From assembly GCA_963693095.2 (NCBI GenBank), contig OY843768.1:512001-576000 (forward strand): a stretch of 64,000 nucleotides of DNA, given 5' to 3'. The notes under the pieces are model-generated. The model worked only from the letters and a program-made list of their open reading frames with translations. It was not told where the DNA came from and made no database searches. The DNA is from Cenarchaeum sp. (GTDB lineage: Archaea; Thermoproteota; Nitrososphaeria; Nitrososphaerales; Nitrosopumilaceae). The translations under genes were made by a program, and so were the position numbers. Below, piece after piece: positions 1 through 64,000 of the stretch; positions within the stretch are counted from its first letter, which is position 1; every line of letters begins with the position of its first letter.

Positions 1-9
1 CCCATAATT

Positions 10-158
10 CCGACAAATGGCGTATTTTCTCTACTTTGCATGATTTGCACTTTTGCCGACAAATGGCGTATTTTCTCTACTTTGCATGATTTGCACTTTT
101 GCCGACAAATGGCGTATTTTCTCTACTTTGCATGATTTGTTCTTTTTGCCGAAAAATG
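10..158. repeat. 46-bp direct tandem repeat, about 3.2 copies
   Basis: Unit CCGACAAATGGCGTATTTTCTCTACTTTGCATGATTTGCACTTTTG at 10-55 and 56-101 (identical), 102-148 (3' end diverged), then partial CCGAAAAATG at 149-158. Unit length is not a multiple of 3 and there are no unique spacers. Confidence 0.95.
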
Positions 159-471
159 CCCCGCTACCGCGGCGACTCGACGACAGACGGCCTTGTGTGG
201 GATGCCCTGCGCTCACGCGGCATCTGCGCTAGGCGCCTATGGCCTGCGGCCGTGTGCATATCTTGCGCCCTGTGCGCATTCGTTCGGCGAGCTATCGCGT
301 AAGGCGATTGGGTGAATATGCGTGATACGGCACTTTCGGCATGGCGCCGTGTGCCTTGAGCCCATTAGAGACCCTGTGACGCGGTAGTCGTGCCGTGCGA
401 TGCGGCTCATCTGGTCGTGTGGGTTATGTGTGGAACTGGTGGCGCAAGCACGGCCGTGCCAATGCCTCCTG

Positions 472-999
472 TCACTGCACGTCGCCTAGTGTCCCGCTTT
501 CGATGGTCTTTATCTGGTTGCGTGTCAGGTTGACATATCTGCGTGGGTTTTGAGATCCGGGCAGTATGGCGCGTGCAATAAGTATCTCCGTTGATGCTAC
601 TGCCCTCACCGCATTTTCGTCAATATGTCTACGATATAGCGAAATAAACAGTCTTATATTTCCGGACAAGTGTGTCATTGCCGTGTACACACGCCTGTCA
701 TCTGGATATTCTTCTAGTGCGTCATCGATGATCTCTAGTTCCTCTTTACACTGATTTGCCAAGTTATATGCGTCTCTTATGTTAGATTTTTCTTCAGACT
801 TTCGTGCATCGGCTGACTTGATTGATCTGTACATCTCATACACCAAAAATAAAAGTGGTGGTATTCCTGCCCAAAATACCACTTGGTTTAAAATGTTCGT
901 CACCACCATAAATACAACAACTGCGGCAAACATGACAAACCACTCTACTTTGTACGTTTTGATGTGGTGTAGTGGATTTTTGAACTCGTGCTCACTCAT
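472..999 (-). CDS. Hypothetical membrane protein, 175 aa, two N-terminal hydrophobic segments; candidate toxin/effector
   Basis: Hydrophobic stretches WFVMFAAVVVFMVVTNIL and VVFWAGIPPLLFLVY are followed by a charged, helical-looking domain. Its ATG overlaps the upstream TGA (ATGA at 999-996) and is preceded by a Shine-Dalgarno-like AGGGAGGAG. GC is visibly lower than in the giant gene. Confidence 0.8.
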   Translation of the reverse strand: MSEHEFKNPLHHIKTYKVEWFVMFAAVVVFMVVTNILNQVVFWAGIPPLLFLVYEMYRSIKSADARKSEEKSNIRDAYNLANQCKEELEIIDDALEEYPDDRRVYTAMTHLSGNIRLFISLYRRHIDENAVRAVASTEILIARAILPGSQNPRRYVNLTRNQIKTIESGTLGDVQ

Positions 1000-1538
1000 G
1001 GCTCCTCCCTTTTGTTACCTATGGCATATTCAGACACCTGATCAAACGCGTCTTTGAACATGCGTTTATCATATTTCATATGGTTGTATTTCATGCGATC
1101 CGCAAATCCGTCACGTGTGGTGCCTTCATCAAGTTCGTGCAAGGCAAATGTGGCAATCTCGAGCCATTCTAAACTCTTTCCACTGACTAGTGTGATAAAC
1201 GCGTCTGACTCGTGAGGCTTGCCCTCGAACGGTGACACGCCTCCCTGTGCAAGATCACGATCCTCTAGATCTATGGCCATGTCTGCCGAAAATGCCCCAT
1301 TCTCAACAAAGTTAAACCTGTACTTTAGATCTGCTCCAAACCGCTGTGCAATGTACACGTATTTTTGCAGCATATGGCCACCAACAAACGTGTCGACATC
1401 ACTAGTGTCGTTTATCACGCGCTTTTCTACTAGATATGTGATAAACTTCATCAGCGTCCCGATGGCCTTGACTCGAGTGCGCTGTGCTGCATCATGTGCC
1501 ATGGCATGCCGGCTTGTGGTGTGCGCCATGGGACACAC
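996..1538 (-). CDS. YwgA-like / SocA-Panacea (DUF4065)-like protein; candidate antitoxin
   Basis: MLQKYVYIAQRFGADLKYRFNFVENGAFSADMAIDL resembles the LQKLVY-x-Y-x-F-x-GPYS-xx-L-xx-DL signature of YwgA/Panacea-like proteins, followed by LEWLEIATF (compare LELLAT). The GTG start overlaps the ATPase TAG by 1 nt at 1538; the real start could be an ATG slightly downstream (1529 or 1502). Confidence 0.65.
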   Translation of the reverse strand: MCPMAHTTSRHAMAHDAAQRTRVKAIGTLMKFITYLVEKRVINDTSDVDTFVGGHMLQKYVYIAQRFGADLKYRFNFVENGAFSADMAIDLEDRDLAQGGVSPFEGKPHESDAFITLVSGKSLEWLEIATFALHELDEGTTRDGFADRMKYNHMKYDKRMFKDAFDQVSEYAIGNKREEP

Positions 1539-3037
1539 TATGCCTCCAGTGCGCGCTGGAGTTTCAGTCCCTGATTATACATGTCCATGCTGAGGTTCAC
1601 AAACTCCTCTTGCGATATGCCGTCCTTGGGAGAATGTGGTATCTCTTTAACTGTGTATTTCCCCCTGGCGCGCTTTTGAAACACATAGGGCGCAACCTCG
1701 CTGTCGTGGATATAGTCGTCCTTTCCATACCCGAGTTTCCTGCGCTGGGCTGCCGTCAGATTGCTGGTCTTGACAAACGTGCCAAGCTGTTCGAGGAAAA
1801 ACGCGCTATGCGTTGCCAAAAGCACGCGCACGCCGTGCCGTATGAGCCAGACTATGTGTCTTGCCAGCACAAGCTGATTCGCCGGATGCAGGTGCGCCTC
1901 GGGCTCCTCGATGATTAAAATCTCGCCCCTGTGCGCACCGTATCGCAAAAACAGGGAGAGTGGCGCGTTCTCTGCGATTCCGGCCGATGCCCTGTCCAGT
2001 GGGATATCTGAGCCCAAAAACGTGTGCCTTATTTCGGGTATTCCCAAAGGCGACTCGACTAGTGTGATTTTCCCATCAAACATGCCCTTCTCTAGGCTGT
2101 TGCCAATTTTTGAGAGGGATCCGGGTTTTGTGGCTGACAGTCTGATCACCATGCCGGCAAAATCGGCCATTATGCCATTGAGGTTTGTGCTCGGGGATGA
2201 CGGTGTGCCGGGACTGTGCTGATTTTGTATGGCGCTAGCCACAAATGGCCTGTATGCCTGCATGATGCCAGACCGCACTGCGGGGAAATAATGTGACCGT
2301 GACGGAAAATCTGCCGTGGGATTGTGCAAAATGCTCAAAATTAGCGTCAATAGCGCAATCAGGCCATAGTTATTGCCCATGTCGAGCCTTGTAATGATGC
2401 TCTCGACTGTCCTTTGGATCGTCTTGTCCAATAGGCGCTGCTTGGCGCTGTCCTTGATGCTGTGTGGTTTTGCAGGGTGGACTACAATGCCTTTGGGGGT
2501 CTTTTTTAGCGTGTACGGGATTGGCAAAGAGTTGTACTTGCCGACAATTTTTCTATCAAGGGTCAGTTTGACCCTCATGGGACTGGAGACTTTGATCTGG
2601 GAGCGCCTGGCGGTGATCCTGACGAGGCTCTTGAGTTTAGAGTTGAAATTGCGTTCAAGCTGATGCTGAAAACTGTCCTCAAAAATTGGCCGCAGCACAA
2701 CCCTGGCCACCCTGTTCACAAACTCCCCTGGGATTGCCACGGCCTCTTTTCCACGCGCCTTGTCTAGAATGGCCCCCATCTCCGACATGAGCCCCTGGAA
2801 CTCTGGCTGCCTGATGTGGCCCTCCACTAGTTCTGGAGTTGACCAACCCTGGCGATTGCGCGCATATGCGGTGAACAGGGAATGGATCAATGCTGCGGCA
2901 TATGTCTTGCCTGAACTGTTGGGACCCACAAGGATGGTGAGGGGCCTCATCTCAAAGCTTGCCCTCGATATGGGGCCAAAGTCGGCCATCTCGACCACCA
3001 TGGAAAAGTCTTGCCTGTCATCATGCGGCCTCGCCAT
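1538..3037 (-). CDS. ABC-type ATPase of the AAA_15/AAA_21 class, about 499 aa
   Basis: N-terminal DFGPI strand, Walker A GPNSSGKT, signature-like ASAGIAE, Walker B/D-loop ILIIEEPEAHLHPANQ and H-loop LLATHS. Start placed at ATG 3037 rather than 3187 because a TATA box lies 23-30 nt upstream and the DFGPI/Walker A region normally begins near the N-terminus. Confidence 0.9.
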   Translation of the reverse strand: MARPHDDRQDFSMVVEMADFGPISRASFEMRPLTILVGPNSSGKTYAAALIHSLFTAYARNRQGWSTPELVEGHIRQPEFQGLMSEMGAILDKARGKEAVAIPGEFVNRVARVVLRPIFEDSFQHQLERNFNSKLKSLVRITARRSQIKVSSPMRVKLTLDRKIVGKYNSLPIPYTLKKTPKGIVVHPAKPHSIKDSAKQRLLDKTIQRTVESIITRLDMGNNYGLIALLTLILSILHNPTADFPSRSHYFPAVRSGIMQAYRPFVASAIQNQHSPGTPSSPSTNLNGIMADFAGMVIRLSATKPGSLSKIGNSLEKGMFDGKITLVESPLGIPEIRHTFLGSDIPLDRASAGIAENAPLSLFLRYGAHRGEILIIEEPEAHLHPANQLVLARHIVWLIRHGVRVLLATHSAFFLEQLGTFVKTSNLTAAQRRKLGYGKDDYIHDSEVAPYVFQKRARGKYTVKEIPHSPKDGISQEEFVNLSMDMYNQGLKLQRALEA

Positions 3038-3059
3038 GGACTGGCACGTCGGGCGTGGC

Positions 3060-3076
3060 AAATATATCGTTTCGTC
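3060..3076 (-). promoter_or_regulatory. Archaeal-type BRE/TATA promoter of the ATPase operon
   Basis: The minus strand reads GACGAAACG-ATATATTT, with the AT-rich box 23-30 nt upstream of ATG 3037 in an otherwise GC-rich context. Confidence 0.6.
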
Positions 3077-3447
3077 GCCCATGCGCCTGTTCTGGCCATG
3101 CCCATGCTCACACAAGCCCAAAAAATGGTGTATGGTGCGTGAACTGTTATGCGAGCCGGGCGCGCAGTCGTTGCCTGTGGCCGCCATGTGGCCAGTGATG
3201 GGCTGCCCTGCATTCCAATGTCCGCCCCGTGATGGCCGTCACCGCATGGCGTAATCGCGTATTGCGCGCGGCTGCGTGACTGCCTTGTGTGATCAGCAGG
3301 CTGGGCGGGGATTTCTGCAGGGCGCAGATCTGGAATCTCGAGCAAGGCCATGGGATTGGTCAGTCTGGCCACTTGGCCCCTATTGGAAAGCCTGGCGAAA
3401 TGCGCTATGGGGCATTGTGTCTTTCCCCAGTGTGGTGCCCACGATGG

Positions 3448-3705
3448 TCATCTCTCCATCGCCTCCTCTAGCCTGGCGAGCACCTCGTTAATTCTGGCGA
3501 TTCGCAGTCTACGTTTGACGTTCTCTGGAATGTGTCTGCGGTTTCTGGCGTGTTGCCATTGCCCCACATGTGGCTTAACTGTGTGGGCGCCATCACGTGG
3601 TGCCCATTGGCAGTCAAAGTGTTCTCTGTGCCAGAAATTTTGCCTGTTATACTCGAAAAACATGCGATCCCACTCTGCAGTCTTGCGCCTGTCGTCCCAA
3701 TCCAT
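3448..3705 (-). CDS. Small orphan protein, 85 aa, Trp/Arg/His-rich
   Basis: MDWDDRRKTAEWDRMFFEYNRQNFWHREHF...RRLRIARINEVLARLEEAMER. A TATA-like CATTAATG (3729-3736) lies 24-31 nt upstream of ATG 3705, and the stretch is lower in GC than its flanks. No family recognised. Confidence 0.55.
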   Translation of the reverse strand: MDWDDRRKTAEWDRMFFEYNRQNFWHREHFDCQWAPRDGAHTVKPHVGQWQHARNRRHIPENVKRRLRIARINEVLARLEEAMER

Positions 3706-3897
3706 GACGCCTCTGTGCCGGGATGTGACATTAATGCCTTGCACGACACAGGGGCTTTTACCATGCGCAAATGGCAGGCTGGCCAGGAATTCCTGCCGGG
3801 CGGGCGCACCGGTGCTCCGGCAGGGTCGTGGCCGCATGTATGCTGCCGCAACGCGCACTTGGGGAAACTAGTGCCGGCGGGCACTGCGCCGGCTGCG

Positions 3898-3920
3898 TGC
3901 CCCGGCATGCCGCCGGGGCA
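3898..3920. other. GC-rich inverted repeat (9-bp stem, 5-nt loop) in the divergent intergenic region
   Basis: TGCCCCGGC (3898-3906) / ATGCC / GCCGGGGCA (3912-3920). Outer CACTGC (3882-3887) can also pair with GCAGTG (3922-3927). Confidence 0.5.
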
Positions 3921-3984
3921 GGCAGTGTGCGATCCGGGAACCCTGACTGTGATCGCCATGTCGCGCTTTGGATCTCGTTTTCAT

Positions 3985-3998
3985 GGGGGGGGGGGGGG
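3985..3998 (+). repeat. Poly-G homopolymer tract (14 G)
   Basis: Run of 14 G about 40 bp upstream of the TATA box of the giant gene. Confidence 0.95.
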
Positions 3999-4024
3999 CG
4001 CGATCATTGCGCAGTGGTGGCGTA

Positions 4025-4047
4025 GATCACATGATCACATTATATAG
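4025..4047 (+). promoter_or_regulatory. Archaeal TATA box (TTATATAG) of the giant gene, abutted by a GATCACAT direct repeat
   Basis: TTATATAG at 4040-4047 is centred about 26 nt upstream of the in-frame ATG at 4070. GATCACAT-GATCACAT occupies 4025-4040, the BRE position. Confidence 0.7.
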
Positions 4048-4069
4048 ATCGGCGCACCCATGCCCCCTA

Positions 4070-4165
4070 ATGGGTGTGGGTGGAGGTGTACTCCTAGTGT
4101 CAGCTCTAGCTGTCCTTGCGCTAGCTGCGCTCTTGCCGGGGGCGCTCCATGGCGAGGCCTGGGCC
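4070..4165 (+). other. Sec-type signal peptide
   Basis: Hydrophobic core VLLVSALAVLALAALL and an A-W-A cleavage motif, followed by a Pro/acidic linker. It lacks a basic n-region. Confidence 0.75.
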
Positions 4166-7100
4166 CAGACCGATCCAGATCCCGCCCCAGAGCCCGAGCC
4201 TGTCCCCTCGCTATCCTCTGCGGTGACCGTCTCGCGAGAGTCAACGAGGGTCACCTTTCCCGTAAACGTCTGGCACGGCGCCACGCCGACAGCCGGCTGG
4301 ACAGTCGATGACGGGCAGGAGCACATCGTCTTTGGCTTCGTTCGCGAGTCCGCGACGAGCTATCTCCTGCGCCACTCTGCGCTCCTGAGCACGGCCTCGA
4401 CTCCGGTGATAGGCTACGACGGGACCGGAACGTTCGTCACCGATGCGGGCGCTATGGGTGCGGGAACAGTCACGGCCACTGACGGCGTTGCGCCCGAGGT
4501 CTTTAGATTGGAATGTGACTGCAGCAATCGAGTCTTCTTGCCGCCTGCGGATCCTGTTGTGAACCCTGCCCGTCGGGGCAATACCATTACCATCACATTC
4601 TCCGAGCCCTTGAAGGAGTCGCCAGCACCCACATTTGAAATTCGGCACACCAATAGGGGCGGCGTTGGTTTACCCAACACTAGTGTCGGTGATGGATTTG
4701 ATGTTGGGGGGTCTACGGGGGATCCGCGAGTTACCCGGCATGGTGACTCTAGGTATGGCCTGTATCTTCTCAACGAGCAGGCGCCAGCCCCCCAGGGGGA
4801 TAGCTTTTATCTCAACTTCGAAGATAGGGTATATCACGTTACGACGACCAACATTGCCGACGCTCACGGCAACACCTTTGGCGGAACTATCACCACTCGC
4901 ATCTCTTGGTACGATCCTCCCACCATTGCTGAATATCGCCCCCAATACCAGCCAAGCCCCGTTGTAAATTCCCACACGTTCTCCCAGACCCAGACGCTAG
5001 TAAAGTTCTCCCAATATGTCTACCCGTTCCACCCCAATCCGCCGGATCGTGGGGTTGGTGGCACTGCTGCGGATCGTGTGCGCCACTGGACCGTAAACGA
5101 CGGCGTGAATCGCGCCGTCACCGACGTCCAGCTGCATTCGGCAACATTGACCACAGGCTGCAACTATGATCCGCCAACCACGACCCGCGGAACATACTGC
5201 TCCCTCAATCTAATTCTCACACACGCGCCGCTGGCAACCACAGGCTCGACGCCGCGCGTGTCATACACGCCGACGGGCACGGACTTTCTCGGCCAGGTCA
5301 CGCCGGCCCATCGGTGGGCTCCACGCGCAACTGCGTTTACCCATCTAGCCGAGGATTACACGCTCCCGACGCTCATCTCGTCGACCTCGACGTCTAGGAC
5401 CACAACAGAGGTCAAGTTCAGCGAGCCTGTCCAGTTTGGCACCTCGACGGCCGCACAAAGGGCAGCGCACTGGCGCGCCCTGGAGGGAACCTCGCCCAGG
5501 ACGGTCAGCGACGTGGTCATGGGGGACACGCGCGACACCATCGTCCTCGTGCACGACCCCGTCTCAACAGGCTCGCCGCCCGCACTGTCGTACGTGTCTG
5601 GCGCGTCTGAGGGTCGCGTGCGTGACATGTCAGTACACCAGCACCAGCTTACCGCACTGCCCTCACAGACGCCCTCGGACAAGATCCCGCCGGGCTTTGG
5701 CGCAGCAGTCACGTCAGCGACGTCGGTGACTGTGACCTTTGATGAGGCCATTGTGGCCGCAACTGGCACCGGCGCGCGCGCCCTGGCGGCGACTGACTGG
5801 ACAGTCGAGACCGGCTCGGTCACGGCTGCCACGGGCAACGACATTGCGGTCTCCTCGATGGCCGCAGGCACGACGCCGGGGACGTACGTCCTCACGCTGG
5901 CCTCGCCTGGCATAACCGACGAGATCGGCATGCCAGACACTGACATTGAGGCAGTCATCCACGTCACATACTCGGCCGGCGTGCCCACGCTGGTCGACTC
6001 GAAAGGCAACGCCATACTCGACGGGGAGACGGCCCGTGCGACTGACGCGTTTGCGCCAATCGTCCTGCACACCGAGACGACCTCGCCCACAACGACTGTC
6101 ATCACGCTCACCGAGCGCGTCTCGATAAAGAACGACGCAATCCCATCAACGAACGATGACACCATTGCGATAGGGCACTGGCAGGTTCGCGACACGGCCG
6201 TGCGCGCAATCTCGGCCATTGCAGTCACGGGAGACTCCACGCAGGTCACGCTCACGCACGCAACAGTGGCCGACGTGACCTCTCCGCCGTCAGTCACGTA
6301 CACGCAAGACGGCGGACAGGCCTTTGGGCGCATAATCGACGCGGGCGGAGTCGAGATGCGCAACTTTGCTGGCGGGGGCCTTGAGACGCTCATCCCGCGG
6401 ATCGTCTCGGCTACCACGACAGGCCCGCACACCGTGTCGATCGAGCTAAACAAGGACATCCGGTACGGGGATGTCACAAAGATATCCGAAACCCTCGGCC
6501 TGTGGGCAATGAATGACGGGTCTCCGGCCGACCAGCGCTACCGTGTCTCCAACGTGGCAATCCTGCCGGGAGACGCCTCGGTGCTGACCCTGACGATAAA
6601 CTCGATGACCTCGCCGCGTGACATCCCCGTATACGTCCCCTCATCACTCCTTGATGGCAGTGCACTTAAGCTCAGCTACAACAATCCCATGCCGTCACAG
6701 GAAAGCCTCTACAGGGACTTGCGCCTTGATGATTCGCGTGGAATTCCGCTTGTGTACAGGGAGGACGTCCTCGTCTCAGACGGCATCGCCCCACAGATCA
6801 CCTCGGCGTCATTTGCGTCACATGACGCCTCGACATCACCGGCCACGGGAACCATAGAGGTGACGTTTGACGAGAATGTCAGGATCGCCACCGGCATGAC
6901 TGCCATGCCGTCTGACTGGACGCTCACCGGCGGAACCACGAACACGGCGACATCCGTGTCAGTCACGTCATACTCGATCTCGGGAAACAAGGCGACGATA
7001 TTGCTGTCAATGTCCGGCCCGCCTGACACGGGATATGCGCCAACGATCAGCTATACGGCAACCGGCAAGATGCTCGACACGATCGGCAACGTGCTGGCGA

Positions 7101-10100
7101 CACCGGCAGCGGCGACTGTGTCTGATGATGTCGCGCCATACCTCGTCTCGGCGCGCACGCTCTCCTCCACGCGCACAGAGGTCATAGTGTCCGAGCCCGT
7201 TGCGCTCTCGGGCCTGCAGGCCGAGCGCCTCGCCGAGTGGCGCTACACGCAGGGCACCGTGCTTGACACGTCAAACATACTGGCACCGATCTCGATAACG
7301 CGCGGCACTGACGCTGCGAGGATTGACCTGGCGCACGCGGCCCTCGCTGATGCGGCCGACACGATTGCGCTCCGCCACACGCAGGGGCCAGTGGCTAGGA
7401 TCGTCGACCTCGCCACGCCCCCCAACGGCCTGGTTCGCGGCATCACGCACATCACTAGCTCTGATGCGACCCCGCCGCTCGTAAAGTCGGCGTTCTTCAA
7501 GTCCTCGACGTCGATACGCGTTGTCTTTGACGAGGTCATGCAGGACGCGGCCCTCACGCAGGGCGTGCCGGTCCTCGCGCCGGGCGTGACTGTCGTGCCG
7601 CCTCCGGCAGACTATGAGTCCTTTTCGTATGCGGGAATGGACTCGCGCGCGCACGTCACGTTTGGCGCCGCGCAGACACTCGACGCCTCCTCTGGCACGA
7701 TGCGCGAGTACCGGTTCTCCGTGCCCACAACGCTGGCCGACTCGGCCGGCACGGCATACGTCGCGCCAGTCGGCTCGTACGTCAGCGTGGCCGCCCATGA
7801 CGGCGCGCCGCCCGAGTTCTCCGTGACTCGCGCCTCGGCAACGTCGCTCCACGTGACATTTGACGAGCCCGTGCGCCGCGTCGGGGCCAGCCCGCCGGCC
7901 CTGGCCACTGCGCACTGGCGCGTCGAGACTGGTGACGTGCCCACGCCCACACTGACTGCTGATGACATTGCGGCATCTGCGGTCTCGCTGTCTGGCAACG
8001 TGATGACCATCACGCTCTCGGGCGTGACGCTGGCTCCGGATGCCACGCCGCACGTGACGCATGTGGGCTCACCAGCCCAGATCGAGGACCTCAACTCCAA
8101 TGCGCTGGCCACCGGCGCGACGGCCCAGGTGCCTGACACGACTGTGCCGTCCATCCTGCGCGCCGAGTTTGCCTCCCTTGCCATTGCCGCAGACAGGAGC
8201 AGCGCGACGGGAACCATCCGCCTGACGATCTCCGAGCCCGTGCGCGTGGCCGGCACGCCGGCGGCATCGGACTGGACGCTCACCGGCGACACGGGGGGAA
8301 CCGCCACGACGCTCTCGATAGCCTCGTATGCCGTCTCGGGCAGCACAGTTGACATTGCCGTGTCAATGTCTGGCACGCCGCACACGGGACTGACGCCAAC
8401 AGTCTCGCCCTCGCGTGCGGCACTCCTCGACATGGCCGGCAACGCGCTGCCCACAAGCGCCTCTGCAGTGGCAGCTGACAGGATATTGCCTGTCGTCCTG
8501 GCCGGCAGCACGACCTCTCATCTGCGCACAGAGCTTACGCTCTCCGAGCAAGTGACCCTTCATCCGCGTGCACCGACTCAAACCTCTGCGTTTACCTTCT
8601 GTTATGAGAGTTGTGGAACCTCGCGACTTACTGATAATGTGACTCTGTTGGATCTGGAAGATGGCAACACGATCGTCATATCGCACGCGTCGCCCGTGGG
8701 AACCAACAACCCACTGAGCGTCGTCTATCAGCCACGAACTGCCGGCGCCGGCAACCTCGTGTCGGATCTTGCCAGTCCTCCAAACTACCTGCTAGACATT
8801 CTTATCCGTTCGCCTGTTATTGCCACTGATGGCATGCCGCCTCGACTGCACGGAATCTGGTTTGGATCGGCCACGAGCATGACGCTGCGCTTTAGCGAGC
8901 CCCTCAATGCGGCAACAGTCACGGCCGCCGCGTCGGCAACGTCGCCGTCAGGGCAGTTTTCGGTCTCTGGCCAGACGGTCACGGGCGCGGCGCTCAACCC
9001 TGCCAGGAACGAGGTCACACTCACGCTCTCGCCGGGCGTGGCACAGGACACCACATACACGGTCACCGCACCGGCCTCCCTGACTGACGACATGGGCAAC
9101 GCGCATGAGGCCCACCCTGTCACGGTGAGGCGAACGACTGATGCGCCCACGCTCTCGCAGGTGTCCTTTGAGCCGCATCGTGTTGGCCGCATTGTGCTGC
9201 ACTTTAGCAATGCGATGGATCCCAGGTCAGTCGAGTCGCTCGGGCCGCAATTCTCGTACTCGCCCCCGCCCATCTTCTCCACGGGGTACTCGGCCCACAT
9301 GGGACAAGACCCCAGCGAGGTTCGCATATTCACAACCCGGCTACAGATTCTGGGCGTAACAACCCGCACGATAACGGTTCCCACGGGCCTTCTTGACGCA
9401 AATGGCAACGCCTACGCGCAGCCGAGCACGCCGCACTCGGCCGCCCCGGCGCCGGCGCCAAGCGTGCAGACGGCGGCATTTACCGCCTCAAATACCATAC
9501 TCCTCACGTTTAACGTGAACCTTGACGGGGATCACATACCGGCCACCGTTAGGGCGGCCGTACCGGGCTTCCTTCCACAGAACGCGGCCTTTTCACACTC
9601 TGGCAACACGGCCACTGTCATGCTGTCACCTGCGGCGACTGAGGGCCAGGCCTACACAATAGAGCTGCCCACCACAATCCGCAGCACGGCCGGCGTCCGC
9701 TATGTGCAGCCAGAATCGTCGATCATGGCCACATATGACACGACGCCTCCGCTGCTCTCCTCGGTGACCGTCTCGCGCACCTCTATCATCGTAGAGTTTA
9801 ACGAACCCATCCTATCCCCTCCCCTATCGGCGACCTTGACCAGATCAAGCAGCTCGGAGAGGATATTTGTCGCGCCCTCCCTGCGCCCCGCGGGCTTTGA
9901 GATTCCCATCGCAACATTCAACCCCGTCGAGGGCGAGACGTTCACAGTCACCCTGGCTTTTAATGACATAACTGATCATGCGGGCAACGCGTGGGTTGCC
10001 GTGCCGCTGGCCGGAATCTATGACACGACCGCACCGGTTATAGAGTCGGCGCACTTTGGGGCCGCGAACGTCATTGTCGTAAGGCTGAGCGAGGCACTTG

Positions 10101-13100
10101 ACGACTCCACGGTTCCGGCGAGCGTGACGGTGACGCCTACTGGCGGCACGCCGGTCAGCGCAACGACGTCATACACGGCAGGCGAGACGTCAATGACGCT
10201 AACACTTTTGGCCAGCGCTGCAGCAGACACGCCGCACACGTTCCGCCTTCCGGCCACGCTGACTGACGCAAACGGCGTTGCGCACATGCCGTCGACGGCA
10301 TCGGCCAACCGCCAGACGGGCACGCTCTCCATAGAGGGCCACACGTACAGGATTGTTAGCACGCAGGGTGTCCAGTCTGCGGAGATCTATGTCAGGTTTA
10401 GCAGCCCGATATCGCCATACTCGCTTGACCAGCTCACGAACCCCATTCTGGTCCGTGTGGGCACCTCTGCTGGCTCTGACCGCCTCTTTTCCCAGGAGAG
10501 ATCCAACGTGCCCTACAGCGACACGATACAGTTCACGCTCTCCGGCAGCAGCACGTTCAACGCAGATGACACGCTCCACGTGACGGTTCCCGCAGGCCTG
10601 CTGGCCACCAACGGCCACTCATACCCGGCACTGGTGCCGCCGTGGTCGGCCACGCTGGGACTGGCCACGGGATCCCTTGACACGACGCCGCCGACCGTGG
10701 CGAGCTCTGCGTTTACGGGGGATCGCACGATACGCGTGACGTTCAGCGAGGCGCTGCGCGCCACGAGCCTTCCGACATCCGTCGCCGTCACGCTGCCTGA
10801 CGGCAGGGTGGTCTCGGCGGCCTTTGGGCCGGCATCAGGCAACTCGTATGACATATCGCTCTCCACGTCGCAGGCCCTCTCGGGCGTCGGGGGCGGCGGC
10901 GCGACGTACAAGTTTGTCATACCGTCGATTGTCCTCGACCTTGCGGGCAACGCGTACGTGCAGCCGACGGTGCCCCACAGCGTGCGCGCCTTTGACGTGT
11001 CGCCCCCGACATTCTCGGCGAGCCTAAAGTCCCCGACGTCACTGGAGGTAACGTTCCTCGAGGATGTCCGGCACGCCGACTTTGGCACCGGCATGGTCAT
11101 TCCGACATCACACTGGCGCATCGAGACGGGAAACACGTCGGCCCTTGACACCTCCAATGACGCCGCACTCTCGTCGATATCGCGATCGGGCCGTGTCCTC
11201 ACAATAACGCTGTCCGGTGACGGCCTGGAGGATGACGACACGCCGCACGTGACGTACACGTCTAGCGTGCCCGGCTTTTTCGACACGGCAGGCAACGCGA
11301 TCGCAGCGGGCACGTACGCCCGCGCGACTGACGGCGCGCCGCCCGGCGTAGAGTCCATAGAGTTCACGGCACGTGACGTGATCACCGTCACGTTCGGCGA
11401 GTCGCTGGCCGGCACTGACGCCGAGATCACCGGCATGACCTACGTCGTCACGGCCCCTGACGGGACTGGCCCGGCCGATGCTGACACCGATGATGACGTT
11501 ATACCGCTGGGCACTCCGATCGCCACGCACAGCAAAAATGCCGACGCGCACTCTGTCCTGGCGATAAAGCTTGGGGCCGCTGCGACGCATGGTGTCACAT
11601 ATACGGTCGGGCTGCCAGCCGGCCTGCGAGACGTGCCGGGCAACGCGCTCGTGGAGCGTGCGCCGGCAGTCGAGCATGACGCAGCCGCGCCAGTCGCGAC
11701 GGCAGTGGCATACCGTGTACTGCCCCCGACCGGTGATGCGCCAAGGCTCGCGCCATACTCGGACTATGCGCGCATTGGCGACCGCGTGGAGCTCACAGTC
11801 ACGCTTGATGAGGCGGTGAGCGCCTCGCCAACTGTCCACTTTGTCGGCAACACCGGCGCTGCTGACTCTGTGACAATGACGCGCGTTGGCATGGCCGAGT
11901 CGTGGAGGGCGACGTACACAGTCGAGACCATGGCGCAGAACGCCCGCATGATTGACGGCCCATTCTCGTTCTCGATGCGCGCACTTGACACGGCAACGCA
12001 GGGGGCAAACGTGGCGCTGATAACGGCGAGCCTGGGCCATGCGCCCTCGTACACCGCGCCGAGCCCGCCCGTGGTGGATCGCACGCCGCCTTCGGCGACG
12101 ATGGCACTCTTCCTTGGGCGCACCGTGCTGGCAGTAAAGTTTGACGATGTCCTTGTTGCGAGCACTGTTCCGTCGGCCATATCGTCATACTCGGTGAGCG
12201 TGCCTGACGGCACGGTCGGCGCCGCTGACGGCTCGCCGGACACAATCACGCCAACGCAGCCAGTGAGGCAGGTGACTGGCGCCGACGGGACGACGAGGCT
12301 GGAGATCAGCATCCCGTTCGTGGCCGGAAGGGACATGATCGCGCACACTGTCACGGTTCCGGCCGGACTCGCCGACCTTGCCGGCAACGCGCTCGCCTCG
12401 CCTGTCTCGCTCACCACCGCGCACTCCTCGAGCCTGGCATTTGGCGCGAGCACCGGCGGCCTTTCACACGAGCTCTTTGTGACCTTTGCTGGCGCCATAG
12501 CCGGAAGCACGGTCACGTCTGACTGGCACGTGACGCATGACGGCCAGCGCCTCACCGTCATCGAGCTCGAGTACATGCTACAGCCGGCATCTCCGGGCAT
12601 GCAGGGCGAGACGGGGGGCGGCTCGTCCATAAACTTTGACGGCCTGGCCCTCAATCCGGCCAACACGTTTCGCCTAGAGATGTACCCCGGTGACATGCTC
12701 CCGCCGGGCGCGACGCCGTCAGTGACGTACACGGCACCGTCTGGCATTGCCCGCCTTGGGGGCATAGTCGACCCCGCCAACGGGGGCCATGTGGTCACGC
12801 GCACGGTCACGGCATCTGATGTCATCCGTCCGGGCATCCTGGCAGCACACGTGACCTCGCCCACGCAGGTCTGGGTGGAGTTTGACGAGCCGCTATCGGC
12901 CGGAACGTTTGACGCCTCGCGCTGGGCCATGACGTTTGGCGCCAACGTGATACAGGTTGGATCCGCCTCGCGCGCAGCCGACCATGACTCCATTGAGCTC
13001 ACGCTGCCTGCCGGCGTGACGCTGCCGCAGGCAATGTACGCCTCGTCGTCATCTAATCTCCGGTCCGCCGTGATATACTCCTGGCCACACGCGTCAAACC

Positions 13101-16100
13101 CCGAGATCAGCGATCTTGCGGGCAACCATATCACCGCCCCAATCGACATCGACGGCCAGACGCGCAGGGTGAGCACGAATGTGTTCTATGACTCGTACGG
13201 GCCGCACGCCATGTCAATAGCGTATGCGGTCCTGGAGCCTGGCGCCACGCCGACTGACCCGCCGGTGCCCAGGGCCGCGCCATTTACGACACACGCGCGC
13301 GTTGGGGATACCGTGCGCGTGACCGTGGACCTTGACCAGGACGCCTCGGCTCCGCCCAGCGTGAACTTTGTGGGCAAGACCGGCTCGTCTGGCGCAGTCA
13401 CCATGTCGCGCGTCACCACCGGTGATGACACCGACTGGACGGCAGACTATGTCGTGGAGGACGCCGTCACGCTGCCCACACTTGATGCGTTCTCGTTCTC
13501 GATGAGCGCCACTGACAGGGCCGTTCGCGGAGTCCTGCCGCCCAACATGTCGACGATAACAGAGTCCTCTGGCCACACCGCCTCGCTGCCCACGCCGCCT
13601 GCCGTGCCGACCATAGACCGCATAGCGCCGGCCCTGGATCCTGCAACACCGCCGTCGATCTCGGGCAGCACGCTGACTGTGACGTTTGGCGAGGATGTGC
13701 GCGGATCCCCGACAGTCGGCCTGACCACGCCGTCTGGCGATTCACGCCAGGTCGCATCGACGACTAGCGGCAGCACGCTTGCCGTCGAGCTGGGCACAAC
13801 GCCGACGTCTGGCACGTTTACCCTGAGCATTCCGGCAACGCTGACTGACCTTGCCGGAAACGCGCGCGCGCCGGCTGCAGGCACGGTGACGGCGTCTCAC
13901 ATGGCACCATTTGAGGCAACCACTGCCAGCGCGACTACGACGCTAGTCACGTTCGGCGCGGCGTTGGGCGGCACGCTTGACGTGTCCCACTGGAGCGTGA
14001 CTGACCCTGCGGTGGCCATCACGGGAATATCGACCGTTACTGCCGATGGCATGGGCCAGGTCACCGCGACGCCGGCCGGCCAGGGCGGCACGCCGGCGGC
14101 CGTGACGCAGACGGTATCGTCGAGTCCGGAGGCGACATCGCTGCTCATAGCGCACGCGGCCGTCCCCTCGGGCTCGACGCCCAGGATAACGCACGATCCG
14201 ATGCAGGCCAGCGGCCTCAGCGCGGCGGGATCGCCGGTGGGCGGCCCGCACGCCGTCGTGGCCTCTGACGGCGTGGCGCCGTCGTTTACGGCCATGACGG
14301 CTGCGCGCACGTCGACTGTCGTGACCTTTGCCGAGCCTGTCGACGGCACGACATCGGCGGCCGAATGGACCGTGGGCGGGGCAGTGGCGATCCCCTCGCC
14401 GGCATCACCGAGTGCGGCAAGCGAGATCACGCTCACGCACGCGCCGCTTGGATTTACGGCCGGGACTCCGGCAGTCGCGTACACGGGTCCGGCGACTGGC
14501 AACGGCGATGCGCTAGCCGACGCGGCCGGAAACGAGGTTGCCCACGCGACGCCTGACGCCGCCGACGGCGCACCGCCAGTCGTGGACTCGGTGGCGTACG
14601 ACTCGGCGACGCGCACGATAACGCTGGCGTTCAGCGAGGGCCTTGCGCAGTCCACGGCCGTCGTCGCAAACTTTGGCGTGTACGGTGTCTCCTCCTCTGG
14701 CGTGCGCACGGGCAGCGCGCTGGCACTTGCCGCCACCGGCGGCTTTGCGTACACGGCCGGCGCCACGGCAGACGCAGGCTCGACAGTCGCACTGACGCTT
14801 TTGGCCGATGACACGCACGCGTCATACAAGGTGACAGTGTCGTCCTTGGTGACTGACACGGCGACAACTCCCAACGCGTATGTCCCCATCGTCAACCCCG
14901 ACGACGACGCACTCACCGATGACAGTGACATTGCGGTTCCAAAGTCTGACACGGCCGGGCCGCTGGCAATGGCCGTCTCCTTTGTCGTCTATGATGACAA
15001 GCTCGATCCGAACATCGTGTCTGACACGCTGGACCTGACAACTGCGCGCGCCGGCCCATATGCGCTCTATGCCAACGCCGATGACACGATCCGCCTGAGT
15101 CTGACGCTCAACGAGGATGCGTCCACACCCCCGATGATAACCGTGCCCGGCACGGGCCGCACGCCAACTGCAACTGCCATGAACAACGCCGGCGACACGA
15201 GCGCAAGGACATGGCAGCATGACGTTATAGTGGGCGCGACTACGGCCGAGACGTCTGTGACACCGTTTTCATTCTCGATATTGGCAAGCGACGGGGCAAC
15301 GCCGGCGAACCAGCAGACGATAACGGTGACTGCGGGCCACATGGGGGCGCCCATGGTGGCACTGCCGACAATAGACCTGACGTCCCCGACGTCGAGCTCG
15401 CTGACAACTGCAGTCAGGCTCGCGGGAGCCGGCTCGGACTCGGCAACGGTCACCACGGCCGGCATCGGCGAGGAGGTTCGCGTGAACGTCACGGCAAGCG
15501 AGCCCCTCGATGCCCTCGCAGGCGACATTGCGCTCTTTGGGCGCACGGGTTTGGCGACCCTTGGCGCAGACACAGTCGAGACGGGTTCTGGCAACGCGTA
15601 CGCGTACGTGCGCACGATCGCCGGGACGGACAAGAGCGGCCTCTTGGAGTTCAGCCTGATGATCCGCGACAGGGCCGGCAACGCGGCGGCGTCTGCGCTC
15701 ACGCACTCGACGGTGACGAGCCGCGTGGGGGTCGACGCCGTTGCCCCCACGTTCACGGCGCGCACGGTCTCGGCGTCCTCGCTCACAGTCACGGCCAGCG
15801 AGCCGCTCACGGGCACGACTGCAGCAGGTGACTGGACAGCCGTCCACTCCGAGCCGGGGCGCTACATAGCCGCCTCGATCACCGGCGCGGTGGTCTCGGG
15901 GAGCACGGTCACGATAACGTATGGCGCGATCGCCGACACGTCATTTGCGCCATCCGTGCGATACTCGGGAACTGGCCTGGCCGACTCGGCGCGAAACGCG
16001 CTGCAGGGCGACGCCAGCGCCGCAGACGGGAGGGCACCAGAGTTCACCGCAAGAACGTCAGGCACGACGACTACGACAGTCATGTTCGGGGAGCCTGTCA

Positions 16101-19100
16101 GCGGCACGACGGCCGCATCCGAGTGGACAGTCGGCGGAATGCAGGCCACGCCATCGCCGTTGAGCCCCACGACGGTGCGCGAGATCACGCTGACGCACGG
16201 CGAGCAGTCGACGGGCGCAAAGCCGTCGGTGTCATACACGGCGCCCACGGGTGATGGCGCCAACAGCCTCACTGACGCCTCCTCCAACGCGGCCGCCTCG
16301 GACTCGGTGACGGCCGCAGATGCCATAGCGCCCACAGTGATGACGGCCACATACGACTCCACCTCGCGGACCATATCGCTTACCTTCAGCGAGGGACTCT
16401 CGTCGACAACGGTTGTGGCGGGCAACTTTGTCCTGTACCAGACGACTGCATTTGGGGCGCGCAGCGGCCTCTACCCGTTTGCGCTAGGCGGCATCAACTA
16501 TGCGCCGGGAGCCGACTCGTCGCAGCCCTCCACGGTGAGCCTGACTGGCATCAGCTCATCCTCGGACATGTTCAGGGTCGACATATCCTCAAACGTCGAG
16601 GACACGGCGGGCAACTCGTACACCTCGGCTGACGGTCCGGACGGCGACGTCCTCATCTCGCCGGCGGACAGGCGCCCCCCGAGAGTCCTGTCGGGCATGT
16701 TTGTGAGCGCGAGGGATATCGAGGTGAGGTTCACCGAGCCACTGCTCCAGTCGTCTGTTCCGGCAACGGTAAAGGTGACGCCCCCGTCGGCCTCTGAGAT
16801 CGACGTCGCATTCTCGTATGGCGGCTCGCTGACGGCGACCATATCGTTCACATCGGCACGCACGCTCTCGGCTGATGCGGCGACTGCGCCAGTCTACACG
16901 TACGTCATACCCTCAACGGTCACTGACGTGAGCGGCACGGCGTACGTGCAGCCGGACACCCCGCTGAGCGTGCGCGCGCATGATGCGACTGCGCCGTCGT
17001 TTACGGCCCAGACATCCTCGACGTCCAGCGTGACTGTGACGTTCAGCGAGGACGTGCGCGCCTCGACGTCGCAGGCCCCCGCCGGCTCGGACTGGCGAGT
17101 CGAGCGTTCAGTCGCCTCGCCCTTTGACATGAGCAACGACATCTCCGTCTCGGCAGTCTCGCTTGTGGGCAGGGCACTGACGCTCACGCTGCCTGACGGT
17201 GCGATCGACACGGGCGATCGCCTGCACGTCACGTACGTCTCGGCCTCGCCTTCGATCCTCGACACGGCGGGCAACGGCCTGTCCGAGGGGACAAACGTGC
17301 GCGCCGGAGACGGCGTGCCGCCGGCTGTGCGCACGGCCGACTTTACGGAGGACGACAAGATTGTCGTGACGTTTACCGAGGCCCTGTCCAACACGGCAAC
17401 AGAGATCCCGACACTCACGTACGCGCTCACCGGGCCGGACGGCACGGGCGCGCCAGATGATGACACCGCAGATGACGCGATCCCGCTGTCTGCCACGCTG
17501 CCGTCGCTGGGGGCCGGCGCGATGACCATAGCGATAACCCTCGCCGGCGATGCCGTGGCCGACACGACATACACGCTCACGCTTCCGGCAGGGCTGGCCG
17601 ACGCGCACGGCAACGCGATCGCAGTGAGGTCTGTAATGGCGACATATGACGCCTCGGCGCCGGTGGCCACGTCCATATCGTACAGGGTCCTGCCCCCGAC
17701 TGGCGCGGACACGCGGCCCGCGCCATACGCCAACCATGCCAGGGCCGGCGACAGGATCGAGATGACAGTCACGCTCAACGAGGCCACAAGCTCGTCACCG
17801 ACGGTCCTCTTTGTCGGCAAGGTGGGCAGCTCCGAGATGGTGACGATGACGCGCGTTGGCGAGACGAACGCATGGACGGCCGTGTACACCGTCGAGACTG
17901 CGGTGCAGAACTCTGGACTCGCCGACGGCAGGTTCTCCTTTGAGATGGCCGTCTCGGACACGGCGACCCAAGGATCCAACACGGGAACAGTCAGCGCCAC
18001 GACAGGCCACGCGCCGGCATATGTGGCCCCGCAACCGCCACTGATAGACCGCAACGCGCCGGTGCCCTCTGCGGCGTTTGGCGACACGCGCTCGATATAT
18101 GTCAACTTTGGCGAGGCCCTCACCGGCACGCCCACAGTCATTGCGGGATATCCGTACACGGTCACCGTTCCTGACGGGGCCACGGGAATATCTGACAGTG
18201 ACAATGATGCCGACTCTTTGGCGCTCACCTCGGCCATGACCTCGTACGACCCGTCGACGTTCACGCTGCGCCTCGTTCTGGCTGATCCTGCGATCGAGGA
18301 CGTGCTCTACACGGTTGTGCTGCCGGCAAGGGACGGGCTCGCCGACGCTGCCGGCAACGCGCTCTCTGCGCTGCGGCCTGCCACCGAGTACGAGCTGGTG
18401 CGCAAAATAACGTCTGGCAGCATAGACAACGTCACGTACGACGGCACCGCCGCCTCGTCGCTGACGGTCCAGAGCCTCTCGGGCTCGGGCCTCACGCCCG
18501 CCGAGTTCGCCGCGCTCACCACCGCCGCGCGCGAGCGCCTCGCCTCAGGCGAGTCGCAGATATCTCGGGCCACGTTCGGCCTGCCCTTTGGCCTCGAGCG
18601 GCCGGCGGCCTCGTCAGTCGACGTCACCGAGTGGACGGTAATCGAGGGCGCCGAGGGAGACGTGGACTCGTCGTGCGCCAGGGTCGCCGGCGCCGGCACC
18701 GAGCGCGACGTCCTCTCCGTCGTCGCCGTGCGCGACAACGCCATAGTGTTTGAGCACGATGCCCTCTCGCAGACCTCCTCGCGCGCGCACGCCATCTACT
18801 CCCCCGACGCGGCCCCGTCGGTCCGCGCGCTGGCCAGCTGCGCGTACATGGCCGACGCCAACGCGCTCGTGCGCCTTGAGGTCAGGACAGCCTCGGCGAC
18901 GCCGCTGGGCTACCCCGTCGACCGCCTCGTCGCCGAGTTCAGCGAGCCCGTGCTGGCGCCCGACGGGTTCAACCTGGGGCTGGGGATCAGGCACGCGCCG
19001 ATCGCCGGGGTGCTTGGCGTTCTCGACGTCGACAGGATGACGAATCTGTCGACGACCGTGCCGGTGGCCACCGTGCTCATCACGCCGGCCGAGTACGCGT

Positions 19101-22100
19101 TCAGGCTGGCGCCGCACCCGCCGACGGGGACTGCGGCCACGTGGGAGACGTACCAGTACGAGCTGTTCTCCCAGACGTCGTTCCGCGCCCCCACCAGGGC
19201 CGACGGGACGTCGGTGCTGGCCGGCCCGACCGCCCCCCAAGGCGGCGTGCTCGACGGCCTGCCGCCGGCCCCCGTCGGGGCGCACTCGGTGTCGGGCAGC
19301 ACGGCGGCAGTCACGTTCAGCGAGGCGCCCGCCGCGTCGTCCTTTGACGGCGCCGGCGATGACGACGCAACCGTCACCGTGCTCGACTCGGCGAGGAACG
19401 CGCGCGAGGTCACCGGCGCGGTCCTCGCCGGCAGCGTGCTGACGATAACGACGTCGACGCCGCCGCAGGCGACTGACACCATAGAGGTCGTCGGCGTGGC
19501 CGACGCCGTCGGCAACGTGGCCTCCAGGCCGGAGGTGGTGGCGACCACAAGGGCAAGCGCGACTACGACGGTAGTCACGCTCAGCGAGCGCGTCTCGGGC
19601 AGCACGGCGGCGCTCCAGTGGCTGGTGGGCACCGGCGCCGACCGCGCCCGCGCGACGGGAGTGGCCGCCGGCGAGGCCTCGTCAGTCACGGCCGACGCGG
19701 CGCAGGACGGCGGCACGGCAGTGCCGGTGACGTTTGAGGACACGCTGACCCTGCTCCACGCCGCGCACGCCGGCCCCGGCGCGCCAGAGGTCGAGTACGT
19801 CAGGTTCGACGACGAGCGCCTGCGCTCCAGCGGCGTGGCCCTCGGCGAGCCGCTCCCGCCCCTGCCTGCGCCGACTGGCGCGCGGACCGCGAGCCTGGAG
19901 ACGACAGTCGTCACGCTCAACTCCGAGGTCACCGGCTCGACGTCTGCGCGCCAGTGGACAGTCACGGACAGCGCATCTGGCGCGACGTCCGCGCGCGCGC
20001 TGGGGGTGGCCCCCGGCGACATCACCGACGGCGCGACTGCGCCCACTGCTGACACCGCACTGGACGGCTCGACGCCGGTGGCCATATCGTCATCTGCCAT
20101 CACGCTCCTCCACGCGCCGCTCTCCTCGACGGCCTCGACTCCGGTCGTGTCGTATGCGCACACCGGCACCGAGCGCCTCTCGACCTTTGTCGGGACGATG
20201 GCCGCCACGGCATCCCCGCACGTGACGGCAACAGACGGGATCGCGCCGGGTCTTGCGGCCACGGGAGATGCGCTCTACACGCGAGCTGGCGCGCCTAAAG
20301 AAATGCCTGAACTCCGGTTCGTAACGTCACGCGTGTCCGCGAAGGGATTCTTTGACAATGTTCAGGTGCTGGTCACACCGACTGAGAATCTTGCGAATTA
20401 CGTGGCCGCCGACACGACGTTCTTTGCCGGAGAGGTGGACGGTAATGGCGTGTCACTCGCAAAGTCTGCGATGTCTGCTTCGTTAATGTCCACTTCGCCG
20501 CTACTGTACAACTTTACCTCGATGTCCATTGTGGCGTCTGACCCCAATGGCCCAATAAAGTTCAGCGTCGTGATGCGCGATGCGGCAGGCAACACGGCAA
20601 CCGTGACGCATGACGACCTTGCCACGATGGCCGCGCGCAACGCCGCCTATGGCTACCATACAGAGGTCATCACAATGGGCGCCACGGCGACGGCCGTGTT
20701 TGCCGGCCCCTCGATCGTAGTCACGTTTGGGGCGCACATGGGAGGCACAGCCGAGACGATCCAGGGGTACACGTACGCGGTGACTGTTCCGGACAACACG
20801 CTGGGAGACTCGCCTGATGACGACAGTGCTGCTGACGTGATCACGCCGTCATCAATAGTGTACGCCGAGCAGGCCGAGACCTCGACGCTGACGATCATGC
20901 TCCCCGAGGACACTGACACGGCCGGCATCGTGCACACGCTTGCGCTTCCGGCAGCGCTAGTCGACGTGGCCGGCTATGCGCCGGCCACGACGTCATTCAC
21001 GCTCACCGCGCCACCGACGTTTGAGGCAGAGTCGTTTCAGGGAAGGGACGCAGTGGTGACCCTGACGGGCACCGTCACGGGCCGTCTCAACGACGATGAC
21101 TGGTCGTTCTCGCGCGGTGAGAGCACGTATGACGCGTCAGTCACGTACATGCTCTCAGATGGCCGCCGCGGGTCATCCTCGATTGTCCTGGACACCGTCC
21201 CCCTGGATCCCGCAAACACGTTCACGGTGGTGCCCAGCCTCCCGGCAGGCGTGAGTGTCGATGGCCTGACGCTCACGTACACGCCGCCGTCAGGAAGCGG
21301 CTCCTCGCCGCTCGTTGATCCCTCCACGCAGTTTTCCATAGGGCCACGGTCCATAGTCGTCTCAGACGGCACGGCGCCAGATATCAGCGCAGTGTCCGGG
21401 GTGTCCTCCACGCAGGTCAGGGTGACCCTCACGGAGCGTGTCATGCTAGCCGATGGTGCCACGTCACTGGACGTCTCGCGCTGGTCGTCACAAACGCGTA
21501 ACCTCGATGGCACGATTGTGGGCACCAGGACGTTTGCGCTCGCCGAGCTTGGCGAGGACGGCATGTCGATCACGCTGACTGCGGCAAGCGGCCAGACAAT
21601 AGACCCAAAGTTCTACGTGGCCCCAACTACGAGATTTTTCCTAGAATACGTGCGCGCGGCTGGTGCCTCAGCTGACCTCGTGGACATTGCGGGAAATGCG
21701 CCGCTTCGCATGGCCAGCCTCAGTGTGGTTGACATTGCGCCTCCGCGTGCCACGGCAATCTCGTATGCCGTAACGGAGCCTGCGCCAGGCGGGGGCACGC
21801 CTACTGCAAGGGCCGGAAACTTTGCAAACTATGCGCGCGAAGGTGACATGATCACAGTTGACGTGACGCTCGACCAGCCTGCTGCGGCATCGCCAAAGGT
21901 GCTCTTTGTCGGCAAGGCGGGCACCTCCAACGAGGTCACCATGACGCAAGGCGCCAACGCGATGTCGTGGAGCGCCACATACACAGTAGAGGGCGCGACT
22001 GCCGCACAGGGCATAGACGGCGCGTTCTCCTTTGAGATTGCAGTAAAGGACACGATAGCGGTTCCCAACGAGGCCACGATCACGCCAAGCGACGGGCACG

Positions 22101-25100
22101 TCTCCTCGTACACGGCTCCGGCGCCACCGGTGATAGACCGCGTGGATCCGGTGCCCGCACTCGAGTTTGTCGTGCCCACGACCATACGCGTGGACTTTGG
22201 CGAGACGGTGCTCGTGCCAACGACGACACTCGTGATCACCAACCCCGCCGGCTCGACTGTGGCCAGCTCCGACTATACGGTCTCCCATGACGCCTCGCGC
22301 CTGGACGCCGCCTTTAGGGCCAACCTGGCCGACGGGACATGGGCCGTGGCCATTCCCTCCGGCGTGACTGACCTTGCGGGCAACACGCCCACTGCGACTA
22401 GCGTGTCTGGCGCGTATGTCGGCCAGCCGAGCATAGCTGGCGCAATGACGGCAAGCCGAACCCTCACGGTAGTCGCGCTCAACGGTGCGGTCAGCGGCAC
22501 GACTGCTGCGCTCCAGTGGTCACTGACTGACGGCGCGACTGCTGTCATCGTGCGCGGTGTCGCAGACGGCGACACGACTGGCAACACGACGCCAGTCACA
22601 GCAGACACGGCAGCGGGCCGGGACACCTCGGTGGCAGTCACCTTGCCACAGGTCACGCTGCTCCATGACACGCTCAGCTCGACTGCGAGCACGCCCACTG
22701 TCTCCTATGCGCACTCTACGTTTAGCGGCAGGCTCGCGCGCGGCCCACTCGAGCTGGCATCGACGCCCTCAACGGTCGCAACTGACGCCGCTCCGCCCGT
22801 TGTGGGGCCGACGCCGACGTTCAACGACAGGACGCTCACGATAACGCTCTCCTTCAGCGAGGGCCTGGCGCCGCTGACTGCAGTGGCGGCAAACTTTGAC
22901 GTGTATGGCGTGATGGCCTCCGGGGCGCGCACTGCCAGCGCGCTCGCGCTGGCCGCCACGGACGGCTTTGCCTACACGGCCGGCGCGGCGGCCACGGACG
23001 CCTCGACAGTCACGCTAAAGCTGGCCGGCACTGACACGCACGCCTCGTACAGGGTCGTCATATCGCCGCTAGTCACTGACACGGCCACGCCGGCCAACGC
23101 GTACGTGCCGATACCGGACTCAAACCCCACTGACACAGTCGATGACGCCGACATCGCAGTCGCCAAGGTCGACACGATCGCCCCGTCGGCAAGCTCGCTA
23201 CGGTTTGCCGTGTACGACGACCAGCTGGACGAGTCCACGCAGGGTGACACGCTGGACCTCGGCACGCTGCGGGCGGGGGACAATGCGCTCTTTGCCAACG
23301 AGGGCGACACGATCCGCCTGACCCTCGAGCTCGACGAGGACGCCGCAGGGACGCCGATGGTGACAATACCTGGCACGGGCAGGACGCCAACGACTCCGAT
23401 GGGCAACGCCGGAGACACTGACGCAAAGACGTGGATACACGACCTCGAGGTCACGTCCACGACAGTCGAGACGGCGACTGCGGCGTTCACGTTCACCATC
23501 GCCGTGGCCGATGACACGACGCCGACGGCCAACACGCGCGACATCACGGAGTCATCTGGCCTCGGCACCGGCGTGACTGTCACGGTGCCGACCATTGACA
23601 GGACTGCGCCGGGCCTGCTCACCACGACGACAGTCGATGCGCTCCACACGCGCGTGAGGATAGCGGGCCAGGGCGCCGATGCGGCAGCGTCCACAGTCGC
23701 CGGCATTGGTGATGAGGTCAGGGTCGCAGTCTCGGCCACCGAAGAGCTGGTCACGGCAACATCTGACATTACGTTCCACGGCATGGCCGGCGCAGTCGCC
23801 ACGGCAGTCGATGATGGCGTGGGCAACGCGCACACGTACCGCCGCACGGTGGCCGACTCGGATGCCACCGGCCCTGTCTCGTTCAGCCTGGTCCTCGCCG
23901 ACAGGGCAGGCAACACGACGACACTCACCGAGGCAAACCTGACTGCGGATCGCGGGACAGGCTCGGGCAGGCGCGTCAGCGTGGACGCCGACGCGCCGAG
24001 CATCGAGTCGGCAAGAACGGTGTCGACGACGTCGCTGGAAGTCACGCTCTCTGAGAACGTCACGGGGACGTCGGCCAACGGCGACTGGGCCGTCGCCGGC
24101 GCCACCAACGTCGTAGTTAGCCCATTCTCGGGCAGCACGACGACGATCACGCTCACGTACACGGATACCGCGGACACGTCATTCGCGCCGATGGTAACGT
24201 ACACGGAGCCGGCGACCGGCGGGCCTGTCGACGCGGGCCGCAACGCGCTAGGGGGCGGGCTGGTGAGTGCAGTCGACGGCGTCAGTCCGACGTACACTGC
24301 GCGCACGGATACCGCGACGTCGACGGTCGTGACGTTTGGCGAGCAGGTCAGCGGCACGACGTCAGTCGGCGAGTGGAGCGTCGGGGGCAACGCCGCGACG
24401 CCCACACCTGCGATGCCCAACAGGGCCGGCACGATCACGCTGTCCCATGCGAGCACGGGCACGACTGGCGCGACGCCGGCGGTCCAGTACACAAAGCCCG
24501 CAGCGGGCATGGACGGCAACGCGATTGCTGACATCTCGTCCAACAAGGTGGCGACTGCCGCGCCGGTTGCGACTGACGGTGCGCCTCCGGTCGTCTCGAC
24601 TGCGGGATATGACGACACCAACTTTACGATCACGCTGGTCTTTAGCGAGCGCATCGTCGACTCGACAGTCACTGCGTCAAACATTGCGGTCTACGGCGTC
24701 ACGACGGCCGGCGCGCGCACGGCCAATGCGCTTGCGCTTGACACGGCGGTGGACACTGACGGCATCGAGCACGACATGACGAGCCTGACGGCGTCAACTG
24801 TGACGCTCCACCTGGGCGCAGAGGACACGCACGCGTCATACAAGGTGACAGTGTCGTCCTCGATAACTGACACGGCCTCGCCGGCCAACGCGTACGTCCC
24901 CGTGGTCAACCCTGACGGCGATGCGGCGACTGATGACAGCGACATTGGAGTCGTCAAGGTCGACACGATCGCCCCGACGTTTACCATGAGCACAGTCCAG
25001 CCCGACATCACGCTAGTCACGTTTGATGATGACATCAACGGCCTAGTTGCCGCGAGTCACTGGACTATGATGGGCGCTCCGCTGGGTGATCCCACCAGGG

Positions 25101-28100
25101 CGCCGGTATCCGCGCCAATCTTTGGGCTCACGATTGGCGACGTGGTGAACAACGCTGGCCAGGCGACGCCGGTGATCGGCAGCACGATGGTTGCGGCGGG
25201 CTCGGAGTTTAGGACACTCTCGTTTGCGCACCCGTATCTCGAGACGGGGGCATCGCACACGCTGGCGTACACAAAGCCCACGGGCCTTGCGGCGGGCCAG
25301 TCCGCACTCGCCGATGAGTCAGGCAACGACCTGGCATCCACGGTCCCACCGCACGCAAAGTCCGCTGACATTATCGCGCCGTACTATTTTGCCAACACGC
25401 GCACGCCACAGGTCACGAACATACTGTTCACAGAGGGCATCGGCGGAACCGCGCGCGCCGCCGACTGGACGGTCACCGATGAAGATGACGGCGATGCTGC
25501 CACGGACGAGGAGAGGCGGGTCCTCTCCGTGCGCCCTGGCAGGCACATGTCCGCCGAGGATGCCGCAGACAGGCGCACGTCTAGCACGGTGCCCCCTGGC
25601 TCCACGTTCATCACACTAACGCACGAGCCGCTCTCCTTGACGTCCTCGACGCCGTCGATCCGCTACACGCTTCCAACCGGCAGCGCGCTGGACTCTGCGC
25701 TGGCCGACGCAGCAGGCCTGCGCCTCGGGACGCCCTCGTTCGTGGATGCCACTGCGGCAGTGGAGTCAGTGGACCTAATGAGCCCGTCGATCGCCGCGGT
25801 GAGCTTTACTGACAGGTCAGAGGGCGACTATACGGTGTCATTGATCACGTTTACCGAGCAGCTGGCCAGCGTGCATCCCATCGGTGTCACGCTAACGCCT
25901 GTCGATCCGCAGGGTTCAGTCATCACTGGCCAGTCTGACGCCCAGTCCACCACCCTTGTCCCCACCGGCACCTATATGCTCGTCAACTGGCCATCGATCA
26001 TCGCCGAGGGGAGATACAACCTTGGGTTTACCACCACCCTGTCTGACATGAGGGCACCTGCCAACGCGTACGTGGCTGACCCCCTGCCAGTTGCGCGTGA
26101 CACGACGGCACCAACGTTCAGTGCGCGCACGGCGAGCACAAGCTCGGTCACCGTAACGTTCAGCGAGACCGTGTCAGGATCCACTGCTGCGTCCATGTGG
26201 TTCGTCGACACCGTGAGGGCATCGACTGTCACAGTGGGCACTGACGCGCCGTCCTCAGGCGCACTCGACGTTGACTCGATCACGTCGATCACGCTTGGCC
26301 TGGCCAATCCGCTCTCGGGCCCGGACGCGACACCGCAGGTCTCCTATGTCAAGCCGTCATCAGGAGGCCTGGCCGACGACCAGCCGTTCGTCGTCTCGCT
26401 CAACTCGCTTGAGAGCGACTCCGTGACGGCCGTTGACGGCATTGCGCCGGTGATAGCCTCGGCGTCGGCTGCCTCGGCGACATCCGTGACAGTCATGCTC
26501 AGCGAGGGCGTCACCGGCGCCACTGCGCCCGGCGAGTGGCGCGTCGGCACGGCGACGCCCGAGTCAGTCACGATAGCCGGCGTGACGCAGACTGGCGTGC
26601 TCACAGTCGCCGCGGCGGCCGACTCGCTCACGCTCAACCTGCGCTCCGCCGACTCCCTGGCGCCCGGCGCGACGCCGTCAGTGTCGTATGTGGCGCCAAC
26701 GGGACCGGGGGCAACGGTCCTGACTGATGGGGTAAGCCCGCTGTCCGGCACGCCGGTGACGGCCATCGACGCCACTGCGCCGAGGATAGCCTCGGCGGCT
26801 ACTGCCACCGTGACGTCCGTGACAGTCATGCTCAGCGAGGGCGTCACCGGCGCCACTGCGCCCGGCGAGTGGCGCGTCGGCACGGCGACTCCCGAGTCAG
26901 TCACGATAGCCGGCGTGACGCAGACTGGCGCGCTCACAGTCACAGTCGCGACTGACTCGCTCACGCTCAACCTGCGCTCCGCCGACACCCTGGCGCCCGG
27001 CGCGACGCCGTCAGTGTCGTATGTGGCGCCAACGGGGCAGGGCGCAACGGCACTGACTGACGGGACGAGCGCGCTGTCCGGCACGCCAGTCATCGCCACT
27101 GACGGCATTGCGCCGGCGATAGCCTCGGCGGCGACTGTTACCGTGAAGTCCGTGGCAGTCACGCTCACCGAGGGCGTCACCGGCGCCACTGCGCGCGGCG
27201 AGTGGCGCGTCGGCACGGCGGTCCCAGAGTCAGTCACGATAGCCGGCGTGACGCAGACTGGCGCGCTCACAGTCACAGTCGCGACTGACTCGCTCACGCT
27301 CACCCTGGACGCCGATGACGCCCTCACAACTGGGGCGACGCCGTCAGTGTCGTATGTGGCGCCGACGGGGCAGGGGGCAACTGCCCTGACTGACGGGGTA
27401 AACCCGCTCTCCGGCACGCCGGTCAGCGCAACTGACGGCATTGCGCCAACGGCGAGCGCCGCATTTGGCAGCCCGACTGCGATCGTCGTGACGTTCAGCG
27501 AGGCGCTTGCCGGCACGGCAAGTGCCATATCGGGCTACACGTATGCCGTCAAGGTTCCGGACGGCTCGACGGGGATTGCTGATGCTGATGCGGATCCGGA
27601 CGACGTCGCGCTGGCATCTACGAACGGCGCATCGTATGACGTGGCCTCAAGAACGCTCACGCTCAACCTCGCAGGTGGCGCAACGCGGGGCGTAGAGTAC
27701 ACGGTGACGCTTCCCGACGAGGATGGCCTCGACGATTCGGCCGGCGTGGAGCTTGCCTCAAGGGAGCTGCGCACGACGTACGCGCTCGTGCGCTCGATAT
27801 CCGGCGGCGAGGTGGACAATGTCACGCATGCCGGCACTCCCGCAGCGTCGCTGACAACTGCAAGCTTTTTGGGCTCGGGCCTGACTGATGCCGAGTTTGG
27901 CGCGCTCTCGGCTGAGGCGCGCACACGCCTGGCGTCTGGCACGTCGCAGGTATCGCGCGCGTCATTTGACGCGCCGTTTGGTCCGGAGGCGCCGACTCCC
28001 TCCTCGGTGGACCTCACAGAGTGGACAGTCATAGAGGGCGGGGCCGATGCCGTGTCTGACTCGTGCGCCAGGGTCGACTCGCGCGGCACGGACAGGGATG

Positions 28101-31100
28101 TCCTCTCGATAGTGGCAGTTAGGGACACCCACATGCTCTTGGAGCACGAGTCCCTCACGTACACGTCCTCGCGCGCGCACGTGATATACGCGCCAGACTC
28201 CAGCCCGTCAGTGGTGGCCGCCGCAGGCTGCGCATACATGGTCGACGGCAACGCGCATGTGGGCCTTGGGGCGGTGACGGCGTCATCCTCGGCGGCCGGA
28301 TACCCAGCAGACCGCATAGTCGCCACGTTCAGCGAGCCTGTGGGGCACGTGGCATCAGACGCCGGCGCGTCGGGGGCGAGCAGCGGAATGACGATCACGT
28401 GGAGGGACGCTGATGACACTGCTGACCGCCTGCTCACGGTGGGCGGCTCGGGGCTTGCGAGTGACGGCTCGACGTCTACTGTGACAGTCGTCGTGCCGGG
28501 CGCCTCGCCCCTGGATGACATTGCCGCCGCAGGCTCCACGACGGCGGCCCACTGGACGACGTATGCGCTTGGCATCAGGGCAGACCTCAGCCTTGGCGGC
28601 GTTGTGGACACCGCCGGCGCCATGATCCCGCGTGCCGGCACGACCATACTTTCCGGAGTCGCCGACGCGCTCGCGCCGGCGCCGACGACGCGCACGATAT
28701 CTGGCACGACAGTGACGCAGGCGTTCAGCGAGGATATCACGACAGACGCTGACGACTTTGCTGACGGGACGGCCACGATCACAGTCACGGCGCCAGACGC
28801 GACGTCGCGCAGCGTCACGTCAGTCACAAAGCCCACTGCGAGCACGCTGAGCTTTGTGCTGGATCCGCCAGTCGGCGAGCGTGACGTTGTGGAATACTCG
28901 GGCATAAGCGATGCGGCCGGCAACGTGTCAGTAAAGCCTGCCGTCACGGGAGTGAGAAAGGTGAGCTCGACGACGACGCTAGTAACGCTCAACACGCCAG
29001 TCTCGGGCTCGACTGACGCGTCACAGTGGTTTGTCACGGGAAGTGCCGCCGGAGAGGTGCGCGCCCGCGCCGCCGGAGTAGCCGCCGGCGAGGCCTCCAC
29101 AGTCACGGCAGACGCGGCCGGCAATGCTGCCGTAACTGCCACCATTGAGGACACGTTCACCATCCTGCACTCTGCACTGGCAGACTCGTCTGTCCCGTCA
29201 GTAGAGTACGTGCAGGCCGGCACGCGGCGCGTTGGGGCCTCTGGCCTCCTCCTCGGCTCGCCGATGCCGGTTCCGATGGTGCCAACGGTGGCCGGCGCGA
29301 TGACGACTAGCGCCACGACCACGGTTGTGACGTTGAGCGAGCCGGTCACGGGAATGACGACTGCCATGCAGTGGTTTGTCACGGGAAGCGCCACCGGCGA
29401 GGCGCGCGCCCGCGCCGCCGGAGTCGCCTCTGGCGTCTCCACGTCAGTGGCAGCCGACGCGACCGGCACGACTGCCGTGGCCGTGTCCTCCGGCAGCCTC
29501 ACAATCCTCCATGGCGCGCTGCAGGCCGGCTCAAAGCCCGTCATAGAGTACGTGCAGGCCGGCGCCGAGATGCTCTCCACGATCGCCGGTGCGCTGCAGG
29601 CCACCGCGTCGCCGCACGTGACGGCCACCGACGGCGTGGCGCCGACCATACTGTCTGCCGAGTTTACCGGCACCTCGACTATCACCGTGACGCTAAGCGA
29701 GCGCCTTGCCGGGACCGCCCAGTCGATCGAGGCCCTGCAGTACGTCGTCACGGCGCCAGACGGGACGGGTGCCCCAGATGCTGACACCGACGATGACACC
29801 ATACCGCCGCATCCGACCATCGGCCCGTCATACGCCGAGCAGGATGACACCTCGACGATTGTGCTGAGGCTGGCCTCTGATGGAGTCGACGGCGTGACGT
29901 ACAAGGTGACGCTTCCGGCGACCCTTGAGGACGAGTCGCAGAACGCCCTCGTCGGCCTGGAGCGCTCGGCGACACGTGACGCGTCGCCACCGCTGGCGAC
30001 TGCAATATCCTTTGAGGTGTACGGCAACGTGCTTGACGCGACGACGCTAAAGTCCGGCGCCTCGGCGCTCTATGCGATGGCCGGCGACACGATCAGGATG
30101 AGCCTCACGCTCGATGAGGTCCACAACGCCTCGCCGCCAACCATTACGATACCCGGCGCCGGCGTCACGGGAGCCGCAATGGGCACCGCCGGCGACAGTG
30201 ACGCAAGGACGTGGCGCCATGATCTCACAGTCATGTCCTCGACTGCCGAGACGACAGATGCCTCGCCGTTCTCCTTTACGGTCTCGGTGCGCGATACGGC
30301 GCTGGCGCCCAACTCTGGCACGATAACTGCGCGCGATGGCCACTCGGGCGTGCTCGACGTGGCACTGCCCACAGTCGACAGGACCGCCCCAACGTTCACC
30401 GCAACGCCATACGTCAACGGAACCGGCGTAATGGTCCTGTTTGACGAGCCCGTCTCAGGAGCCGTCCTCCCATCACAGTGGGAGGTAAAGAGCCAGGCAG
30501 CAGAGGCCTTGCACCCGTCGTTCATCGACACGGATAGAATTACCTCTGTTGACACAGCCGAGGTGCTGGCAGTGCAACTCCTAGCATCAGTTGGCTTTAT
30601 CGACAACCAGCTGGGCGCACTAGTCGTGTTTACGCCGGCATCGCCTCCAACGCTGGCTGACAGGGCCGGCAACACGCTGGGCGAGACGAGGACCAACACG
30701 ATTGCGTTTGACACGACCCCGCCAACGTTCACGGCAGTGACGACGACTACGACTACGACGACAGTCACGTTCAGCGAGCCTGTCCTGGGTCCGGCCACTG
30801 CCAGCCACTGGACAGTGGGCGGAGTGCAGCCCACGTCGGCTGCCCCCTCACCGATTGACAGGAATGTCTCCATCGAGCTCACGCACGCCGACGTTTCAGC
30901 ACCGTTCACGCCGACGATAGGGTACACAAAGCCCACGACTAACGCGGATCTGATAGTCGATGATCTTGGCAATCAGCTAGAGACACAGTCAAGGGCCGCG
31001 GCTGCCGGCTCGGCGGTCCAGGCCGCCTTTACGGCACGAACCGTCGGCCTCGAGACGACGCGCGTGACGTTTGGCTCGGCGCTCGAGGGCACAGTCGACG

Positions 31101-34100
31101 TGGGCAACTGGTCGGTTCGCGATGACGGGGGGATGACGCGCGTGATATCGAGCATCGCGCTAGGGGATGCTGACGGCGCGCCGGTGGCAACGCCGGCTGA
31201 AGGCGCCACACCGGCGAGCGCGCACACCATAGCCGACGCGTCGACTGAGACGGTTCTTGTCATCACGCACGCATCGCTCTCCTCGACTACCTCGACGCCA
31301 GAGATCTCGTATGTCCGGCCGGCATCTGCCCCGACTGGAGGCCTGCTCTCGGAGGCCGGCACCCCGGTGGCCTCTGGCACCGACGAGTCAGATGACGCGA
31401 TACGGCCGACGTTTACGGCAAGGACGCTGACTGGCGGGTCGTCTGCGCTCACGTTTGGCGAGCGTGTCCACGGGACACTCGACGTTGCGCACTGGAGAAT
31501 AACGACTGTCGGCGGCTGGGATGGCACGGTGCTCGGGCCGTACACGCGCACCGCAACGAGCGTGTCGTATGTCAATACGCTGGGCACGACAGTCTCGGCC
31601 GTCGCCGGCACGCCCGTGACGATTGCCGAGGCCGACGCAACTGCGTCGCTGACCGTGGAATACTTTGCGGGCCACACATATGCGACCACGGCAATGATGC
31701 TCTACACGGCACCGACATCAGGCGCACTCGCCGACGCGCCAGACAATGCGCTGGCCTCGACGGCTGCCTCGCCAGTCGTCGCAGCCGACGGAGTCGCGCC
31801 CACCGTGGTGTCGGCCACATTCGCCGATCCGCTGACCGCAGGTGACCCCGTCACGCTCGTCTTGCGGTTTAGCGAGCCTGTCACGGTTCCGGGCTCGTGG
31901 CCCGCACATGCGCAGCTTGGCGTGCCGACTGTGACCAACCCCTCGCGTCCCATTGTACACCTGGCCTTCCCCAACACGGCAACTGCGGGGACCGCATACG
32001 AGATCGACGTGCCCAACGGCGTCACTGACAGGGCAGTGCCGCCAAACCCGATCACGCGTGACACAAAGGCCGGAGCCACGTACAACGCACTGCCACTCGG
32101 GCCGTTCTCGGCATCCACGGAGAGCGTGACAGTCACGCACGTCATGCTGCGGACTGCGGCGAGCGGAACCCTTGACGTGCGCCACTGGACGATAACTGAT
32201 GACGATGACGGCGATGCCTCGACGTCTGAGGCCCGCACGATATCGGGCATAGCACTTGGACTGGGCGATAACGCGCCGGTGGTCAGGAACGTCGATCTTG
32301 CCACGACGCCCTTGGAGCTCGTCACGCTCGCTGGCCAGCAGACGCACGTGGTGGGAGATGTCACCGAGACGACGCTCGTCATCACGCACGCGGCCCTGGA
32401 CTCGGCGGCATCGACGCCATCAGTGGCGTACACGCCGCCTGCGGATCCCGCAACCCCGTCCCTTGGTGGCGTGACCGCGCATGTGGCCGAGGCCGCCGAC
32501 GGCATCGCGCCGTCGTTCACCGCGGTGACTGCGGGCCTGACCGAGACGAGCGTCACGTTCAGCGAGGCCGTGGCCCTCCCGACCTCTGGCCTGGCAGCCG
32601 GCTGGGCAGTCGACGGCACCGCGGTGAGCCTGGCCGGCAGGCAGCCTGACGGGACCTTTACGCTCGTCCACGGGCCGCTGGCCTCCCCGGCGGCCACGCC
32701 GACAGTCTCGTACACGGGAACGGCGAGCCCAGTCGCAGACCTTGCGGGCAACGCACTGGCCGCCGCGGGGACGACTGTGAGCGCAGTGGCCTCGGACAGG
32801 ACGGGACCCTCGTTTGACGCGGCTGCACCGCCGCGATTCTCGGGCACCGACATTGTGATCACGTTTGATGAGGCGATAGTCGCGCTCGGCACGCCAACGC
32901 CGCCAGTCGCGCTCACAAACGCGCTGACGGGCTCGACGGTCCAGGCGACTCCGGTCATCTCGGGCAGGGTTCTCACGCTCGATGCGGGCACGAGCCCCGA
33001 TGAGGGCACATGGGGAGTCCTCGTGCCACCGACAATAGTGGACGCCGTGGGCAACGCGCGCACCATGTCGGCCAGCACTGCGGGCGTGACGTACCCCGAG
33101 GACACGTCGGCCCCCACACTGGCGTCTGCCAGGCTCGCCACGCCAACGTCGATCATCGTGACGTTCAGCGAGGCCGTGACGTTGAGGACCGACCTGGCAG
33201 AGCCTGCCGCCTCGTCGTGGAGCCTTAGTGGCGGCGGGGATCTCACCGCGAGGAGCATTCGTGACGGCAAGGTCGAGATCGCAAGCGACTCGCTCCTCCC
33301 GTCGCTCACTGGAGTTCCGGCCGGCACGATGCTCACTATAAACAGCGCAGGATCGATATCAGACCTCGCGCTTCCGCCAAACGCGCCCCTCGCGCCGGCG
33401 TCGATCGCGCTGGTCGATGGTGCTGCGCCAATAGCCCTCACGGCGGCCTTTAGCGGGCCGACTGTGCTTGACGTGACGCTCAGCGAGCCGGTGAGGACTG
33501 CTGGCACGTGGAGCATCACCGCGCCAGAGGGCAACCTTGTGGTCACCTCGGCCGTGGAGGGCTCGACGCCTAGCGTCGTGCGCCTTACGGTGTCAGGCGT
33601 GACTGACGGCGCGACATACACCGTTGGGGTTCCCACCGAGCTCGCCGACAGGGCCTCGCCGCCCAACACGTACATTCGGGCCTCGTCGGTAACAGTGACA
33701 TATACGGACACGCCGGCACAGTTCACGGCGGCGACGTCTAGCGTGCGCACGACAGTCGTCACGTTTGAGTCGGCCCTCGGAGGCGCGATCAACGTCAATG
33801 GGTGGGCAGTCACCGATGATGACGACTCGGATCCGGCGACAGGGGAGAACCGCATGATATCGAGCATCGCGCTGGGAACTGCAGGCAACGCGCCGAGGGC
33901 AACGCAGTCTGGCGCGCACACGATAGGCGGCACGTCGACTGTGACGACCCTTGTCATCACGCACGCGCCGCTCTCCAAGACTGACTCGACTCCACAGATC
34001 TCCTATGACGGATCCACGGGAGCGCTCACGGCCGGCGGGACGGCAGTCGCGCGCAGTGCCGCCGAGGCGACTGACGGGGCGCGGCCAGTCATCGACGTGG

Positions 34101-37100
34101 TTCACATAACGGGCCTGACCTCGATGGTCGTGCAGTTTAGCGAGCCCATGGTGGGCTCGACGAGAGCTGGCTCGTGGATTGTCGGCGACGAGGAGGATCC
34201 GAGCGGTGATAGTCTTAAGGATGTCAGGGAATTCTTGCTGCCTGATAGCGACCCCGTGCTGAGGCTCTCTATACCACCGTCATCCCCGTTGAGTGAGATT
34301 GCCCTTGTAACCAAGCAGCTCTCCTCCACGCAGATCGGCTACTATGAGGGCAAGCGTGACGTAGACTATGGCGCCACCCTAGAGTACACGGGCACTGCGC
34401 TGACTGACGTGGCCGGCAATGCGCTGCGGGTGGGCGCAGAGGAGCTAAAGGTGCCACGTGAGCGCATGCTCGACAGGGCTGCGCCTGAGGCAAACACCGT
34501 CAATCTTGACGTGAGCAGGGCGCGCCTTGCGGACGCAGACCCGACAGTGGGTTATGGCACACTGCTGGTAAAGGCCGGAGACACTGTGCTGGTGCGGCCG
34601 GAGATACTGTCATACACGCCAAATGGCCCAGATGCTCCGAATTGCCGTCTACCAGAGCCACAGTGCGCTGATCAGCCATACGCCATGGAGTCTGCGACGG
34701 TCAAATACTTTGCTACTGACACATCACGTCCACTCTCTTATGATGCTGATAACGACAACTGGACACACACGCTGACTGTGACCACGGACGTGCCGGAGGG
34801 CCGGCTAGTGCCAGTGTTTACGACGATTGACACTCCGGTGGGCAACGAGGTAACGTTCACGCAAGGCACCGACTGCACCAGGGACCTAAACGCGCGAGCT
34901 GCAGCGTGCGTCGAGGGGCACCCCGATGATGAAATTACGGAGAGCCGCTTTGCCGCACTGTGGCCAATAGTGGACCACGACCCCCCAACAGTCGTCTCGG
35001 CCACAATGACGTCGACGACTACGACAGTGGTGACATTCAGCGAGATAGTGAGGTTTAACGGCGGGACCGCCGCCGAGCGCGCAGGCCACTGGGCCATAAA
35101 GAATGCCGGTGCGCAGGCGGCGACAGGCTCTGTCTCCATATCGGGCAAAGTGATGACAATGTCGCACGCGCCGCTCCCGACTGGCGCAACGCCGACACTA
35201 GAGTACGCCCTGGGCACCTCTGCGGCCGGACGCGTGGTTGACAGGATCGCCCGCGAGCTTGCGGCAATCACGCCGCAGAGCCCCGTCATGGTCGCCGACA
35301 GCGTGCCGCCGACGCTCGTGTCCGTGCTTCAGCAGTTGCCGACGCGAACGATACACGCCACGTTCAGCGAGGCACTTGACGCCTCCACTGTCTCTGGCAC
35401 GACAGTCTACCTAGAGGCCGGTGACACGACGTCTACTGGCAGGACGACGCCCGTGGCCGGCGTCACCGTGGCCCCAGTCACCGGCTCGCCAGAGACAGTC
35501 GCACTCACGCTTCCGCTCGCCGCAGCTGACGCACAGTACACGCTCAGGGCCACTACGGATATTGGTGATGCCTCACCGGCATCCAACAGCCCCGCGGCTG
35601 ACCTCGTGGACACCGTGACAGTCGACACGATGGTTCCGCTCGCGACGGCGATCTCGTACACTGTCCTCGAGGCCGACTCGCAGGGGGCGCTCTCGGCGCG
35701 CGCAGCGCCGTACTCCAACCATGCGCGCGCCGGTGACACGATACGCCTCACAGTCACGCTCAACCAGGATGCTGTAGAGCCGCCGACGATCCTCCTCGAC
35801 GGCAAGACCGACGATCCTGGCACCACGGCCGATGACGCCAACACCGTGACAATGACGCGCGCAACAGCCGGAGACGAGACGCGCTGGACCGTCGACTATG
35901 TCGTGCTAGCCGGAGCCGGCGAGCCTGCCGACGGCCCGTTTGAGTTTATGATGAGCGTGTCAGACGGGGCAATGCCCACGCCAAACATGACAGTCGTGAC
36001 GGGCTCTGCGGGCCATGTGCCCTCATACGCCGCACCGTCACGGCCCATAATTGACAGGGCAGCGCCGACCCTCGTGTCCGCAAAGTCGACTACGACGTCT
36101 GATGTCGTGCTCACGTTCAACGAGGCGCTCACCGGAACGGTGAGCAGGGCCGACTTGAGCCTCTCTGGGGCAACGTCAGGCAACCCGGCAAAGATCATCA
36201 CGTCGTCAGGGGCAGAGGCTGACTCGTACACGCTCTCCGGGCTCCCGCTGTCATTCACGCTGCGCCACGACGAGCTTGGGCACACGGGAGGCGGGGTTCG
36301 TGTCGCCTATACGGCGTCGGCCACGCGCCTGTTTGACGTTGCGGGCAATGAGCTGGCGACGTTTAGCGCAACGCCTGCAGCCGACGAGGTGAGGCCGACT
36401 GTGCGCAACGCATCATTTGAGATCGGCGGCGGCGCAATACTCGCCACGTTCAGCGAGGCGATGGGGACACCGGCGGCCGGCTGGGTCGCGATAGACGCCG
36501 CACTCGGCACGCTCGGTGACATTACGCTTGATGATACGCGCACGAGGCTTCGCGCCGAGGTCGGCACGGCGGCGATGGCCAACACGAGATACGTCATCGC
36601 GATCACGACGTCTGCTGCAGATGACGCCGCTGTCCCCAACACCCTGGCAACAAGGGCGGTCTACTTTTTGGACGGCCCGCCTGTCAGCCTGGGCGTCACG
36701 TCGATGGACGTCAGGGTCCTGCGCGAGGCCTCGCCAAATGACGGCGTGGAGAACCTCGTGGCGCGCACGGGCGCGCACGCGCAGCACGCGATGGCCGGTG
36801 ACACAATAGAGATCAGCGTCGTGCTCGACACTGCGGCGCAGGCCGGAGACGACCATGCCCCGAGGGCATCGTTCCTTGGAGGCGTTGCCGTCGGCATGGA
36901 GGAGGTCACGTCAGGCAGCCCCGCGCCTGCGGCGCGCACGGCATGGACCGCCCGGCACACGGTAGCTGCGGCTGATGCCGAGGGGCCGGCGGCCTTTGAG
37001 GTGTCAGCGGTGCGCACTAGGTCCGTGACAAACCCGATTAGCGGCGATGCCGAGGATGTCATGACGACGGGCATTGCCACGCAGGAGGCCATCACGGGCG

Positions 37101-40100
37101 CGGCGGGCAACGCCATCATTGACACGACGGCTCCGGCCGTCGCCGGCGCGCGCTTTGCCGGCACGTCGGCGATACTCGTCGAGTTTGGCGAGCCGATCAC
37201 AGCAGCGCCGGCGACGGTTCGCGTGAGCTCGCCGGACGGCGATGACGCAGGCGATGACGCAGACGTCGCCGACGCGGCAGTCACGCACGTGCCGCCCTCG
37301 CGCTCCATCTCGCTGGCAGTCACGCAGGCCTCTGATGGCGACACCTACTCGGCCATGCTGCCGGCCACAATCCTCGACAGGGCCGGCAACGCGCTAGTCG
37401 CCGTCTCGCGCGACGTGACGTTTAGTGACGGCCCCTATGTGACTGGAGCGAGGACGCTGGACGCGACTAGGACGCTCGTCACGTTTAGCGAGGCAGTTGG
37501 CGGCACGGCCGTGCGCCTCGAGTGGACGCTCACTGAGGGCTCGACTAGGGTTGCGGTGGACGGCATCGCCGCCGGCGAGGCCGCATCGGTGGCGACTGCG
37601 ACGACGACGCAGATCACCGGCTCCCCGACGAGCATCACGCTACTTCATGACGCGCTCTCCTCGACGGCCGCAACGCCGACTGTAGAGTTTGTGCGCTCTG
37701 GCGGCGCCTCGATGACAGACGCCGCCGGCGCTGACCCGCTGCTCGGGACGTCTGCCCCGCTGCCCGTGGCAGTGGATGGCGCACCGCCGGCGATCCTGTC
37801 CGCCACGTTTGCCGACGTCAGCACGCTTGACATCTCGTTTAGCGAGCCCATAGACCGCACGCTCACGACGCCGTCGGAATGGACCGCTGACAACGGCCTC
37901 ACAGTTGACAGCGTAATGGACGGCATGGACTCGGCACGAGTTCGCCTTGAGGTCTCCCCTCCGGCAGCCTCGCTTGTGCCATACACGATCGGCCTGCCAG
38001 ACGAGCTGCGAGACCTGGCCATTGCGCCAAACTCTGTCGTTGAGGGCACCACTGCGACTGTGACGTACTCGGGCACCGCGCCGTTTGGGGCCACAACATC
38101 GGACACGACGACGACGCTAGTGACGTTTGCCTCGGCGCCGTCAGGCACCATAGACGTCGATGACTGGAAGGTCATCGATGATGACGGGACTGACAGGGTG
38201 ATATCCCGCATCGCGCTAGGAACCGCTGATGGCGCGCCGGCCGCAACCGGCGGGGACAGCGCGCAGGCCCACACGATCGCGCAGGGCTCAACAGCACTAG
38301 TGCTTGCCGTGTCGCACGAGTCCATACTGCCGTCCTCGACGCCCATAGTCGTGTATGTCGCGCCGGGCTCGGGAGGGCTGTCCGTGGGCACCACGCCGGT
38401 TGCCTCCGGGGGAGTCGAGGCGACTGACGGGATTGTGCCGGTGGCCGGCGCGACGTTTGGGATTCCGCCCACGATCAGGGTCGCCTTTAGCGAGATCCTC
38501 TCGGGGACGCCCTTGGAGATCGAGGGGTACGCGTACACCGTCACTGTTCCCGACGGCGCCACGGGCATCGTCGATGGCGACAGCCTGCCTGACGCCGTGG
38601 CCCTAAAGCAGGGCGCAGGAGCCGTCTCGTATGATGCTGACACGATGGTTCTCACCATAACGCTTGCGAGCACCGCGACAGTTGGCGTGGACTATACGGT
38701 GCGCCTGCCTGACGTCACGGGCCTGCGCGACATGGCCGGCAACGCGCTGGCCTCGCGCGAGCTCGAAGTCGCATACGTGATCACGCGCGCAATAGTGGGC
38801 GGGGCAATAGACAACGTCACGTACGACGGCACCGCCGCCGCGTCGCTGACGGTCCAGAGCCTCTCGGGCTCGGGCCTCACGCCCGCCGAGTTCGCCGCGC
38901 TCACCACCGCCGCGCGCGAGCGCCTCGCCTCAGGCGAGTCGCAGATATCTCGGGCCACGTTCGGCCTGCCCTTTGGCCTCGAGCGGCCCGCGGCCTCGTC
39001 AGTCGACGTCACCGAGTGGTCCGTCATCGAGGGCGCCGAGGGCGACGTGGACTCGTCGTGCGCCAGGGTCGCCGGCGCCGGCACCGAGCGCGACGTCCTC
39101 TCCGTCGTCGCCGTGCGCGACGACACGATCATCTTTGAGCACGGGGCGCTCTCGCAGACCTCCTCGCGCGCGCACGCAATCTACTCCCCCGACGCGGCCC
39201 CGTCGGTGCGCGCGCTGGCCAGCTGCGCGTACATGGCCGACGCCAACTCGCTCGTGCGCCTTGAGGTCCGGACCGCCTCGGCGACGCCGCTGGGCTACCC
39301 CGTCGACCGCCTCGTCGCCGAGTTCAGCGAGCCCGTGCTGGCGCCCGACGGGTTCAACCTGGGGCTGGGGATCAGGCACGCGCCGATCGCCGGGGTGCTT
39401 GGCATTCTCGACGTCGACAGGATGACGAATCTGTCGACGACCGTGCCGGTGGCCACCGTGCTCATCACGCCGGCCGAGTATGCGTTCAGGCTGGCGCCGC
39501 ACCCGCCGACGGGGACTGCGGCCACGTGGGACACGTACCAGTACGAGCTGTTCTCCCAGACGTCGTTCCGCGCCCCCACCAGGGCCGACGGGACGTCGGT
39601 GCTGGCCGGCCCGACCGCCCCCCAAGGCGGCGTGCTCGACGGCCTGCCGCCGGCCCCCGTCGGGGCGCACGCGGTGTCGGGCAGCACGGCCACAGTCACG
39701 TTCAGCGAGGCGCCCGCCGCGTCGTCCTTTGACGGCGCCGGCGATGACGACGCCGCCGTCACCGTGCTCGACTCGGCGAGGAACGCGCGCGAGGTCACCG
39801 GCACGTCCCTCTCCGGCAGCGTGCTGACGATAACGACGTCGACGCCGCCGCAGGCGACTGACACCATAGAGGTCGTCGGCGTGGCCGACGGGGCCGGCAA
39901 CGTGGCCTCCAGGCCGGAGATACTGGCGACCACAAGGGCAAGCGCGACGGTGACGGTAGTCACGCTCAGCGAGCGCGTCTCGGGCAGCACGGCGGCGCTC
40001 CAGTGGCTGGTGGGCACCGGCGCCGACCGCGCCCGCGCGACGGGAGTGGCCGCCGGCGAGGCCGCGTCAGTCACGGCCGACGCGGCGCAGGACGGCGGCA

Positions 40101-43100
40101 CGGCAGTGCCGGTAACGTTTGAGGACACGCTGACCCTGCTCCACGCCGCGCACGCCGGCCCCGGCGCGCCAGAAGTCGAGTACGTCAGGTTCGACGACGA
40201 GCGCCTGCGCTCCAGCGGCGTGGCCCTCGGCGAGCCGTTCCCGCCAGTGCCTGTGGTGACCGGCGCACAGACTGTGAGCCTGGAGACGACAGTCGTCACG
40301 CTCAACACCGAGGTCACCGGCTCGACGTCTGCGCGCCAGTGGACCATCACGGACAGCGCATCTGGCGCGACGTCCGCGCGCGCGCTGGGGGTGGCCCCCG
40401 GTGACGTCACCGACGGCGCGACTGCGCCCACTGCTGACACCGCACTGGACGGCTCGACGCCAGTGTCCGTATCGTCCTCCACAATCACGCTCCTCCACGC
40501 GCCGCTCTCCTCGGCGGCCTCGACTCCGGTCGTGTCGTATGCGCATACCGGCACCGAGCGCCTCTCGACCCTTGGAGGAACGCTGGCCGCCACGGCATCC
40601 CCGCACGTGACGGCAACAGACGGGATCGCGCCTGCATCACTGGCGTCATTTGAGGGCTACAGGACGATTCGCGTGGCGTTTGGGGAGGCACTCTCGGCGA
40701 CACCCTCGGAGATCGCGGGGTACGCGTACACCGTCACGGTTCCAGACGGCGCCACGGGTATAGTCGATGGGGATGACCTGCCCGATGAGGTGGCCGTTCT
40801 GGCCGCCTCGACGTCGTATGACGCCGCGACGTTCACGCTCTCCCTGGTGCTCGCAGGCTTTGCGACTGACGGCGTCACGTACACGGTGGGCCTGCCCGAC
40901 GAGGCGGGGCTCAACGACATGGGAGGCAACGCGCCGGCAACTGGCGGCCTGGGGGCCGAGTACGACGCGCCGCCGCCAGACACAGTCGCGCCGACGATCG
41001 TCTCGGCGACGCTCACCTCTGCGTCGGGCATAAGGGTGGTCCTAAGCGAGGCCACAATCGGAAGCGTCGTGCCCTCCGAGTGGGACGCCGGCGAGGGCAC
41101 GACTATCGCCTCTGGGACCCTCTCAGGGAGCACGCTGACACTTGTCATCGATCCGCCCCGCCGGTCAACCGGAGTTGAGGCCGGCGTGGTGCTAGCCTAC
41201 GCCGGCTCGTCGATCATTGACCTCTCGCCGGAGGCCAACGCGCTAGTCGACGGCTCCAGTCCGCTAGTCGACGGCGCGCCGCCCATGGCCACGGCGATTG
41301 CCGTGAGCCTTCCGGGCCACTCGCCCTCGACGCACACGTCTGCTGCGCTTGTCAGGTTTAGCGAGCCGGTCTCAGAAAAGTCAGGCTCAGACAAGCCAGA
41401 CTCAGACAAACCAGACTCAGACAAGCCCGGCTCAGGCGAGTCAGCCCCCCTTACCTCGGAGATTAACCCCGGCACGCCCAACAGCGCAACACCCCGGCAC
41501 GTGGCCCCCTCGTTCATTGACAGGGGTTTGCCCTCAGTCAGCACCCTGCTTGCTGCTGACGACAAGATTACCACTGTTGAGCTGTCTGACACGGTGAGCG
41601 CGGCAATCGTGTTCCCCCCAAACCTTGGCACCAATGCGATCAACCTCGCGGGAGGAACGTCGATGTCCATTGGCGGCCCTGCGGATAGCGCGGGCAATGT
41701 GCTGCCAACGACGACTATTGTGGTGGGAGCCCAAGAGCTTGCGCCGCCGACATTCTCGGCCACTGCCACGGGACTCACGACAACCGTTGTCACGTTTAGC
41801 GATCGCATTGCGGGAACGACGCTGAACACGGACTGGCGCGTCGCCGGCTCTGTGGCCTCCTCTGTGTCGCCCGCGCTGAGCTATGGGCCGTCCACAAGCT
41901 CGCTCATACGACCAGTGTGGACCACCGAGCTGACGCTCACGCACGCGCCCCTCACGTCACCCTACACGCCAACGGTATCGTACACGCAGCCGTCCGGCCA
42001 GCGCGCCGTGCTGCTCTATGACGACCATCGAAACGCGATAGCGTCCGCGTCGACTGTGGCAACCAACGCCGTGAGGATTCCACTGGAGGCAACGGTTCGC
42101 ACAGTCGACGCGACGACTACGCAATTGACGTTTGCCTTGGCGCTGGCCGGCACGATCGACGTGCGCAACTGGGCGGTCCTGGATGATGACGACCTGGATC
42201 CGGCGACATCTGAGGCACGAGTCGTGTCAGGCATTGCGCTCGGCACAGCCGACGGAGCGCCTGCGGCCACGATTGGGCAGCCACACACGATCGCCGCAGG
42301 CTCAACCGAGACTGTGCTCCTGATCACGCACGACGACCTCTCTTCGACCTCCTCGACTCCGACTGTGACATACACGGCTCTGGACTCTGGCGGGCTGCGC
42401 TTTGGCACGCTGCCCATACTCACAGGAACGCTAGAGGCCGCCGACGGCGCGCCGCCGGAGGTGGTGTCGGCCTCGTTCACCTCCGGCGAGAGCATGGCCG
42501 TCACGTTCTCCGAGGACGTGACCGAGGTGACCACGGTGGACACGGGAGACGGCTGGACCGTCACCGGCACTGCCAACCTCTTCGTTACGGAGGCCGAGCG
42601 CACGGGGCCGGCCACGTACACGCTCACGCTACTCGCCGGTGCGGTGAGCGGCAGGACGTACACGGTTAATGCGGCCAACGGGATCAATGACCTCGCAGAC
42701 CCCGCAAACACGATAGGCGATGCGGCTAGCGCGACGGCGACATACATGACGCCATTCTCTGCGGCAACGCAGACGCTGACTACGACAGTCGTGACGTTCC
42801 AGAGCGCTCCGAGCGGAAGGCTCAACCTGCTCCAGTGGACGGTGACTGACGATGACGACGGTGATACAGGGACATCCGAGGCGAGGGCGATATCATCGCT
42901 CGTGCTAGGCTCCGTGTCAGTGGATGCGTCACTGCAGACATCCGCCCCAATAGGGACATCGAGCACGGCAGCAGAGATGACGATCACGCACGCGGCGCTC
43001 TCCTCGACGGGATCTACGCCCACTGTCACGCACAATATTGACAGGATGGCCTTCGAGCAGGGTGGACCGGGCAACCCCACCGGACTCTCTGTCCCATACC

Positions 43101-46100
43101 ATGTCGCCGAGGCCGCCGACAGGGTGCTGCCGACGTTCGAGGCCGAGCTGACCTCGGCGAGCACCGTGAGGATCCTCCTTGCCGAGGCCGTCACCGGCGC
43201 GACGGCGCCGGCCGAGTGGGCAGTGGGCGGCTCGTCAGTCGCGTCGCTCTCGCTTGCGGCCGACGGGGATCCAGAGACCGGCAGCCTGGCGATCAGCACG
43301 GCCACAGACGAGCTGTTCATCACGCTAGAATCCGCGCGCGCAAGCACCGCCCTCGGCGGCCTGACGGCCCCTGGCGTCACGTACACGCGCCCGTCCACGG
43401 GCACCAACACGATCGAGGACGCCGCGCGCAACGCCCTCGGCACGGCCGGCACCGCCGTGGCGGCCACGGCCCTGGAGGACAAGGCGCCGCCGACGTTCAC
43501 GGTCAAGGGGTCGAACAGCGACAACTTTGACTTCACCCACACCGTGACCTTCTCCGAGCCGGTCATGCTTGCCGCCGGCAAGGATGAGCCGACACATGAC
43601 GACTGGACGTTCACCGGCTCCGGCCGCTCCTCAGATCGCAGGATTCGTGGGGGCACGTTTGCGATCACGCCTGGGGCGTACTCGGCCCCTGACCTCGACG
43701 CCAATTCGCCCGCCAGCGGCTATACCCTCAGCCTGGACGAGGACAAGGCAACGATGGTGCCAGAACGCGGATTCTACGGCCGGCGCAGCATCTCATTCGA
43801 TCGTATTATCGGCACGATCACGCTCACGTTTAGCGCAACCCACGCCGACAGGATGGGCTCGATAGTCGATGCGAACAACAACGCGCTGGCCGACGGGACC
43901 TCGGTAGCGACGGAGCAGGACACGACGGCGCCGGACTTTACTGCCGTCACGGCCTCCCTGACGAGCACGAGGGTGCTGTTCACCGAGGCAGTCACGGGCA
44001 CGGCGCGCGCGACTGACTGGTCGATCTCTGACGGGGGCTCGACGATAGCCATCACGGGAATTCAGGGCCTAACGCCCGGCGGCGTTCCCACCTCGGTGAC
44101 CGAGCTCCTGAATCCTGGTAGCATTTTGTTCCTCCACAATACGCTCGACTCGACGGGCTCGATGCCGACAGTCTCGTACACGCGGCCGTCAGTGCCGGGG
44201 GCCGGTGAGCTGAAAGACCGCGCGGACAACTACATGGGCACCGCCGGCACGGCGCTGCAGCGTGTTGCGGCAGACGGGATCACGCCGGTTGCGAACGCGG
44301 GCCGCTTTACGGAGGCCAACATTGTCGAGGTTGACTTTAGCGAGGCCATGGCGGTGCCGACCACGCCAACGCTGACGGCCACGCTCGAGGGCACGGGAAC
44401 CGCCATAATGGACGACGGCAGCCCGACGCTCTCCACACCGACTGGCGGCGTGGCCGACTCGCGCCTGACGTTCACGCTGGTATCCAACGCCGCGCCGGGC
44501 GCCCACACGCTGGACCTGTCGACTGCCATAAAGGACGCCAATGGCGTGAGGGTGGCCGGCACCGCCGAGCTGTCCGGCGTGCGCTACGAGAATGTGGGAC
44601 CGACGCTGGTCCGCGCGCAGTTTGCCGCCGACTCCCAGAGCGCGACCCTGCTCTTCAACGAGGCGATAAGGTCGCCTCTGCCGGCGGGCCTGACGTTCAC
44701 GCCGGACGCCACGCCGGCCATCACTGTCGGCACGCCGTCACTCGACGATCGCACGATAACGATTCCGGTGACGTCTGACATCACGGGCGCCGATGACGAG
44801 ACGGTCTACGTGCTGAGGGTCGGCGGCACGGGCGCAATAGAGGACCTCCTCGGCAACGACTATGACGCCTCGTCCCCCGTGCGCATAACGTACGACTCGA
44901 CGGCCCCGACGTTCACCGCCGAGATCACCGGCCCGAGGACCATAGTCCTGACGTTCACCGACATCCTCGCGCCCGAGACAGTCACGTCCCCCAACTTTTC
45001 GGTGAGGTCGACTGACGGCCCTGTCCAGCTGGGCGGCACAAGCCGTGTCGACTATACCGCAGGCGAAAGGACAGTCACGCTCAACCTCCAAGGAGACGCG
45101 TCGGCGGCGGTCCACACGGTCACGCCGACGGCAGGGCTGGCCAACGCCGCATACCTGCCGTACGCCGCCGGCGGCGTCGTGGCCACGCGTGCTGACGCGC
45201 CGACGGCGACTGGCGTGGCCTATGCGGTCCTCGAGGGGACAACGGGCACAGCGAGGGCGTCCCCGTACGAGTCGCACGCGCGCGCCGGCGACACGATCCG
45301 GCTGTCGATCACGCTTGGCGGCGAGGCGCGCTCGGCGAGCGTGCTCTTTGTGGGCAAGACGGACCCTGCTGACGCCGTCGCGATGACCCGCGTTGGTTCG
45401 ACAAACGAGTGGCGCGCGCCGTATGTCGTAGAGACGACAGGAGACATAGACGGCGCGTTCACGTTTGACGCGACGGTCACGGCAGCCTCGGGCGCGACGA
45501 GCACGCTGGACGAGGCGACGTTCGCCACGCCTGCGCCGCCGACGATCGACCGCGTCGCTCCGGTGGCTACCGTGACGACGAGCGTGCGGCTCAAGGACGC
45601 GAGTGCTGATTCGGCATCGGGCACCGCGGCTAGCATCGGCGACGAGGTCCGCGTCAACGTAGCGGCCAACGAGCCGCTCATCACGTCCAACGGCGACATT
45701 GCGCTCTTTGGCCGCACCGGCGGGAGCGTCGTGGACGCCGACTCGGTTGACGTCGGCACGTCCAACGCGTACTCGTACGTGCGCACGATAGTCGACTCGG
45801 ACGCCAGCGGCCCGCTCGCCTTCAGCCTGATGATACGTGACAGGGCCGGCAACACCTCGGCGCTCACGCAGGCCAACGTGGCCTCGAACGTGGAGGTCGA
45901 CGTCGACGCGCCAGAGCTCTCCTCGGCGGCCACGACGTCGACCACGATGCTCACAGTCACGCTGTCAGAGGCCGTCACGGGAACGAGCGTCGACGGCGAC
46001 TGGGCAGTCGCCGGCGCCACCAACGTCGCAGTTAGCCCCTTCTCGGGCAGCACGACGACGATCACGCTCACGTACACGGATACCGAGGACACGTCATTCG

Positions 46101-49100
46101 CGCCGACAGTCACGTACTCGGGCACGGCCCTGGCCGACTCGGCCCGCAACGCGCTGGGCACAGGACAGGTGACGGCGGCCGACGGCGTGGCGCCGGCGGT
46201 AACCAGGGTCGAATTTGCGGCCGACGGCAACGGCGTGACGCTGACCTTTGGCGAGGCGCTCGGCGCGCTGCCCTCCGGGGTCACATTTGCGCTGACAAGC
46301 GCGGACGCGCAGGATCCCACTGCCGGCACGGCGAGCTCCTCGGGCAGCGCAGTAACGATCCCGCTGGCGCCCGGCGTCTCGGGCGCGGCTGACGGGACGG
46401 TGTACACGCTGACGGTCGGCGGCGCGGGCGCCATAGAGGACGCAAACGGCAACGCGTACGTCCCGGACCCCGCCAACGACCCCATCGAGGTGACATACGA
46501 CACGACTGCGCCGACGTTCAGCGCCGAGTTCACCGGCGCGCGCACGATTGTCCTCACGTTTGATGACGTCCTCGCCGCGGCGACAGTCGTTGCGGCCAAC
46601 TTTGGCGTGACGGTGCCCAACGCGGTTTCCGGCGGCGTCCCCGTCAGCGTCGCGCTGGACTCCACAAACCCCGTCGCCCACACGCCCGGCTCGAAGACAG
46701 TCACGCTCACGCTCGCAGGGGACGCTACGCGGGACGTGGTCCACACCATCACGCCGACGACCTCGCTGACCAACGCGGCGCACGTGGCGTACGGCACCGC
46801 CGGCGTCACGGCCGCGTTCGAGCCGAGTATGATCACGGCCTCGGCTGTGGGCCTGACGACGACGCTCGTGACGTTCAGCGTCAGCGCGCAGGGCGATGCG
46901 CTCTCGGGCACGCTCGACGTCGATAACTGGACGGTCACCGAGAACGACGCGGCCGACGCCGCGGCCAACGTGGCGCTCAGGACACTGAGCGTGGCCACGG
47001 CGCAAGGCGGCGTCCCGACGTCGACTGTGGCGACGCCCGAGACGACAACGGGAGCCGATGACGCAGTCACGCCTGGCATACCGTCGAGCCCGGCGGCCAC
47101 GCAGCTCCTCATCACGCACCCCGCACTCTCCTCGACGGCGGCGACGCCGCGCGTCGACTACGCCGGAGGCGACCTGAGGGTCAGCGGCGTCAAGGTGCCC
47201 AACATGGGCGTCGAGGCAGCGGACGGGATAATGCCCACTGCCAAGGCGGCCTTTGTGGGCCGCACGCTGACGGTAACGTTCAGCGAGCCGGTCAACGGCG
47301 TGCCGGCCACGCTGCAGGTCACGCCGCCGGGAGCCGCGGCGACCACGCCGACGTTCGACCACAACGACGGCGACAGCACGGCCACGGTGACGCTGGGTGA
47401 GGCCACGGCGGTAGGGACATGGCGCGTCGCCATACCGTCGGCCGTCACCGACTCGAGAGGCAACCCCGTTGCGTCTGGCACCGTGGCCGAGGCGGTGGTC
47501 TTGGCTGCGCCGGGGATTGATGGAGATCCAGAGTTCACGGCCCTTCCGCCCACCGGTGATGCCCTGCGGCCGTTCCCGTACCAGAACCATGCCCGCATAG
47601 GCGACCGGATACAGGTCACGCTCTCGCTCGACGGGAACGTCAGGACGCCTCCGACGATCGTCTTTGTGGGCAAGACCGACGATCCGAGCACGCCGCTAGT
47701 CGACGAGTCGGGCATGGTGCCCATGACGCGGGGTGCGGGCGCGCGCGAGTGGACCGCGAGGTACACAGTCGAGACCAGGGAGCAGAACCCTGGCCTGGCC
47801 GACGGCGCTTTCACGTACATTGCCACGGTCACAAGCGACACGGGTAACGAGGGCACCATTACTGGATCAGGCACTGCCGTTCCGCTAACGATCGACCGCA
47901 CGCCGCCGACGCTCTCCTCGGCGGCCACGAAGACGACGGGGACGCTGGCAGTCACGCTGTCAGAGACCGTCACGGGAGCCGGCGTCACCACCGAGTGGTC
48001 GGCAGCCGACGGCGGCACGGCGGCGATGGTCACCGGCGTGGGCGTCTCGGGCAGCACGGTGACGCTCACGTACGGCACGGTCGACGACACGTCATTCACG
48101 CCGACAGTGAGGTACACCGGCACGGGCCTGCTCGACTTGGCCGGCCACGCCATAGCGCTTGATGACACGACGTCTGAGGCCACGATAGCTGCCACTGACG
48201 GCGTAAAGCCGGCCATAGAGCTCGCCACGTTCACGGCGCCCAACAGGATATCGGTGGCGTTCAGCGAGGCCGTGGACGACGTCTCCTCGGAGGGGACGGC
48301 CGACTGGACCGTGACTGCAACGGAAGGCGACCTCACGGTGAACAGCGTCGGCTTTGACTCTCCGGCGACGTACACGCTCACGCTGGGTACCAGCGCGGTG
48401 ACTGAAAGGACATACACCGTCAACGTCGCCGACACGATCGACGACCTTGCCACGCCGACGCACAACAGGGTCGAGGCCGGCGAGTCTGCCATGGTGTCGT
48501 ACACGGTGCCGTTCTTTTCGGCCGAGACGAGATCCGACAGGACTGTCCTCGTCACGTTTGGCGGCTCGCTCACGGGCACGACGGCGCCATCGGAGTGGCG
48601 CGTTGGCACGGCGATGCCTGAGCGCATCGCGGTGGGGAGCGGCAGTGCTGTTCAGGGCACGTCGACGCTGTCTGCTGACGCAGAGATCACGCTCCACCTG
48701 GCAGGCGATGACGCGCTGGCCCACACGTCGGCCACGCCCACGGTGTCGTACACCAGGCCGACTGGCACGGGCGCCAACACGCTGAGAGACGCCGGCACCA
48801 TCGCGCAGGGCACCGCCGGCACGCCAGTCACGGTGACGGCGACGGACAAGGCCCCGCCGACGTTCACGGCGCACACGCTGACGACGGCGACGATAACCGT
48901 CACGTTCAGCGAGCTGATACACAACACGAGTTCACACAATAATCACACCCCCTGGCGAGCCGTGGGGAACTGGGACGTGGACGGCGCCGCGCCAAGCGCC
49001 CTGACCGCGGCCAACGTTACGCAGGGCGGTCCCACGCACACGGTCTTTACGCTCACCGTGGCGACCCTTGGCGTGGACGACATGCCCACGGTCACCTATA

Positions 49101-52100
49101 GCCGCCCCGCCTCCAACTATCTCGCCGACGCGCTGTTTGCCAGCAGATTGTCAGAAGACAATGCCAATAACAACCCGATTCCGGACGGCGCGTCGGCGAT
49201 AGCCTCTGACGGCATCGCCGCCACGGTAGACCCCTTCACGGCCGCCACGAGAAGCCTCACGACGACGCTCGTCACGTTTGACGGCGGCGCGCTGGCCGGC
49301 ACCCTCGACGTGGACGATTGGACGGTCACGGACAACGACACCGGCTCGGCCGACGCGGAGCCGGCGATATCGAGCGTGGCGACGGTGGCCGCCTCCGGCT
49401 CGGTGACGGCGACGCCCGAGACCTCGGCGGGGGCCGGTGATGCGGTAACACCGGCCATACCGTCGAGCCCTGCGGCTACGCAGCTCCTCATCACGCACGG
49501 GCCGCTCTCCTCGACGGCGGCCACGCCGCGCGTCGCGTACGCCGGAGGCGACCTTGACGAGGGGAGCGCCGACGTGGCCGACGGCGGTGCCGACGCGACT
49601 GACGGCGCGCCGCCGACGTTCACGGCCCATGAGGCGACTGAGGCCGAGGAGGCACTCGTCGGCGTCACGGACGACGACGGCCGCGCGCTGTACGCCGTCT
49701 ACACGGCCCGCATGTCCGAGGCGATGGACGCGACGGACTTTGCGACAACGCCTAGCGGCGCGGACGGGCAGTGGGCCGTGACGCTCGGGACGGCCACAGC
49801 GGCAGTCGACAGGGTCGCCCGCGCCGCCGCGGCCGACCCGGCGCCCGACAGGGTCGTCGTCAGGTCGTCCTCGACGTTCACGCCGCTGTTCCCGATCCCG
49901 GAGGGCAGCCCGACGCTGACGTACACGATGTCCTCCGCAGCCCTGGCGCTGGCCGACGCGGCCGGCGTGCAGATGAAATCGCCGACGAGAGCGGCGGTCA
50001 CGCCGGCACCAGTCGTGCCGCCGTTTGCCGCCGAGACGCGCAGCGCAACGACTACGCTCGTGACCTTTGACGGCGGCGACCTGGGCGGAGCGCTCGCAGT
50101 CGCCGACTGGTCGCTCGTGGACAGCGAGGGGCTGGTGTCGAGCCTGGTCGCGCTGGTCGTGGAGACCGTCACGACCGACCCCGCCGACTCTGTCAGGTCG
50201 AACACGGTCGGCACGCCCCACGGCGCGGCGGTGGCCTCGGTGCAGGTGGGCGCGTCGCCGGCCGTCACGCAGATCCTCATCACGCACCCCGAGCTCTCCT
50301 CTACGGCGTCCACGCCGACGGTCTTGTACAGGGGGACGGGCCTGACCGAGGGCGGGACCGCCGTGACGCTCGGCGACGCGGTGGCAGCCGACGGCGCGCC
50401 GCCGACGTTTGAGGCCGAGCTGGCCTCGGCGAGCACCGTGAGGATCATCTTTAGCGAGCGTGTCAACGGCACGACGGCGCAGGGCGAGTGGGCAGTGGCT
50501 GGCTCTGTGGTCAGCTCGGTCGCGCCGCCCGCGGCCACGGAGGTCGTCCTCGCGCTCGCCTCGGCGCGTGCAGGCACCGACCTCGGCGGCCTGGACGCCT
50601 CGGGCGTCACGTACACGCGCCCGACGGTGGGCGCCAACACGATCCAGGATGACGCGGACAACCACCTCGCCACCAATGCGGGCGACACGGTGACAGCAGA
50701 GCACGTTACTGACAAGATCGCCCCGACGGCGACGGTGACTGCGACTGTGAGGCTCGAGGGCGAGGGTGCTGACCATGCGACAGTCACAACGGCCGGAATC
50801 GACGACGACGTCCGCATCAACGTCGTGGCCAGCGAGCCGCTAGTCACGACCGTCGGTGACATTGCGCTCTTTGGGACGTCGACTGACGCCGACTCGGTGG
50901 ACACTGCGGCGGGCAACGCGTACTCGTACGTGCGCACGATACTCGACTCGGACGCCAGCGGTCCACTTGCGTTTACCCTGACGATAAGCGACAGTGAAGG
51001 CAACGAGGCGACGCTCACGCAGGCCGACGTGGCCTCGAACGTGACAGTCGACTCTGACGCGCCGACGTTCAGCGCAAGCCTCACGTCGGCTAGCACGGTA
51101 AAGATCACCTTTGGCGAGGACGTCGACGGCACGACGGCGTTCGGCGAGTGGGCAGTGGCCGGCTCGGCCCCCGAGTCGCTCTCGCTGACAGAGGACGGGA
51201 CGGCCGTGACGGGCGACCTGTCGATCACCACGGCCACCGGCGAGCTCTACATCACGCTCGCCGTCGCGCGCGCAAGCACCGACCTCGGCGGCCTGACTGC
51301 ATCGGGCGTCACGTACGCCCCCCGCAGCACGGGCGCGCTGGCCGACGTGGTGAACAACGCGTTCGTGACAGTCAGCGGCAAGGTTGCGGCCACGGCCGTA
51401 GCCGACAGGGCGCCGCCGACGCTCATCGCCGAGAGGCCGTCGCTGGACCGCACAAGCTATACCCACACCGTGACCTTCTCCGAGCCGGTAATGCTGGCGT
51501 CAGGCAAGGCGCTGCCCGAGCCGGCGGACTGGGAGTTCTCCGGCCGGACCAGCCTGGGAGACAACCCTGTGACGTTTGCAGCCCAGACGGGAGCATACAG
51601 CTCCGAGGCGGCCCTTGGCTATGCCATCGACCTGGGCACAGACGACAGGGTGACGCTGGTCCCGCAGGAGCCCTCAAGAAGGGACCAACGCGTTAATGGC
51701 GCTCCCGCGTTCAGGCAAATCGCCCCGGCCACGGTCATGATCACCTTTGACGCGCAGGCCGACGGCAGGGTCGGCTCGATCGTCGACGCCGAGGGCAACG
51801 CGCTGGCCGAGGGGGTCTCGACGCCGGTGGGCGACTTTACGGCGCCGACGTTCACGGCCAGGACGCAAAGCCTGACGGTCACGGAGGTCTCGTTCAGCGA
51901 GGCCGTCACGGGCACGGCGCGAGCGCAGGACTGGTCGGTCTCCGGAACGCAGGTCACCGGCGTCTCTGACACCCGTGGCGGCGCAGGCTCGGCCACCCTC
52001 GAGCTCACCGGCGAGTCGTTGATGTACCTCGTCCACGCCGACCTCGCCTCGACTGGCGACGAGCCGGCGGTGTCGTACACGCGCCCGTCCGTGTCGGGGA

Positions 52101-52453: not shown

Positions 52454-55400
52454 TCAAGCGGTCAGTAACGGACACAAAGGGCCACATGTACGCCCCCGTG
52501 CCCAACACCGGCGGCCCGCACACCGACAACGGCGACATCACGGTCCTGAGGGGTGACACGGCGGCCCCGCTGGCCACAATGATAGTGGTCAGCGTCCACG
52601 ATGGCCCCGCCACGGTCCCGGCAAAGACCGGCGAGCACGCGCCCTTTGCCGGCGTCGGCGACACGGTGCGCATCGCGCTCACGCTCGACGAGGCCGCCGT
52701 CGGCGCGCCAGAGATAACGGTCGCCGGCGCGACGCGCGCGATGACAAGCACGGGTGCCGCCGGCGCAATGGAGTGGTTCTATGACCTCCTAGTGGTGGCC
52801 GCCGCCCCCGGGACGCCCGCCACGCCCGAGGTTGACGGTGCCCCCGAGATGGGCTCCACGCCCCCGACGCCTGCGACTCCCGAGGAGGCCATGCTCTCGT
52901 TCTCTATATCCGTCACCGACGGCGTGAACGGGGGCACGATAACCGAGACGGCAGGCCACTCGGGCACTCTAACAGTCAGCCGCCCCGCCATAGACGTCAC
53001 GCCGCCGACGGCCTCGTCGGTCACGACGGCCGTGAGGCTTGCTAGCGCCGGCGCCGACGCGCCGGCGGGCACCGTGGCCGGCATCGGCGACCAGGTCCGC
53101 GTGACGCTCACGGCCAGCGAAGCGCTCGACGCGCAGACCTCCGACATTGCGCTCTTTGGCGCGCTCGCCGTGCCGGCCGACTCCGTCGCGCCCGCCGGCG
53201 CCAACGCGTACATCTACGTGCGCACGGTGGAGGCGACTGACGCCGACGGCGCGATCGAGTTCAGCCTGACGGTACGTGACAGGGCCGGCAACGAGGCGGC
53301 CGCGCCGGCGACGCACGCCACGGCGACTGAGCGCGTGAGCGTCGACGCCACGGCGCCGACGCTCGAGTCGGCCAGGACGACGTCGACTGCGACCCTGGAG
53401 GTCACGCTCTCCGAGGACGTCACGGGAACGAGCGCCGACGGCGACTGGGCAGTCGCCGGCGCCACAGGGGTCGAGTTCGTGTCGGCCTCGGGCAGGATCG
53501 TGACGCTGCGGTACGACATCGCGGCGACGTCATTTGCGCCGATAGTCACGTACTCGGGCACGATCCTGGCCGACTCGCAGGGCAACCCGCTGCGCGCAGG
53601 CTCGGTGACGGCCGCTGACGGCGTGGCACCAACGCTGGCCCGCGCGGCCTTTGCGTCCGGCGGCACGACTGTGACGATGCTCTTTAGCGAGGCGATCGCC
53701 ACGCCGCTGCACCACCAGCTCTCCCTTGCACTGTCAAGCGATGTGCAGGGCACGCCCTCCCCGCGAACCGGTCCGGCGACGGCCTCGGGCAGCACGATAA
53801 CGTTCCCGCTGACGATCGCCGTCTCGTCGGTGGCCGACGGCACGGTGTTCAGGGTGGCAGTCGTCGCGGGCTCCATAGTGGATGCCGGCGGCAACGCGTA
53901 CGCCGAGGACGCCATGAACCCCGCGACGGCTACGTACGACCCCACGGCGCCGACGTTCACCGCCGAGTTCACCGGCGCACGCACCGTCGTGCTGACCTTT
54001 GATGACGTTCTCGCGGAGGCTACGGTCACTGCCGCCAACTTTGGCGTGACGGTGCCCAACGCGACTCCCGGCGGCGCCCCCGTCAGCGTCGCGCTGGACT
54101 CTGACAGCCCAGTTGCCTACGCCTCCGGCTCGGTGACAGTCACGCTTACGCTCGCCGGCGACGCGACGCAGGGCGTGGTCCACACAGTCACCCCGAAGGC
54201 CTCGCTGACCAACAGTGCGCACGTGCCGTACGCCGCCGGCGGCGTCGAGGCCACGCGCGCGATCACCGACATGACCGCACCTACGGCAAGCTCGATAGCC
54301 TTTGAGGTGTACGACGGCACGCCGGATGCCGGCACGCTAAAGACCGGCGACAGCGAGCTGCTCGCAAGCGACGGGGACACGATCCGCCTGATACTGACGC
54401 TCAACGAGGACGCCGCCGGCACGCCGACGATAGAGGTGGACGGCCTGACGGCGGCGGGTACCGCGATGGGCGACAACGGCGACGCGCTGGCCACGACGTG
54501 GCACCACGACCTGCTCGTGACGACCTCCCCGGGCGAGGCGGCCTTTACGTTCACGATCAAGGCGGCTGACGCGGCGGGCAACTCGGAGCCCATAACGCAG
54601 GCCGCCGGCCTGGCCTCCGGAGTCACCGTCAGCGTGCCGACCATAGACCTGACTGCGCCGACGGCGACTGCGGAGTTCACGGCGGCCAGGACGCTAGTCA
54701 TCACGGCAGGCGAGGCGCTACTCAACACGAAGGCGCAGGTGGAGGGCTATACGTTCGCCGTGAGCGCCGGAGGCAGCACCGTCTCGCTGGCCACGGCGGA
54801 CCCGGCGGCTGACCCGCCGGTGATGCCCATCGTCTATGACGCGACGACCCGCACGATCACGCTCACGCTGGCCGCCGACGCGGCCGCCGCCGAGCACACA
54901 GTCACGCTACCGGCGGGCCTGGCCGACCTTGCCGGCAACGCGTTTGCCTCGGGCGCCACGACGAGCGCGACGTACACGGCAGACGCGCCGGACACTACTG
55001 CGCCAACGTTCAGCGCAAGCCTCACGTCTGCGAGCACCGTGACGATCACGTTTACCGAGGCTGTCAGCGGCACGACGGCGCCGGCCGAGTGGACCGTCGC
55101 CGGCTCGACAGTCATCACGGTCACGCCCTCCTCGCCGTCCTCGGTTGACGAGGTCGTCCTCACGCTGTCGGCCTCGCGCGTGGGCACGGCACTGGCCGAC
55201 CCAGACGGTGATGGCCCGCTCGAGGAGATCACGCCGGCAAGCGTGGTCTATGCGCGCCCTGCGGCGGACTCGGCGACTACGTCTAACACGCTCGCCGACG
55301 GCGCTGCCAACGACCTTGCCGCCGCCGGCATGAGGGCCACGGCCACGGCAGTGACTGACGGCGCTTCACCGACGGCCAGGGCGGCCTTTTTGGGCAGCGC

Positions 55401-58400
55401 GATCGTCATCCTGTTCAGTGAGCCGGTCAACGGAGTGCCGGCCACGCTGGGCCTCACGCCGCCGGCCGGCTCGACTGTCACTGGCGGCCAGCTTGGAGCA
55501 GACCACGCCGACGGCACCGCCAGGGCGTCAGTCGCGATCTCCTCGCCAGATGGCGGCGAGTACTCTGTCGCGCTGCCCACGGGCATAGATGACGCCTCGG
55601 ACAACGAGCTCGCCGCCGTCTCGGTGACTGCCACGTACGCGGAGGACACGTCGGCGCCTACGTTCAGCGCCGAGCTGACCTCGGCGCAGACCGTGAGGAT
55701 CACGTTCAACGAGGCCGTCTTTGGCGTGACTGTCGGCTCCGAGTGGGCAGTCGCCGGCTCGACAGTCAGCACTGTGGTGCCGTCCTCGCCCTTTGATGCC
55801 ACAGAGATCGTCCTCACGCTGTCGGCCTCGCGCGTGGGCACGGCACTAGAAGACCCAGACGGTGATGGCCCGCTCACGGAGATCACGACGGCGAACGTGG
55901 TCTATACGCGCCCGTCGACGGGTGATGACACGCTCCGGAACTCGGCAGAGCTCCGCCTTGCAGCCGCCGCCGGCGGCTCGACATCTGCCACGGCCGTCAC
56001 CGACAAGGCCGCGCCGACGTTCACGGCGCGCACGGCGACCACGACGACAGTCGCCGTCACGTTCAGCGAGCTTATACACAACTCGGGGGAGTTCGGTGAG
56101 AAATGGGAGAACGTGGCTCACTGGAGGGTGGACGGTGCCATGCCGACTGGGGTCATGGCGGCCAACACGACGTCTGCCACGATCTACACGCTCACGGTGG
56201 GGGCGGCCTTTGGCGTGGACGCCACGCCGTCGATCCTCTACGTGCGCCCCTCCGTTTACTACCTCTCTGACGCGCTGGCTGATAGCTCAGCTGACTTGCC
56301 CGACGCCAACCACGTCCTGTCTACGCCTGCCGACATGCCAATAGTCGCCTCTGACGGCATCACCCCGCCCGTCGCAGTAGACCCCTTCACGGCAGCCACT
56401 GCGAGCCTCACGACGACGCTCGTGACCTTTACTGGCAGCGCGCTCACCGGCACGCTCGACGTGACGAACTGGACGGTCACCGACAACGACACGGCCGACT
56501 CGATGAATGTGGAGCACACGCCATCTAGCGTGGCGACTGCTGCGGCTGACGGCACCCCGACGTCGACTGCGGCCACGGCGAGCACCCCGATTGCCATACC
56601 GAACGGCTCCACTGCCAAGCACCTGCTCATCACGCACCCCGAGCTCTCCTCGACGGCGGCCACGCCGCAAGTCGCGTATGAAAAGCCCGGCACCAGGCCG
56701 ACCGGCGGGTTCCTCGCCGAGGGCACCTCGGATGTCGCCACGCGCGACACTGCGGCGACTGACGGCGCGCCTCCGACATTCACCGCCGAGTTCGACGGCG
56801 CCACCACGATCACCGTGGAGTTCAGCGAGGCCGTGACCGAGGTTACCGCGGGCTGGTCGGCGAGCGGCGGCCTTTCGGTGTCGACCGTGGGCTTTGACGA
56901 CGACACGTACACGCTCACCGTCTCTGGCGCGACTGACGGCACAACGTACACGGTCAGCGCGCCTGGCACGATCAAGGACAAGGCCACGCCGACGGCCAAC
57001 ACGATAGACGCCGACGAGGATGCAGACGCGACGTACACGGCGCCGCCGGAGGCCTTGACTGTGGCCTTTTCGGCGTACAACGAGCTCCGCGTGACCTTTG
57101 GCTATGACATAGTGGAGTCGTCGATCCCGTCAACGCTGACGGTGACGCCGGCCATAGGCACAGCGACGGCGCACGCGGCGAACGCCGACCCCGACGACGC
57201 CAGGACGATCATAGTCAGCCTTGGCGGCGGCGCGGCGGATCAGACCGCGTACACAGTCACGCTGCCTGCCGCAATATCGCGCACCGACGGCGTCGCGTTT
57301 AACGGCGCCACGGGCAGCGCCGCCGTGCCGGTGTCCGTCGAGCGCGAAGGCGGCGTGGGCGATGCCTCGCGGGTGGTCCTGGTGTTCCATTATGACGCGC
57401 CGGACATGCGCACGCTGGCCGGCATGGCCGCGCCCACGGACTCTGAGGGGTGGGGCACGCTGCGCGTCACGCCAGTGCGCGGCGACCTGCCGGGCAGCGT
57501 GGCGCTCGGCGCGGCGTTTGACGCCAGGGTCACGACAAGCGGCTCGACACCCGACGGATCGCGGATCAGCGTCCATGTCGACCCGTCGCACTTTGCGCTC
57601 GCGACGCCGCAGTCCTACGAGATCGTGCTCCCGTCGTCGCTCAAAGAGCACGTCGCAGGCGATGACACGCCGGCTGACAACGACTCCCTCCTGGCGATAC
57701 CCTTTACGTTCACGACTGAGGCGCATCCGGCGTTCACGGCTGAAATCGTCTCGCCCACGCGAATCGACGTCACGTTCACCGGCCCTGTCGGCGTATTCGA
57801 CGATTTCGATATCGGCAACTATGAGGATGATGACGACCACCCTGACGGCGAGATATTTGTGCCGTACCAGACGCTGCCTGCGCACTGGATCATCGACCAG
57901 ACCCCCGGCGACCTGCCCGCGGTGAACGCGAACGTGGCGAGCAGGGACAACACGGTGGTCTTTTCGGCCGCAGAGCTCGTGTTCGGCGAGTTTCCAGAGG
58001 ATGGCGCCATGACCATGCGGCTGACCCTGCAGGAGTCTGACGCGCTGCTGCCCGATGCGGCGCCCGTGATCCGCTACTCGCCCAGGGTTCCGTTTGCCGT
58101 GGATCGTGACGGGTACTATCTGGTTGCCGTGGACCCCGTGTTTGGCGCTAACGAGGACCGACCCGTGCTCCCGTTCACGACGGCCGTGGCGCCGGACACG
58201 ACGGCTCCGACGTTTAGCGCCGAGCTCACGTCGGCTAGCACGGTAAAGATCACCTTTACCGAGGACGTCGACGGCACGACGGCGGCCTCCGAGTGGAGCT
58301 TTGACGGCACTGCACCGGCCTCGCTCTCGCTGACGGCCACCGGCGGGACCGAGACCGGAGACCTGGTGTTCACCGCGGCCGCCAACGAGCTCTACCTCGC

Positions 58401-61400
58401 CCTCGCCTCCGCGCGCGCTAGCACCGCCCTGGGCACACTGGCCGCCTCGGACGTCACGTACACCCCGCGCAGCACGGGCGCGCTGGTCGACACGGCGGAC
58501 AACGCGTTCGTGCTGGTCAGCGGCATGGTCGAGGCCACGGCGATAGCCGACAGTGCGACGCCGACGTTCAGAGCCGAGTTCGACGGCGCCACGACGATCA
58601 CCGTGGAGTTCAGCGAGGACGTGACTAAGGTTCTGTCGACGGATCCGGCGGAGGGCTGGTCGACGTCTGGCCTGTCCGTGTCAAACGTAGCCCACGCAGG
58701 CGCCGAGTACACGCTCACCGTCTCGGCTGCCACGTCCGGCACGCAGTACACGATCAACCTGGCAGACGACATCGCCGACATCGCCACGCCGGCCAACGCG
58801 ATAGGCGACGGCGCCATGACGACGGCGACGTACACGGCGCCTGACCCCTTCGCGGCCGCCACTGCGAGCCTCACGACGACGCTAGTGACCTTTGACGGCG
58901 GCGCGCTGGCCGGCACGCTCGACGTGGAGGACTGGACGGTCACGGACAACGACACCGGCTCGGCGGACGCGGAGCTGGTCATATCGAGCGTGGCGACGGC
59001 TGCGGCCGACGGCACCGCGACGTCGACTGCGGCCACGGCGGACACCCCGGCCGGCATACCGGGCGCCTCGACTGTCACGCGCCTGCTCATCACGCACGAC
59101 GCGCTCTCCTCGACTGGCGCCACGCCGCGCGTCGACTATGCCGGCGGCGACCTCAAGGAGGGCGGCGCCAGCGGCACCAGCGTCGACGACGGCGGTGCAG
59201 ACGCGACTGATGGCGTAGCGCCGACGTTCACCGCCGAGGGGTCGAAACAAGACCGCATCTACACCGTGACCTTCTCCGAGCCCGTCTCGCTGGCCACCGG
59301 CAAGACGCCGCCGACGGCGGCCGACTGGACGTTCACCGGCACCGGCATTGCTAGAGGCCGTGCTACTCCGGCCACGTTTGCGATCACGCCTGGAGCGTAT
59401 TCGCCCCCTGACCGCGTCAACGATACGCCGGCTAGCGGTTATGCCCTCAACCTGGCCGAGGACGAGGCAACGATGGTGCCAAGTCAGAGAACAGGCGGCG
59501 GCCGAAACGCCGTCTCATTCGCTACTCTTTTCGACAGTACGATCATGCTCGTGTTTAGAGCTGCCGACGACACCAGGATGAACTCGATAGTCGACGACGC
59601 CGGCAACGCGCTGGCCGACGGAACATCGGTACAGCCAGAGGAGGACACGACGGCGCCGGACTTTACTGCCCGCACGAGCACCCTGACGCAAACGAGGGTA
59701 ACGTTCACCGAGGACGTCACGGGCACCACCCGCATCGGCGACTGGTCGATCACTGACGGGAGCTCCCAGATAACCATCACGGGCATTGTCACCGTTGACA
59801 CTGCCACCGGTGATACCACCTCGTCAACCACACACGAGAATCCTAGTGGCGTGACCTTTATCCACACCAGCCTCGCCTCGACGGGCGCCGAGCCGACAGT
59901 CTCGTACACCAGGCCGTCTGAGTCGGGTACCGGAACGCTGGCCGACCGCGCGAACAACGTCATGGGCACCGTCAGCACGCCACTGGAGCGTACGGCAGAC
60001 GACGGGGTCACGCCGGTTGCGAATGCGGGTCGCTTTACGTCGGCCAACACAGTCGAGGTTGACTTTGGCGAGGCCATGGCGGCGCCGACCACCCAGACGC
60101 TGACGGCCACGCTCGAGGGCACGCAGACGACCATAGTGGACAACGGCAGCCCCGCGTTCTCCACCCCGCCTAGTGGCGTGGCCAACTCGCGCCTGACGTT
60201 CACGCTGGTCTCCAACGCCGCACAGGGCACCTACACGCTGGACCTGTCGACTGCCATAGAGGACGCCAACGGCGTGAGAGTGGCCCAAAGCGCCGAGCTG
60301 ACAGGCGTGCGAAACGACAATGTGGCACCGACGCTGGTCCAGGCACAGTTTGCCTCCGCGCAGAGCGTGACGTTGCTCTTTAGCGAGGCGATAGAGCCGA
60401 CGCTGCCAGACGGGCTGACGTTCACGCTGGCCGGCACGCCGACTGTCACTGCCGGCACGGCGACAGTCGATGACAGGACGATAACGATCCCCGTGACGTC
60501 TAGCCTCACGGCCGCCAACGACGGGACAGAGTACACGCTGGGGATTAGCGGAGGCGCCATAGAGGACCTCGCCGGCAACGACTATGTCGCCACGGCCCCA
60601 GTGACCATAACGTATGACACGACTGCGCCGACGTTCACCGCTGCGATCACCGGCCCGAGGGTCATTGACCTGACGTTCAGCGACGCCCTCGCGCCTGCGA
60701 CAGTCGTGGGCGCCAACTTTGCGGTGACGACGCCTGACGGCGACGACGCTGACAGCATAGCCGAGACTGTCGCGCTGTCCAGCACAACCCCTGTCGCTTA
60801 TACTGCAGGCGAAAGGACAGTCAGGCTCAACCTCGCCGGTGACGTCATCTCGGCGGTTCACACCGTCACGCCGAGCACAGAGCTCGCCAACGCCGCATAC
60901 CTGCCGTACGCCGCCGGCGGCGTCGTGGCCACGCGCAGCCCGGCGCCCGTGGCGACTGCGATAACAGTCACCGTTCACGACGGCGATCCGGCCACGGTTG
61001 CGGCAAAGACGGGCATCGCTGCAGGCTTTGCCGGCATTGATGACACAATCCGCGTCGCGGTCACGCTTGACAAGGACGCAGTCGGCACGCCGACAATAGA
61101 CATCAACGGGAACACCGGCGCGTCCATGGTGAGCACCGGCGGCAGCGACGCAAAGACGTGGCACTATGACCTCGCCGTGTCAACAGGGACGGCCGAGACG
61201 ACATCGCTGGACTTTACGATCAGAGTCACCGACGGGACGACTGCGGGCACGATAACGCCGACGAGCGGCCACTCGGCCTCGCTGACTGTGCCCCGGCCGT
61301 CCATAGACGTCACGCTGCCGACGGCGACGTCAGTCACCACGAGCGTCAGGTTCGGAGCCTCGACTGCCGACGAGCCATCGGGCACAGTGGCCGGCATCGG

Positions 61401-64000
61401 CGACAGGCTTCTCGTCACGCTCGTGGCAAGCGAGTTCATCGACGCGACGACAGGTGACATTACGCTCTTTGGTCGGACCGGCGCGAGTGCGGTGAACGCC
61501 GACAGATTCTTCTCTGACTCTGGACCCACCGGAGTCGCGTACGAGCGCGTGATACAGGCGACTGACGCCGACGGCGTGATCGAGTTTAGCATCACGTTCC
61601 GCGACCGTGCCGGCAACGAGGTGGCCGCGCCGGTGACGCACGCCACGGCTACTGCGCGCGTGAGCGTCGACGCCACGGCGCCGACCCTCGAGTCTGCTGC
61701 GACGACTTCGACTGAGACCCTGGAGGTCACGCTCTCCAAGGCCGTCACGGGCGCCGGCGTCAACGCCGAGTGGTCTGCAGTGGACGGCACGACGGCGGCT
61801 GCGATCTCCGACGTCGACGTCTCGGGCGTCACGGTGACGCTCACGTACGCGACGATCACCGACACGTCATTTGCGCCGACAGTCACGTACACGGGCACGG
61901 GACTGGCCGACTCGGCCCGCAACGCGCTTGGCGGCGCCCCCGTCACCGCCGATGACGGCCTGAACCCAACGGCCAAGGCGGCCTTCTCGGGCAACGTGAT
62001 CACGATAACGTTCAGCGAGCCGGTCAACGGCGTGCCGGACACGCTGCAGGTCACGCCGCCGGGCGCGTCGGCCGTCCAGCTTGGCGCCGACCATGACGAC
62101 GGAGATTCGACGGCGACTGTCGAGATCGACTCGCCGGAGTCTGGCGAGTACACAGTCGCCCTGCCGTCTGGCATAGACGACGAGGCTGACAACGTGCTGG
62201 CCGCCGGGGACGTGCGCGCGACGTACACGCCCGCCGTGCCAACGGCGACTGCCGTGGCGTACACGGTCCTTGATGGGAGCACGGCCAACGCGAGGCCTGA
62301 CCCGTACGCCTCCCACGCGCGCGCCGGCGACACGATCAGGCTCTCGATCACTCTTGACGGCGAGGCGAGCTCGGTTAGCGTGCTCTTTGTGGGCAAGACA
62401 GACGATCCGGACATGACGGCAGACGACGCCAACACGGTTACCATGGTGCGCTTCGGGAGCACGAACGAGTGGCGCGCGTCATATGTCGTAGAGTCTGCAG
62501 GCTCCATAGACGGCGCGTTCACGTTTGACGCGACGGTGACGGCCGCCTCGGGCATGACGCGCCCTGTGGACGAGGCGACCCTGCCGACGCCGCTGCCTCC
62601 GACGATCGACCGCGTCGCGCCGACGGCGACGGTGACTGCGACTGTGAGGCTAGAGGACGCGACGGCAGACTCGACCACTGTCACGCTGGCCGGAATCGGC
62701 GATGACGTCCGCGTCAACGTGGCGGCCAGCGAGACGCTCGTCACGGCAGTCGGCGACATTGCGCTCTTTGGGACGACGACTCCCGCCGACTCGGTGGCCA
62801 CCGGCACGTCCAACGCGTACTCGTACGTGCGCACGATAGCCGCCTCGGACGCCGGCGGCGCGCTCATGTTCAGCCTGACGATAAGCGACACTGCGGGCAA
62901 CACGGCGACGCTCACGCAGGCCAACGTGGCATCGAACGTGACGGTTGACTCTGGCGCGCCGACGTTCAGCGCAGAGCTCACGTCGGCTAGCACAGTAAAG
63001 ATCACCTTTGTCGAGGCCGTCAGCGGCACGACAGCGCCCGGCGAGTGGGAAGTCACCGGCTCGTCCGTCGAGTCGATCTCGCTGGCGGAAGACGGGATGC
63101 CCGGGACGGGCGCCGTGACGCTCGATGAAACCGACGAGCTCTACATCACGCTCGCCTCCGCGCGCGCAAGCACCGACCTTGGAGGCCTGGCCGCCTCGGG
63201 CGTCGCGTACGTGCCGCTCGCAGCCGGCACGCTAGTCGACCTGGCCGGCAACGCGTTCGTGACGGTCAACGGCAAGGTTGCGGCCACGGCCCTGGCCGAC
63301 AAGGCCGCCCCGACGTTCACCGCCGAGTTCGACGGCGCGACCACGATCACCGTGACGTTCAGAGAGGCTGTGACTGCGGTTACCACGGGCTGGTCGGCGA
63401 GCGGCGGTCTCACGGTGTCAAACGCGGCCCCTGACGCCGACGACGCCACCACGTACACGCTCACCGTCTCTGGCGCGACTGACGGCACAGGGTACACGAT
63501 AAGCGCGCCTGGCACGATCATGGACAAGGCCACGCCGCCCAACACGATAGAAGCCGGCGAGGAGGCCACCGCGACGTACACGGCGGCGCCCGCGCCGACG
63601 GCGACTGCCGTGGCGTACACGGTCCTTGAGGGGAGCACGGCCAACGCGAGGCCTGACCCGTACGCCTCGCACGCGCGCGAGGACGACACAATCAGGCTCT
63701 CGATCACGCTTGACGGCGAGGCGAGCTCGGTGAGCGTGCTCTTTGTGGGCAAGACAGCCACTGCTGACGCAGTCACGATGACCCAAGTCACCGGGACCAA
63801 CGAGTGGTTCGCGACGTATGTCGTAGAGTCTGCAGGCTCCATAGACGGCGCGTTCACGTTTGACGCGACGGTGACGGCCGCCTCGGGCTCGACGCGCCAG
63901 GTGGACGAGGCGACCGTGTCGGCGACGACGCCTCCGACGATCGACCGCGACGCGCCGACGGCGATGGTGACTGCGACTGTGAGGCTTGAGGGCCAGGGCA
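52252..64000 (+). CDS. Continuation of the giant repeat protein after an apparent 1-nt deletion; about 3,916 codons, open at the window end
   Basis: Frame +1 from 52252 reads EPSTATAANIAVYG..., completing the motif seen as FSEGLAQSTAVVANFGVYG (14630) and FSEGLAPLTAVAANFDVYG (22853). The same module types follow, and the window ends in-module (...AMVTATVRLEGQG). The ORF track lists no terminated ORF in this frame, consistent with no stop. Confidence 0.9.
62239..64000 (+). repeat. Repeated module pair (PTATAVAYTVL...PYASHAR...FVGKT... followed by TVTATVRLE...) at 62239 and 63595; related copy at about 45200
   Basis: ACGGCGACTGCCGTGGCGTACACGGTCCTTGA recurs 1,356 bp apart, with near-identical downstream sequence (ATGTCGTAGAGTCTGCAGGCTCCATAGACGGCGCGTTCACGTTTGACGCGACGGTGAC). 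Confidence 0.85.

Follow-up and report, generated by a model that had tools for sequence, protein, structure and literature searches.

At this locus, a gene for a defence-type ABC ATPase is followed on the same strand by two small genes, which raises the question of whether the three form one defence system or whether two modules lie side by side. An earlier reading made from the letters alone (hereafter, the sequence-only reading) had proposed them as a candidate undescribed module consisting of an ATPase, a Panacea/YwgA-like protein and a protein with two transmembrane (TM) segments. We analysed the organisation of the locus, the relatives of each protein, and the recurrence of the combination in the same genome and in others.

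Organisation of the three-gene locus

The three genes all lie on the minus strand, and all frames are open in the ORF listing. The OLD/ABC-type ATPase gene (1538..3037) encodes 499 aa from ATG 3037, within an ORF of 549 aa (1538..3187). The middle gene (996..1538) encodes a Panacea/DarG-C-terminal-domain-like protein, a putative antitoxin, of 180 aa from GTG 1538, and the TM gene (472..999) encodes a two-TM protein of 175 aa, the putative membrane-acting partner (toxin). One base is common to the TAG that ends the ATPase gene (1540-1538) and the GTG of the middle gene (1538-1536), and the TGA of the middle gene (998-996) overlaps the ATG of the TM gene (999-997) as ATGA. Two Shine-Dalgarno-like GGAGG elements, at 1543..1547 and 1004..1008 on the minus strand, stand 4 nt before GTG 1538 and ATG 999, respectively. 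GTG 1538, ATG 1529 and ATG 1502 are candidate starts of the middle gene, and the conserved region lies downstream of all three; in the database, the gene is called from ATG 1529 (P0001, 177 aa).

A TATA-like box, ATATATTT (3060..3067, minus strand), was read from the sequence with its centre about 26 nt before ATG 3037. This is the spacing expected for a leaderless archaeal mRNA, and the box is a candidate promoter of a leaderless transcript. An AT-rich box was absent before the middle gene; counted by a loose heuristic without a null model, such a box was present in 32 of 50 paralogs, 20-34 nt before a candidate start. The middle and TM genes are probably co-transcribed from the ATPase promoter. 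The overlap of the ATPase stop with the following start, the GGAGG elements at equal 4-nt spacing and the missing AT-rich box count against mere juxtaposition.

The GC content was 0.432 in the TM gene, 0.483 in the middle gene and 0.534 in the ATPase gene, compared with 0.604 for the genome and 0.664 for the neighbouring giant gene. The layout described in the sequence-only reading, with three co-oriented genes, overlapping stop and start codons (TAG/GTG and ATGA), one upstream TATA box and a GC content below that of the neighbouring gene, was thus borne out in its coordinates and junctions. Homologues or paralogs, together with structure models, showed that all three genes are real and not chance ORFs. 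A GHKL-ATPase/AbiEi-like fusion and AbiEii are encoded just downstream of the trio. Scanning the window, that is, the whole 64-kb stretch of DNA analysed, for Rfam families and tRNAs gave no match.

The ATPase and its usual small partner

The ATPase matched AAA_15 (5.9e-17) and AAA_21 (2.7e-11) in Pfam, and its PADLOC matches included PD-T4-4_A (1.8e-33), PDC-M47A (1.8e-22), AriA (1.1e-19) and GajA (1.6e-11); the NCBIfam PtuA model gave only 0.054. Of 7,998 candidates scored in a homologue search, 755 reached E ≤ 1e-3. In 35 homologues, the ATPase at this locus included, the columns of Walker A (G/GK), Walker B (EEP) and TH did not vary, and homologues aligned to residue 497-499, indicating an intact C-terminus. 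By these sequence matches, the protein is an OLD/ABC-type ATPase of the defence kind, similar to PD-T4-4_A and WonA.

A close downstream ORF on the same strand was found in 92 of 95 full-length ATPase homologues. One small-protein family, of about 150-175 aa, occupied this slot at 69 of the 92 loci, forming two-gene operons with the ATPase homologues. Judged from a D...E-x-K pattern in its sequence, this usual partner is probably REase-like. PD-T4-4_B models recognised none of four such partners, and apart from a weak PDC-M47B match to one of them (0.0087), Pfam and PADLOC named no family. PD-T4-4 and WonAB are described as an OLD-ABC ATPase with a PD-(D/E)xK nuclease (PMC12137116; 10.1101/2025.07.10.664194).

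The genome has four paralogous ATPases, the one at this locus included, and three of them are missing the small partner. The closest paralog of the locus ATPase (46% identity) has one, and two further paralogs are solo, indicating that loss of the nuclease needs no replacement. The small-partner family profile found a single member in the genome, beside another ATPase paralog. Within 8 kb of the locus, the same profile found nothing (best E 0.49) and no remnant, which agrees with the sequence-only reading that the usual nuclease is missing here.

Assignment of the middle protein

A HMMER search of 1.84 billion representatives gave 111 relatives of the middle protein at E ≤ 1e-3. The top VIA-align match of its AF2 model (pLDDT 94.3) was 7yk3_D, the DarG C-terminal domain within the DarTG complex (Z 10.7, rmsd 3.6, 142 aligned), and the runner-up reached Z 6.2. 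Foldseek against the PDB gave 7yk3_D and 7yk3_B as the best matches of the model (prob 1.00, E 0.04) and no match at E ≤ 0.001. The best sequence-profile match of the middle family in the PDB was likewise 7yk3_B (E 0.016), and DarG models were the best matches of the middle protein in PADLOC (0.0031) and NCBIfam (0.021). When the family was compared by hhalign with 22 PF13274-positive archaeal proteins, the result was 94% (E 1.4e-7) over 50 columns, and the core K-L-Q-K-x-x-Y...G-P/A-x-S motif aligned with PF13274 members. Two loci (in G046 and G119) were matched by both the middle-family and the PF13274 profiles.

The Pfam PF13274 model itself did not match the middle protein; it recognised 0 of 74 middle-family members at E ≤ 0.01 and nothing in the whole genome at E ≤ 0.1. 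Panacea membership therefore rests on the 50-column profile-profile match and one structural neighbour. DUF4065 proteins are described as homologous to the C-terminal inhibitor domain of DarG (PMC13621843, 2026). By its profile alignment and predicted fold, the middle protein is probably a divergent, Pfam-invisible archaeal member of the Panacea/DarG-C-terminal antitoxin superfamily. The Panacea half of the earlier naming is supported by the fold; no family scan listed YwgA among its matches. In the ESM Atlas, the middle protein fell only among unnamed archaeal clusters, with PF13274 as the nearest named family (13% of members, 0.84), a mere lead. Word-index homologue searches with the middle and TM proteins returned only their own clusters.

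The two-TM protein and a recurring two-gene cassette

In the TM protein, hydrophobic segments lie around residues 15 and 36, and its AF2 model (pLDDT 82.8) shows two N-terminal TM helices, as had been read from the sequence, followed by a C-terminal four-helix bundle. In a fold search, the C-terminal domain matched various generic four-helix bundles with no clear leader. As helical bundles can be expected to reach scores such as the top Z of 13.9, no functional inference was drawn from these matches. The copy at this locus is without the conserved C-terminal DDPxL..RR motif of its family, and the gene may be decaying rather than active.

Among 12,998 ORFs of at least 50 aa, the 2.0-Mb genome contains 50 members of the middle family at E ≤ 1e-3, some of them in tandem arrays. 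A same-strand ORF with at least two hydrophobic segments lies directly downstream of 14 of the 50. Jackhmmer assigned 11 genes of the genome to the TM family, i.e. the TM gene and 10 paralogs, and 9 of the 11 stand directly behind a middle-family gene, indicating that a middle gene and a TM gene recur together as a cassette. The other pairs lie among housekeeping genes, with no ATPase. The pair was also found in the one other genome of the genus sampled for the middle family (L085), and G000 and G036, both of this genus, each carry an expanded middle family.

At middle-family loci from other genomes, 23 of 29 had a same-strand downstream ORF. Pfam analysis of 14 of these 23 ORFs gave five PIN matches at E ≤ 0.01, two of them above the cut-off, as well as one HD and one thymidylate synthase match. 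Transposases were found near middle-family loci (two DDE_3 and one rve; 28 downstream ORFs scanned).

Three complex predictions of the middle and TM proteins scored 0.36, 0.45 and 0.00 (median 0.36; best of three controls 0.00). Of 157 solved complexes, 116 reached this mark, against 2 among 215 mismatched pairs, but only 18 of the solved complexes, and both of the passing mismatches, did so at scores ≤ 0.60. The runs used custom alignments, at least 0% of contacts agreed, and the partner pLDDT was at least 65. These predictions weakly support pairing of the two proteins.

Recurrence of the trio

No middle- or TM-family gene was found at any of 110 other ATPase loci, no ATPase at any of 29 middle-family loci from other genomes, and none beside the 49 other middle-family paralogs in this genome. 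The claim that the three genes are one conserved module was therefore not supported. The sequence-only reading had itself named failure of the genes to co-occur elsewhere as evidence against it, and a gene-neighbourhood check found no co-occurrence outside near-identical strains. Since the cassette generally occurs without the ATPase, the trio is best described as a lineage-specific juxtaposition in a small defence/TA islet and not as a conserved three-gene system.

The trio is intact in at least one other assembly (a 61.5-kb contig), and the locus is covered, with identical or nearly identical sequence, by contigs of four runs from three studies that show no independent arrangement. These other copies are near-identical and thus not independent. 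Compared with the locus, a near-identical sister strain differs at 4 of 499 residues in the ATPase, 1 of 177 in the middle protein and 13 of 147 in the TM protein, which is shortened there to 147 aa by a 28-residue truncation. In another strain, whose ATPase gene lies on an 81.6-kb contig, 22 of 499 ATPase residues are changed (95.6% identical), and the ≥ 90% clusters of the middle and TM proteins contain no sequence from this strain. One further contig (X4, record 11) joins position 257 to 1033 with about 80% likeness and does not cover the ATPase; it was therefore taken for a paralogous locus.

Comparison with known systems

The sequence-only reading did not recognise the combination as a named system, and no PADLOC model describes the trio. 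Among the matches listed in the literature, none joined DUF4065/SocA with an AAA_15, AAA_21 or ABC ATPase. The nearest comparison for the cassette is PanAT, in which a Panacea/DUF4065 antitoxin, PanA, is paired with diverse toxins, membrane-disrupting ones included (Kurata et al. 2022, PMC8832971). As in PanAT, a small antitoxin-like gene lies just upstream of a variable partner and overlaps it (ATGA at 996-999), some partners have TM helices, and the partners of the middle family vary, being two-TM at this locus and PIN-like or HD in other genera. In contrast to PanAT, the middle family is archaeal, unannotated and missed by the PF13274 model, and a single 2.0-Mb genome contains 50 copies of it, whereas the maximum given by that survey is 25 Panacea copies per genome among 20,209 genomes (PMC8832971). 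The partner here also differs, combining a two-TM hairpin with a four-helix bundle in about 175-215 aa of no known family.

The likeness to DarTG lies in the C-terminal domain of DarG (7yk3), a toxin-binding inhibitor domain and the only clear structural neighbour of the middle protein. However, the two share only 15% identity, the middle protein has no macrodomain match, and its neighbour has no DarT match in Pfam, PADLOC or NCBIfam.

The ATPase resembles that of PD-T4-4 (Vassallo et al. 2022), WonAB and the PADLOC candidate PDC-M47: PD-T4-4_A and PDC-M47A are its best PADLOC matches, and it carries the AAA_15/21 signature with intact NTPase motifs. Unlike these systems, the locus has a Panacea-like gene downstream of the ATPase and no adjacent gene for a small PD-(D/E)xK nuclease. 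PARIS (AriA/AriB), Septu (PtuA/PtuB) and Gabija (GajA) share the broad AAA_15/21 ABC ATPase class with the locus, but Pfam and PADLOC found no TOPRIM or HNH domain in any of the three proteins, and the ATPase scores below its PD-T4-4_A match on the models of these systems.

Explanations for the arrangement

The explanation we prefer, whose chances we put at about even, is that two modules lie side by side, a PanAT-like cassette having been placed in the nuclease slot of an orphan ATPase by lineage-specific juxtaposition. The 180-aa and 175-aa genes would then be a bicistronic toxin-antitoxin-like cassette of the PanAT kind, in which the 180-aa protein, by analogy with PanA and DarG, would bind the downstream-encoded protein and hold it inactive. 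The 175-aa protein would be anchored in the membrane by its helical hairpin, with the four-helix bundle in the cytoplasm, and once freed from its inhibitor it may damage membrane integrity or energisation. Relatives of the ATPase work with a small nuclease, and the copy here has none; the cassette would now sit in that slot, its start codon overlapping the ATPase stop. Functional coupling of the ATPase and the cassette is possible.

We consider it unlikely that the trio is instead one defence system with a swapped effector, in which the ATPase would act as a sensor, as in PD-T4-4, WonAB or PARIS, and a membrane effector would take the place of the nuclease; in detail, and with the same doubt, the Panacea-like protein would restrain the 175-aa effector until the ATPase is triggered. 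The cassette occupies precisely the position of the small partner gene at 69 of 92 homologous loci and is coupled equally tightly, with the TAGTG overlap, the identical GGAGG element 4 nt before both cassette genes and no AT-rich box before the middle gene. The ATPase itself has kept its C-terminus and all its motifs, with only 4 of 499 changes between strains, and no nuclease remnant was found at the locus. Against this, the combination was absent from all 110 other ATPase loci and all 29 middle-family loci elsewhere, no ATPase accompanies 49 of the 50 middle-family paralogs, and the genome has two further ATPase paralogs that are simply solo. No close middle or TM protein is recorded for the strain whose ATPase is 95.6% identical. 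Of the three genes, the TM gene changes fastest, and it is truncated in the sister strain, which would be odd for the effector of a maintained system. That an OLD-type ABC ATPase sensor has given up its nuclease effector and taken over a ready-made membrane effector cassette gated by Panacea is, in our judgement, unlikely; if true, the exchange would represent a new archaeal abortive-infection architecture and would show directly that defence sensors can take up toxin-antitoxin cassettes as plug-in effectors. Two other explanations take a different view of the TM protein. In one, distinctly unlikely, the pair is not a toxin-antitoxin cassette: the middle protein would be a soluble adaptor or regulator, the TM protein a membrane sensor or anchor, and the expansion would serve signalling or sponge-host interaction. 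The generic four-helix-bundle matches of the TM C-domain include the sensor domains McpS, NarQ and HPt, no toxin family was recognised by Pfam or PADLOC, and in both G000 and G036 the expanded family exceeds usual TA copy numbers by far. However, in other genera the middle family precedes PIN-like proteins, which are classic TA toxins, and the only clear structural relative of its fold is a toxin-binding antitoxin domain; the bicistronic overlap, low GC and nearby transposases also fit selfish or defence cassettes. In the other, which we regard as very unlikely, the locus is a decaying remnant, with an ATPase orphaned by nuclease loss, a degenerating toxin in the TM gene and at most the antitoxin-like protein functional. 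The absence of the partner at three of four ATPase paralogs would suit this, as would a TM copy that lacks the C-terminal motif of its family and that shows 13 of 147 changes and the 28-residue truncation in the sister strain. It is opposed by three open frames, intact ATPase motifs, and an ATPase (4/499) and a middle protein (1/177) that are nearly unchanged between strains.

The middle protein was also considered as the antitoxin of the ATPase, as Pfam describes AAA_21 as 'AbiEii toxin'. This candidate was rejected, since an ATPase is missing at 49 of the 50 paralogs and the genes stand in the opposite order.

Under the preferred explanation of two adjacent modules, a defence-type ATPase with a cassette in its nuclease slot would be a snapshot of module shuffling in such islets; otherwise, it would be one of a rare effector swap. 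The middle protein would define an unannotated archaeal branch of the Panacea/DarG-C superfamily, invisible to Pfam-based surveys. Sponge-associated Thaumarchaeota were described, on COG and Pfam counts, as 'overall not enriched' in TA modules (PMC7848895). In contrast, 50 middle-family copies were counted in this 2.0-Mb sponge-symbiont genome, of which many are paired with a two-TM protein and some stand in tandem arrays. Should they prove to be genuine TA or defence cassettes, symbionts of this kind would carry far more immune and addiction genes than has been estimated.

Organization of the locus

ORF reading of the window placed three genes on the minus strand, encoding an ATPase (1538..3187), a middle protein (996..1538, 180 aa) and a TM protein (472..999, 175 aa). 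The stop codon of the ATPase gene (TAG, 1540-1538) shares one base with the GTG start of the middle gene at 1538, the middle and TM genes overlap in an ATGA (999-996), and GGAGG precedes the starts of both at a spacing of exactly 4 nt. A ATATATTT box (3067-3060, minus strand) has its centre about 26 nt upstream of ATG 3037, the start that yields a 499-aa ATPase and was also chosen in database gene calls; judged from sequence, its position fits a leaderless archaeal transcript from this codon. The GC content was 0.43 for the TM gene, 0.48 for the middle gene and 0.53 for the ATPase gene, below that of the genome (0.604; 2.0 Mb, 99.5% complete, phylum Nitrososphaerota). These results bear out the layout described in the sequence-only reading, with its overlapping stops and starts, upstream box and low GC.

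Just outside the window, before its start, and within contig positions 508960-511931, lie minus-strand genes for a 619-aa protein, with HATPase_c_3 at its N-terminus (7.5e-15) and a DUF6577/AbiEi-like C-terminus (PADLOC AbiEi, 5.6e-4), and then for a 371-aa AbiEii nucleotidyltransferase (Pfam, 3.1e-12). By their domains they resemble an AbiE-type pair, with a GHKL ATPase fused to the antitoxin. With these neighbours, the trio belongs to a small TA/defence islet, flanked on either side by a giant surface-protein gene. One giant ORF (16,161 aa, 3968-52453, plus strand), with repetitive Ig-like surface-protein features, begins about 930 nt upstream of ATG 3037 and runs in the opposite direction; the second (5,241 aa) ends at contig position 508943.

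A 46-bp unit occurs at 10-158 in 3.2 tandem copies (96% matches), and all three hits of a genome search fell within this array. Lying past the TM gene 3' end and ahead of the GHKL/AbiEi-like gene, the repeats may serve the latter's operon as an array of operators or promoters. A 3.2-kb contig of lower depth (sequencing run X4, record 11) joins 170-257 to 1033-1163. The likeness is about 80-93%, 38 further letters lie between the two stretches, and the ATPase is not covered; the contig is probably a paralogous locus with a common flank.

Fold and family of the middle protein

The middle protein matched no Pfam family, and weak DarG matches were obtained in PADLOC (0.0031) and NCBIfam (0.021). 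A full HMMER search of 1.84 billion representatives returned 111 relatives at E ≤ 1e-3, including 30 at ≤ 1e-10. We modelled the protein with AF2 on 74 aligned relatives (pLDDT 94.3, pTM 0.88) and compared the model with the PDB using Foldseek. No row reached E ≤ 0.001; the two best were chains of 7yk3 (probability 1.00, E 0.04), the DarG C-terminal domain within the DarTG complex. A Foldseek-independent aligner ranked 7yk3_D top (Z 10.7, rmsd 3.6, 142 residues, model 22-171), with the second row far lower (Z 6.2), and the family profile matched 7yk3_B (E 0.016).

The PF13274 (SocA_Panacea) model itself had no match among the 74 relatives or in the source genome. Its 24 matches came from 18 of the 301 phylum genomes searched; 22 of them were aligned, leaving out one short fragment and one stop-riddled sequence. 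Comparison of the middle family with these 22 proteins by hhalign gave 94% probability (E 1.4e-7) over 50 columns containing the KLQK..Y...GP.S core, and two loci were matched by both profiles. A 2026 paper (PMC13621843) describes DUF4065 proteins as homologues of the inhibitor domain at the DarG C-terminus. On the strength of this homology together with the fold and profile matches, we assign the middle protein to the Panacea/DarG-C superfamily, where it would form a divergent, unannotated archaeal branch, and the Panacea likeness proposed from sequence is supported.

Expansion and partners of the middle family

A profile search of 12,998 ORFs of at least 50 aa identified 50 middle-family ORFs in the source genome (E 1.6e-53 to 3e-5). 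In the phylum as a whole, matches occurred in 60 of 401 genomes; the maximum of eight scored matches was reached only by the source genome and the single same-genus genome sampled (61 and 37 first-look candidates). The largest Panacea count stated in a survey of 20,209 genomes is 25 (PMC8832971). Tandem arrays lie at contig positions 13.8-45 kb (~19 copies) and 779-787 kb (~6 copies), interspersed with a DDE_3 transposase and with short ORFs lacking annotation, of which some have two TM segments; the 779-787 kb array has two TM-family genes on the opposite strand.

At 29 middle-family loci from other genomes, a TM-family neighbour was present only at the same-genus one, and none had the ATPase. 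A same-strand downstream ORF was found at 23 of the 29, and Pfam searches of 14 such ORFs gave five PIN (two above cut-off), one HD and one thymidylate synthase. Like Panacea, the family is an antitoxin-like gene ahead of varying partners, classic TA toxins among them.

The TM protein and its pairing with the middle protein

Neither Pfam nor PADLOC named a family for the TM protein, which has hydrophobic segments around residues 15 and 36. Its AF2 model (12-row alignment, pLDDT 82.8) shows a hairpin followed by a four-helix bundle, for which structural matches were generic bundles only. Jackhmmer detected 11 family members in the genome, nine of them directly 3' of a middle-family gene, mostly with 0-4-nt overlaps or short gaps; an ORF with at least two hydrophobic segments follows 14 of the 50 middle-family genes. 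Elsewhere in the genome, these pairs are isolated units with dnaK/grpE, malate dehydrogenase and other housekeeping genes around them. The window copy is without the C-terminal DDPxL..RR motif of its family.

When the middle and TM proteins were modelled as a complex, the median score reached 0.36 (best of three controls, 0.00). Of 157 solved complexes, 116 passed this complex-score mark, along with 2 of 215 mismatched pairs; in the range up to 0.60 it was attained by just 18 of the 157 and by both passing mismatches. Among the three runs, one had a score of 0.00; the contacts agreed to at least 0%, with a partner pLDDT of 65 or more. The prediction weakly supports complex formation.

The ATPase and its usual partner

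The ATPase matched AAA_15 (5.9e-17) and AAA_21 in Pfam, and PD-T4-4_A (1.8e-33), PDC-M47A (1.8e-22), then NsnB and AriA as top PADLOC models, with no NCBIfam match close to any cut-off. The Walker A, Walker B and H-loop columns were invariant in an alignment of 35 homologues including the window ATPase. There were 755 homologues among 7,998 scored candidates, many relatives originating from sponge symbionts. We examined 111 ATPase loci: the four paralogs of the source genome, 79 drawn from one genome for each species, and 28 from within the same taxonomic family. The results showed that 92 of 95 full-length ATPase ORFs were followed on the same strand by an ORF that begins no more than 150 nt from the stop, and in 69 of these 92 it belonged to a single family of ~150-175-aa partner proteins. 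The family was seeded with the 164-aa protein behind the closest paralog (46% identity), which by eye carries a D...E-x-K pattern; this type had no named family in PADLOC or Pfam, save one weak PDC-M47B match.

PD-T4-4 and WonAB combine an OLD-type ABC ATPase with a small PD-(D/E)xK nuclease, according to two reports (10.1101/2025.07.10.664194; PMC12137116). The window ATPase is of the same kind, but without an adjoining small nuclease-like gene: as the sequence-only reading had supposed, the partner-family profile found no match in the 8 kb around the locus (best E 0.49), and only one member in the whole genome. Two further paralogs are solo (1167437-1169011 and 481748-483364 on the contig). 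One of them precedes riboflavin synthase, and the other faces an archease-like gene in convergent orientation and adjoins a gene resembling, by eye, the C-terminal part of a DNA methylase.

Association of the three genes

The proposal of one conserved three-gene module was not supported. Middle- and TM-family profiles had no match at any of the 110 other ATPase loci, and the trio was found at none of the 29 middle-family loci from other genomes; its only recurrences are in near-identical strains, one on a 61.5-kb contig and others on contigs from the sequencing runs of three studies. For a strain with 22 of 499 ATPase residues changed, the ≥90% clusters of the middle and TM proteins contain no entry. 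The likeliest reading, to which we give about an even chance, is that a PanAT-like two-gene cassette would sit behind an orphan PD-T4-4/WonA-like ATPase and probably be co-transcribed with it. A true effector swap, in which the membrane cassette replaces the ATPase's nuclease, would be the interesting case, and we regard it as unlikely. Such coupling is favoured by the location of the cassette exactly in the nuclease slot, by the matching GGAGG+4 signals of its genes, and by the absence of a separate AT-rich box ahead of the window middle gene; in 32 of 50 middle-family paralogs such a box was scored 20-34 nt ahead of a candidate start, by a heuristic without a null model. Against this stands the trio's confinement to near-identical strains. 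The archaeal middle subfamily, its two-TM partner, the 50-copy expansion and the juxtaposition with the ATPase are new variants of kinds already known, Panacea-type TA and OLD-type ATPase.

Comparison of the window with the strain of the 61.5-kb contig showed changes at 4 of 499 ATPase residues, 1 of 177 in the middle protein and 13 of 147 in the TM protein, which in that strain is shortened to 147 aa (28 residues fewer). The TM protein's roughly tenfold faster change than neighbour proteins between two near-identical strains, together with this truncation, suggests that the putative toxin is under relaxed or diversifying selection.

Follow-up and report, generated by a model that had tools for sequence, protein, structure and literature searches.

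A probable 92-kb gene for a predicted secreted, acidic repeat protein in a Cenarchaeum-type archaeon

Locus, reading frames and the frame change

The window (the whole 64,000-nt stretch of DNA that was analysed) carried the first two thirds of a giant gene, which reached 32 kb past the window edge (Table 1). Two open reading frames of this gene were listed on the + strand. The first, 3968..52453, encoded 16,161 aa from a TTG or 16,127 aa from the ATG at 4070, while the second, 52486..63999, was unclosed at the window edge. Followed beyond the window, the second frame of the gene stayed open for a total of 14,652 codons, to G000:C1:608165. Read through with an X at the break, the gene totaled 92,099 nt and encoded 30,699 aa, with a computed mass of 3.10 MDa, a strongly acidic pI of 4.19, and 61 N-X-S/T sequons. 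At the base composition of the gene, chance alone would give ~361 stops over 16,127 codons and ~328 over 14,652 codons (~689), and none were observed. An initial annotation of this DNA had counted ~16,060 codons up to the shift and ~3,916 beyond it, and both counts were borne out (16,062 and, as far as base 64000, ~3,915). The giant gene that it proposed (at least 60 kb, ~20,000 aa or more) also proved real, although the size of ~20,000 aa was too small; extending along the contig to find the stop, as had been suggested, located it at G000:C1:608168 and gave ~30,700 aa.

Table 1. Features of the giant gene. Coordinates are window positions unless preceded by G000:C1.
Feature	Position	Strand	Basis and remarks
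G14 homopolymer tract	3985..3998	+	Seen in sequence; 41 nt upstream of TATA box, 71 nt upstream of ATG
TTATATA, archaeal TATA-box-like motif	4040..4046	+	Seen in sequence; 23 nt before ATG
Predicted Sec-type signal peptide, residues 1-32	4070..4165	+	Hydrophobic N-terminus; putative cleavage after A-W-A, before Q
First reading frame, giant gene	4070..52252	+	16,062 codons up to frame change; Pfam Big_5 matches
Interval with single -1 frame change	52166..52446	+	Homology and independent short-read contigs; inside one predicted Ig-like module
TAG closing first frame	52451..52453	+	~65 out-of-frame codons beyond frame change
Second reading frame, giant gene	52253..64000, on past window edge	+	ORF extent and module sequence
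Conserved C-terminal domain	G000:C1:606411-608165	+	Profile/homology; outside window
Giant-gene stop	G000:C1:608166-608168 (window coordinate 96,166-96,168)	+	

The same contig encoded an archaeal SSU (16S) rRNA gene 44 kb upstream (1457.6 bits) as well as an archaeal AmoA (389 bits), which bore out the archaeal assignment made in the initial annotation. A secreted product had also been claimed there, and a signal-peptide-like N-terminus was found. Across the entire protein, the Kyte-Doolittle mean over 19-residue windows exceeded 1.8 only at residues 1-28, and the paralogues had similar hydrophobic N-termini closing in A-x-A-Q. The signal peptide was called from hydrophobicity and the cleavage motif, without a dedicated signal-peptide predictor. 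Kyte-Doolittle analysis of the whole protein identified neither a transmembrane segment nor a C-terminal hydrophobic helix after a sorting motif (archaeosortase/PGF-CTERM type), and the C-terminus was charged and helical. We infer that the chain would be exported by Sec and that the signal peptide would be cleaved.

Homology placed the frame change at ~52,245-52,260. It is a -1 shift, i.e., one base is missing from the window, and a paralogue from the same genome aligned straight through the site at 73% identity. The last ~65 residues of the first frame were an Arg/Pro-rich, out-of-frame reading, with the module sequence carried by the second frame. The TAG that closes the first frame is probably no real stop, since it follows ~65 out-of-frame codons after the frame change. 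Among the short-read contigs listed, both of those spanning the frame change (2/2, from two studies) carried one extra base, which fuses the frames. One aligned 282 letters on 281 positions (contig X5, record 27) and the other 2,217 letters on 2,216 positions (contig X3, record 22), each with 1 gap and 0 other differences. The extra base was bounded to the interval given in Table 1, without base-by-base placement, and the two contigs are perhaps not independent, since one of the two runs shares its study with the best-matching run.

If the frameshift were real in the strain, the gene would be either a fresh pseudogene or the source of a secreted 16,127-aa protein released without a C-terminal retention module, with the downstream 14,652 codons untranslated. 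The deposited assembly itself has the shift, and the orthologue here of an intact 25,697-aa gene in the relative G004 also has a single one-base-type shift, ~1,030 codons before its end, giving two breaks across the 356 kb of family genes, and these affect the two longest members. We nevertheless hold this explanation to be unlikely given the two spanning contigs, which were one base longer and otherwise identical, and the absence of any further stop or shift in the 44 kb downstream. Likewise, no long homopolymer or slippery heptamer was seen at the site when read by eye, and no signal peptide followed the downstream ATG at 52486. Judging from these sequence comparisons, the frameshift most likely reflects either an error of one base in the consensus or a minority variant of the assembly, and a real, perhaps recurrent, truncation of the giant gene cannot be excluded. 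Our preferred reading, which we consider probable, is that of a single real 92.1-kb gene of a Cenarchaeum-type ammonia-oxidising archaeon, which would encode an acidic, secreted 3.1-MDa filament retained on the envelope, with the frameshift in the window as such a consensus error or variant. Long-read assemblies can break such genes apart through errors of a single base, and giant genes are under-counted as a result.

Repeat modules, C-terminal domain and integrity of the frame

Iterated HMMs identified 201 diverged Big_5-like modules and 35 modules of a second type, which together (~236 modules of ~85 aa each) covered 84% of the chain, with a few Cys-pair-containing inserts among them. The median pairwise identity of the modules was 22%, and most of the giant gene is unique sequence given this divergence. 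The part inside the window held 138 Big_5-like and 21 second-type modules, and this total of 159 agreed with the 150-190 modules estimated in the initial annotation. Its proposal that these were tandem beta-sandwich modules was supported by a Pfam scan of four pieces of the protein (19,055 of 30,699 residues, the last 4,055 included), in which Big_5 (PF13205; gathering score 23.6 bits) exceeded the cut-off in three. The first 5,000 aa scored 226.9 bits, residues 10,001-15,000 scored 115.9 bits and another piece 119 bits, with the remaining piece just below the cut-off at 23.5 bits. In a six-frame search, each of the gene's two frames showed additional matches to Big_5. SWM_repeat (PF13753) was marginal in the first 5,000 residues, where the whole-protein score was 30.4 bits (cut-off 27) with no single stretch passing, and had no match in the other three pieces. 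The modules are predicted to be Ig-like, which rests on the Pfam Big_5 matches and not on a module structure. The Pfam-scanned pieces gave no ligand-binding or lectin domain.

The protein ended in a non-repeat, uncharacterised domain of ~380–585 aa, for which an AF2 model (mean pLDDT 83.9) predicted long helices following a beta-sandwich core. The core was defined by an invariant C-x-D-C-T-P-P-T-L-G stretch and a W-D-x-x-x-N-x-W-Q-N-x-F-N-H-G stretch, both present in the giant protein, whose core was 47-78% identical to those of 19 paralogues and orthologues. The domain was found at 12 places in the genome and in all four of the genus relatives (4/4). The closest genomes containing it were Cenarchaeum sp. 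MAGs, consistent with the host-associated Nitrosopumilaceae suggested at the outset. A profile of the domain matched 838 representative proteins (E<=1e-3). Among the homologues fetched, the domain sat C-terminally in 170 of 172, and 102 of the 156 that started with M had a hydrophobic N-terminus. It was fused to Big_5, to DUF7948 and SBBP propellers, or to peptidase or binding-protein domains, and its named homologues were annotated only as "hypothetical protein". Foldseek with the domain returned 0 matches at E<=1e-3, a PDB sequence search returned no match below E 0.84, and Pfam gave no match (E<=1) on the C-terminal 585 residues. By profile and homology, the domain defines an unnamed thaumarchaeal family of predicted secreted proteins, of which the giant protein is a member. 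We infer that this module would keep the protein on the envelope, either by non-covalent attachment in the S-layer/pseudo-periplasm or by self-association of the helices. This widespread domain is a candidate thaumarchaeal device for protein retention on an envelope without a wall polymer.

An alternative explanation is an assembly chimera, in which shorter paralogous repeat genes were joined or segments were mis-ordered. Compared with its paralogues, the gene has a mosaic make-up, as 500-aa tiles of the protein matched a 24,633-aa ORF or the giant gene of G004 at 50-94% identity in a non-collinear order. There were also 153 repeated 100-mers inside the gene, and the short-read contigs over the region were short and fragmented, with many joints skipping 0.7-16 kb; no long read or single contig among the short-read contigs listed and the reads covered the whole 92 kb. 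These joints, however, had sides of only 21-47 nt, a pattern that repeats would be expected to produce in a de Bruijn graph, and the listed contigs from three runs matched with 0 differences over 0.5-2.6 kb. The gene had a single putative promoter, poly-G tract and predicted signal peptide at its 5' end, a single complete C-terminal domain at its 3' end, and no internal stop. Internally, only the first sub-domain of the C-terminal region recurred, in one copy with 36% identity. In addition to the low identity among modules, the relative G004, a complete single-contig genome, contained an uninterrupted 25,697-codon paralogue of the same build that likewise starts with a signal peptide, so a giant size is not peculiar to this gene. 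A chimera is very improbable on this evidence, and the misassembled concatenation of shorter paralogues that the initial annotation had named as its potential refutation was left without support.

Gene family and upstream poly-G tracts

The single giant gene favored here belonged to a family of 16 genes that made up 17.8% of the genome, with the giant gene alone accounting for 4.6%. The first ~10,000 residues of the protein had only 27-51% identity to paralogues, and no collinear orthologue of the gene was found in G004. Ka/Ks against paralogous segments was 0.41-0.89, which fits a fast-evolving surface protein; weak constraint is also compatible. The giant gene of G004 likewise combined a poly-G tract, a signal peptide and a Big_5-like array with this C-terminal domain (78% identity), whereas the gene in the window was ~5,000 residues longer. 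We found no description of the giant gene in print, and no published function is described for any giant member of the Cenarchaeum family.

G/C runs of at least 9 nt were limited to 15 on contig C1, six of which (G14-G21) sat 59-78 nt upstream of family-gene starts. Such a tract, together with an archaeal TATA box, preceded 6 of the 16 family genes, including the giant gene, and TTATATA stood at the same spacing in five of these six. Family genes of G004 likewise had such runs at their 5' ends. The G14 tract may be a hypermutable promoter-proximal element common to the giant-gene family. TTATATA is taken to be a promoter from what is generally known about archaeal promoters, without a promoter assay, and its spacing from the ATG suggests a leaderless or nearly leaderless mRNA. 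To our knowledge, there is little evidence for phase variation in archaea, and the poly-G tracts provide a concrete and easily checked lead to it.

A more far-reaching interpretation, which we regard as doubtful, is that this is the largest archaeal protein described (~30,700 aa, in the class of giants of at least 30,000 aa, so far documented for bacteria such as Omnitrophota), that it is part of a recombining repertoire of surface filaments filling ~18% of a 2-Mb symbiont genome, and that expression is switched or tuned by the hypermutable G14-G21 tracts ahead of the archaeal TATA box. If true, the giant genes would correspond in archaea to the contingency loci and surface phase variation of bacteria.

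Possible roles and comparison with known systems

The array of modules would form a flexible filament some 0.8-1 micrometre long, exceeding the length of the cell, and we infer that such a filament would attach or tether the cell in the sponge matrix or make a shielding coat. This role as an adhesin, tether or coat is an inference for which there are no expression data. Another possibility, which we lean against, is that the main role is not adhesion and that the protein is a polyanionic coat that concentrates ammonium or other cations near the S-layer, or masks the cell from sponge phagocytes and viruses, with the repertoire varied by recombination and poly-G tracts. The low pI over all 30,699 residues and the share of the genome taken up by the family are in favor of such a coat, as are the mosaic exchange among paralogues, the raised Ka/Ks and the hypermutable-looking tracts upstream of six family genes, which are typical of variable surface repertoires. 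Nothing in the present evidence, however, tells a coat from an adhesin, and the lack of an identified ligand-binding or lectin domain does not speak either way. Additional support for the coat comes from a paper on a sponge thaumarchaeon (PMC6790972), in which low-pI S-layer proteins (3.4-4.08) are tied to the acquisition of charged solutes; adhesion or recognition is suggested in the same paper as a possible role for the expanded S-layer-type proteins there and in Ca. C. symbiosum. Given the fractions of the genome devoted to the gene and its family, we argue that these proteins are central to life inside the sponge, with attachment, avoidance of digestion, and shaping of the ionic micro-environment of the ammonia oxidiser as the roles in question.

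For an envelope-retained filament, the reading that we prefer, the best mechanistic analogy is provided by the giant RTX-type adhesins of Gram-negative bacteria. SiiE, LapA and the Marinomonas ice-binding adhesin form filaments of hundreds of nm from tandem bacterial Ig-like domains, with one end held and the other binding. RTX adhesins use type I secretion and have C-terminal RTX repeats without a Sec signal peptide, whereas the giant protein has an N-terminal signal peptide and no RTX family in the 19,055 residues scanned (by Pfam, none of RTX type in the last 4,055 residues and none in the C-terminal 585 at E<=1). SwmB of marine Synechococcus consists of tandem beta-sandwich repeats that make up a very long chain, secreted to the cell surface. 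The giant protein resembles SwmB, SWM_repeat and Big-type bacterial giants as a long, predicted secreted beta-sandwich chain, but it differs from SwmB in being archaeal, in its C-terminal module and in having Big_5 as the dominant repeat; its SWM_repeat match is marginal.

Among archaea, halomucin of Haloquadratum walsbyi (9,159 aa) was the largest protein known at its publication, according to the paper describing it (PMC4378361). It is described there as an extracellular giant with a signal peptide that is thought to surround the cell, as is the case for the proposed coat, but it is about one third the size of the giant protein and mucin-like, not an array of Ig modules. If made as one polypeptide, the giant protein would be ~3x the size of halomucin, and archaea would be able to make titin-scale extracellular proteins from a 2-Mb genome by means of coupled Sec export. 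A preprint on Omnitrophota giant proteins defines "giant" as at least 30,000 aa or a gene of >90 kb, and states that Archaea have far fewer proteins of >10,000 aa, mostly in Asgard archaea (bioRxiv 10.1101/2023.11.21.568195). The giant protein falls in the same size class as those of Omnitrophota, which differ in being bacterial and, according to the preprint, mixed enzymatic multidomain proteins linked to predation.

Extent of the giant gene and the break in its reading frame

The initial annotation had claimed a giant open gene, and this proved real, as both of its reading frames (frame A before and frame B after a single frame change near window position 52,250) contained no stop codons, where ~361 and ~328 would be expected by chance given the base composition of the gene. 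The start codon was assigned to the ATG at window position 4070, the first in-frame ATG after a TTATATA motif, from which frame A encodes 16,127 residues. Within the ORFs, G+C content was 63–70%, up from 53% over the first 4 kb of the window. Frame B was open for 14,652 codons, to position 608165 of the contig, and the gene therefore ends 32 kb past the window. Counted from the ATG to the stop codon, its length is 92,099 nt, or 4.6% of a 2,003,945 bp genome assembled in two contigs with a completeness of 99.55%. Read through with an X at the break, the giant protein has 30,699 residues (3.10 MDa, pI 4.19), 61 N-X-S/T sequons, and 32 cysteines, mostly paired. Apart from its N-terminus, it has no hydrophobic segment and therefore no membrane anchor.

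A full archaeal SSU rRNA gene (468135–469604, 1457.6 bits) and an archaeal AmoA (389 bits, cut-off 25.6) are encoded on this same contig, and a ribosomal protein S8e gene 3 kb downstream of the giant gene shows the context to be chromosomal. The nearest genomes sharing the C-terminal domain have names such as "MAG: Cenarchaeum sp.", "Thaumarchaeota archaeon S13", and "Nitrosarchaeum sp."; these names bear out, to genus level, the earlier guess of a host-associated member of the Nitrosopumilaceae. The giant gene is flanked by a 549-aa ATPase ORF, whose two small adjoining ORFs had no Pfam match, and by a 605-aa Mrr_cat protein that begins 36 nt past its stop. Both neighbors were considered as functional partners and rejected, since neither recurs next to other family genes. 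The minus strand between window positions 5356 and 63857 carries dozens of antisense ORFs (150–830 aa; for example, 27535–30027) that overlap the giant gene, and these resemble the shadow frames commonly seen in G+C-rich coding DNA.

Coordinates of features in the window and on the rest of its contig (G000:C1, contig OY843768.1 of the Cenarchaeum sp. genome, on which the window occupies 512001-576000; L003 and L004, stretches of this contig beyond the window)
Feature	Position	Strand	Remarks
549-aa ORF	window 1538-3187	-	AAA_15/AAA_21 ATPase domains (OLD/AbiEii-type); upstream of giant gene
First ORF	window 3968-52453	+	ORF listing of window
G14 run	window 3985-3998	+	41 nt to TTATATA, then 23 nt to ATG
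Cys-pair insert	window 18407-19252		related, non-repeat, ~160-280 aa, conserved cysteine pair
Cys-pair insert	window 27797-28267 (approx.)		as above
Cys-pair insert	window 38801-39637		as above
Second ORF	window 52486 to window edge	+	ORF listing of window; still open at edge
Internal sub-domain copy	L003:14253-14792 = G000:C1:590253-590792		~5,800 residues ahead of protein end
605-aa protein	L004:12204-14021 = G000:C1:608204-610021		zinc ribbon, PEGA, C-terminal Mrr_cat restriction-endonuclease domain
Family tract	G000:C1:337054-337067
Family tract	G000:C1:493170-493190
Family tract	G000:C1:766200-766215	-
Family tract	G000:C1:776010-776027	-
Family tract	G000:C1:1324331-1324348	-

Frame A gave an Arg/Pro-rich, out-of-frame reading from ~65 codons ahead of its TAG, and frame B gave sensible module sequence from ~52,255 on. 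The frame change is −1 (the window is one base short) and lies within one module, which a 24,633-aa paralogue in the same genome crosses unbroken (73% identity over 350 residues). Public short-read contig sets (X1–X5) were compared with window positions 42001–62000, and two records among the contigs listed span the shift zone. X3 record 22 places 2,217 letters on 51848–54063 (2,216 positions) and X5 record 27 places 282 letters on 52166–52446 (281 positions), each with one gap and no other differences. Both records thus hold exactly one extra base, in an interval matching the frame-overlap zone 52210–52453, which is what fusing the two frames requires. The extra base was inferred from record length relative to span, not seen base by base, and is placed within 281 nt. 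X5 belongs to a different study and carries a different organism label than X1–X4, and the assembly may derive from the same source as one of the two supporting runs. The X1 and X2 contigs listed begin at 52,332 and hold no information on the shift site. As far as these sequence comparisons go, we consider it likely, in rough terms, that the shift reflects either a consensus error in this assembly or a minority allele that it captured. Programmed −1 frameshifting was rejected on the grounds that the public contigs carry the extra base and that no slippery heptamer was visible when the site was read by eye. No long homopolymer lies at the site.

A second lesion was observed in the 24,633-codon paralogue, which is broken by a one-base-type frame change at G000:C1:~1250832 (minus strand), ~1,030 codons before its end. 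This ORF and the 1,061-aa piece that follows it aligned to a single, uninterrupted 25,697-codon frame in a genus relative (G004) with 92% and 86% identity, respectively. The break is probably a second assembly error, for which there is no read check. The family genes, 356 kb in all, showed no breaks other than these two.

Repeat modules, inserts, and the C-terminal domain

Pfam Big_5 (PF13205) matched four pieces of the giant protein with 226.9, 23.5, 115.9, and 119 bits (19,055 of the 30,699 residues scanned), accompanied by weak CopC matches and one marginal SWM_repeat match. Using an HMM iterated on the giant protein, we identified 201 Big_5-like modules of ~112 aa each, while a second HMM recovered 44 modules of ~85 aa, 35 of which did not overlap with the first set. 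Jointly, the two sets cover 84% of the chain, and 159 modules lie within the window. Pairwise module identity was low (median 22%, 99th percentile 43%) and only 153 repeated 100-mers were present in the giant gene; judged by such divergence, the modules are old and diverged.

Thirteen stretches of at least 80 aa fell outside the module sets, and three of these are the related Cys-pair inserts, which may be ligand-binding inserts. Pfam at E ≤ 1 returned no match for three insert types, the N-terminal 428 aa, or the C-terminal 585 aa, and the sole hint at that threshold across the non-repeat parts was a 13-bit Big_13. In the ESM Atlas, a Cys-pair insert scored only <0.8 and the C-terminal core had no usable match, and the first 3,000 residues matched no PDB sequence. 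One uncovered stretch duplicates, at 36% identity, the first sub-domain (residues ~45–231) of the C-terminal region. The 24,633-codon paralogue likewise holds an internal copy of this sub-domain.

The last 585 residues of the giant protein are non-repeat, and this C-terminal region recurs at 12 places in the genome. It ends frames of 16,125, 11,156, 6,067, 4,447, 3,498, 3,064, and 3,062 codons, and also occurs in the piece that follows the 24,633-codon frame. It was present in all four genus relatives, and its 190-aa core in 10 of the 20 other genomes of the organism family that were searched. Among 1.84 billion proteins, a 20-sequence profile matched 838 cluster representatives at E ≤ 1e-3, of which 269 also passed E ≤ 1e-30. 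The domain was C-terminal (≤250 residues after it) in 170 of the 172 matching proteins fetched, preceded by 26 to ~3,000 residues; in one exception, it was N-terminal and followed by TPR repeats. A hydrophobic N-terminus was found in 102 of the 156 homologues starting with M, and a hydrophobic C-terminus in only two. Domains fused to it included Big_5, DUF7948 with an SBBP propeller, peptidase, and solute-binding domains, and the named homologues were annotated solely as "hypothetical protein". Because this conserved C-terminal module sits on many different secreted "payloads", we infer that it has the look of a surface-retention or sorting domain.

Structure prediction with AlphaFold2 from 120 sequences gave a mean pLDDT of 83.9 (>95 for model residues 40–210) and a beta-sandwich core followed by two long helices. 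An earlier fold from 20 sequences had been poor (pLDDT 61.9), and its Foldseek search was without a match at E ≤ 1e-3. With the good model, Foldseek matches in the PDB were confined to generic V-set/Ig folds, pilin-like proteins, and nanobodies, and none met E ≤ 1e-3 (best E-value 1.0e-3, query-normalised TM-score ≤0.23). At the sequence level, the C-terminal profile drew only a meaningless PDB match at E = 0.84.

Family in the genome and possible function

A six-frame search of the genome with the module HMM identified 18 ORFs, or 16 genes once the two breaks were joined. Totalling 118,672 codons (356 kb), they take up 17.8% of the 2.0-Mb genome, and six of them exceed 5,000 aa. Big_5 matches numbered at least 87 in this genome (88 of 314 candidates scored), 54 in G004, 16–23 in three fragmented genus MAGs, and 0–12 in the 36 remoter relatives searched. 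The first ~10,000 residues of the giant protein were 27–51% identical to the paralogues, and the rest matched them in 500-aa tiles at 45–94% identity in non-collinear order. A mosaic of this kind indicates segmental exchange, and the tiles of up to 94% identity suggest that giant genes have recently exchanged segments or undergone gene conversion. Ka/Ks over eight matching segments was 0.41–0.89. Window positions 34070–37069 (residues ~10,001–11,000) reached 94% identity with the 24,633-codon ORF or the G004 gene, with a Ka of 0.033 and a Ks of 0.081.

With the gene, its signals, modules, terminal domain, and family demonstrated, a mechanism can be proposed by inference, without long-read, RNA, or proteome data behind it. 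The protein would be exported through Sec with signal-peptide cleavage after A-W-A, and its C-terminal module would keep it at the envelope. The ~236 modules, whose Ig-like nature is inferred from Pfam Big_5 matches, would then extend as a filament. Ig-like modules of bacterial adhesins and titin are 3.3–4.4 nm long, and at this length per module the filament would reach 0.8–1.0 µm, exceeding the cell length. It could serve for attachment in the sponge mesohyl or as a strongly anionic protective coat, and present data do not tell these adhesin and coat roles apart. Bacterial giant Ig-repeat adhesins work alike, but the giant protein fails membership among them, having a Sec signal peptide and no RTX or T1SS features; unlike PGF-CTERM-type anchored proteins, it also has no such anchor.

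In the parts of the sources available, halomucin (9,159 aa) was described at publication as larger than any other archaeal protein known (PMC4378361), and a UniProt survey found no archaeal proteome with more than seven proteins of ≥5,000 aa (PMC11573180), compared to six genes of that size class here. The accessible text of a giant-gene preprint reserves "giant" for ≥30,000 aa and describes archaeal proteins >10,000 aa as far fewer and mostly from Asgard archaea (10.1101/2023.11.21.568195). The giant proteins of this family were not described in the available portions of two papers on sponge thaumarchaea (PMC7848895, PMC6790972). Within the same partial coverage, no published description of the giant proteins was found; the ORFs of the relatives are public under the label "hypothetical protein", and the tables of 10.1101/2023.11.21.568195 and PMC11573180 may list thaumarchaeal giants.

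Poly-G tracts upstream of family genes

Only 15 stretches of G or of C on the contig reach 9 nt or more, and six of these sit 59–78 nt before the signal-peptide ATG of family genes. The six tracts are G14, G14, G16, G18, G18, and G21, each about 30–40 nt upstream of a TATA-like box, and five of the six genes carry the TTATATA motif at the same spacing. In G004, 12 runs of ≥12 nt were present. One was seen in the sequence ~66 nt before the start of the 25,697-codon gene, and three more lie, by coordinates only, at the expected 5' ends of family frames of 3,061, 2,961, and 5,232 codons. Orthologous tract lengths varied between the two genomes (18 vs. 19; 16 and 18 vs. 19 and 17). Homopolymer tracts of this kind are classic slippage-prone switches in bacteria. 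Judged from assembled sequence alone, the G14–G21 tracts may be phase-variation or expression-tuning elements, and exact tract length is unreliable in long-read assemblies. Ahead of a seventh run, G13 at G000:C1:1328123-1328135 (minus strand), the sequence nearly duplicates that found upstream of the 24,633-codon gene. Only a 370-aa ORF follows this run, 134 nt away, and the run may be a duplicated promoter remnant.
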